From the NCBI GenBank assembly GCA_964035545.1, contig OZ037765.1, positions 20,770,995 through 20,834,994 on the forward strand: a stretch of 64,000 nt of DNA, read 5' to 3'. The number at the start of each line of letters is the position of its first letter. The stretch's first letter is position 1. Below, piece by piece: positions 1 through 64,000 of the stretch. This stretch comes from Bugula neritina. Its lineage: Eukaryota; Animalia; Bryozoa. The position numbers and the translations under genes are program-made. Below the pieces are notes generated by a model. It was not told where the DNA came from. It searched no databases and saw only the letters and a list, made by a program, of their open reading frames with translations.

Positions 1-621
1 TTGCATAGATTAGTTGCTAGAATTATATCATTCATATAATTCTAAACAACCTAGAAAAGTGTATTCCCAAATTATTACCTGATTATTAAAACTGTCTCAT
101 AATTGCAGGCTAAATTTAGATACTGTTTTTCAAATAAATCAAAGAGTCTTAGAACTGCTTATAAAATTTGGGTAAAATTTAATATTATTCTTACTCTATT
201 GACATTTATCAAATTCAATTCATGTCAAGGTATGTGTTTTTTCTAAACTTATAATTTGCAATGAACAACTTAGGCAACCATGCAACTATTATCAAATTGT
301 TAATTTTTCTATGAGTGAATTGTTCTAGAGAGTAACAGCTTTTTAGAGATGACAGCTTTGTACATGTCTGTAACTGTTGTTTACCAAAATTTTACAAAAC
401 TAAATTATAATTTGTGATGTGATACTTGCTAGAATTAAAAGTTTTGCAATTATATAAAACTTACAGAGCCATCTAAAAGATAAGTTATAAGCAAGCAGTT
501 TCATTTTTTAAAAAAAACAAACCATTTGTAAAGCTGCTATTATGAAAAACCAGTTAATAGACATCTATATTATTCAATTAAGTTATGATTCCTTTAAAAA
601 TGTGTTATTTTTAGTAACAAC

Positions 622-2947
<2,326 letters not shown>

Positions 2948-3202
2948 CTAAAAGTAAACCAGTGCTTTACAGAATATTCATTATGAAAACTTCTTCAATA
3001 TAATATCTATTAAAAATTTAGGATTTAATACAGCTTTCATACAAATTTACCATAACAAAAAACTTTTTTTAAATAGTTGGTAACACAAAAATAATTAGAA
3101 AATGTTTCACTATTAGCAAAACCACTTTTCCACCCAAGTTTGTGATTATTACTTTTAAAAATTTTGAGTAAAAAAATTTCAAAATACTTAAAAAAAGCTT
3201 AC

Positions 3203-6200
3203 CCTCTGTTGGAAGAACTCCAGTAGGATTTTCTGCGGCAATGGTATTCCAGTCAATTATCCAGCTTTTTGATTCACAGGGCAACGTTGTTGGTGGTGTG
3301 GTAGTTGGAGTTGCACTTGTACTTGTACTGTATGGTGACGTTTCAGTGGTTTCGTCATCAGTTGAGCTTGTTTGTTCATAACTTGTACTGTATGATGAAG
3401 TTTCAGTGGTTTCGTCATCAGTCGAGCCTGTTTGTTCATGACTTGTACTGTATGGTGACGTTTCAGTGGTTTCGTCATCAGTCGAGCCCGTTTGATTATA
3501 ATTTGTACTGTATGGTGGCGTTTCAGTGGTTTCGTCATCAGTTGAGCCTGTTTGTTCATAACTTGTACTGTATGGTGACGTTTCAGTGGTTTCGTCATCA
3601 GTCGAGCCCGTTTGTTCATAACTTGTACTGTATGGTGACGTTTCAGTGGTTTCGTCATCAGTCGAGCCCGTTTGTTCATAACTTGTACTGTATAGTGACG
3701 TTTCAGTGATTTCGTCATCAGTTGAGCTTGTTTGTTCATAACTTGTACTGTATGATGAAGTTTCAGTGGTTTCGTCATCAGTCGAGCCTGTTTGTTCATG
3801 ACTTGTACTGTATGGTGACGTTTCAGTGGTTTCGTCATCAGTCGAGCCCGTTTGATTATAATTTGTACTGTATGGTGGCGTTTCAGTGGTTTCGTCATCA
3901 GTTGAGCCCGTTTGTTCAAAACTTGTACTGTATGGTGACGTTTCAGTGGTTTCGTCATCAGTCGAGCCCGTTTGTTCATAACTTGTACTGTATGGTGACG
4001 TTTCAGTGGTTTCGTCATCAGTCGAGCCCGTTTGTTCATAATTTGTACTGTATGGTGACGTTTCAGTGATTTCGTCATCAGTCGAGCTCGTTTGTTCAAA
4101 ACTTGTGCTGTATGGTGACGTTTCAGTTATTTCATCAGTCGAGCCCGTTTGTTCATAACTTGTACTGTATGGTGACGTTTCAGTGGTTTCGTCATCAGTT
4201 GAGCTTGTTTGTTCATGACTTGTACTGTATGACGAAGTTTCAGTGATTTCATCATCAGTCGAGCCTGTTTGTTCATAACTTGTACTGTATGGTGACGTTT
4301 CAGTTATATCATCAGTCGAGCCCGTTTGTTCATAACTTGTACTGTATGGTGACGTTTCAGTGGTTTCGTCATCAGTCGAGCCTGTTTGTTCATAACTTGT
4401 ACTGTATGGTGACGTTTCAGTGATTTCATCATCAGTTGAGTCCGTTTGTTCATAACTTGTACTGTATGGTGACGTTTCAGTTATATTATCAGTCGAGCCC
4501 GTTTGTTCATAACTTGTGCTGTATGGTGACGTTTCAGTGATTTCGTCATCAGTCGAGCCCGTTTGTTCATAACTTGTGCTGTATGGTGACGTTTCAGTGG
4601 TTTCGTCATCAGTCGAGCCTGTTTGTTCATAACTTGTACTGTATGGTGACGTTTCAGTGATTTCATCATCAGTTGAGTCCGTTTGTTCATAACTTGTACT
4701 GTATGGTGACGTTTCAGTTATATTATCAGTCGAGCCCGTTTGTTCATAACTTGTGCTGTATGGTGACGTTTCAGTGATTTCGTCATCAGTCGAGCCCGTT
4801 TGTTCAAAACTTGTGCTGTATGGTGACGTTTCAGTGGTTTCGTCATCAGTCGAGCCTGTTTGTTCATAACTTGTACTGTATGGTGACGTTTCAGTGATTT
4901 CATCATCAGTTGAGTCCGTTTGTTCATAACTTGTACTGTATGGTGACGTTTCAGTTATATTATCAGTCGAGCCCGTTTGTTCATAACTTGTGCTGTATGG
5001 TGACGTTTCAGTGGTTTCGTCATCAGTCGAGCCTGTTTGTTCATAACTTGTACTGTATGGTGACGTTTCAGTGATTTCATCATCAGTTGAGTCCGTTTGT
5101 TCATAACTTGTACTGTATGGTGACGTTTCAGTGATTTCGTCATCAGTCGAGCTCGACTGTTCATAACTTGTACTGTACGGTGAAGTTTCAGTTATATCAT
5201 CAGTCGAGCCCGTTTGATCAAAACTTGTACTGTATGGTGACGTTTCAGTGGTTTCGTCATCAGTCAAGCCCGTTTGATTATAATTTGTACTGTATGGTGA
5301 CGTTTCAGTTATATCATCAGTCGAGCCCGTTTGTTCATAACTTGTACTGTATGGTGACGTTTCAGTGATTTCGTCATCAGTCGAGCCCAATTGTTCATAA
5401 CTTGTACTGTATGGTGACGTTTCAGTGGTTTCGTCATCAGTCGAGCCCAATTGTTCATAACTTGTACTGTATGGTGACGTTTCAGTGGTTTCGTCATCAG
5501 TCGAGCCCGTTTGTTCAAAACTTGTGCTGTATGGTGACGTTTCAGTGGTTTCGTCATCAGTCGAGCCCGTTTGTTCATAACTTGTACTGTATGGTGACGT
5601 TTCAGTGATTTCGTCATCAGTCAAGCTCGTTTGTTCAAAACTTGTACTGTATGGTGACGTTTCAGTTATATCATCAGTCGAGCCCGTTTGTTCATAATTT
5701 GTACTGTACGGTGACGTTTCAGTGATTTCGTCATCAGTCGAGCCTGTTTGTTCATAACTTGTACTGTATGGTGACGTTTCAGTGATTTCATCATCAGTTG
5801 AGTCCGTTTGTTCATAACTTGTACTGTATGGTGACGTTTCAGTGATTTCGTCATCAGTCGAGCTCGACTGTTCATAACTTGTGCTGTATGGTGACGTTTC
5901 AGTGATTTCATCATCAGTTGAGTCCGTTTGTTCATAACTTGTACTGTACGGTGACGTTTCAGTGGTTTCGTCATCAGTCGAGCCTGTTTGTTCATAACTC
6001 GTACTGTATGGTGACGTTTCAGTGGTTTCGTCATCAGTTGAGCCCGTTTGTTCATAACTTGTACTGTATGGTGACGTTTCAGTGATTTCATCATCAGTTG
6101 AGTCCGTTTGTTCATAACTTGTACTGTATGGTGACGTTTCAGTGGTTTCGTCATCAGTTGAGCCCGTTTGTTCATAACTTGTACTGTATGGTGACGTTTC

Positions 6201-6529
6201 AGTGATTTCATCATCAGTTGAGTTTGTTTGTTCAAAACTTGTGCTGTATGGTGACGTTTCAGTGATTTCGTCATCAGTCGAGCCCGTTTGTTCATAACTT
6301 GTACTGTATGGTGACGTTTCAGTGATTTCATCATCAGTTGAGTCTGTTTGTTCATAACTTGTACTGTATGGTGACGTTTCAGCGATTTCGTCATCAGTCG
6401 AGCCCGTTTGTTCATAACTTGTGCTGTATGGTGACGTTTCAGTGGTTTCATCATCAGTCGAGCCTGTTTGTTCATAACTTGTACTGTATGGTGAAGTTTC
6501 AGTTATTTCATCGTCAGTGGAGGCTGTAT
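3203..6529 (-). CDS. Gene B giant acidic Ser/Thr repeat (mucin-like) exon, ~1,108 aa
   Basis: Acceptor caacag|AT at 6529, donor G|gtaagc at 3203; 3327 nt open in the frame of ORF 3069..5624. About 53 copies of TDDETTETSPYSTSYEQTGS, then CESKSWIIDWNTI, homologous to the CEE..TIDWTAI linker of gene A. Confidence 0.88.
3325..6520. repeat. Coding minisatellite of 60-bp units (57-bp variants) with 360-bp and 237-bp higher-order periods
   Basis: Lines 3361/3721, 3421/3781 and 3481/3841 are identical (360-bp period); shadow ORFs at 4481, 4718 and 4955 are spaced 237 bp apart. Confidence 0.95.
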
Positions 6530-6743
6530 CTGTTGTATAGAAAAAAAAATTCTATCAATTTTCAATAGCTTATGGGACATAGGTCGTAAAAGGAGGTGAA
6601 CAGTGGGGTTAGTTATTTGAGCCATTGGGCTAGTTGAACTACATGCTTCAAATCATTTTTTCTGGATCGTTGCATTATTATACCTTTTTCAGCATAAGGC
6701 CACCCAATCAGATTTCCCACATGGACCCCATGTGGAAAATCTG

Positions 6744-7205
<462 letters not shown>

Positions 7206-7234
<29 letters not shown>
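7206..7234. repeat. (TA)n microsatellite, right flank of the hammerhead element
   Basis: Direct reading. Confidence 0.95.
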
Positions 7235-8336
7235 CGAATGAAAGCAAAATTTTCAAAATTTGGCTCTTTTTGCCCTCTCTGCCACCCCTACTCGCCCTTG
7301 CGCCTGCATTATTAACTTCCATACCTCTACTACTCGCTACCATACTTCTAGTCTGATTTACTAATATTTGTTTACATGTCACAATGTTTGAGTATATGAC
7401 AGTCCACCTAATCTAACCAACTAAGCCCCACCCTACTTTTCAAATTGTTTTGATTAGAATCAATTTAGAGAGTAGACAACTTATACTCGAATTGCGGCAG
7501 CTAAAGTCTTATCTTAATCTCAATCTTGTATAAATGTAAGGAAAAATAGATCTGCGAAGTCAATAAAATGAATAATTTATAATTATAGAGCTAAACCTGT
7601 TTCAGAGTATGAGTAAACTATTCTTTTTATAGTGAAATCATTAGCAAGACAGGACATAGTAACCTAAATGGGCGGCATGACTAATCCTAAAAGGTATTTT
7701 AAATTGGCTGCATCTACTTCTGGTTTTTGGTGAAAAAAAATTTTGTAACAAAGTTATAGCAGTAGTTATTACCTATTTGCAACTGTTGCGTTGTTCATAC
7801 CATAAGGGCTAATTTGGTTTTGCTTTTTTATACGACTTATTTTAATTTATTTGAAATAGAACTGACTATTGCAACATTAAAATTATATTTATAATTGAGA
7901 CCTCTGCTTTGTGCCACTTAAAACCTATGAGATAATCACAGGAGAAGCAGTTCTAGAAATTACGAAAAATTTTGAATATATTCAGTTCATATTATAATAG
8001 TGACTATAAATCAAATAGAACACCATAGTAATTATAGTTGGTTTTGAAAAAAATATGTGAATCCCTATAAAGAATTTCTTTTCATTCAACAATAATTACA
8101 TAATTATCCAATGCCAAAATTTAAAGTGTTTTGCAGAATTTATAAACATGTACATGTAGTAGAATGCTTTTGAAGTTCAGGTTGACATTGTTATACTTAC
8201 ACATAAATATTTTGCTTGTCAGCTATCTTTTGACCAACTTGAAGATCTAGAAGCTACTTCTATTTGTCTTGTTGAAAATCATTATATAAATCCAAAGCCA
8301 GCCAAGTGAAGTAATAAAATTCCTGCGGGCTTAGAC

Positions 8337-8642
8337 CAGGGATGTCCAAGGTTTTCAGAGCAAGGGTTAATGAAATGGAATATTTTATTGTGAGGGCCAC
8401 AAATTGCAAAATTCAGCTCGAGCTGGTGGCTACAGCATCAAGTTTTTCAAGGTAGTTTGTTCCAAGCTTCTATTATTCATTACACAATGGAATCCCATTA
8501 ACTACTGCAGGCTGCATGTTTTCTAGTATGCATAGACATACAGAATTTACATTAAGTGGTTTCCCTTCTCCAATTCATGCACAGAGCAAAATGATTTTAT
8601 AAGTGTTGTGGTTTGAGACCCACATAAATGTTGAAAAGCCTG
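8337..8642. mobile_element. Degenerate non-autonomous hAT (Charlie-like) element
   Basis: Termini CAGGGATGTCCAA ... TTGAAAAGCCTG; 8-bp flanks GCTTAGAC / GCTTAGGT (6/8 match). Confidence 0.55.
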
Positions 8643-8961
8643 GCTTAGGTGGTCAAGGAAGTGGATGTGTACTTATATACAGTATAATAATCTTAGAATA
8701 GCATAATTTAAAAGAGAAACTTTTTACTGAAATAGCTCTTTGAATAATTTTAAAACAATTCTATTTTACTTGAGCTAACTACTGCTATAAGTTACTGCTT
8801 TACATTTATTTTTATTGTAAGTAATTATTCTTAAAAGTATTATGCTTTGGTAGTCATTACTGTACTATTTTACAATATTATGTAATAGCATCTTATTTGA
8901 GTAACTAGTAATCTTCTGTAAACTAATCAGCAATAGCTCTTTAATAAGTTTGAAGCAACAA

Positions 8962-9400
8962 CAATTGACCTTTTTCAGAGGTCCCCAATGCCCCCCTTAC
9001 AATTAAGAGAACTGTCCATTCAAACTGAAAATTATTAAAGAAAATAAACTTTAACACATTTTTTGAGGTTTTTAGTTACTGAGAAATGCTGAAGTGCACT
9101 TTAGCATTTCTCAGTAATCAAAAGAACAAAAATGTGTTCAAGTTTATTTTCTTCAAAATCCCTTATGAAGACACATTTTTGAAATTTTTTTTTAACTGAT
9201 AATATGTGTACTTATAATATATCAAAATATTTATCTCCTAAAAGACTAATTTTATAGCATTATTAGAATTTTAAGTAGCATTTAAGTAGAATTTAATGAG
9301 TTTGCTCTTTATACAAAAGTTCAACCTATTCACTTTGAGAGAACCCAAATCTGAATTGCAAAGGGGTATGGAGGGGGGAGTCTTTGAAAAAAGTCTATTG
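8962..9400. mobile_element. MITE with imperfect TIRs and an internal ~115-bp palindrome
   Basis: CAATTGACCTTTTTCAGAGGTCCCC versus the reverse complement of the right end, CAATAGACTTTTTTCAAAGACTCCCC; hairpin at ~9037-9153 centred on GTGCAC; lies between two diverged ~95-bp direct repeats (8865-8960, 9405-9500). Confidence 0.6.
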
Positions 9401-10248
9401 GCAGTATTTTCTTACAATATTTTGTAATAGTATCTTATTTGAGTAAGTAGTAATCTTCTGTAAACTGATCAACAATAACCCTTCAACAAGTTGCAGCCAA
9501 GTTTACATTTAAGTTTCAATTTACTTATACACTGACACTGATCAGGTTCCCACAAAAATTGGGTGGAGTATACATGATTTCAAATATAAATATGGCCTAC
9601 ATAACTGGCTTATGCTTTTGGAACCAGTTTAATATAAGTCTATTTTTATTTTTTGTACTATGTTTAGCAAATGATATGTTACAGGCTGTATTACACAGAA
9701 TGAAGTTTAAAAGTTGTAACTAGCTTATGCAAAGTGATGAGAAAATAAATACCATATTTGAAATGGCCAATTATCTATAGCTAAATTACACGAGAAGCAT
9801 CATGGCAGGTGTTGCAGGATTACGTTTGGTACAAACTATCCAGTTCTGTAGCATAAACTAACAATTTTCCAAAAGGAAATCCTGTTTCAAGACTTGTGAG
9901 TTATAATGTTAAAGAATAGCTACGTAAGGGTATGTATGCACTAATATGAACAATACTTCCATGCATTACTAAATCTTTAACAACAAATATCTATTCATAT
10001 TACAACTTGCAAATGCAACAATTATAATGCCATGAGGCAAATGAGTAACAAGTAGATAAAGAACATTTTTAGAAAAATAAGAGAATATTCAACTTGTCTA
10101 TTTACGCATGTAATGTATTTTAAATAAACCATTTGATACAATAATTGCTTAACTCGATGACTTTCTTTACTCTTTTCATGCTAAATAAGACCACACCTAT
10201 GTTTTTCAGAATGTTATGCATTTTTTATGTAACTTAATGCAATTTTAC

Positions 10249-10369
10249 CTTCTTGTCAGGCTTGAAGTACTTTGACATCCTAATAGTCTTCATATTTAAC
10301 ATCCCACATAGGAATTCACAGCTTCCAAATTATCCTCATTAGCAACTTAGGTCACATATATGATCATAT
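10249..10369 (-). pseudogene. Probable decayed late-prodomain exon of gene B
   Basis: AG..GT bounded; fragments YDHI and EFLCG (cysteine-switch-like) lie in different frames and every frame has stops. Adjacent intron 9900-10210 aligns with 63700-64000 of gene A. Confidence 0.4.
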
Positions 10370-10410
10370 CTAATAGAGCCAACTAAGAATGATTACTTAA
10401 TCAAAATATA

Positions 10411-11673
10411 GGGGTAAGGGGGGTGGGGGCGTAATAGGCTAAATTTTAAATTTTTTGTTCTCATTCGTCTGTTTTTCAAGTTACTAGTTCAATAACCTCT
10501 AGCCTACATTCTACACCAGTTGTCTATTATAGGTATCAGTTTGTTGTTTCTATCTCTTTCACAACTTTCAGAATAATGAAATTTTCATGGCGAAAAGATT
10601 GGCCCATTGTGCTCCGGTACCAGCCTACAATGGGCCACTGGGTGGGGTACAACAAGTACATTGAAACTTTGCTGATTTGGTTGCATCTGATCTTTATTTA
10701 TTCAATTGTACAAATAAATAAAAATATTTTTTCAAATTTGCATCGAGCATCATGTTTTAGCTGTACAGTTTGTGCCACTTTGGATAGCAGGGGAAGGCAA
10801 AAATCAAACGGACATCACTTATTTCTACGGTGCCATTATCATTACTGTTTAGAGCTAAAAATATTTTTTCTATTTCCACTTCACAGGAACTTTCATCAGA
10901 AAAAACTTTAGTAACATGTACTACAAAATTCTAAGCGTGGACATTTTCTATGAACTGTAGCTAAGGTGCATGGCTGATAATTGTGACAGGAGTGCGGAAG
11001 GGGGTGAGGAGAAAATGAGCACATCACAATTTATTTTATTCAAATACATGTATATTCTCTCAATGATATAATATACAGTATAATGGATATCATGACTATC
11101 TATTAGTAGCAACAGCAGAGTGTTTTGTATGATGTATGCGATGGCAAAGCTTTAACCTCACCAGATGTATATATTAGGGCAGCTTAACCTTGTAGTTTGG
11201 TAGTCTCACCATGATGTCTTTGATATGTTACAAAAAGGTCAGAAATGGCTCTATCTATAGATTTTAGTAACATTTCAGCTAACTTTTTGGGCAAACAGAC
11301 TAATAACAGTGATCAGGGTGCAATAATCAGGTGGCCCATTGTGCCCCGTGTGGCCAATTAGTTGAAAATAAATGTGGCTCAAGGAAGACTTATTTTAGAG
11401 TTCGTTATTATACAAATTAAGCAATGTAGAGACAAGCAATGACAACTATATCAGTAAAACATATGTTTGTTACTTTTGAGTGTAAAGCTTTAACGACATC
11501 TTTAAAGTTTTACGAAATATAGGTGAAAGCAGTTTTTTGACTCGCCTTTTCAACATAATATATGCTCTACAAGTGTTGAAACTACAATGGCTGAATAATT
11601 ATGTCAGTACCTTTTTATTAAAAAAGTCGCAACTCTAAGTCAATAAGTTCTCTCACCCTCTTCCCCTTACCCC
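10411..11673. mobile_element. Possible non-autonomous TIR element with TA(TA) flanks
   Basis: TATA-GGGGTAAGGGG at 10407 and CCCCTTACCCC-TATA ending at 11677; no coding capacity seen. Confidence 0.45.
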
Positions 11674-11723
11674 TATAGCCTATTAAATAGGCTATATTAT
11701 ATTTTGATTAAGTGTTTACACAC

Positions 11724-14719
<2,996 letters not shown>

Positions 14720-15224
14720 ATTGGTGGTGAGAACACCAGTCGAATGATGTTATGCATTGTTTAGTGTGGTTATAACAGATGGGCGTAGCAAATACTCTTT
14801 TCTTTTGTAAAAATCTATAACATGACTACTTTTGTTCTTGTTTTCTTTTGCTACACAATCATGGGTGGAGCTGGATATACATTGATGAATAGGTGATGTT
14901 TTCATTGTAGAATAATTTGAGAAGCATCTATTCATTCATGCATTTATGTCTAATAGTCTATACCGTAAGAACAAAACTAACCCATAATAAGACACATAAC
15001 TAACGTTACTATATTATGAAAATTAAGTGCATACTATTAGGTTACATAGTATGAAGCTAAACTTATTTTCTTAGATCACAATCTTTAGAACGCTTTAAAT
15101 GGTTCAGTGTACATTATTAACATGATTATAATATTTTTTCACCATAAAATAATTAAGTTGTTTAGGCTTTTCAATTTGCAACATAATGAATTTGCATTCT
15201 ACATTAAATACTACTGCATACTTA

Positions 15225-15227
<3 letters not shown>

Positions 15228-15316
<89 letters not shown>
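15228..15316. repeat. (TA)n microsatellite
   Basis: Direct reading. Confidence 0.95.
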
Positions 15317-15319
<3 letters not shown>

Positions 15320-15741
15320 TTGTTTATTAAGTTGAGGTTTTATTTGTTTTATGTAGAGAGCTTCGGCTAATTTTCTATAATGGATTTCTTTAAATGACTG
15401 ATTGAAAACTGTTACGCTGTCTATTGATATGCTACCGTTTTTAGTAGTAGAGATATGTTGATATATTTTGAGTTTATGTCATGGCAATGTTCATTTATTC
15501 TGTGTGATATATAGGCTACTCCTTCATAAGGTAGTTGAAGTAACCTATTTTTTTGCTGTCCTTTTCACTGAGTAGTTCGTTACAAATGTTGTTAATCGTC
15601 TTTCCTAATACGCATTTAAGGTAGCTATTTTTATCTTATAACCGAAGTGTACTAAATATGCATAATTTTAAACTGAAATAAAGCATTTAAAAGGCAAGCA
15701 GCTTCTATGCTTAATGTAGAGTGATGCGCATACTTTTACAG

Positions 15742-15878
15742 AATGAGACAGCTATTGATATATTTACAAGAAATAAATATGTTGATGGCACAGTAGAAGG
15801 TTTCAATGTGATTGAGAAACTGCCTGAGCTTGTCATGTCTAGTAAAACCCATTTTGAGCACTTGATGGCATTTACATA
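15742..15878 (+). pseudogene. Orphan inverted copy of metalloprotease exon 60372-60508 with flanking intron sequence
   Basis: Same 137-nt length, 15 differences by hand count, AG and GT retained; [45 protein letters not shown]. Flanks ~15650-15940 align to the reverse complement of ~60300-60600. Confidence 0.9.
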
Positions 15879-18534
15879 GTAAATATATGCAGTTCCAATG
15901 GTTCAAACCGCACACACAACACTAACGGTCACACGCACGCATGTGCTTCATATATGGTTCAACTAGCCCTATACACTGTCACACTACAAATTAGTGTCAA
16001 TATCTGCTGTGAATAAGATATTTTTGCAGCTTAGGTCATTGGCCAGTTTTAAAAGCATGTGGACAATACATGTCTGAATTTACTAGACTGGGCTCGTAAA
16101 ATTTGAGAATAAGTTTTAGTTTTCTCATTTTTTATGCAAAAAATGTAAAAAATCCTCGCTCACCTGAAGGTTTCTACTTTGATTTTATATATTTCCATAC
16201 GTCTGGTAGTTCACCTGAAACTCTATTAAGTAAAGGAGGTAAAATACAGCAATGATTTTAAGGAGACATTTTAGAGCATGTGGTCCAACTAGCACCAGTG
16301 GTTCAAATAGCCCCACTCTCCCCTATATTATTTTATCTTATTTCAAAACCCTTTCGATTCTTTCATACTGATACATCTACAAGTTTAGTTTTTAAATCCT
16401 AGTTATACATTGAGTTTGAATTGAATTTTTACAAATTTTTTTCAATAGAGTGCCTAAAAGTATAGAATGAAATTTAGTACTTCAATTTATTGCAATTTAG
16501 TGTCTGTAATTTGTGTATTAAGATACACAGGATACTACAGGACTCAAGGTGATTAGTATCGACTCATTATTCACTACTCAGTTGGAGTCAACTGCCACAC
16601 TTGGACTGAAACCTCAGTCATCTACCGTAGAACCAGTCAACCAAGCTTAAAATAAATATTTGCCACTATGCATTAGAGTTGGAGTAACAATTAATATTTT
16701 GCTTATTGGTGCAGTCATTGCTGTCATTGTCTGCGATTGATTTCAAATTCAAGTAAGCTCTAACCAAGAATAAATTATGTATGACCTGCAGTTATATAAA
16801 AAAAAATTATTTGTGACAGCCTTGTGCAATATGTTCTATTTTCTGCAAAAATACAGAAAAAATCTACTGGCGCACCTCAGAACCCGGAATGCCATAGAAC
16901 TATCTGATTATGAACAGGGAGAAACGGCAGCAGTTCCACCAGTGCAAGTGATATAGAAAAGCGTCTCTGTTGCATGGAAAAAATCTGATAAGACTTGTCA
17001 ATTCCGGAAAGTAATAAAAATCAACTTATTTTATAGCATATACTTTCAAAAGTATGACATTGTTAGTGGTTAAATACGAGTGCGTAATGTATATTATGGT
17101 GTTCAACTTTTGTTTAGATAAACAGATTCTTGGTTGATTTACTTATAATCTGTAGCCAATCCTTTGCTGCTCATGATATATGTTGATTATTTAATAGCTT
17201 TTAATAAGTTTGCAAATGTTTTCACACATAGAGTGCGCTAAGAAACTATAGGCCTATAGACAGAATGTGTATGCTAACCCCAAAACAATCTGTAGATTAT
17301 GATTATCATAATGAATTTATATGCTAATAAACTGTATAGTAAAATGATTAATTGATTAAAAGTGATATAGTTGTCTAATAATTTATGTATTTATCATCAA
17401 TAAATGTCATCAAGCTAGTTATTTGTGCCATATTAAGAATATATAATATATAATTTAAAATGATGCTTTTGTAGATAGGTAAGTCAATGCTGACAGAAAG
17501 CTAAACTCATCAAGCCCAAGCTGTACAGAAATGAGAAAAAACCGGCTTAGAAATAACATTCTAACATAAAAACTTCGTTTATTTTAGTAAAACTTTTCTC
17601 ATCTATATATATTTTTCTAGAAAATTGATGCTAAGAAGTACAGCAAAGAAATTTTTTAACCTGATTGATTTTGTGGATCAGTTGATGACCCTCAACTCTA
17701 TATAAAAACATGGTTATTTTAATGGATTGTGCTTTAAATTTTATACAAACTTAAATATAATTTTTTTGCTTTGTGAGAATATTTTTACATTTAAATTTAT
17801 GATTGAAATAGATTTTACTTTACCATAAAGCTACAATGTTCAAACATTCATATTATGCCTAATAATTTCAAACAATTCATCAAACATTGAAAAAATATAT
17901 ACGTTTAAAATGTATATTTATCCAATATATAAGAAGATGCAGTTTGAGAAATAAGGCTTGCAATAATTTAGTTAAACAACTACTATAATATAATGACAGG
18001 TTACAGGAATTCCACAAAATATAATATATGGCAATCAAAAATAATTTTGCTTTTAGTGATTAGCATAGAAAAAATAAAATTTTTTCAAGATATATAGCCT
18101 GTTACTTTTAATTGTAGAAATACAATGTATCAAATAAATAATCACAAATTTATGATATCACAGTAATATAATGACGTCCTGCCACTCGAACAGGACAGAG
18201 CGGAGATAGGCGAGGGATAAGTGAGGACAGAAATATAATGATGTAGCAAGTCTTAAATTAACTAAATTAATTGTCTTAATTAGTAGAAAATATTTTATAA
18301 AAATAAAATTAATTGTCATCAGTTAATAGAGCTTAGTGTGCATATAGGTAGAAACATTTAGGAGCAGTAGCGGAGAAATTGAGATGGCTTAATTTATTAA
18401 AATCTCTTTATATATTTTGGTTTGGAACTGGTTGAAATTCTTGCGAAAGCATGACTTCCTTTGCTAAATTTCTCAATTCCTCCATTACTGCACCTATCTT
18501 GGTAGACATTGCTAAGTTTGCATGTTCAAATTCT

Positions 18535-19172
18535 CTAGGCAAATGTTTCTCGATACCATCCTCTTGGTTGCTGGTAATTCCTAAAATTAATACATATAAA
18601 CAGTTCAGGTATTTGTTCGAAATAACAAGACTGGAATTAGAAAACTTTATACTTTATATAAAATTGCGATCCACTGTGAGCAGAATGCAGTGCAATTACT
18701 ACTATTAGTTCAAGTCATATAGAATAATGCAGAAATTGTAAACCCCTTACATTTTCCTTTTGGCATTGCCAGCTCTTTTGCCATTTAGCCAGCCATCATT
18801 TGAACTGGAAGATTCGGAGCCAAAAAAGCTGCCAGCAAACCTGTTTTGACCAACAGGAAATCCTCTTGCTGTGAATCTCAGCGCAGGAGACTGGAACAGG
18901 GCATTCTTGTCAGGGCGGACTGCATCAGATCTCTTGCAACACCGAACCTTTAGAGAGGAAGATGATAGGTTTAGTGAATATCTAGCTCCTTATATTTTAT
19001 ATTAAATTATGATCCATTATGAGTAGAAATGAAAAATTGTGCCATACTCACAACTATCAATATCAATGCAATTACTATGCAATTACTACTATTAGTATAA
19101 TTGCTGAAACCAATCCCGCGATTGTTGGTGCCAACCATTGAGCATTGTTCTCTTGTTTCGGTTCAGCTGTTT
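18535..19172 (-). CDS. Gene A TM and cytoplasmic exons (19052-19172, 18751-18947, 18535-18580)
   Basis: [32 protein letters not shown](LILIV) | [16 protein letters not shown] | [15 protein letters not shown]. The TM exon is interrupted by an 11-bp duplication; the last exon is less certain. Confidence 0.75.
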
Positions 19173-22100
19173 CTAAAATTTTACAACAGTTTGACGTTGA
19201 GTTACCATAAAATGTTTCAGTGACAGAAGAAATTTAGCCTATGTTCCAGAAAAACAAGGTTTCACCAAAACAATTATCACTGCTAACACATATACTTCGA
19301 TAAAAATTTCTAGTCTCCCTTTGAGCATTTCTAAAAGACAATAGCAAAAACCGGTAATTTTAGTAAAGCTTGTAGATTTGAATTATATAAACTGATCCAC
19401 ATTTCTTGCTGGAATTAACCAAATATGTTAAGAAAATTTAAAGGAGGCATGCATTTAACCAACTGTTCCACCCAGTCTGATTCATTACAAACATGAGGAA
19501 CAAAAGACTACTGGCACGATAAAAGGAAATCGATGTGAATAAGTATTTTACAAGAATGTAGAAGACATGCCTGCTACTAGCACTTGAGATACGGCTAAGC
19601 CTGATGCAGATTTGCCATCAACAACAATTCCAGCAGTAACAGCGGCACTCAACACATCATGAAGCATATTTGCCAGTTCTTCCTCTCCTAATTCTGGGTC
19701 TACATCTGAAGCTATTCTTAACAAAGCTGCAACATCATTGTTGGATAATATTTCTCGTCGGCTTCGTTGGCCAGAGTCCTCAGCTGGTAGGCAACTAAAG
19801 TTCAAATTATCAATAATTGAAATAGTTACATCTAAGATTTCAAACTTTAAAAACTTGTTTTTAAAAAATGAATTACAACTAAGATATGTGTTGTTTATAG
19901 ATATACACTATTTTATAAATCTTTGCTAACATTCCCAAACTGCAAATTTTGAACATAAAATGATACCACATGAAAAACTGTAAGCTATTCTAACTAGAAA
20001 TTTGTAAAGATAATGCAAGCCCAACTTGACTTTTGAAAATATGAAAATAAATTTTTTGATAAAACGTGACTGACTTTATACAAACCTGAATGTCACACCC
20101 AATACTGCAGCGTCATATTGTCTGAAAGAAGATTCGTTCAGCTCTTGGTACACCTGCAAAAGAGAAAAGGATATGAACACAAAAAACTGTGAATACAATG
20201 AGATAATACCAAAATTATCAATGCACAATGTTGGGTTCAAGCTAATAAAAACTTGTATAACTTGAGCCTTTATGTTTACAGCAGCAGCTCTCTGCTTGTG
20301 CTGAATGGATTATATATGTTTACATATACAATCACATGGCAACTGAGAAAATAATATCGTAACAGAAATTATCTGTACAATTGTTGGGTAATTATAATAC
20401 TGCCATCTTTTATTACTTGAGTTCTTGATCGATAAAATAAATATATATTATATAAATGCGTGTGCGTGCGTGTGTGTGTCTGTGTGAGCGTGTGCGTGTG
20501 CGAGCAAGCGTGTGTGCGTGTGTATTTGTAATGAAGCTTACCTTGGTAAAAAGTGCTTGTTTGATTGTGGCATAAGCTGCAGTGCCATCCATTTCAATAT
20601 CATTTTCACATTCTCTATCCGAAAATCTGTAAGTTAGAGTTGCTGTGAACTCAATCTTTCCTTGAATCAGCTCAGATATTACTGCAATCAGTTCAATATT
20701 GAAGTAAAGATGACAAAAAAGAAAAATTGTATTCAAAACATGTACATCGATTGGAAATAAAACATCATTCCTTTGTAAATGCCAGTAAAATAAAGTTCAA
20801 TCACCTTTAATGTTAAAAAGATTCCAAGTAGATAAACCATTAATAGTGATATAATCAATTAAAAGCATTTTTTGAAGAGAGGAGGAGGCACTAAATACTT
20901 TATAATCATATAAAGCGTAGCTGTTACTAACGTAAAACTTGAGATTGATGAACAATTTTTTGAATTTTTGTTATAAAAACAGGCAGCACATATCAATGAC
21001 TTGATCACATGGATATTTTTCATGAGAAACCTAATGAATCAGTATAAAAGCAAAGCATATTTTCAACTTCTTACACATTGACTAGTTTAGATACTTACGC
21101 TGACAGTCTTGCATTAAAGTCCTGGCATAGTTTTCAGCACACTCACATGTGTTGATAGCAGTACAAGCCTCCTTGGCAGGACAGCGTCTGGTAGCAGAAC
21201 AACTTTGACCAAACACTACAAGGAAGAGACTGATGATACTTATAAGAACAAAGATGCTGTACAGAGGCTAACTTCTGAGTCTTTGACATAAATTCGAATG
21301 ATTTCTCAAGTTATGGTATGAAAGCAAAGTCAGTCGGTTGAAAACCGATCCTCAATTTAGTTGAATTCACACATTTAAGTTGACCAGCAGTTCAGTTGAG
21401 GTACACATGCTGTGTGATTAAAAATTATATATGTCGTACAGAGAGAATTTTATAGAGCTTTGCTTACCTGAAGCGTATGGTGAGAGTGTAGTAGTAGCAG
21501 ACAATGTTGTTGACACTGCTGAAGTGGTAGTATCTGGTATGAGAGCCACTTGGCCTTCATCTGCCCCTGTTGAAGTCTCATTTGCTATTTGAAGTTCATT
21601 TGAAGCCATTTGGGATGTAGCATTAGCAACAAGCTCTTGCAAGCCAGCGACATCTAGCTCATCACTGCCATCAGGTGTGGAATCCATCGCAGCTTCAAAC
21701 TCGACATTCACATCTGCTGAGGAATCTATCGCTCTTTTTCTTCGGGCTTGAGAAACCCCAGGTACACATCTGAATAAGTTGACAATGAACATCATGTGTG
21801 TGTATAACAAACGTATATAGTCGTATGTATGTGTATACATGTATGTATGTGTGTGTATATGTATGCATATATGCTCAAATAAAGACACTTACATTTGAAC
21901 TATACCTGCTCAATACACATGTATATAATTTAAGCATATGCTTATGATATTGAGCACACTTATTTGTTATCATTAGTTCATTTTCTAATACTTACGTAAA
22001 GGTCAGTTCTATGATGGCTACAAAATATCCTCCTTTGCCAGTAGCTCTGAATGATTTGTAAATCTAAAATAAAAGCAGAACTTTATTACATGCTGTGAAA

Positions 22101-25100
22101 TCTCCCAATTTAATCTCACTTGTAACTTATTGGACAAGTATCTTATTTGACTCTAGAGGTCAATAAAGTAAATGTTATCGTGACATTGTATTACATGCAG
22201 AAACCTTTACACATCGCAGCCAGTATAATGTTTATCTTATTTGCTTTTGAGCGTAAAGCATTATGTTTAAGAAATTAGATTCATACTTTTAGAAGAAACA
22301 AACAAAAATTAGTTATTACTATAACAAATTGTTTAAAAAATTTAATTTACTCAACCTAAGCAGTAGAACTATAGTGTAATAAAACTAACATTAGCAATTG
22401 CACCAAGTCTTGCTTCTGCATACACATCTGATGTCTTGTTTTCAATGTCAGTATTGCATCCACTTGGGAAAGTGTAAATAACTTGAGAAGTAAATTTAAC
22501 AGTGTTGGCTACAGTTTCGCTAGATATGTCTACAATAACAAAAGACAATAAACTACAGCATTATACATGCACTTATTATTACAAAAAAACCGACAGCAAA
22601 GATGAAATAATATTATGACTCACCAATGCAATCACCAGAAAGAGCACTTCTTACATAGTCCGTGTCACACTCACATAATTTTAAGACACTGCATACTTCA
22701 TGAGCTGCACATTGGCCACATTCAGAGTTGAACCACTCATCTGAAATTAAAGAAGAAAGCTGTTTTATTTGGATGTCAGTACCCAACCAACACAAAGTAA
22801 CTATAATATTCTGTCTTGCATGTGATGTCACAAGGTGCAACTGCGTTTTGTTATCAAAAGGGTATTTTTGAAAAATTTATTGGTTGAAAAGATACAGCCA
22901 TTACAAGATTAATGTAATGAATGATTGATACTCTACATAAGTTGATCAATATATTACAGCTTTACCTTCAATTGCAGTAGTTGTCGTGGGTTTCGTAGTT
23001 GTGGGCATTGTAGTAGTTGTGGGTGTGGTAGTAGTTGTGGGTGTGGTAGTAGTTGTGGGTGTTGTAGTAGTTGTGGGTGCTGTAGTAGTTGTGGGTGTGG
23101 TAGTAGTTGTGGATGCTGTAGTAGTTGTGGGTGTTGTAGTGGTTGTGGGTGTGGTAGTAGTTGTGGGCGTTGTAGTGGTTGTGGGTGTGGTAGTAGTTGT
23201 GGGTGTTGTAGTAGTTGTGGGTGCTGTAGTAGTTGTGGGTGTGGTAGTAGTTGTGGATGCTGTAGTAGTTGTGGGTGTTGTAGTGGTTGTGGGTGTGGTA
23301 GTAGTTGTGGGCGTTGTAGTGGTTGTGGGTGTGGTAGTAGTTGTGGGTGTTGTAGTAGTTGTGGGTGCTGTAGTAGTTGTGGGTGTGGTAGTAGTTGTGG
23401 ATGCTGTAGTAGTTGTGGGTGTTGTAGTAGTTGTGGGTGTGGTAGTAGTTGTGGGTGTTGTAGTAGTTGTAGGCGTTGTAGTAGTTGTGGGTGTTGTAGT
23501 AGTTGTGGGTGTTGTAGTAGTTGTGGGTGTGGTAGTAGTTGTGGGCGTTGTAGTAGTTGTGGGTGTTGTAGTAGTTGTGGGCGTTGTAGTAGTTGTGGGC
23601 GTTGTAGTAGTTGTGGGTGTGGTAGTAGTTGTGGGTGTTGTAGTAGTTGTGGGCGTTGTAGTAGTTGTGGGTGTGGTAGTAGTTGTGGGTGTTGTAGTAG
23701 TTGTGGGTGTGGTAGTAGTTGTGGGTGCTGTAGTAGTTGTGGGTGTTGTAGTAGTTGTGGGTGTTGTAGTAGTTGTGGGCGTTGTAGTAGTTGTGGGTGT
23801 TGTAGTAGTTGTGGGTGTGGTAGTGGTTGTGGGTGTTGTAGTAGTTGTGGGTGTGGTAGTAGTTGTGGGTGTGGTAGTAGTTGTGGGTGTGGTAGTAGTT
23901 GTGGGTGTGGTAGTAGTTGTGGGTGTTGTAGTAGTTGTGGGTGCTGTAGTAGTTGTTGAGTTGGTAGTATTAGAAGTAGTTGGATTGACGTTGACAATGT
24001 TGAAGCCTGCAAAAAACAACAAAATCATATAGTAAGGTAAAAAAAGATTTTTTAAAGGTTTCAAAATTGTCAGGATAGTTCTTATTAAAAATACAGACCA
24101 GTAGCAGAGGTAATGTTGTCTACTGCATCTTCAAAGACCTCCAGTAAATGTTGATGACTGAGGTAACCAACATCTGGTACCTTCACGTAGATTCCTATTT
24201 GAAGATCATTATTCTCATCATATTTAGGAAATCCGGGAAGTCTTGAAAAGTATTCTTTGTAAAAATTAAGTGGTTGAGCTGTAGCTCGTTTCTTCCTGTG
24301 ATAAAACTGAGTAATTATAATGCAAGAAATGACAGACTGGTGTGGTATAAAAGAACTAACTTGACTTTACATAAACAGTTAAGCACAGTTAAACTTTTGC
24401 ACAGTATAAGGAAAGTTGTTCAATTATGTACTGCACCATGGAATAAATACACTAACCGCCTGCTCATCTGAGAGCTGGTTATAAGATCGCAAGAGATTTC
24501 AGAGCATTTTGAAGTTGCGGACTTCGCCAAAATGTCAAATAGAGTTGTCTCTTTTTCCACTGTGTACTGCAAAGTTTACAGCATTATATAAATAAATAAA
24601 TAAATGACTAAATAAATAAATAAATAATAAAAAAAAATATATATATAAGTATAAACATGCAAATTGTTATTTTTATTCTATTATATTTGTATAGCAGTTA
24701 AGGAGTTACCTCAGAAATATTTGTAGTAGCAAAAGAAAATTCCAGTGAGTTCAATTCAGCTTTCTCTTCTACCTCACCAGTAACTTCTGCGACTGGACTG
24801 GAAGGGTTTACAACTGCAATATAAATAATATGAGTTTAACTTGTCTTTTGTCTGGTACAAAGTTTACAGAACATATAAGAAGTGTAGGTAGCATGTGATG
24901 TAATGTGATAAAGGAAAGAAACAACTGCACACTTATACTGCAACCGAGAAACAGTTTTGTAGCACTATTAATGATCTTAACATTGTCACTTGTAAATATA
25001 TGTCATACGTATGAATGGTTGTCAAAAAAATCTACTGTTTCTAATAGCAATAATAAAGTGTCTAAAATATGCCACCTTTTAATATCACTCCAGTCTCTTA

Positions 25101-28100
25101 CCTAGACACACTCCATTGACCTCTACAAGAGTTGTAGAGCAGACACATTCATATCCACCTGGAGTGTTAGAGCAGTCATGTGAGCCATCACAGTCATATT
25201 CATCAGTGATACATTCATTGATGTCTACAAAAATATAATTTGCATACTAGGAGCAGGCAGACAAGCTTCAAATGATCTCTAAGAACTTTGGAGTTAAATA
25301 TGCTGTAGTACATCCAATGCTAACCATTGCAAGTGAATCCATTGGTATCAAGAACATAACCAGATGCACAGCTACAGTTGTATCCACCATCTGTATTTGT
25401 ACAGATCTGAGAACATGCATCTGTTCCTAGAGCACACTCATCAGTCTCATCACATGTTTTTCCATCACCATTCAGAGTGTAGCCTTTGACGCATGAGCAC
25501 ACCTCTGTTCCATTTACTTTGGAACACAAGCCATTGTCAGTATCACAGTTGTTTGAGTCAGCACAAACAGTGGCAGCTAGAAATTTAAAACAAAACAAAA
25601 AGTTCTAGTAAGGATAAAATATAGTTTATACACAGATTGGAAAGCAAGGTGTAACAATGCAATCAGGAAATAGTAGCAATTTGATTTAAACATATCCCTA
25701 CAGGCTAGTAATTCATTAAAAATAAATAAAGCAGTAAACAAAAATTTTCTCCTTTATTTATTGCTGATATTTTGATGTATTTAAAAATTGAGCAATTATA
25801 CAACTAAATATGTACCTTGTACAACTCACTAGATGCTGTGAGAATTCTGTCTGTTGTTTCATTGTAATTCCAATTTCCAAATCATAGATTTGTTGAGCAA
25901 AACAATTTTACTTACTTTCACGGAGTTTTTTGTGTAATGCACTTAATATATATACTTACGTTCACAGTTGATAAAGTCTTTACTAAGAACCATATTTTCA
26001 GGACAACTGCATGTATATGATCCATCAGTATTGTTACAGATCTTATGACAAGGGTTCATTACTTCGCATTCATTAATATCTAAAACAAACAACAACGTGA
26101 CCTGGTTATTAAATTTAGTTTGCTTACACAACAGCTAAAATGAAGCAATCAGTTTAATTACCAAAATTTAAATTAAAGTCACATTTCTAATCTGAATATA
26201 TATATAAGAATTTGAGCAAAGTGAAAATTTACTGAATAATGTCAATATGGTTTTGTAGTTTACAGTGAACTGTTATAGAAACAATAATATGCAACTTTAA
26301 ATCAATCAAGTTTAGGACAACTCTAAAAAATGAATAACAAGGCTAAAAAACATTTAGCAGAAAACATTTTACTCCTAATGTAAAATATTATACATTTCAT
26401 TATTATTTTACAGGGCAAAGCAAATATTATTATGATCTAAATTCTAGTCAGTTGACTAGTTTTTTATTCCATTGCCTGGTTTAAAAACAAAAAAGATGTA
26501 AATTTAATATATTTAATTTAGAAAAATAGAAGATTAGAAAAGTTTTTGCCCAGAATGCCTATAGTTAAAAGTACGTAGAAAAATCTAATCTTTGTAATAG
26601 ATTGTCTACAACACTATTGAGCAATATTGGATATACAGGGAATAAATTTAGGCAATTTTCCTGCAAATTAGAAACAGAAATTGCAAAACAACTATTTATA
26701 ATTGCTATATATGATAGACCATGCCAAAACCTACAATCAAAACATAGTGTAGAAAAAGTTGAAGAGATTTAACTACAAAACAACAACAGCAACTCCGCTA
26801 GGTTTATGTGGAACATTTGGAAAGCTAATAAATGTAATGCCACAATTTCAAGAGGATAAAGAAAAACATATTGGAAAATCAACAAGCATATTAAAAGAGT
26901 ATTGAGGCCATTGAACATAAAAATAATATGATTTAGTGACGACGATATATGAGACAACATTTGTAAATATACTGATTGGTTGAGTATACACTTAAGACCA
27001 GCTGTATAGCTTAGCACATATATCTCTGGCAGAAAAAAGGTTGACTAATCTGTATGCCAGAAAAACAACAGCGAATATTTTGAGTGTAACCAGACCTAAG
27101 ATTAGTGTGTAATTCTTAATATTATTGCCCAGTAGCAATATCTGTTGGCACATGCAAACTTGCTACATACTTGCAAGCCATTCCCTATGTAGATATACTT
27201 ATTGGTAACATGACACGTCATATGGCTTAAGTTTTTGCCTAACCATAACATAATGAGAATGATATTTTGTGATGTTAACAGAAGTATTAAACTTACCATC
27301 ACAAGTAGCTCCATCTTCATTAAGCTCATAACCGTTAGAACAGACACAGACATATGATCCTGGAGAGTTGATACAGATGTGATCACAACTACTTTCATCT
27401 TCACATTCATCTATATCTGTGCATGTTTTACCATCTCCTGTGTATCCAGGTGGACAATCTCCACATCTGTAAGTAGTATGAATATTTATTAGATGTTTAG
27501 AGATACATAAAGATAAAAGAGAAACCTACAGATATTATATCAACATAAACTTACGTGTATCCAGTGTGATCAGCTGGTGGTGGACTATCTACACACAGAA
27601 CTGATGGATAACAGGGAGAAGCTACCAGAGAACATGCATCTAAATCTGTATCACAAGTATCTCCTGTATATCCAGTGGGACAGATACAATCCAATACCAC
27701 TGAACTGTAAAACATATTTACATTATATTAAGTAGTTTGTAATGGTATGATTGAAAGCAACATTTTTAATGTGCCTATTTTTCTATCTTGGTTGTAAAAG
27801 TCTGATTATAACCATAATATGCTTTTCAATTCTCGAATTTTTATTTGAGATTCGCCATTTAAATGAACTATTCATAATATACAGAAACGTATTATAGAAG
27901 TACATATTATAATAGCATTCAAATCAAATGCTATAATAACTATAGGTGTATAAAATAGAAAAATTACAAGTTATACAGGACCGACAAGGGTAGACAAAAA
28001 TCATGCTTATATGAATGCTTTCATATACTTTAAAAATCACAGTTGCCTACAATAAACAAAAGAAACTACATGCGTCATTTGAAAAAAATTACTGTGCAAC

Positions 28101-31100
28101 CGCAACATCTGATCTTATAGATGTTATGCAAACACACATGTACACACACAGGGAAACATATTTTAGGAGTTGATATGCAGTGAATTATTTAAAAGCATTA
28201 TATATAGTTGCACTAGCAAATAACTTGTGAATTGGTTATTAAAAATTTTGATTGACAACAATTGCTAAATTTCTATTTATAATAAATTGGGTCAGTATTG
28301 TAAATAAACTAAACCACGTGTAAGTTTACAACAACTTACTCAGTTTCTGTAGAGGATATCTCATCCTCAGATAAGGGTTCACATGTACCATTATTTACAC
28401 ATTTGCAGATCATAGCCAGGGGAGTTATACTATTGGTAACATTCTTGTCATCCTGAATAACAGACTAGAGGTTAGATAAAATGAACAAATAGAGTTAATG
28501 CACAACAAATTAAACACAAAAACTGTTTAACATCCATTAATCTACTGATACATATAGTAATGCAAATACCAAATAAATACATAAATGCGGTGGAGAGGCA
28601 ATTTCAAACAAGGTATTTACAGTGCTGTGAAGATGCGTAGCTTGAAAAGTTAAGAAACTCCAAAACATACCGTAGCAGACACAGTAAAATTAGAAAAGCT
28701 GTTCAGATCTTCTATTACACCAGATATGTTTACTTGGTTGCCTTCAACTAAGATGGTGTTGTTGTCCACATTTACTGAGACAGTAAATGGGTCGCCATTT
28801 GAGTCATTCACGTGAATTGTATAGTGAAACGCTCCAGTTTCTGAGATTAGCACATAAGTTTCACTGTAGATGGCTGGTGGAAAGTTGTCTACGAGATAAA
28901 GCAGTTCAGCATTGTAGTGATAAATTAATGCATACATTCAAACTAGTTAATGAACGTATTTTACATACACGTCTGCAAAAAAAAAAATATATATATTTTT
29001 AACATACTTAGGGCCTGGTTATCAGATATACTGTTCTCAGCTGTCTTCTTTGTGCTTTTACCAACTTCCACATTCCCAGTAATATATATATCATACAGGC
29101 AAGCATGATCATCTCCACATGTTTTGAATGCTTCTGTCTTGATTTCTTCAGAAGGCCACACCCAGTTGTCAATGTCATCAGTAAACACGGGTACAAATGA
29201 GTTGTTGTTATAAGTTGACCAGTCAGTTCCAGCTTCAGTATAATACATGATAGAATCCTCTTCAGATACAGCAACTAAAATACAATACAACAAACACTTC
29301 ATATTAGAATTCCAGCCTGCACCAACATATACATGCAGCGTGCAGCTGTATTTACAATGAATATGAACGGATTGATACTTACAAGTGCTCGCCCAATCAA
29401 ATAACTCCATTTCTGTAGAGTTAATAGAGATGTGTCCAGTACCATTCAAGTAAGTTAAATCATTTTCCTGATCTCCATCAAACACTCCAGTCAAACCAAC
29501 TGTTGAGCCCCTGAAACTTGCTGGCAAGCTCGGAGTTAGTGTCAGCATTCCCTATATGACAAATAAGTTTAGCATTTTTATGCGGTACCTACAAATACCT
29601 ATGTTATTTGCATCACTTAATGCACTACATCATTATTAGTCTTGAAGAAAATTTGCTAAAATTCAAAAGTAAATGTGAGCTCACAACAAGGTATAATATC
29701 TATATGCCAACAAAAAATGTTTAATATAAATTTATTGCTGCATATAATATAATATCACTACTTGGCTTCATCTAAAAAGATAGTTTTTTTCTGGTTATGC
29801 AGGGTAGTATTTGAGTTGCCATTGGAAAATTGTAGTTGATCACTAAAGTAAAATAGTTTGCACTTACATTCTCAGGAGCTGCAGTTATAGCCAGACCAGA
29901 GTAGAAGAGAACTGTCAGACTGATATTATCTCTTTCAAACATGATGTTACTATCTACTCCATCTATAGTCTGAGTTCCATTAGCATCTTCTTCAATTACC
30001 GAGATATCCACTACTGTACCATTGATTATCAACTGAGTTGTGTTAGCTACTCCTGCACCAAGAGGAGACTTGTTGATCTGAATCTGTACTCTGGGTAATC
30101 CAGATACTGCTATACAGACTGCACTGAAGTATGTAGCTTGTCCCAGACCTAAAGTATGACAGTTTATTTATTATTAAGAAGTAATGATGAATACATCAAC
30201 TCAATTTGTATACATAAAACTCAAATTCACAAGACAAATAACTTGACCATGTGTTTATTTTATATTCAAAAAGTAGTATATGGGTCATTTTACTTAATTT
30301 AGTACACACTGGAAATCTCCAAATTTCAGCTATTTTTCACAATTTAGCTGGTAATGAACATGGCTTTTTGCTTAAAACTAGTATATTCTCAATAAATACA
30401 TATCTAAATAATCAAGGTTTTTCTTAATTTTGCTTGTTTTCCCATGTTTTTTCCTATTTATTCACCTAATTTGGATTACGGACCGTTACTGAAAAAAAAC
30501 CGTAACGGTCCGTAAGCCAAATTAGGTAAATAAATAGGAAAAAACATGGAAAAACAAGCAAAATTAAAAATAACCTTGATTGTTTAAGTGTATTTATTGA
30601 TATTTTACTAGTTTTGAGCAAAAACCCATGTTCATTAGCAGCTAAATTGTAAAAAATAGCTAAAAACTGGAGATTTCCAGTGTGTACTAAATTAAGAAAA
30701 CTGACCCATATACAGTTAAGATGAGTTATGAAAAGTCATTATACTATAATATATAGATTCTTACTTCCATCTTCCAACTTGACTCTTTCAGTTCTGGCCT
30801 GTATGATTGTATCATTATCTCCAATTCTTGTGAATAAATATTCACCAAGTCCATTAAAGGTGTATGAAAAGCCATCAGATGTTACTATGTGAGGATCTCC
30901 AAACCATGGCCCTAAACACAAAATGATCTATTTCAACTGGATGTTTAGAGAAGAGGTAAACAATTTAACAAGTTTAAATACACGTTTAAAATATGTTTTA
31001 ATTATATTAAAATAAAAAATATTTTTTATAATTACATTAAATTAATATCTTGACTCCTAGACCTAGACATTCAAAAGTTTCTGCTAAACTTGAGCTTCAT

Positions 31101-34100
31101 ATAAGTTGAAAATAAAAAATAAACATCGAATAGCAGTATAAATTATTTTTGTAGGGTTTAGTAAATCATACAGATGACGGGAGGCCAATAGAACAGCCCG
31201 TAGTTGACAGGCCGAACCCTGTAGAATTCTTTGCAGGAATCAACTGCATTTATACAACAGAGCTTATATCCTTCTATTTCATCATCTTCATTGAACTGTA
31301 GGAAAAAAGCAAATACCCATTCATCAAGTGGAATAAAATACTCAAACTATAAGCATGCGTCAATTATGGAATATCAAAACTGAAAATAATGTCAAAGATA
31401 TACTTGGTACAATAAGCAATTTTAAAGCATGATTTTTGTAAGGTCACACTTAATTGTTTATAAAAAACTCAAACAGAAAAGAATAAGCAATACTTTGAGT
31501 AGCTCTGTAGTGAGACTGTATGCCAATTTTTTAAAATTTATTGAAACCATTACTAAATTATTTTAGTATAATTACAAAATTGCCACCCACATTTCATGCA
31601 AAACATGCGCTGCTGGGATGCTGAAAATGAAAGAACTTTTGGTAACATCCTTGAAATATTAAACCTTGTAAGAGTAGCATTCATTTGTAGGGTTACTACC
31701 CTACTAGATACTGTTGTGATTAAATGAATTGTAGCAATGAAACCGTAACTTGTAGTAAAGAAGAAAAGCATGTAATCATCTGGAACATTCTCACTATTGA
31801 GTCAAACTGCTGAGTTTGTGTCGATTTTGCACACTAACTTTCATTAGCATTCAATTACTTCACAACGTATTTATTGAAAAAGCTGATTATGTTTTCAATT
31901 TTTATTTTGAAACTTACTTTTTTTTTGAAATTTACAATACTTACAACATTAGTTACATGCCCATGGTAAGGGAAATGTGTAACGAGAGATCCAAAGAATG
32001 AACTGTAACAACAGCGCTGACTCAAACCAGTAGAAGGTTCAGAGAACACTGTTTGGTAACACCAATTTTCTCCGTAGGTTCTATAGTCTACAGAGTACCA
32101 TCTGAATCTACAAACAGTATCAGCTTGTAACCAAAAAGGCAATTGGAAGATACTTTATCTGATTTTGGTAGAGGAGATTACTACAGTAATATATAATTAA
32201 ACTCAAATTTACACTAACCTAAAATCCCGCCATGCCTGCCAGCCAGTTTGCGGGCAATGTGATCTCTGGTTAAATGCAACATAAACTTCTTCATTCTGTT
32301 CAGCTACCCAGTTTAGACATTTAACTCTGGCATCTTCTGTTCCTTCAGAATTCTCTACTCTGAACAGCCACTCTCCAATCCGGTTGTCTGCCATCCAATC
32401 ACAAAGAATATTATACAGCTCATTTATTTATTGTACTCATCTGTATGTTTACTTTTACAAAAACGTATAACCTATCTTGGTTGGGACATACAGTTAAGGT
32501 AGAAAATATATTATGAGCATACCATTCATATTTCCAGGCTGGTCATCAATGTTGATGAATCCAAGTGAACCACTTTTAGGCAAATTATTTGATACGATGC
32601 TGCCATTAGCAAGCACAGACTGGAAACCTCCCACTGCTACTCCAGACAAGTAGGCTGCACTACTTTGAGCAACGCTTGTTGATAACTGGTTTACTCCTAG
32701 AGGAGTGTTTATAAAATAAGTTAGATACCAAGATACTAAAAAGTTACCATAAATTTTTGCAAAATACAAAGTTTAAAGCAATCCGCAGAAAAGTGTAGTT
32801 TATAGAACCTTATGCTAACATACCTGGGTATGCCCAGTTGATGCCATCTTCTGGATAATTGTATTTTATAAATGAGTGAACACCATCTGTGATGAATACA
32901 GCTTGGAAGTGATTCAACTAAATAAAAAAATCAATTAAATTAGAAACTTGAGTTGTGGAGAGAATTTAATGTGCATTTTTATGCTTGGACAATACCTACT
33001 GTGGTATTTGCAGTAACTTATTAAACACACTTGTATTATTTATGCCTGTTTGCTAAAACAATGTTAACATTATTATGTTACTCATCGTTTCTTCTAGTTC
33101 TATTTTATGTAATGTAGCAATACAACAGTGCTGTCACAACAGTTATGCTGTGGCTTTTAAAATGGAATGCTACTGTTTTCACATACTGTTCGCTAACCTA
33201 GCTTTGGGAGTTCGTAGATTAAAGTAATATGGCATTGAACCAGCTGATTAATTTATTACAATACATGTATAAGCATCAGAACTGCAACACGCTGTACCTA
33301 GGTATTCTATTAGTTTGAGTATGATCACTGTTATTAAAGACTTTAAATAGCTTTTTAACGCTCAAGTTCGAAAGGCAAATAAAGTGCAGGTAAAATGTGT
33401 TCTAAAACTTAATTACTTTAAAAAATCTCTTTTGAAAGACTATGATTTATACATGTAGAAATCTATCAGTAGATAACAAATTTTATCATTTAAAAAACAA
33501 ATATATCAATGGTATTGTTGTTTACCTCCAGATTCCTTGCTTTTTCTTTACAGTATGCAATGGAATACCACCAGTAAGAGTAGCCGTACAGCCTATTGAA
33601 AATGCTAGTAAATCTGCATCCTTCATCAGCAGCTAAATTTAGCCAAGTGACAACTAGCACCCAGGTTGGTTTAAAATCAGCAACAGCTTCTCCTAAAATT
33701 AAAATATTATGAAAATGCCGCATTTCTTTGTGTGTGAAATTTAAAAATAATAAAACTATTTTTAAAAAACTATGAGGTGTTTTTAATTGACTATATAGCC
33801 ATATTTTTAGAAAAAAAATTTCAACTTAATAAATCATCAGCACTGATTCAGAACTGTAATAATTGTAAAGCACAGTAAAAGGTAGGTGCGTGACAACAGC
33901 TTGGAGGTACAGTCAAAATTTAGCATGTAATTATTACCGATCAAAGAACTAGAGATGCATTTAGAACATATAACGTGACTAAAGTTGTGTTTATACTTTT
34001 ACGATTTTTAGTCAGAAACTCAATTTGGCCGGGTTGAAATTTCTCTGAGTTGCATTGCATTGTAAAAGCCACTCGTAAAAATTTTTGTATTGTGATAACT

Positions 34101-37100
34101 TAATCGGCCGATTTCAGAATAATACTCAAAAGGAGTAATAACTCCTTGTAAACATCGTTATTTAGTTACATGACTTTGGCGATTAGATTACGTACTTATA
34201 TGTTAATAATTATATTGCCTACGCCTTCTCAATTATCGCTTTTATGCTGTCAACTTCACTAATTCACGATGTTTGCAAAGGGCATCAAATAGCAATTAGG
34301 CAAGTCAGATTTCATTTTTAGAAAGTAGGCTTCTGCATCAATATGATTTCATCGATTTTCAGTTTGATTATAAAGGGGTATCTGGACAAGCGTTATTAAC
34401 TATAACTCGGTACTTTTTTCAGCAGAGGTATAAACGCAGCTTAAAAACAACTTAATAGTGCTCAAATAATTTTAAAACAAGTCTTAAAATAATAACTTTA
34501 AATGCATCATCAGGTATATCTACCCACAAAGTATGTTGCAATAATTTTAGATTATACCTGACTTTTCCACATCTAGCTGAGCTCTGTCTAAGACCCTTCT
34601 TGTTTCATCACTCATAGCCACATTTCTTTTATACACTCCATAGTAGACTCTGGTTCTAGCCTCAGGCCACTCATCAGCTAACAGACTCATTGAAGCCTCA
34701 TCAGATCGCCCCCAAAACGGGGAGAAGAATGATCTTGAATTGTAATACCAGTTACTACCAAACCTCCAGGGATAATACTGCACCCATTCAATGTTGAAAC
34801 TAATCATCCCATTTTTGCAAATCTGAAAAAAGTTAATTCCCATAAGTTAGCCAGGTGTACTTTTTAAGGCAACAGTTATAACAAATTTGTATTCGCTATC
34901 GACATATTACCATACACAAGATTCACAAGATTTAAATGTTATCAACAAAATCAAATTTAACAGTATAATTAGTAAATAGCATGCTTTGAATTTTGATATA
35001 AAACTTGAATGTTTGCATTTAATCTACCTGGTTAAATATTCAGGACCATGAACACAATTACATTGTATTTTTGCTCACAATTTGAAGAATGAGATATATA
35101 AGTTACATGTATTTTGTAGAATCTGTGATCAAAAATTAGGGTCCCAGCCCGTCTATTCAATGCTATGGCTGTACAGCGATCATATTTCCACCAACTTTCA
35201 GGTTCATCCATGAGATCTGTATCTCCATGTTCAGCACCCCAGGGGTACAATCTTGTTGAGGACCATGCAGAGGGTTGTCTCCAAATTTCATCAGATTCTT
35301 CAGTTCCTGATTGGATTAATAAAATCTTATTAATGATTCACATAGCTGCTGCAAATGTTCTCAGCATAGTGTTAATTTTTGGAAGTTGTATACCTATGCA
35401 TTAATCCACTTCTCAAGATTTTTTTATTACTAATATAGTTTTTAAATTTCTCAATGACAATAACATAGATTTACAATGAAAAATTTGGAGAAGCTTGGAT
35501 TTACTTAGCATTAATAAACTATGTATTATTGTAGTATATGGCATATTAGAATACAAAATTTTCACTATTCAAAGACTGTTATGTTAGACAAATGATTAAC
35601 TTTTTGAAAGTTTTGATAGAGAATGCTATTTACAGCCTGCAAAACATTACTTCAGTCTAAATTGGTACATTTTCACCTAATATTATTAACTCATGCTGGG
35701 AAGGTAACACAAAATCTTTTACCCCCAAGTCTCTTACTTATGGTTGAATGCAATGATTATAAAAAATTTCTTTAAAGAATATTAGAATAAAGGTGAACTT
35801 CAAGCAGTTATTAACAGAAACTTTCCCATGAAGTTTAGGGTTGCATAACCATCATTAGAATAACATGCGGGGCAATTGCACATACAGAAGTGTAATGCCA
35901 CGAAAGCTATTAGATTGATTGTAATATGTACTATATACTCCGTGAGTTAAAGGCCTGTTCTAATTTCAGATATTGAGTTGGCAATCAATTCCTAAATTAC
36001 AGTACTTATTTAAGAGATTTCAATTGAAAAGTTCCATCAATTAATTGTTTGCATCTACTATCAACTTAAAAACTCAAAATTGATAGAATACTAAAAAATA
36101 CTTGACGTTTTATTTCAAAATACAGTTTTTGCAATAGGGCACTAGCAAAGAGTGATTAACCACGTCTATATATACACCTTTACAAACTGTTTCGCTTAGT
36201 GTCTATATTATATAATTGTTACCGTAACACATCCCAATATTTCAGTTTCTGAGCCACTGAATATATTAAATCTAAAGATGTGTGCAAAGATATATTGTTG
36301 GTTCTTACTCATATTGAATATAAATATTCCAGGAACCCCAATGTTGCTTTCACACACAATGTTATATTCTTCACCAGATAAGGCTAATTCATGGGAGTAG
36401 TAGTTGCTGTTATCACCCATATCGTACCCAATCTGTATAATGCAAAAATGTATAAAATGCTTTGTAAACTACTTGTCCATTTTTATTACTAAATTTTAGA
36501 TGTTTCATTTAATATTGAATTATTCTTGAAAGTAATAGTATTGAATACATTACAGCTATAACCACCATTACACTAGTTGCTAGTCAAATGCTTTATAGAG
36601 CTCGACATATTTAAACTATAATCTGTAACATTGACACTGCCTAGGTTTAATGTTTAACAACTTGTATATAATCAATTTAAGTGATAGACCATAGTAAAAA
36701 AGCCATGGTATATTGAAAATGAACTATTTATAGAATTGTTTCCATAACAGAATATAAGTAGGAGACTTGCCTTTATCTGACAGCTTGAATTAACATAACA
36801 AACTTTTTTAGTACAATATCTTGTAGCAAATTTGAATATCTTATTAGTAGCTACCTGGGCAGATAAACCCCTGGTGAGTTCAATTGTTAAGTAGTTGAAT
36901 ATGACATAAGTGTCTGTATCATCTGTCACAATCACTACTTGGAATGTACTGTTCTACAATAGATAATAATGATGTTAGATATTTATATGCAGTACAACCA
37001 ATGAAAGAAGCTTAGTACTATGTCAGAATTTTTCATGAACTTTAATACATTCAGGAAAATTGCAAAAGTATTAAAAAATCAACTATAAGTATATTACAGT

Positions 37101-40100
37101 AATATCATTAGTTACAAAACAATAAGACTTGTATAAACATTACGCATATGTTATCTGAATAAATTATGATGAAACAAAACAAATGTTAACACACGCACGC
37201 ACGCACACATTAATATGCACACATTAACATGCACAGACACACTAACCTATACATTTACTAAGAAATGATATTCAAACAATTCTTATTTAGCAAAGCAGTT
37301 TCACAAACCTTGTCAGTATCTGAGCTCCCATACAATGGAATTTGGTACCAAGTGGCTATCATCATCCAATTTGCTTCAAAATCTGAACTATTTACTGTTG
37401 GAAATAAAAAAATACAATTATAAGTAGCTAAGAATAGTTGTTTTATGTGTACACAAATATTAAACAAAACAAGCTTAGTATGTTTTAGTCAAAAGGAACC
37501 AACAATTTTTCTAACATGTTAATCGCTACCAAACTCTCATTTTGAAAATGGCTACACGAGACTATATAATATGATTCTTTAGTTATCTATGCATTCATTC
37601 ACCTGCAGCTGAGGCAAATTTTAACAAACTGGAGTCGTTTGTTTCCCTTGCATATAGTTTACCACGGAATAACAGGTTTAAGTCCAGCCAAAATGGAGAG
37701 ATTATTGAAGCTGAAGATTGTGGAAAGGTGTCTGGAATGTGATCTGAATTTGCATAATTTAGAGATATTATCCCATTGCTGCAAACCTGCAGAAAATAAT
37801 ATAGCTTTTGAAACAGCAACTGAATTGTGTCAGGTTTTAAAAACTAAGTAACTAATTAGGGGATTGCCTTTTGATTTTTCAATAACCAAAAAAGTATTCA
37901 AAGACATACAGATTGTCTACAAGGTGATATGTAGTTACTTTTTTAAAAGTTAAAATCAGTATTCTAGTAAGTAATGAACAACAGTAACAAAAAAGTAGAC
38001 TTGAAATAAATTGAAAAGCTGTCATACTTTGATAAAACTTATTTAGTATAATATGCTTAGATGAAAGTGTTTTCTAAAGCTAGGTTGCTGTGCTTTTATG
38101 TTCCAGTAAGGTTTTAAGATAGACTTTAACTGCCATTCATTTTACTATAACAAAGTACCTAATGCAAAATAATAACCACTGTTATTTCTCTAAAAATAAG
38201 CAAAGAACCATAGTTATTCAATTTTATAACTAAAAATGTTAAACTGTAGAGCTCTATCTTGTGTTTAACTGAACAACTAATTTTATCAATTGAACAAAAT
38301 ATGCAAATACATGTTAAGGAAATGGGGTGTTTTCAACAATATTAAAGAGCTCATTCACTTCTGCTAGTTTTTCAGTATTGAAGCATAACAGCCGTCAGTT
38401 TACAAATAATGCAAATTTTAAAAGATACTGCTCATACGTATAATCTTGAATATTCTCTTCCGAACATGATGATGTTGTGATCAAACAGTAAATTACATCC
38501 GTCATCACTAGGTGTTGCTGTTTTGTCACCAGCTTCAGGTCCAAACGGGTATAGATAATCTAAAACCAAGACAATACATTATAGTATTTAATCATTTAAT
38601 GAAGTATCAAATAACAATCAACAAAGCTATCAATTGAGAGCTTAACCATAGCAAGAGTTAATATATAACATCTGGTGGGAGTGCATCTTAAAAAAATTAA
38701 GTTCCTGGCAGTTAGAAAATTATGAAAAATTGCATCAGTACTAGAAAAACCATTTTTTATAACATTTTTTACTACTCCTTAAATTTGAATGGATAAAACG
38801 TATTTCAACAAATTTTAAAGAACCTTACAGTCTGTTGACAAGCTTTCTGTTGAGTTTTCTTCATTAATTGCTGTCCAATCAATTGTAAAGTTTCTTTCTT
38901 CACAACCTAACATTATTGGTGCTGTAGTAGTTGATGTACTAAATATAGATGTTGAGTTTTCTGTTGTTGTTCCATCTCTTGTTGAACTTGTTGGTACAGA
39001 AGTTGTACTGTATGTTGAACTTCCTGTTGTTGTTCCATCACTTGTTGAATTTGTTGGCACAGAAGTTGTACTGTATGTTGAACTTCCTGTTGTTGGTCCA
39101 TCACTTGTTGAATTTGTTGGCACAGAAGTTGTATTGTATGTTGAACTTTCTGTTGTTGTTCCACCACTTGTTGAACTTGTTGGCCAATAAGTGGTACTGT
39201 ATGTTGAACTTCCTGTTGTTGTTTCATCACTTGTTGGTACAAAAGTTGTATTGTATGTTGAACTTTCTGTTGTTGTTCTGTCACTTGTTGAACCTGTAAT
39301 ATAATATATAATTGTTACTGTAACACATACAGTAAACAATCCCAACATTTTAGTCTCTGAGCCACTGAATATATTAAATCTAAACACGTGTTCAAAGAGA
39401 TATTGTTGGTTCTTACTCATATTGAATACAAATATTCCAGGAACACCGATGTTGCTTTCACACACAATGTTATATTCTTCACCAGAGAGAGATAAATTGT
39501 GGGAGTAGTAGTTGGTGTTATCACCCATATCGTACCCAATCTGTATAATATGACAAAATACAAAATGCTTGTTAAATTACATGTCCATTTTTATTATTGA
39601 ATTTTAGATATTTCCTCCACTATTTAATGATACTTGATATTAATAGTATTGAACACATTACAGCTATAACCACCATTACACTAGTTGTTAGTCAAATGAT
39701 TTATAGAGCTGGCCATATTTAAATTATAATCTCTAATATTGACACTGCTTAGGTTTAATGTGTAACAACTTGTATATAATCAATTTAAGGGATAAACCGC
39801 AGAAAAAAAGCCATGGTAAATTAGAAATCAATTATTTGCATGATTGTTTCCATCAAAAAATATAATTAGGAGACAGGCCTTCATTTGTCAGTTTGAATTA
39901 AAATAAAAAAGCTTCTTTAAGATGACATATGCTTTTAGAATACTGAATACTTTATTAGTAGCTACCTGAGCAGATAAACCCCTGGTGAGTTCAATTGTTA
40001 AGTAGTTGAATGTTACATAAGTGTCTGTATCATCTGTCACAATCACTACTTGGAATGTACTGTTCTACAATAGATAATAATGACAATAGATATTTATATG

Positions 40101-43100
40101 CAGTACAACCAATGAAAAAGGATTAGTACTATGTCAGAACTTTTAATGAGCTTTAACACATTTAAAAAATTTGCAAAAAATACGAAAAAATCAACTATAA
40201 ATAGATGAGAGTAACATCATAGATAAAACAATGATACTTGTATAGACATTACATATATGTTATCTGAATAAATCATGGTGAAACAAAACAAATCTTGACA
40301 CACACATACACTGACGCTCCCGAAAGCACCCACACAAACATCAATATGCACAGACACACTAACCTATACAGTTACTAAGAAATGATATTCAAACAATTCT
40401 TATTTAGCAAAGCAGTTTCACAAACCTTGTCAGTATCTGAGCTCCCATACAATGGAATTTGGTACCAAGTGGCTATCATCATCCAAGTTGCTTCAAAATC
40501 TGAACTATTTACTGTTGGAAATAAAAAGATGCAATTATAAGTAGCTAAGAATAGTTGTTTTATGTGTTCACAAATATTAAACAAAAAGAGCCTGGTATGT
40601 TTTAGTCAAAAGGAACCAACAATTTTCCTAACATGTTAATTACTACCAAACTCTCATTTTAAAAATGGCCACACGAGACTAGACATTATTCTTTAGTTAT
40701 CTATGTATTCATTCACCTGCAGTTGAGGCAAATTTTAACAAACTGGAGTCGTTTGTTTCCCTTGCATATAGTTTACCACGGAATAACAGGTTTAAGTCCA
40801 GCCAAAATGGGGAGATTATTGAAGCTGAAGATTGTGGAAAGGTGTCTGGATTGTAATCTGAATTTGCATTATTCAGAGATATTATCCCATTGCTGCAAAC
40901 CTGCAACAAATAACATAGCTTTTAAAACAGTAATTGAATTGTCTCAGGTTTTAAAAACTGAGGTAACCAATTAAGGAATTGGCTCTTGATTTTTCAATAA
41001 CAAAAAAATGAATTTAAAGACATACAGATTGTCTACAAGGTGATATATAGTTACTTTTATAAAAGTTAAAATCAGTATTCTAGTAAGTAATGAACAACGG
41101 TAACAAAAAAAGTAGACTTGAAATAAATTGAAAAGTGTTCATACTTTGATAAAACTAATTTAGTATAATATGTTTAGATAAAAGTGTTTTCTCAAGCTAG
41201 GCTGCTGTGTTTTTTATGTTCCAGTAAGGTGTTGAATAGACTTTAGCTACCATTCATTTTACTGTAACTGTAACAAAGTGCCAAAAGCAAAATAATAACC
41301 ACTTTTGTTTTTCTAAAAGTGAGCATGGATTCATATTTATTTCATTTTATTGCTAAAAATGTAAAGCTGTAGAGCTTCATCTTGTGTCGAACTAAATAAC
41401 TAATCATATTAATTGAACCAAATATTGCAAATTTGACAAACTGCAAATACATGCTAAGGAAATGGCGCGTTTTCGATACTATTACACAGCTCGGCGATTT
41501 CAGTATGGAAGCTTAACAGCCATAACTTTACAAATAATTTGAAAATTTTAAAAGGTATTGCTCATACGTATAATCTTAAATATTCTCTCCCGAACATGAT
41601 GATGTTGTGATCAAACAGTATATTACATCCGTCATCACTAGGTGTTGCTGTTTTGTCACCAGCTTCAGGCCCAAACGGGTATAGATAATCTGAAATCAAA
41701 ACAATACTTTTAAGTTACCGTCACCATTTAATTTTTTAATGAAGTATCAAATAACAATACAAAGCTATCAATTGAGAGCTTAACCATAGCAAGAGTTAAT
41801 ATATAACATCTGGTGGGAGCGCATCTTAAAAAAATTAAGTTCCTGGCAGTTAGAAAATTATGGAAAATTGCATCAGTACTAGAAAAACCATTTTTCCCAA
41901 CATTTCATTACTACTCCTTAAATTTGAATGAATAAAACATATTTCAACATATTTTAAAGAGCCTTACAGTCTGTTGACAAGCTTTCTGTTGAGTTTTTTT
42001 CATTAATTGCTGTCCAATCAATTGTCAAGTTTCTTTCTTCACAACCTAACATTATTGGTGCTGTAGTAGTTGATGTTGAGTTTTCTGTTGTTGTTCCATC
42101 ACTTGTTAAACCTGTAATAGATTATGGGTCACTTCACTTAATTTAGTACACACTCGAAATCTCCAGTTTTTAGCTATTTTTCCCAATTTAGCTGCTAGTG
42201 TATTTGAGTTTGTGCTCAAAAACTAATAGCATATCAATTAATACAATTAAATAATCAAGATTAATTTTAATTTTGCTTAATTTCCCATGTTTTTCCTAAT
42301 TACTTAGCAAATTTGGATTTGTGGATCGTCACGGTTTTCGTGACTGTAGCACATATATATTAAGTGCAAATAACAATGACTGTGCGCTTTAATGTATGGG
42401 AATCCCCTTCCAGCCATTTTTGTTATGCATAATTAGAACCAGCACTTAAAAATACCACATATAGTAAATCTCAATGGATTTTGAGCAAACTTTAAAAGTC
42501 ATAATTTGCTGATGTGTACTAAATGAAGTGAAACGACTCTTATATAATTGTTACTGACACACATACAATAAAAAATCTAAATATCTCAGTCTCTAAGCCA
42601 CTGCATATATTAAATCTAAAGATGTGTGCAAAGAGATATTGTTGGTTCTTACTCATATTGAATATAAATATTCCAGGAACACCAATGTTGCTTTCACACA
42701 CAATGTTATATTCTTCACCAGAGAAAGCTAATTCATGGGAGTAGTAGTTGGTGTTATCACCCATATCGTACCCAATCTGTGTAATATGATAAAATACAAA
42801 ATGCTTGTTAAATTACATGTCCATTTTTATTATTGAATTTTAGATATTTCCTCCATTATTTAATGATACTTGATATTAATAGTATTGAACACATTACAGC
42901 TAAAACCACCATTACATATTTAAATTATATTCTCTAATATTGACACTGCTTAGGTTTAATGTGTAACAACTTGTATATAATCAATTTAAGGGATAAACCA
43001 TAGAAAAAAAGCCATGGTAGATTAGAAATGAATTATTTGCATGATTGTTTCCATCAAAAAATATAATTAGAACACAGGCCTTCATTTGTCAGTTTGAATA

Positions 43101-46100
43101 AAAATATAAAATCTTCTTTAAGATGACATATGCTTTTAGAATACTGAATATTTTATTAGTAGTAACCTGAGCATATAAACCCCTGGTGAGTTCAATTGTT
43201 AAGTAGTTGAATATGACATAAGTGTCGGTATCATCTGTCACAATCACTACTTGGAATGTACTGTTCTACAATAGATAATAATGACAATAGATATTAATAT
43301 GCAGTACAACTAATGAAAAAGGATTAGTACTATGTCAGAATTTTTAATGAGCTTTAACACATTTAAAAAGTTTGCAAAAAGTACGAAAAAATCAACTATA
43401 AATAGATGAGAGTAACATCATAGACAAAACACTGATACTTGTATAGACATTACATATATGTTATCTGAATAAATCATGGTGAAACAAAACAAATCTTGAC
43501 ACACACATACACTGACGCTTGCGAATGAACCCACACAAACATTAATATGCACAGACACACTAACCTATACATTTATTAAGGAATGATATTCAAACAATTC
43601 TTATTTAGCAAAACAGTTTCACACACCTTGTCAACATCTGAGCTCCTGTACAATGGAACTTCGTACCAAGTGGCTATCATCATCCAATTTGCTTCAAACT
43701 CTGAACTATTTACTGTTGGAAATAAAACAATACAACTATAAGTAGCTAAGAATAGTTGTTTTATGTGTTCACAAATAATAAAAACAAAACAAGCCTAGTA
43801 TGTTTTAGTCAAAAGGAACCAACGATATTCCTAAAATGTTAATTGCTACCAAACTGCATTTTAAAAATGGCTACACGAGACTATACATTATTCTTTAGTT
43901 ATCTATGCATTCATTCACCTGCAGCTGAGGCAAATTGTAACAAACTGGAGTCGTTTGTTTCCCTTGCATATAGTTTACCACGGAATAACAGGTTTAAGTC
44001 CAGCCAAAATGGGGAGATTATTGAAGCTGAAGATTGTGGAAAGAAATTCGGAATAAAATCAAAATTTGCATTATTCAGAGATATTATCCCATTGCTGCAA
44101 ACCTGCAACAAATAACATAGCTTTTAAAACAGTTATTGAATTGTCTCAGGTTTTAAAAACTGAGGTAACTAATTAAGGAAATGGCTCTTGATTTTTCAAT
44201 AACAAAAAATGAATTTAAAGACATACAGATTGTCTACAAGGTGATATATAGTTACTTTTATAAAAGCTAAAATCAGTATTCTAGTAAGTAATGAACAACA
44301 GTAACAAAAAAAGTAGACTTGAACTAAATTGAAAAGTGTTCAAACTTTCATCAAACTAATTTAGTATAATATGTTTAAATGAAAGTGTTTTCTAAAGCTA
44401 GGTTGCTGTGCTTTTATGTTCCAGAAAGGTTTTAAGATAGACTTTAACTGCCATCCATTTTACTGTAACAAATTACCTAATGCAAAATAATACCCACTAT
44501 TATTTCTCTAAAAATAAGCAAAGAACCATAGTTATTTAATTTTATAACTAAAAATGTTAAACTGTAGAGCTCTATCTTGTGTTTAACTAAATAACTAACT
44601 TTATCAATTGAACAGAATATTGCAAATTTGAGAAACTGCAAATACATGTAAAGGAAATGGCGCGTTTTCAACAATATTAAAGAGCTCATTCACTTCTGCT
44701 AGTTTTTCAGTATTGAAGCATAACAGCCGTAAGTTTACAAATAATTTGAAAATTTCAACAGATATTGCTCATACATATAATCTTGAATATTCTCTTCCGA
44801 ACATGATGATGTTGTGATCAAACAGTATATTACATCCGTCATCACTAGGTGGCGCTGTTTTGTCACCAGCTTCAGGTCCAAACGGGTATAGATAATCTGA
44901 AACAAAGACAATTCTCTTTAGTTATCGTCACCTCTTTAATTTTTAATGAAGTATAAAATCATAAATCAACACAGCTATCAATTGAAAGCTTAACCATAAC
45001 AAGAGTTACGACTTGGCCTCACGCTCGTGAGAATCACACGAAACTCGTGTGACGATTTTTGTGAGTTATCCTCTCGTTATGACCAGCCACACACTCGTCG
45101 GACGTAACATAATATAGTAAATAGTCAGTGAATGAGTCTTGCACGAGATACAAACAGCATAAAATTGCCAAACAGAGAAACCTGATAGAAATAAAATATA
45201 ATTACTGTTGCTAAAATCTATTGACCAATCAAATGGTGCTTATCGTAGGTTGTGAATTTTCGTCCATCGTCTTCATTGTGTACACCCAACGGAGACGATT
45301 TTGTTTAAATTCCCTCAAGTTTTCTTGTACGATTGGGTTTTCGTGTCAAATAGACGATTTCGTGTGATTCTCATGAGTGTGTGGCCAAGCCTTACATATA
45401 TAACATCTGGTGGTATTGCATCTTAAAAAAATTAAGTACCTGGCAGTTAGAAAATTATGAAAAATTGCATTAGTACTAGAAAAACCATTTTTCCCAACAT
45501 TTCATTACTACTCCTTAAATTTGAATGAATAAAACGTATTTCAACATATTTTAAAGAGCCTTACAGTCTGTTGACAAGCTTTCTGTTGAGTTTTCTTCAT
45601 TAATTGCTGTCCAATCAATTGTCAAGTTTTTTTCTTCACAACCTAACATTATTGGTGCTGTAGTAGTTGATGTACTAAATATAGATGTTGAGTTTTCTGT
45701 TGTTGTTCCATCACTTGTTGAATTTGTTGGCACAGAAGTTGTACTGTATGTTGAACTTCCTGTTGTTGTTCCATCACTTGTTGAATTTGTTGGCACAGAA
45801 GTTGTACTGTATGTTGAACTTCCTGTTGTTGTTCCATCACTTGTTGAATTTGTTGGCACAGAAGTTGTACTGTATGTTGAAATTCCTGTTGTTGTGCCAT
45901 CACTTGTTGAATTTGTTGGCACAGAAGTTGTACTGTATGTTGAACTTCCTGTTGTTGTTCCGTCACTTGTTGAATTTGTTGGCACAGAAGTTGTACTGTA
46001 TGTTGAACTTCCTGTTGTTGTTCCGTCACTTGTTGAATTTGTTGGCACAGAAGTTGTACTGTATGTTGAACTTCCTGTTGTTGTTCCATCACTTGTTGAA

Positions 46101-49100
46101 CTTGTTGGCACAGAAGTTGTACTGTATGTTGAACTTCCTGTTGTTGTTCCGTCACTTGTTGAACTTGTTGGTACAGAAGTTGTACTGTATGTTGAACTTC
46201 CTGTTGTTGTTCCATCACTTGTTGGTACAGAAGTTGTACTGTATGTTGAACTTCCTGTTGTTGTTCCATCACTTGTTGAATTTGTTGGCACAGAAGTTGT
46301 ACTGTATGTTGAACTTCCTGTTGTTGTTCCATCACTTGTTGAATTTGTTGGCACAGAAGTTGTACTGTATGTTGAAATTCCTGTTGTTGTGCCATCACTT
46401 GTTGAATTTGTTGGCACAGAAGTTGTACTGTATGTTGAACTTCCTGTTGTTGTTCCGTCACTTGTTGAATTTGTTGGCACAGAAGTTGTACTGTATGTTG
46501 AACTTCCTGTTGTTGTTCCGTCACTTGTTGAATTTGTTGGCACAGAAGTTGTACTGTATGTTGAACTTCCTGTTGTTGTTCCATCACTTGTTGAACTTGT
46601 TGGCACAGAAGTTGTACTGTATGTTGAACTTCCTGTTGTTGTTCCGTCACTTGTTGAACTTGTTGGTACAGAAGTTGTACTGTATGTTGAACTTCCTGTT
46701 GTTGTTCCATCACTTGTTGGTACAGAAGTTGTACTGTATGTTGAACTTCCTGTTGTTGTTCCATCACTTGTTGAACCTGCAATAAGAGATGAGGTTTTTG
46801 TAGAAATTGTCAAGCAACAAAGAAAACCGCTTCAGTATTTTAAAAAGTTGTCGAATCATAGAAATAATCCTAATCTTAAAGTTTCTTATCATTAAACTCA
46901 ATATTCTCCAACATTCACCAATTGTTTAATAAAAATTAAAGTCTCAATTTTTAAATACCTACAAGTTATTTTTGGTACTTATGCATTACTCAGCAGAGTT
47001 ATTTGTTATTGCAGTTTACTAAGTATATAAATTAAAATAGATAAATTGAATACTGCTTTTTCAGACCAACTTAATGAAACAGCTGCTTACGGTTGCATTC
47101 AGGAAAACTTTCATCGCTGCCATCTATACAATCATTGATGTCGTCACATATCCAAATATCAGGTATACACCGGTATAAGCCATATGCAAAGCACCTATGA
47201 TAAAAACACAAATAATTATTGGCTTCTTTCCCAGAATCCATCACTGTTTATGTTTAAATAGCCAAAAAAACTTTTTAACGAAACAATGATCTAATTACAT
47301 TTTAACAATGTGACACCTTGGTTTAAGGAGTAAATTACTGAAACAAGTAACAATTTTCAGTTGTGTTTTTCAAAGTCACCATTTTTTGTAAAATGCCTGA
47401 AACTCTGTGGTATAGATTGGAAAAGTTAAAACTATTGAAACAGCCCTATTGGCCAACCTAATCAATGAAGGTTTTATAAACAAACATAATTTTATAAATT
47501 TATGCAAAATAAATTACTTTTTTCTGTCACCTACTTTCTTAAATGATTAGTAGTTCAGCATAATTCTAGCATGGAACAGTGATCAAAATATTTTTTAAAA
47601 CAATTGTCAAACCTCAAACATTTTTATTCATATACTGTAACGATTGCCTTTGAGACATGCTTGGTGACTAAGAAGCTTTTTTTTCCATCACAGAAATTAT
47701 TTTGTGCAGATAACTTTGGTTTGATCCATTGTTTTGCACCTTTTTATGTAGTGCTTAGGAAATAAACATGACAGGATGCATAAAAAACAAATTTTGTCTG
47801 ATAATGTGGCTGCATGTATTAAAAAATGAAGTGCCGTAAATATTCGGTTACAGAAAATCGAGGGTAAAAATAAAAACATATGCTAAATAGACAGAAATAT
47901 TTAAATCTCTATGATTAATAAACATATTCTTACGCATGTATAGTATCATTGCAGTGACAGTTCATTTCATCACTCCCATCTAAGCAGTCAGTCTGGTTGT
48001 TGCAGATGTCCCATCCAGTTAGACATGTCGATCCACCATCACATGACTGCCCAGATGTACAGTTACTGGAACAATCAGCTTCATCCTCTCCACCTGGACA
48101 GTCGACTATTATATCACACACATACGAACCAGGAATGCATGTTCCATCCGAAGGACATTGGTATTGGTTACTACAAACATAGTTAATTTACTTGATGGAA
48201 ATATTATGTTTAAAAGTTGCAAGAATGAGTTAACTTTTATGTAATTCATAATAGTGAAACCAACACAATTTTGAGGAGTTTGCAACTTGATAAATTTGTT
48301 TGTTTTTGTCTATAACGAAGGATCATGATATTACTGAAAGTGAGATGAGTATCTGTAAACATCTCAAAATTTTTATATATCTGTTTGTGCTTATATTATA
48401 ATTAAAATTTATGTTAAAGATAATTTAGAGTTATTTGCACCTTTTAAGTGATGCGTGTTAAGTAATTCTATTACTTTAAAAAGGCTAACTTTGTTAGAAG
48501 ATAGAAATATACCCAATGTTAATAGATACATAGCACTAAAAAACTGCAATTTTAGACAAAACTATTAATACTAAAAAAAACAGAGCTAGAACTTGTAGTA
48601 AAATAACTGCATCTTAAACTGTTTATATTAAAACATAAGTAGCAGATAATCGATATTTTGAACAAAAATACTTAGTAACTTTCTTATTAATACCAAAACC
48701 TATGTTTGAAGAAGAACAGCTTTATTTAGAGTAAAAAATAATAAGAAGGTTGCAACATATCTTATAAACTCATTTCCTCAAAATAATACAGAGTGGGTAA
48801 CATATAGGTCATAGTCATTAGGAAAGATACCTTTCGCAGGTACAGTTAAGTTGATCTTCAGCATTTTCACAATCAGGATATCCATTGCATACAAAGCTAT
48901 CAGGTATACAAACATTTTCTGTTTTGTTTGTATAAAACAAAGACACAGAACAGGTTATTGCTGAGCAAACATCTGCAAAATAATAAAATGGAAATAAAAT
49001 ACAAAATCAGAGAATTATAAATAATTGAGGAATTTTCTTTAAGAGTGGAATAATTTATTTTATTTAAATCATTGGCGTAATTAGTAGCATAATTATTACG

Positions 49101-52100
49101 CCTCGCAGCTTTTTTATTCGAAGAAATTTTAATTAAACCACTAAGTTATAATATATTCTCATTGTTATTTATGATTTTATTCACGACTAATACTATAATT
49201 TTTAAAACAATCTATTGGAGTGCGGAAAAGAAGAGTGATGGTTTAAATTCAATTTTTCTGTTTTTAAAAATACAACATACATAAACAAAATACAGAGTAT
49301 AAAATGAATATAAATATAATATAACAAAATGTTAAAAATTATAGAATAGAATATTCTATAGACATAATAAATGAGTTAGATGTAACTAACACCTTAAGCT
49401 TGCTCATGTATAATATTATAAACTATATCTGTGTCACTCAATGTTTAGCCTTACACATTAGGGATATAGCCATGGAGTTGATTAAATATATTTGTTAAAT
49501 TATTTAATTTTGTCTTAAATATTTAGAAACAATATAACTTTAACTTAATTTATGAGATTTCTATTTTATCAATTTTACATTATTCATCATATTTAAATTT
49601 CAAATGCTTAGATTTAATTCTATTTTTATTCAATTGTTTGATGTGGTAATACTTTGTATGGTTATATGAATTCTTAGAAACACAGTACATAAAGCATGAA
49701 ATACAGATGCAACTTCAACTTACTGAAGGCTTTACAGTTTAACAGAATAGGTCAAAATGATTGTTGCATTATTCAAGTGTTGCAGCTAGTGTTTCAATTT
49801 CTATATTATATTGTTAAATATATAATACGCATCATCGATAACTCATAAGGCATGGAGCATGCTTGTACAGTGTGTACACACAAATATTAAGGAAATAAAA
49901 TGGCAACTGGAATCTCCTCTGGCATTTAAATAGTTCTAATGATAAATGGTAAGCTTTCCTGGCAAAAGTTGTGATTTCATAAACAGCTAAATTTTTCAAA
50001 TAATTTTAAATATAACTTATAAAAAGGTGCAATAAAATTTACCGCAATCAGCCTCATCGCTATAGTCAAAACAATCGAAGATTCCATCACATCTTGTCAG
50101 ATTGCTGTAGCAATTCATCGGTTCAGAGGTGCTGTTGCTTATTAATTTGCCAACAGCTGGTCCAATTTCACACCTAAATTTAGTAGAAATCATGGAAGTT
50201 TAGCTTATAGAAAAGAAAGCTTGTAAAGTTTTCATAATACTATTGACCAATCTCGATCTATAATATACAATTATCATCGAGTCATTTTCACTAAAACTAG
50301 TTCTATTACTATATAATTATGTCACTATGACTTTTCGTCCTCACATAAAAGAGAATAAACACAGTTAAGTATTAGCTTAATTGGTGAGTACTAAGTCATA
50401 GGCTGTGCTATATGCAGAAGCCTTCAAATCAACGTTCTTAAAAAGATAGAAACTCTAAACAAATGTAGATTCAAGTCATTTTACCTCACATGCAAACTAT
50501 TGGTTTGCGCATCTAAATTCATAAAGCTAAATAAAATTGTAGAAGACAAAATTTACATATTTCAAACACTTTCTGCATTTAGCTGAAAGAGATGCCAAAA
50601 TTACTATCAGCTATAACGCAAACAGAGAGTATAAACTAGAATTCCATTGGTTTCATTGGTCATCACACTCTATAGTGGGGTGAAAGAGCTCTTGATTCAA
50701 CATTTACTTTAGTGTTTCATTAGCAATGTAGTAGATAAGAGCTCACCTATGCTGCTAGACATAACATTTCAGATTTTCAAGTTACTTCTAAAGGTCTCGT
50801 GTAAACAAGAACGAATATATTATAGCAAATAAGTGTTTCTATAGAAAGACAAGGAATAATTAACGAATGAGGGGGTTTCATTCCTACGTTAAACAGGCTT
50901 AAAATAAAACAAAATATCCAAATTCAAAATAAAAGTTTAAAACTGCTACAAAACTTACTTAATTTCACCAGAAGGACAAGTTTCTTCGCAATTTGCTTCA
51001 TCTGCCTTATTAGGGCAATCATCATAACCATCGCATACTTTTACTCCAATAATGCAATTTGCAGAATTGTCTTTTTCTGTCACATTGACACAAGAAAACT
51101 CAAAATCGGGGCATTCACAGTAGAATTCATCTGAACCATCTTCACAGTCGAATTCTGAATCACAGCGCCAACTTTGAGGATAGCAATCAGAATCCCAGTG
51201 TCTGCCAAGCAAATTGTAACAACTCAACTGTCACCGCTTTTTTAGACACTTTAACATGATCAATTAATATTTATAATAATAGGATTTATAATGAAAGTCA
51301 GAAACACATGTTACGAAATTAAACTTTTGGTTCAAATGCTAAAAATCGTTAAAAACAATTTCTACTATGCAAAATAAAACAATTAAGTTTAGAATAATAT
51401 GGCAATATTTTTATGGCTACAAGTATGGGTGTGAACTTATTACTTAGATAAATATAATTCATAGTGTAATTTCTAAAAGTTCAAATTTTTTTTTATAAAT
51501 AATTTTTCTTACATTTGGCTGCCGTTGTCGCATTTAAAATTGTTAAATCCACACTCTCTCTCCTCAAAAGAGCAACTAGTTGGTCCATTATGAACATCCG
51601 TTTGGTTAGCATAAAGACATTTCTGTTCAAAGCATTGCTGGCCTTCTCCACAAACAGTGCCTAAAAATACAATAAAACATTTAGTTCTCTTTAAGACCCA
51701 TAAGTTATATAGTATACACAGTTTATTAAATATATTTTTGTAGTGTTGAGATTACTCAGGAGGTTTCGAGTTTCAGGGGAGGGGGCAAAGTTTTATAAGC
51801 TGTTTCGGCCTTCAGTGAAGTGTAGCAGTACTCTGAAGTTGAGATGCCAGGAAAGCCTGAAAACTAAGAGTGGTAGAAAGGCCAGTGGAGTTTTAAAATA
51901 CTGGGTGAGATGCAGTGTTGAGTTTACCCAGTAGCCTATGTAGCGTAATGGTTTGCGCACCTGCTTCCAAGCCAAAGGTCTTGGGTTTGAATCCCAGTGG
52001 AGACAAAAGTTTCACAATTTGTTTCAACCTACCATGAGGTGGAATAATGTTCGTAGTAAAACATGAACCATTTGTGTCAAGACATAGTAGGTGTTCACAG

Positions 52101-55100
52101 ATATCTAGACCCATGTTGGCATAAGTGGATAGTGGACATGCTTCACCGTCATATTCAACTCGACACAGATACTCTGGGTCATACACCTCCCCAGCAGACT
52201 CATCTATGTAGTCATCTGTTATATCTGCATACAGAGTCATGTTGGTGCACTCTCTGCCGTCCCTGTAAAAAGTCTTGGCTCAAACAGTATATTGAAACTT
52301 ACAGCTCTGAGTTACAAGGTCAATGGACTTAGGACACAATAAACTTATTATACCCTTTCAAAGGGCTAGCATCAAATAACATTTATTTGTTCGAAAACTT
52401 AGTAAGGCTTTATGTATTGATAAACTAATGCAATTTACGATTTTTATTGTGAACTGCTTAGTTTAGTACTGATTGTGAATATAATAAACTGTGTATAAAA
52501 TATGCAGTGGCATTTTTATAGACCTAGAAGTCCTATCCTATTACAAAACTTAAGTTATTTTTAAATGACATGCCAACATATGAGAATTTTTTATTTAAGG
52601 TAAGCCAAGTCTATTATTCCATATGCACTGACTGAGTAACTATTCTAGTGACTCTATATGGAAAAGCTAAAAGTAAAATGCACTGTGAAAGCATTTTTAT
52701 TAGATACATGTAGGGTAGCTATTCAACCACATTTCAACATATCATCTTTTGTATGTAATGTGTATGCTATGTATATGTTTTGTATCTAATGTATATGATT
52801 TGATTTTATGTCTAGCGTAAGGTAAAAGCTTTACATAAATTTCACTACAGTGACTGTATATACTTACATGAGTGTGTAATAGAAATAGTTTTGGCTGCAG
52901 CATGAAAAATAGAAGTATGTCTCAGTTGGGAAGTCAACAAAAGGAACCATGATCCACCCGGCATCGGCAGAACACTCCTCATTCTCATCATGCTCAGCTC
53001 CCAGACTACAATGAGAACACACGTCAGAGCTGACTAATTATATCAATCGTGTGACCAGACAAAAGCTGTCATATCAGTATAGCAGCTTACATAAATAACT
53101 AAGACTAAATTACTACATTACATACAGAAATCAACAAACAAAACAGTTTTGTACATTATTTCTAAGTACTTAACAACCAAAAACTAATTAAACTATAGAA
53201 TCCAATTAATTCATTAATAAATATATTGACTAAGTGCATTTTATTCTGAAGTAAATTATAAAAATTAGTTGAAAAACATGTATGAGCTAATTGCAGATCG
53301 GTGATTGTATAAGAACAGTGACACATTTAATCTGGACCTACTTGTGGCCAAGTTCATGGGCTGCAACATTAATAGTCTCCTCAATGTTAAATGGGCTGGC
53401 ATGAACCAGAGATGACGCTGTTCCCTCCTCTCTCTCACATATTCGACCTAAATAGGCAACACCTAGCAAGCCCAAGAATCCTCCATCTCGCAACTCATCA
53501 CTGAAAATCATAATTTGTAAATATTAGGATATTTTTAAGTCTACAAATGCTCTACAAAGTAATTTGCAAACAAAGTGACTCACAGATTTTAGTTATCATT
53601 ACATGAAATTGCAGCATAAATTAATATATCATTCCAGAAATTTTAATTAAACATATTACCTACTAAAACAGATGCTTACATAACTCAAGTTGGACTGATT
53701 TTGATTAAAAGACTTAGAAGTGATTATAATTAGGAAGTAGTTTTATATACTGAAACAAAATAAGCAGACACAAATTTTAACTATTAGAAATATAGTAGTA
53801 ATCTTGTGGGTTCTTATGAAATAGACTAAGCAGTCTGCATGCCTTATACTATGTTGACCAATAAAAGTCGTCCTAAATTCAAACAATATGTGCCTTTATT
53901 CTTCTATAGATGCCTCTTGGTTGAGCTCCAGTGTTAGACTGACTTAGCACTGGCAACTCTCCCACTTATATACCAACAAAATTTCCCGACACTCAGGCCG
54001 TCTGAAATTCGGAGTTTCGGTTGCCGAAATCGGAAGGATTTGTCCAAAATCGGACAGGCCCTTTTGAAGTCGCGCTTCCGGGTTCCGAAATTTGGCCAAA
54101 CTTTGGCGGGGGGGGGGGACATAACTCCAAAAAATATAACAATGAAGTGAAAACGTAGTTCGCAATTCTACTACAATATTTATAATGATGAAAAATTCAT
54201 AGAAACTCATACTTAATTCTGAAATTTAGCAGTCTTTTCTTCATTCATTCATTCAGTGATAGTAACAATAAGTATAAAACATAAGTGTAACGTCTACCCC
54301 AGTTTATTGATAACAGGTTACACTGCTGGAGTTTTGTTGATATTTATTTAACTAACTGGTAACCAACGTGAAACTCTATTACCCTTCCTTGGGAGAGTTA
54401 GAATTAAGTATATAAAATTGTGATGGTGAAAGTTTAATCAAATAAAGAATGACTAGTTAGAACTGCAACAGTCAGTAGAGAAATGAAGACATAAAAAACC
54501 TTGGCTATTATAACTTCTGGCTACAAGCTATAAAAGCTGACAGCTATTCTGTTAGCAAAATCATTGCATTGCAATAATGAAAACAAAGCTATTTGTGGTT
54601 TAAGAAAAAGCTGTGGCTATGTGAGTAGCTAAGTGAGTAGCTAAGTGAGTAGCTATGTGAATATATGGGTGAATGGTATGCAGTAGTGAGTAATATAATA
54701 AAGAAAATGATCAAAACGCTACACTCCCACCTAAAATTTAGGATGAAATTTTACTTGGTGCTTTTACTAAAACTACTAATTTACTCAATGGCCTGACGAG
54801 CCTTCACTTTGGGGTATCTATGTACTGTTAGTAGCAGCCTCATGGATTTCACTCCTCATTTCAAAACGTTAGACTTGGCATTGACTAGTCAGAAACCATG
54901 AGATCAATTGTGATCTAGTGTAAGTCCTAGACATTGGTGAGCAGGTAGTGAGTGATGATGGCTAATTAGTAGCGCGGTCATATGTGCAGATTAGGGTAAG
55001 ATGATAGGGTGCTTCTTATCATGTGACAGGGTGATACATTCTTGAAGTCTCCCACCAATACGAAGTAGAGCTTTTGAGTCTAGTAATAGATTTAGCGTTG

Positions 55101-58100
55101 TCAGACAACCAGATTTTTTTTTTCGGAGTCTGAGATGCCTTGAGCATGGCGATCTTATTTAAAAAATACGCTGCATGTATGAGTTAAAGGATAGTTTGTT
55201 TGGCATTTTGAAAATTGAACGGGGCATTTTTGCTTAAGTGCTTTTGAATTGTGGCAGTTGCCCTGACTGCTCTGTTTTAGTCAGAGAACTTTTCCAAGCA
55301 TCCATCGAGTGAAAAGTGAACTGTTTGTGAGATGAATGACAATGATGACTGTTTTACCTCCACATCTTTAGGGTTTACGTACACCAATGGCTGTGTGGGT
55401 AAGATATTAGGTTCGGTCCTGGGAAATTGTTTCTACTCTCTTTGCAACACATGTGTGAAAACGATCAGCAGGATTACTTATATGGTCAAGAACAACAGTG
55501 GAGTCAGAATAGAAGTGTGTGCTGATGGTTGAAATGTCAAGTTCTTTGATATATTTTGTGACCGATCTGACAGCACTTGCTGCTGCCTGAAGTTTGAGTC
55601 ATGAAACTTGTCTCATTGGTGCGACTTGGGCTTTACCTGAAAGCAGTGCGACATGCACTCGCCTTGCCGAGTTAACTAGTCGAAGGTATGTGCAGTGATC
55701 ATAGCCCACTGTACTGGCGTCAGCAAAAGTGTGGTTAAGCAGTTTCCTATGAATCAAAGTCATGAGGAGTGAGACATCGAGGTATGGTGATATGATTGAC
55801 AGGCGTCAAGTCTGATTTCCAAGCAGACCATCTGAGTCTGTGAGTGATGCATTCTAATCAAGGTTATTAGAACACGTCTCTTGTAAAATAGTTTTGCCCT
55901 AGAGAACAAAGGGAGCTATCAGATATCGGGGTTTAAAAACTAAGGCTACTGTGGATAGGACACCTTTCCTAGTGTCTGGTTTGATAATGGGCGATGCTGG
56001 AATGTGAATTGATCTTGCGCAGTATCCCATAGGGCACGAAGTGAAAGTTCTTGAAGTAATGAATCAAAGGTGAGATCTAGGGTGTCAAGTGTGTTTGCAC
56101 ACTCACTCCTAGGTAACTGTGATATGACAGACTTACTGTTAGAGGCTATTTTGTGGAGCCACAATTGACTGGTTTGACAAATGGACTAAGTTTGTTTGGT
56201 GAGGGTGATTTGTGTTGTTTATCTGATGCATTTTGTTGAGAGCTTTGTCTTTCTGGGTTTTATCGTTAATCTGGTTTTATGGTGGGTTGCTTGTTTGAAT
56301 CATTAAATGTCGTTAGGTTTCTGGGGTATTTATGCATTTTGTGAAGAGAAGTTGGGTGCCTTTCTTTGCAGATATTGCAAACAGCAGGAGATCCACATTC
56401 CTTGGCAATGTGGTTACCATCTAAACAGGCATAGCAAAGGCGTTTGTCTCTTATGAACTCATGAACTTCTGAAAATGGCAGAAGGTTTAGCTTGCCGCAA
56501 ACAGCAGTTTTGTGATTGTCCATTTTGTAGAATATACATGCATGAATGTGTGTTTCAGATTGCTGTGGAGCGACTTCAGTTTTCTGTGTAGCAAATGTCC
56601 TTTTTGGTATTATAGGTTTTTCTATGATGATGTCTTGGGTTTTTTTCTTTGCTTGTGTGTTTGATTCATGGAGAACTTTTGACATGTTGAAAGCCTCATT
56701 GAAAGCCATCTTCAACTTCTGGTATTTCTGTGTATTGCTCAAAAACATGGGCGGTTCTAATGGACGTTGCCTAACTAGGTTGATACTTTCAGCGTAATCA
56801 TCAGGTGTGAAGGCAGGTTGCCGTTGGTGACTGGAGGTAGTAATGGGGCTTTGATAAGCAGGCTGGAGAACATTCCTTGAAATTTTGGTAGACTGTACAA
56901 AAGGATTTGTGGATGGTGGAGGTGTCATGAACTGTAAGAAAGGGTTTGTAGATGCTACAGGTGCCGATGGAATAATGTGAGGTTGTATTATGTTTTGTTC
57001 TGGAGGCTGAGGTTTGTAAACTATTGGTTGAGGTGGAGCAGCTGGTATAATAGACGGTGATTGGTTTAGAAGAGGACAGGAGCTATCTTTCTCTTCCTCT
57101 TCTTCAATGGCTTGGGCTATGACTTGCTCTTCAGCCTGCGCTGCGTCTATTTCAGCCTGGAGCTGTTGCTGTTTGATAGCGTTTGCAAGTTGACTTGCTT
57201 GCTGTTGTAACTCATAAATAAATTGTGCAGATTCTAATTTCTTTCTTAGTGCGGCTGCTTTAGCTTTAGATTTTACCTGCAATAATCTTAGCTGTGAGTG
57301 TGAGCTAGCACGAGATGAGTGACTGGATGAAGCCGATTTTGAACTAACAAAGTGACTAGCAGATCCTAAGATCTCGAAGCGCTGATTTTCTTGTGCTGGC
57401 TCGAAGCCAGCAGCTTTTGTTTTAGTTGAAAGTTTACTCATTCGATCTATGGCATCACCAATCAATGTTTCACAATCGGAATGCAATCTATCCATATGAT
57501 TTCGGACCCGAAGGTCTGGCTCATGGTCTCCTAGCATCTGGCGCCACTCATCATAGGTTCTCTCTAAGTTGTGTTTAATTTGAGATAGTTGGTTTTTATA
57601 ACTTTCCAATGAGTCATACGAAATATCCTGTTTTGATGCAAAGTGTGAAAATATAGATTTGTGTAACTCGGCACAGTTTTTGATTTCATTGTCTAGTTGT
57701 GCAGCTTTCTGATTAATTTTTGTTCTTGAAAATATATGGGGTTTTGAGGTGTTTGATTTAGACATCACTTATTTAGGTATGAGAGCGTTATTTATTATTT
57801 ACAAAGAAATTTTGTGAAATATTTGCTCACTAATTTGCTACAGGGACGGACAAAAGTGACAGGTGATGAGGGATGATTGAAGAAACCTATTATTTGATGA
57901 GCAGATTATGATGAATAATGTCAGCCAATATCAAAATATTTGATAATGTTCCAAATTATTCCACTAGCTTTGTGATTTCACTACTACAAGTACTAATGTT
58001 ACAGTATTCCAAAAAAATTAAAACTAATTCAGCTTAGTTATATTAAGTTTAACAAAATCAAGATTATAAAAGAAATGTTGATGTGATATTACTTAGTTTA

Positions 58101-61100
58101 AGTGATTATAGTAGGTAAGAAACTCAAGTGTTGTAGATTTAAACCACAATGATACATTAGAACAACTTATCGGTTGAGTTAGTTGTCTGTTGACCTCTGG
58201 CTCCGTCTGTGTAGTTCTGATGCGTGATGTTGGCTAGCTGTTAAAATGACGTACTAGTGATGATAGTTGAAACTGAGTGGGTTTGGGTTAGTTGTCTGTT
58301 AACGGCTGGCTCCGTCTGTGTAGTTCTAATGCCTGATGTTGTGTTAGCTGCCGAAATGACGTACTGGTAATTTTAGTTGAAACTGAGTGCAGACAGGAAC
58401 TGAATGTTGAACTTTACTGGCTTTATGGTTTGTTTTCTGGGTTGATTCTTTGAGTACTCCACTTCAAGGCAATGAGTTGCAGCAGGGTTTGTGTCTTCTT
58501 GGTTTTGGCAGCAACTGCACAGAACTGGTCTTTTCGGAAGTAGGAAGAGTTTCACTGTAACGTCTACCCCAGTTTATTGATTAATGGTTACACTGCTGGT
58601 GTTTTGATAATATTTATTTAACTAACTGGTAACCAACGTGAAACTCTATTACCCTTCTTGGGGAGAGTTAGAATTAAGTATATAAAATTGTGATGGTGAA
58701 AGTTTAATCAAATAAAGAATGACTAGTTAGAACTGCAACAGTCAGTAGAGAAATGAAGACATAAAAAACCTTGGCTATTATAACTTCTGGCTACAAGCTA
58801 TAAAAGCTGACAGCTATTCTGTTAGCAAAATCATTGCATTGCAATAATGAAAACAAAGCTATTTGTGGTTTAAGAAAAAGCTGTGGCTATGTGAGTAGCT
58901 AAGTGAGTAGCTAAGTGAGTAGCTATGTGAATATATGGGTGAATGGTATGCAGTAGTGAGTAATATAATAAAAAAGATGATCAAAACGCTACAAAAAAAA
59001 AAAAAGCTGTGGCTATGTGAGTAGCTAAGTGAGTAGCTATGTGAATATATGGGTGAATGGTATGCAGTAGTGAGTAATATAATAAAGAAAATGATCAAAA
59101 CGCTACACTCCCACCTAAAATTTAAGATGAAATTTTACTTGGTGCTTTTATTAAAACTACTAATTTACTCAATGGCCTGACGAGCCTTCACTTTGGGGTA
59201 TCTATGTACTGTTAGTAGCAGCCTCATGAATTTCACTCCTCATTTCAAAACGTTAGACCTGAGTTTAGTTACAAATCAAAGAGTTAGACTGCAACGCCAA
59301 CAGTGTAAGTGTAACAACAGTGACAGTCATACTCATTGTGATTGTCAATAATCAAAATGAATACTTTTGAGCAAATTAATTATTACTATTAGTATTACTA
59401 TTAGTAATAATACTTAGGTAAGTAGAGCTTTACTTTTATTTTTTTAATACTAATGCTGATATAGTTATACTTAGTAAAAACTTTATTAAAGTATAAAGAT
59501 TAAAAGTAAAACTAAAAACTAAAATAAAAAAAGGAAACTCAAACTGAAACTCAGAGTCACTAGTCGCTAATTGAGCAATTCTAATCATTATGACTAATGA
59601 CAAAAGCATAAGATTAGGTGACAGGTGGGTGACTGTGATTGTGACTCAGACAATAAAGAAGTAAATCTTACATTTTACTATCAAAATTGTCAACAAAATC
59701 TTTAGATAATTTTGAAAACAAGTTTGAATATACATCTTGATCTTGCGCGAAGCAGCAAGTAGCAAATGGGAAAAATTGAAGTCATTATGATGGCTGTGGG
59801 TTAGGAAAATAAATTAGTAACTCAGATGCGAAGGCTAAATATTGTGTCTTTGCTAAACAATTTATGCTGAATCTCATGCTACATTGGAAAATCCCACCAA
59901 GCGAATGAGAATTCCACTTTTCTATTCATAGCCTTTCAACTTGTCAACCGGTACGCGAGTGCCGTATCGCACCGGTACAGGAACTTGGTGAAATATTAAT
60001 TTACGTGGTTTGACGTATTTAAATACAACATTTTGTATAAAGTTTCATATGCAGATCATTTTAGTTGTGAAGCTGTGAATAAATAAGCTTGAATAACCCT
60101 AAGCTAATAACCTTTGGCGCTTGTTGAGTTGGTAAAATTTCCCTTGCTGCCGCAGAGCTACATAGGCCTATGCATCTCAAATTATTACAAAAATTCATTT
60201 GCTCAAAGGCACAGTATTTTCAAATAATATACTATTCATAAAAAGTCGATGCTCAAGCTATAAAAAATATTAATATAATATTTTTATTCCAGTCGATATT
60301 AATGTTGTCCGTGTGCATTTCTTTATGGTGTGTTGTGTGTGGTTTGGACCATTAGAGCTGCATATACTCACTATGTAAATGCCATCAGGTGATCAAAATG
60401 GTCTTCACTGGACTTGACAAGTTCAGGCAGTTCCTCAATCACATTGATTCCTTCGACTGTGCCATCAGTATATTGATTTCTTGTAAATATATCAATAGCT
60501 GTCTCATTCTGCAAAAGTATGTGCATCACTTTGCATTAGGCATAAAAGCTTATTGTCTCCTAAATATTTTGTTCAAGTTTAATATTAGCAGCTTTGATGA
60601 AAGAAGTTACTGAAATTACTATGTAGGCCTACTAGCAATGTGATAAGATCTGCAACACAAAGGTTTATCAAAAGAAAAATTTTGATGATGAATTTCTCTC
60701 TTTCTAGTATTGTAATGCATTATCGGAAAGCAGGTCTTATTACTTTACATGCAAAACCAAACCATTGTGTGAGCCCAAGCAAGCAAAAAGCACTATTCAA
60801 TACAACTACACAGTGAGATATCTACTTGCTTATATAGCTTTCAATCAATGAATTACGTATTAATTGTATATATACTCATAGCATTAAACAGTCCATAATT
60901 GAAAAAGAATGGAACGTAATATTTATGAGTATAGAATTTCAAAATGGCAAAACAAACACTAACCAATAGCTAGTATATAACCTCAATCATTTGTGGTTGT
61001 TGATTTGCTTGAAACTATAAAAGTTGAAGCGTTAAAAATATTCAGTGTTAATTTTCTTTACCAGTTATAAAAGTCTTTCCTTACCATTTGCTGTTCAATA

Positions 61101-62616
61101 GTAATTAGTTGGACCCTGATCTTTAGCTTTGGATGGTTAATGTTCTCATATCTATCATTTATCTATCAAAAGATGAAGTTGTAATTTATGAAAAGTTAAT
61201 ACCACATGTAATAAACGCTTTATTTGTTGCTACTGTAGTAACAACAGATAAGATAGTGGTTGTCTTTGGTTTTTAACCTGCAAAAATAAGAATCTAAATC
61301 TGCCACTTGATACTGCTCCCGGGACACATGCACAACATATTTGCTTTTTACTTTTGATCTGGCTAGATCTAAACAATTTACTTAGGTCTTCCACATTTTT
61401 GTTACGATTCCAACTTTTAACTAATCAGCCACCAACTAGTAGATTTGATATCAAGCTTGACTAAGAAGTTTGTGCAACTGATTTACTTTACAATAAAAAA
61501 ACTTTTGTAGAAACATACAATAGAATATTAAACACAAGTCATGCATGGGCAAGGTGTAAGGTTTAGTTATTTGCTGTAATAAGAACCTAAAGGTGAGGTA
61601 ATTTTTTCAGAGCTAAAAAATATCTTTGACAGTTTATAATTATCAGAGAGCTAAACTAATTACAATGATTATTTCTCAGTTACCAAGTACTGCTTATATA
61701 AAAATTAAGCTTGAACAATGAATGCAAAATTACATCGAATTTTAGCGAACTTGCAAAGTGTAACATAAACAGCTATTGATAATTTTCCAAATGGTTAAAG
61801 AAAAATATTAGATGCAAATTTTGCATGACTGAGCTCATTTCAGTTATTATGGAAAAGTTTCAGCTGACACCTATATTATATCAAAATGCTTAGCAATACA
61901 AGGAAAAGATGAGGTAAGAACAAATAACAGAGCTTAGACAGGTGTCGTATTAAATACAATTGGAAGGTTGAATTGTTCCCTTGCAATTACACCTTTATTA
62001 AGGATAACTAATATTAGAATTATATTTTGTTGTTCATTATATTGCAAACAAACATTATCATTGCATTGGAAAAGTTTCCTTATCTACATTAATGGGCTGA
62101 CTGCAACTGTGTGTAATCATTATCATATTGCACCAATTATAAATATTGGGAAATGGCATTACATGAGTAATATAACTTTACTCATTCTGTCATAATTCTA
62201 GCTATTGTAACCTCATGTAGTTCTGGAATTTGTATCTTACAGATTAAAGTCATTTTCTAAAACCCAAGGTTAATTCATTAACCTATATCTTTGGTAAAAC
62301 AAACTTTATAGTATAACTTAATTAAATCAAAATTTAAAATAAACGGATATATGAACATACAAAATAGAATATTCACACGGTTCTGATTAGTCCTGGGTAT
62401 CTGCAATTTGTATTCTTTTACTTACTAGGTTGAACACGTGAGCAAAGTAAAGGTAGATGCTTTCTAATGCTAATATTTGATCTTGTGTCTCCTCATAATA
62501 GAACTTATACACTGAGTATGCGTTGAGTATTTTTATCTCAATTGTAGCATCAACAGCATCATATTCAGTCTGCCGCTTTTTTCTCCGTGCTCCATTCACT
62601 ACTACTTTCTTTAGTG
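18535..62616 (-). CDS. Gene A (partial, 64 exons): giant metalloprotease-LDLa-NIDO-AMOP-VWD-EGF-SEA transmembrane mucin-like protein
   Basis: Continuous chain of phase-compatible exons, summing to 11,951 coding nt (~3,980 aa) once the 11-bp duplication in the TM exon is removed. Segments are listed separately below. Confidence 0.85.
19571..22740 (-). CDS. Gene A two [6-Cys EGF-like + SEA-like] modules (22624-22740, 22390-22529, 21996-22063, 21468-21769; 21099-21215, 20542-20681, 20086-20153, 19571-19794)
   Basis: Exon sizes 117/140/68 occur twice with the same phases; SEA-like [21 protein letters not shown] and [21 protein letters not shown]; ARRKR and RSRR motifs. Confidence 0.8.
22966..24006 (-). 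CDS. Gene A Pro/Thr mucin exon, ~53 x PTTTTT (18-bp units)
   Basis: ORF 22946..24064 trimmed to gcag|GC at 24006 and G|gtaaag at 22966; 144-bp higher-order period marked by the AST variants. Confidence 0.9.
24099..24813 (-). CDS. Gene A linker domain (possibly SEA-like) with a furin site (24710-24813, 24457-24566, 24099-24295)
   Basis: Open, phase-compatible exons missing from the ORF track; SQMSRR|[18 protein letters not shown].. spans the junction. Confidence 0.8.
25102..28888 (-). CDS. Gene A beta-rich domain plus 7 EGF/cbEGF repeats (28671-28888, 28340-28452, 27555-27704, 27297-27466, 25960-26079, 25325-25576, 25102-25224)
   Basis: DIDEC, DINEC and ETDEC starts with C-x-N-x-x-G-[SG]-Y-x-C-x-C; [15 protein letters not shown]. 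Confidence 0.92.
29008..30911 (-). CDS. Gene A VWD domain and following Cys-containing segment (30765-30911, 29868-30148, 29383-29551, 29008-29274)
   Basis: [23 protein letters not shown]; [20 protein letters not shown]; [10 protein letters not shown]; MUC4/SUSD2-type VWD. Confidence 0.93.
30277..30712. mobile_element. Foldback MITE: ~435-bp near-perfect palindrome with TA flanks
   Basis: TATATGGGTCA..TTAATTTAGTACACACTGGAAATCTCC is mirrored at the right end; centre TTACGGACCGTTAC-loop-GTAACGGTCCGTAA. Confidence 0.85.
31172..32387 (-). CDS. Gene A AMOP domain (32219-32387, 31945-32107, 31172-31295)
   Basis: [53 protein letters not shown]. Confidence 0.9.
32523..35306 (-). CDS. Gene A fourth, divergent NIDO domain (35107-35306, 34558-34822, 33526-33692, 32824-32917, 32523-32696)
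   Basis: [10 protein letters not shown]; ICKNGMISF; FSPFWGRSD; [11 protein letters not shown]; [23 protein letters not shown]. Confidence 0.9.
36309..39293 (-). CDS. Gene A mucin+NIDO cassette 3 (38829-39293, 38438-38559, 37603-37786, 37309-37394, 36855-36953, 36309-36432)
   Basis: [11 protein letters not shown] / [17 protein letters not shown] / [11 protein letters not shown] / [11 protein letters not shown] / [18 protein letters not shown]. Confidence 0.9.
39417..42111 (-). CDS. Gene A mucin+NIDO cassette 2 (41968-42111, 41568-41689, 40717-40900, 40426-40511, 39966-40064, 39417-39540)
   Basis: Same exon sizes 122/184/86/99/124; the mucin exon is reduced to 144 nt; all open and in phase. 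Confidence 0.9.
42125..42540. mobile_element. MITE of the same family as 30277-30712, TA target duplication
   Basis: Left end TGGGTCACTTCACTTAATTTAGTACACA, right end TGTGTACTAAATGAAGTGAAACGACTCT; the empty site is visible in the paralogous intron near 39300. Confidence 0.85.
42653..46776 (-). CDS. Gene A mucin+NIDO cassette 1 (45565-46776, 44775-44896, 43919-44102, 43627-43712, 43167-43265, 42653-42776)
   Basis: 1212-nt exon of 63-bp units ([21 protein letters not shown]) with a 495-bp higher-order duplication, followed by five NIDO exons. Confidence 0.9.
45010..45391. mobile_element. 382-bp MITE, possibly PIF/Harbinger-like
   Basis: ~38-bp TIRs GACTTGGCCTCACGCTCGTGAGAATCACACGAAA / TTTCGTGTGATTCTCATGAGTGTGTGGCCAAGCC; TTAC on both sides; absent from the paralogous introns at ~38660 and ~41798. 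Confidence 0.85.
47091..51201 (-). CDS. Gene A seven LDL-receptor class A repeats (50959-51201, 50043-50173, 48831-48972, 47934-48170, 47091-47194; the first repeat starts in 51513-51660)
   Basis: [93 protein letters not shown]. Confidence 0.93.
51513..52262 (-). CDS. Gene A ADAMTS-type Cys-rich (disintegrin-like) domain (52033-52262, 51513-51660)
   Basis: [48 protein letters not shown] matches the PG..Y..QC..C..LwC..dGT.CG.g.wC..g.C pattern. Confidence 0.85.
51934..52004 (+). pseudogene. tRNA-like pseudogene or SINE head (TCC anticodon loop)
   Basis: A box TAGCGTAATGG, loop CTTCCAA, B-box-like GGTTTGAATCCC; acceptor stem mismatched. Confidence 0.5.
52868..62616 (-). CDS. Gene A reprolysin (M12B) zinc metalloprotease domain (62426-62616, 61085-61162, 60372-60508, 53342-53500, 52868-53005)
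   Basis: ARRKKR furin site; HFDHLMAFT; [10 protein letters not shown]; VAAHELGHN|LGAEHD (HExxHxxGxxHD split by an intron); Met-turn WIMVP; FSCCS. Confidence 0.92.
54286..54873 (-). repeat. 3' LTR (588 bp)
   Basis: TGTAACGT...ACGTTAGA on the plus strand; direct repeat of 58556-59257. Confidence 0.9.
54874..56210 (-). pseudogene. pol: Decayed pol remnant: end of RT, RNase H region, integrase zinc-finger start
   Basis: LHKIASN, RALWD..DQFTF and [18 protein letters not shown] motifs, with stops and frameshifts. Confidence 0.75.
56266..57768 (-). CDS. gag: BEL/Pao Gag-like protein, 500 aa
   Basis: Coiled-coil N-terminal half; [41 protein letters not shown]. Confidence 0.85.
   Translation of the reverse strand: MMSKSNTSKPHIFSRTKINQKAAQLDNEIKNCAELHKSIFSHFASKQDISYDSLESYKNQLSQIKHNLERTYDEWRQMLGDHEPDLRVRNHMDRLHSDCETLIGDAIDRMSKLSTKTKAAGFEPAQENQRFEILGSASHFVSSKSASSSHSSRASSHSQLRLLQVKSKAKAAALRKKLESAQFIYELQQQASQLANAIKQQQLQAEIDAAQAEEQVIAQAIEEEEEKDSSCPLLNQSPSIIPAAPPQPIVYKPQPPEQNIIQPHIIPSAPVASTNPFLQFMTPPPSTNPFVQSTKISRNVLQPAYQSPITTSSHQRQPAFTPDDYAESINLVRQRPLEPPMFLSNTQKYQKLKMAFNEAFNMSKVLHESNTQAKKKTQDIIIEKPIIPKRTFATQKTEVAPQQSETHIHACIFYKMDNHKTAVCGKLNLLPFSEVHEFIRDKRLCYACLDGNHIAKECGSPAVCNICKERHPTSLHKMHKYPRNLTTFNDSNKQPTIKPD
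58172..58389. repeat. Two ~110-bp tandem copies in the retroelement leader
   Basis: GTTAGTTGTCTGTT..CTGGCTCCGTCTGTGTAGTTCT..AAATGACGTACT..TAGTTGAAACTGAGTG occurs twice. Confidence 0.85.
58556..59257 (-). repeat. 5' LTR (702 bp) with an internal ~114-bp duplication
   Basis: Block GCTGTGGCTATGTGAG...CAAAACGCTAC is present twice, joined by an A-run. Confidence 0.9.
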
Positions 62617-64000
62617 CTGAAATATAGAAATATTATTAATTTATCGCCATCTTTCTGATAAATGTTTACTAATGAAACTTTTTTACAGACTAACCATAAA
62701 GCAAATACAAATGTTAGAAAACCAAGTTCTTAGATATTTCAATGAAATACAACCAATGTCTCATGTAACAAGCGTTTCCCCAGTACTCTTATTTTTGTAC
62801 CATAAAGGTTTTTCAATATATCTTTAATTTACTTGCAAACTCTATCGAGCAAATTTTTTACTTTTGTGGGCAATAAAATATGTAATAGCTGTTTAACATC
62901 GATCACTTGTTTTAAAGAATAATATACTAACTGTATAGTTTTTGAAGTAACATGAACTATTTTTAAGGTCCTGGATTTCTTTTAACAAAATTTACAATAG
63001 TCTTATTTATATGATTGTTCATTACAACATATAGTAATTTGCTAAAACCGGTTTTATTCTTCTTTTGTCAGGAGTTCAAGTTACGCATTTTTATAAAGAA
63101 TATGTTAGCATGTATTTTGATTCAACAAATACATTAAAACAAAATAAAATGAAAATTAAATAAAATACTTAACTGTTACTGGAATGGCTATATAAACCGA
63201 AGTATGAATAAATATGCAAATAAACTAGTGTAATTAATGATAAATGTGTTTTTGTAGCTGTAGTAGTTATCTTTCAACCTCACATATTTTTAGTAATCAA
63301 AAAGGTGTTGTTTACTATAATTACTATTTGTAATGTTCCAATGTGACTAAAGTATAACATTCAAATTGATATTTTACCAGTAAATATGCCTATAGCTTCA
63401 GATAATTAAAATTATCAACACATGTGTTGCTTTAATAACTTTTAAAAAATTATTGGGCCTTTTTATATTCATTTTCATGCAGTTCCAGCACATTTATTGC
63501 ATATAATTTAATATACCAGTGCTTTCTATTGTTTTTACATAAAATAAGTATTAGAAAAAAAATGCCTAAATCTATTTAAATATGTATTTAAGTTTTTATT
63601 CATTATAAAATTGTATAAGAAAACCTCTTTATTAGGTCAAAGGAATAAACTGTGTTGTATATAGTCTGTGAATCACTTTTTATAAAAAAACATGGTCAGT
63701 TACATTCTGCTAAAGAAATGACTATGTGCAGGTATACACTAATATGAACAAGACGAATGCACCGGTAAATTTTTAGCATAAATATGTACTCATGTTACAT
63801 GTTAAGCAACAAATGTTATCGAGCAAATGAGTAAAAAGTAGCTGAGAAGGAAAACTGTTATAAATAAGAGAAGAACCAATTTGTTTATCTATGTACAATG
63901 TCTTTTAAAAAATCATTGGAGGTAATAATTGCTTAATTAACTAGATGACTTCTCTTACCATTTCCATGCTGAATAGAACCACACCTATGTTGATTAGAAT

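Follow-up and report, generated by a model that had tools for sequence, protein, structure and literature searches.

Could one gene of the bryozoan Bugula neritina encode both a zinc metalloprotease and a MUC4-like membrane mucin, or do two separate genes lie end to end here? Marine invertebrates have many mosaic extracellular proteins, and an initial annotation of this locus had proposed a single giant "protease on a mucin". The window analysed is a stretch of 64,000 nucleotides, and positions below are window positions unless a chromosome is named. The gene in question, gene A, lies on the minus strand of chromosome 1 at ~20,789,529-20,838,913 and spans about 50 kb.

Exon model and the protease-LDLa cassette

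The curated minus-strand model has 70 exons, all GT-AG, and a 12,867-nt CDS with 0 internal stops by an in-script count. It predicts a product of about 4,300 residues, in line with the >4,000-aa protein first proposed. The proposed chain of 64 exons running from the furin site is indeed in phase, stop-free and GT-AG, but it holds 65 exons from the furin exon at 62616 to the stop at 18535. The gene itself begins five exons earlier, at 67919, outside the window; these five exons beyond the window end encode the signal peptide and pro-region. One catalytic exon (61085-61162) was missed by the gene-finder and added by homology. Gene-finder exons at 63959-63984, 65524-65560, 43511-43564, 40310-40363 and 35677-35695 and an acceptor at 53029 were dropped as non-conserved or domain-profile-breaking. 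Domain profile searches were run exon by exon, on single-exon ORFs. The features of the front half, in the order of transcription, are as follows.

62426..62616, minus: last part of the pro-region, followed by RRKKR, the furin site (62573-62587), and the first part of the catalytic domain; kept in paralogues B (91%) and C
61085..61162, minus: catalytic exon 2, 26 codons, phase 0-0; detected in a tblastx comparison against gene C, with AG/GT in place; kept in B
60372..60508, minus: catalytic exon 3; gene-finder model and paralogue comparison
54286..59261, minus: degenerate BEL/Pao LTR retrotransposon within the intron between catalytic exons 3 and 4 (LTR-like direct repeats 58556-59261 and 54286-54877; Peptidase_A17 3.4e-8)
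53342..53500, minus: catalytic exon ending in HELGH (53344-53358); Reprolysin_3 and Reprolysin_2/5 matches
52868..53005, minus: exon with N-LGAEHD, which brings the third zinc His, and the Met-turn GWIM; acceptor kept in other species' contigs
51513..52262, minus: two exons with a putative disintegrin-like module of ADAMTS type (ADAMTS_CR_2) and, after it, the first half of LDLa 1
47091..51201, minus: five exons completing seven LDLa repeats (Ldl_recept_a, 7 stretches)
46777..47090, minus: the key 314-nt intron, GT-AG and phase 1, at which the final LDLa exon meets the first exon of the mucin part

The pro-region is about 245 aa long and the catalytic domain about 220 aa. No Pfam propeptide match was found in the pro-region exons, nor a cysteine switch in the pro-region, whose sole Cys adjoins the signal peptide. 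The zinc motif HExxHxxGxxHD is present as HELGH|NLGAEHD, its halves joined across a phase-2 intron, with NLGAEHD at 52987-53004 and GWIM downstream of the third His at 52948-52959, so the reported intact zinc motif and Met-turn hold up. The 61-aa catalytic exon ORF matched Reprolysin_3 at 23.8 bits (cut-off 22.4) and Reprolysin_2 at 1.1e-5. Similarity to solved M12B structures is weak: the best match in a PDB profile search was a snake-venom M12B protease, at E 0.017.

The next module was matched to ADAMTS_CR_2 by 10/10 homologues (best 1.3e-5). Gene A's own CR exon scored 20.2 bits, under the 27.3 cut-off, because it holds only ~49/69 of the profile positions, and a PDB search with it gave no match. 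No exon ORF of gene A matched TSP_1, spacer, Disintegrin or ADAM_CR; the LDLa exons come next. The label "ADAMTS-like" fits only the putative disintegrin-like module, as matched in the homologues; TSP1 is absent, and the protease is therefore no ADAMTS proper. The count of seven LDLa repeats is borne out by Ldl_recept_a matches with E down to 4e-13.

The junction between the two halves is exactly the intron that had been singled out, in position, length, splice sites and phase. It runs GTAAGC...TTGCAG, gives the spliced reading ...ECN|R|STSDG, and has its donor and acceptor conserved in paralogue B. The chain stays open across it, as the initial annotation had stated, and no ATG or signal exon lies in between. 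If the intron were retained, a stop would follow 7 codons past the 47090 donor, and a short secreted protease-LDLa isoform is therefore possible.

Mucin body and membrane anchor

The rear half follows the junction on the same strand.

45565..46776, minus: Ser/Thr-rich tandem-repeat exon, 63 bp x 17.6; repeat analysis and exon table
32523..44896, minus: four NIDO units; NIDO profile matches and exon table
31172..32387, minus: three exons with 8 Cys, lying where AMOP would be expected between NIDO and VWD; kept in C, D and E
28671..30911, minus: VWD, C8-3_MUC4 and the next exon; GDPH autocleavage motif at 30889-30900
25102..28452, minus: EGF-like and calcium-binding EGF exons; cEGF, EGF_CA and FXa_inhibition matches
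19552..24813, minus: juxtamembrane region with three modules, a pair of EB-like Cys modules and the TPTTTT repeat exon of the next line
22966-24006, minus: the TPTTTT repeat exon, 18 bp x 54.7; tandem-repeat analysis
19087..19172, minus: TM exon; three-way alignment with B and E
18535..18947, minus: cytoplasmic-tail exons and stop codon; gene-finder, exon table and paralogue comparison

NIDO was matched on single exons at 29.8 and 27.2 bits (cut-off 25). The first three of the four units are recent duplicates of about 3.2 kb each; two shorter Ser/Thr-rich linker exons stand between them, and of these the second alone carries a tandem repeat. VWD scored 23.1 bits (cut-off 22.9) and C8-3_MUC4 51.5 bits (6e-14) on exon ORFs. 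The three exons between NIDO and VWD, taken singly, had no AMOP match in Pfam (E up to 5), PDB or the ESM Atlas; their position and 8 Cys suggest that they are AMOP-like. SEA likewise had no Pfam match (again at E up to 5) on any exon ORF and none in the PDB or the ESM Atlas with single exons, and the G|SVVV motif is absent from all three juxtamembrane modules. SEA is not known as a feature of MUC4. Of the NIDO-AMOP-VWD-EGF-SEA backbone first described, NIDO (four times), VWD and cEGF/EGF_CA were recovered, with C8-3_MUC4 in addition; AMOP and SEA lack an exon-wise Pfam match. The three juxtamembrane modules are ~110-130 aa each and carry furin-like sites at 24286-24294, 21733-21744 and 19755-19766; the EB match in this region was 3.2e-5.

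The exon chain had also been read as running in phase to a TM helix. The TM stretch is there, but aligned against B and E its exon carries an A-specific 11-bp tandem duplication at 19067-19088, and the donor used by B and E would place a TAG (19075-19077) inside the helix. A stop-free path needs a weak GTAATT donor at 19086/19087 plus a micro-exon at 19266-19330, which is non-conserved and whose acceptor is AA in paralogue E. No clean conserved splice path was found from the last juxtamembrane exon to the TM exon. Given the in-frame TAG and the want of such a path, gene A may give a product that has no tail, be subject to nonsense-mediated decay, or itself be decaying.

One transcription unit or two

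Gene A has relatives in the same genome. The zinc exon and the CR exon each occur in three copies genome-wide, always upstream of same-strand NIDO exons, and no stand-alone protease copy was found in the genome. Paralogue B has 17/17 5' exons intact and the zinc motif present; it pairs an active-looking protease with a short stalk and has no AMOP-VWD-EGF. Paralogue C is divergent and inverted, with a full body, ~30 LDLa repeats and all three zinc ligands lost (RELGR...LGAKYD), and its LDLa-to-NIDO junction (chr1 20,709,611|20,710,025) is still in phase. Its neighbour, paralogue D, is a plain MUC4-like gene without a protease, and paralogue E has lost the protease-LDLa block, its 5' exons being joined to the mucin part. 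The only signal peptide sits at the 5' end, where A, B and E all keep it. An unblemished active protease, a full MUC4 body and an intact anchor occur together in 0/3 protease-bearing copies. Judged from these gene models, the family is in flux: B has a short stalk, C a dead protease, E no protease and A a lesion in the TM exon.

In a sibling genome, the orthologue of paralogue C (contig L040) has the LDLa-to-NIDO junction in phase with AG/GT intact; the comparison gave a dN/dS of 0.20 over 1136 codons and an intron identity of 0.90. The protease exons of A compared with sibling contig L027 gave a dN/dS of 0.15. With dN/dS <1, both the protease-LDLa half and the mucin half are, on these sequence comparisons, under purifying selection. 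The zinc motif and Met-turn are kept in homologues from other samples at 40-45% identity. Four distant-homologue contigs (L010, L012, L024, L026) have LDLa behind reprolysin and/or CR, and a fifth (L025, 1.1 kb) carries the CR exon only; all five are 1-5 kb long, too short for reaching any mucin part.

Searches with other exons added little. When the CR exon was scored against 1.84 billion cluster representatives, the only matches were short exon ORFs of genomic origin and a single unrelated protein of 718 aa; neither a long annotated relative nor any other long or spliced one was among them. The mucin-repeat exon found no spliced ORFs. The first NIDO exon had one match, the orthologue of paralogue E, which is uninformative on the junction, and the last LDLa exon found no related loci, only generic LDLa matches from unrelated metagenomes. 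The search for RNA support of the fusion found none: it turned up a single sequencing run (X1, type unrecorded), with genomic contigs only, which was taken as DNA because 0.63 of the sampled words from a mostly intronic stretch were present. A non-GT-AG "skip" inside an intron in this run, with unknown letters between, was read as an allelic difference rather than splicing.

The likeliest reading is that A is one mosaic gene, in which phase-1 exon shuffling placed a protease-LDLa cassette before a MUC4-like body; this is probably correct. It is preferred because all three protease copies precede same-strand NIDO exons, the junction is in phase in both C and its sibling orthologue, and both halves are under purifying selection. 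The quite unlikely alternative is two transcription units: a secreted protease-CR-LDLa gene ending past 47091, and a separate MUC4-like gene whose promoter and signal exon have escaped recognition, in which case the phase match at the junction would be a coincidence between neighbouring genes made of phase-1 modules. Since every LDLa and mucin/NIDO cassette is phase 1-1, junction compatibility is partly expected; read-through of the junction intron stops early; and protease-less MUC4-like paralogues such as D lie nearby. However, the space between the parts is merely 314 nt in A, ~320 nt in B and ~413 nt in C, with clean sequence in all three and no ATG or signal exon there, and the junction and its splice sites are conserved in L040. 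The adjacency has also outlived an inversion, differing downstream partner exons, and synonymous sites that are saturated between A and C in most modules, where module order and phase are nevertheless kept. Two units also sit poorly with the missing stand-alone protease and with E, where a mucin body has taken over the 5' exons for signal peptide and pro-region. The gene-finder, which may split genes, kept A and C each whole and separated C from D.

It is also unlikely, though a little less so, that the fusion is real and that A itself was disabled recently within a tandem cluster of fast turnover, other copies such as B being the functional ones. The duplication with its TAG, the dependence on the micro-exon and weak donor, and the repeated part losses in B, C and E would fit such a history. 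Against it, the other ~66 exons are open with intact splice sites, the protease exons of A are constrained relative to the sibling taxon, and the lesion could be heterozygous, be rescued by an upstream donor, or give a tail-less anchored protein. An assembly artefact joining two unrelated loci is effectively refuted: one contig of run X1 spans 46746-47279 unbroken, and the same order is seen in B, C and the independent metagenome contig L040.

Known relatives and proposed mechanism

Read as one mosaic gene, A combines parts of known systems. With the MUC4, SUSD2 and Drosophila Mesh group it shares NIDO, VWD with GDPH, C8-3_MUC4, EGF-like repeats and Ser/Thr tandem repeats, together with a predicted single-pass anchor and short tail. 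Unlike them, it has an N-terminal M12B cassette and seven LDLa repeats, four NIDO units rather than one, an AMOP that is only inferred, and extra juxtamembrane modules with furin-like sites. With the M12B proteases (ADAMs, ADAMTSs and snake-venom metalloproteinases) it shares HExxHxxGxxHD, the Met-turn, a furin-type site and Reprolysin Pfam matches, and its ancillary module is probably of the disintegrin-like type seen in ADAMTS. ADAMTS-7 and ADAMTS-12 bear a mucin domain too. Gene A differs from this group in that it has no TSP1, spacer or classical disintegrin/ADAM_CR and continues into LDLa repeats and a MUC4-like body; no cysteine switch was found in it.

The type II transmembrane serine proteases (enteropeptidase, matriptase, corin) embody the same concept: a cell-surface protease of mosaic build that includes LDLa repeats. 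Enteropeptidase also has a mucin-like stalk and a SEA domain. These proteins differ in being serine rather than metalloproteases, in having the protease C-terminal, and in lacking NIDO, AMOP and VWD. Coral mucin4-like skeletal matrix proteins have a NIDO-AMOP-VWD-EGF core with added TSP1 domains (PMC4890752). They show that in marine invertebrates such a core can take on additional extracellular modules, although the module added there is TSP1 and not a protease or LDLa.

The front cassette would be an M12B zymogen, made of the signal peptide, pro-region, RRKKR, a catalytic domain with HELGHNLGAEHD and the Met-turn, the disintegrin-like module and seven LDLa repeats. The rear body would comprise the Ser/Thr repeats, four NIDO units, the AMOP-like exons, VWD with GDPH, C8-3, the EGFs, the juxtamembrane modules, TM and tail. 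By analogy with known adamalysins, MUC4 and LDLa modules, we infer that furin would remove the pro-region, that autocleavage at GDPH would part the membrane subunit from a distal one comprising the protease, LDLa, mucin, NIDO and AMOP, and that the LDLa repeats would be calcium-dependent binding modules. The two cleavages would leave a zinc protease on the epithelial surface, held, and sheddable, at the far tip of a glycosylated stalk. A role in mucus, cuticle or matrix remodelling, or in defence, is speculation.

A bolder idea, which is unlikely, is a working bugulid "enzyme-tipped glycocalyx", in which a furin-activated zinc protease sits on a sheddable MUC4-like alpha-subunit and a series of active (A, B), dead with ~30 LDLa (C) and protease-less (E, D) members tunes surface proteolysis, ligand capture or antifouling. 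If true, the LDLa/SEA membrane serine proteases would have a counterpart among type I metalloproteases, with an independent origin by cassette shuffling.

Full-text literature searches returned nothing relevant on the combination of M12B, LDLa and a NIDO-AMOP-VWD mucin, and if gene A is transcribed as one unit, this domain combination would be new. The locus would be a clear, datable case of exon-cassette shuffling at phase-1 introns, in which one tandem cluster displays the gain, loss and inactivation of an enzyme module side by side, and it proposes a testable route by which an animal surface may come to bear a protease on the tip of a mucin stalk.

Gene model and domain content of gene A

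The stretch sits on the largest B. neritina chromosome, in the assembly tzBugNeri2.1 (GCA_964035545.1; 216,009,554 bp, longest scaffold 35,640,107 bp; PMC11480708). Stop-to-stop frames across the window show a long run of short coding pieces on the minus strand. We used our own gene-finder, which combines codon log-odds trained on domain-bearing ORFs with generic splice matrices, keeps track of phase and may divide a region into several genes, and it favoured a single gene there (gene A). The model was curated by removing non-conserved micro-exons and adding the catalytic exon at 61085-61162 by homology. Curated gene A (chromosome 1, ~20,789,529-20,838,913) has 70 exons, all GT-AG, and 12,867 coding bases (4,288 codons), with a Met start, no internal stops and an end at 18535. 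The initial annotation had counted 64 exons in phase from the furin site; the in-phase chain stands, but there are 65 exons from the furin exon on, and the gene does not begin there, as five more 5' exons were found beyond the window end.

Pfam was run on the exon ORFs one at a time. The exon encoding HELGH matches Reprolysin_2/3/5, the next large exon (the CR exon) gives a match to ADAMTS_CR_2 that stays below the cut-off (20.2 against 27.3 bits), and seven Ldl_recept_a stretches are spread over five exon ORFs. Further matches are to NIDO (four units), VWD, C8-3_MUC4 (6e-14), cEGF, EGF_CA and an EB-like module; with exons searched singly, AMOP and SEA gave no match. The zinc motif and Met-turn proposed earlier are present, the former split by a phase-2 intron into HELGH and NLGAEHD, the latter as GWIM. 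The LDLa-to-mucin intron (the junction) was also placed exactly, at 46777-47090 in phase 1; it runs from GTAAGC through a polypyrimidine tract to CAG, and the spliced product reads ...ECN-R-STSDG... Three mucin-type arrays were found with TRF:

45685-46775, 63 bp x 17.6
38949-39297, 63 bp x 5.7
22972-23956, 18 bp x 54.7

The two tiny first exons give MSPLKLMIILS-VLILSDCQQQNT, which could plausibly act as a signal peptide, and these exons and their splice sites are kept in B and E, two paralogues of A. The next three exons form a pro-region of ~245 aa, which reaches RRKKR and has neither a cysteine switch nor a Pfam match. A degenerate BEL/Pao LTR retrotransposon (54286-59261), with a Peptidase_A17 fragment and LTR-like repeats of ~600-700 bp, lies within a catalytic-domain intron; in the sibling-taxon contig L027, ORFs of gypsy-like integrase type precede the corresponding zinc exon.

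At the other end, the model is open to its stop through the TM helix as first described, but only by way of a weak donor and a non-conserved micro-exon. The TM exon of A has an 11-bp tandem duplication (19067-19088) that is absent from B and E. Via the strong conserved donor the exon reads ...AIILIVVIA and stops (TAG at 19075-19077), and the tail exons are reached in frame only via a weak GTAATT donor at 19086/19087. Splicing of the last juxtamembrane exon onto the TM exon likewise has no conserved in-phase solution in A, and the micro-exon used by the model at that link has AA in place of AG in E. Given this duplication, donor and link, the A product may be tail-less, or degraded, or rescued by alternative splicing.

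Protease classification

The catalytic exons match reprolysin profiles, and a PDB profile search with seven homologues returned snake-venom M12B enzymes only, weakly (E 0.017). The post-catalytic module matched ADAMTS_CR_2 in 10/10 homologues tested (best 1.3e-5), which bears out the ADAMTS-like label of the initial annotation in part, but the module leads into LDLa instead of TSP1. From this domain order the enzyme is best classed as an adamalysin-family protease with an ADAMTS-type disintegrin-like module; it fits the definition of neither ADAMTS nor ADAM proteins.

Homologues with 40-45% identity were found on short contigs from other samples, in the order reprolysin, CR, LDLa, and they retain HELGHxLGxxHD and GWIM; these contigs are too short to show any mucin part. 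Since order and motifs recur in them, the protease-LDLa cassette, judged on sequence, predates this cluster.

Paralogues and the number of transcription units

Three copies of the HELGH exon, and three of the CR exon, are all that the 216-Mb genome contains, in A, B and C. B lies ~40 kb upstream of A on the same strand, and C ~110 kb away on the opposite strand.

chr1 ~20,687,000-20,723,300, plus strand: paralogue C (loci L015-L018)
Window 1-16200 and on to ~25 kb before the window start, directly downstream of A, minus strand: paralogue E, MUC4-like
~14686-14719, 14463-14497, ~13.6-14.1 kb and 12356-12476, minus strand: signal-peptide and pro-region exons of E
~3203-4855 and 6005-6529, minus strand: long acidic Ser/Thr repeat exons of E's own

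B has an intact zinc motif, 17/17 intact 5' exons and a full TM segment, and is without NIDO4-AMOP-VWD-EGF and the third juxtamembrane module. C has the same architecture as A, with a full body and ~30 LDLa. All three of its zinc-binding histidines are substituted (RELGR...LGAKYD), so C is apparently a pseudo-protease. Purifying selection seems to act on it (dN/dS 0.20 against a sibling genome). E has lost everything from the intron preceding the furin exon to the mucin exon, including the protease-CR-LDLa block; window 6939-7205 falls in a stretch of E that has no counterpart in A.

The MUC4-like tandem cluster carries the protease cassette in three copies only. Its VWD/C8-3 exon has at least 10 copies (chr1 20.69-21.01 Mb, C5:6.61 Mb and C6:10.70 Mb), some with in-frame stops. 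A short interspersed element recurs in introns (window 30469-30735; 81172-81279, in B, in window numbering extended past its end; L027:6938-7132) and translates as ...NLV(H/R)TG.LQFL(A/T)(I/M)FH(N/F)LA(A/G)NEHGFL...; in B it adjoins the truncated mucin exon. An intron of B (extended ~91,000-100,600, L006-L007) is interrupted by several kb of GC-rich sequence that stays open over long stretches in several phases, unlike its AT-rich surroundings.

The sole sequencing run containing the stretch is taken to be DNA, and no spliced ORF turned up in the protein libraries searched, so the case for one gene, as opposed to a protease gene beside a mucin gene, rests on comparative anatomy. The protease-CR-LDLa block is followed by same-strand NIDO exons in 3/3 copies, and no stand-alone protease copy was found in the 216-Mb genome. 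The junction intron is short and keeps the phase in A, B and C, with a different partner exon in each: LDLa leads to the long mucin exon in A (314 nt intron, chr1 20,818,085|20,817,770), to a stub of that exon in B (~320 nt, same donor and acceptor as A), and directly to the first NIDO exon in C (~413 nt, phase 1, chr1 20,709,611|20,710,025). The same gene-finder leaves C intact and terminates it correctly before D, a neighbouring plain MUC4-like gene. A contig from the run X1 covers 46746-47279, so an assembly join does not account for the junction. In E the 5' exons run in phase into the mucin, NIDO, AMOP-like and VWD exons and beyond, but this linkage is only suggestive, because the third exon is damaged: it has a stop and a net loss of 40 nt.

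Selection was compared along the gene. The duplication that separates A from C is old: most modules have reached saturation at synonymous sites, and the protease and MUC4-like parts alike give dN/dS of 0.12-0.28. Gene conversion seems to have affected their CR exons and some of the EGF exons. A and B differ by dS 0.12-0.31 in every module, with dN/dS 0.27-0.45. Contigs from B. neritina-associated metagenomes, L027 and L040 among them, are assigned to a sibling taxon, with exon dS of ~0.16-0.23 and introns ~90% identical. L027 is orthologous to the protease region of A and keeps all splice sites (dN/dS 0.15 against A in the two exons that carry the catalytic-domain zinc site). The 14.5-kb contig L040, orthologous to C, runs from six LDLa-region exons through the junction, its AG/GT intact, to NIDO, AMOP-like exons, VWD (GDPH) and C8-3, with dN/dS 0.20 against C over 1136 codons. 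Taken together, copy number, junction phase, paralogues, selection, sibling contigs and the X1 contig are best explained if gene A is one transcription unit, a reading in which we have fairly high confidence.

Predicted product and its relatives

If the product behaves like adamalysins, furin would release the catalytic domain by cutting at RRKKR; if it behaves like MUC4, cleavage at GDPH (30889-30900) would yield distal and membrane subunits. The protease-LDLa-mucin-NIDO portion could then be retained at the cell surface or shed. The juxtamembrane modules contain three more furin-like sites.

The head of the product resembles M12B proteases, and its body resembles MUC4, SUSD2 and Mesh. Type II membrane serine proteases that bear LDLa and SEA are similar in concept, as are ADAMTS-7 and ADAMTS-12, which have a mucin domain. 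In corals, TSP1 has been added to a MUC4-like core (PMC4890752). Full-text literature searches for the combination of M12B, LDLa and a MUC4-like body returned nothing relevant, and the Ensembl annotation of GCA_964035545.1 probably already contains some model of gene A.
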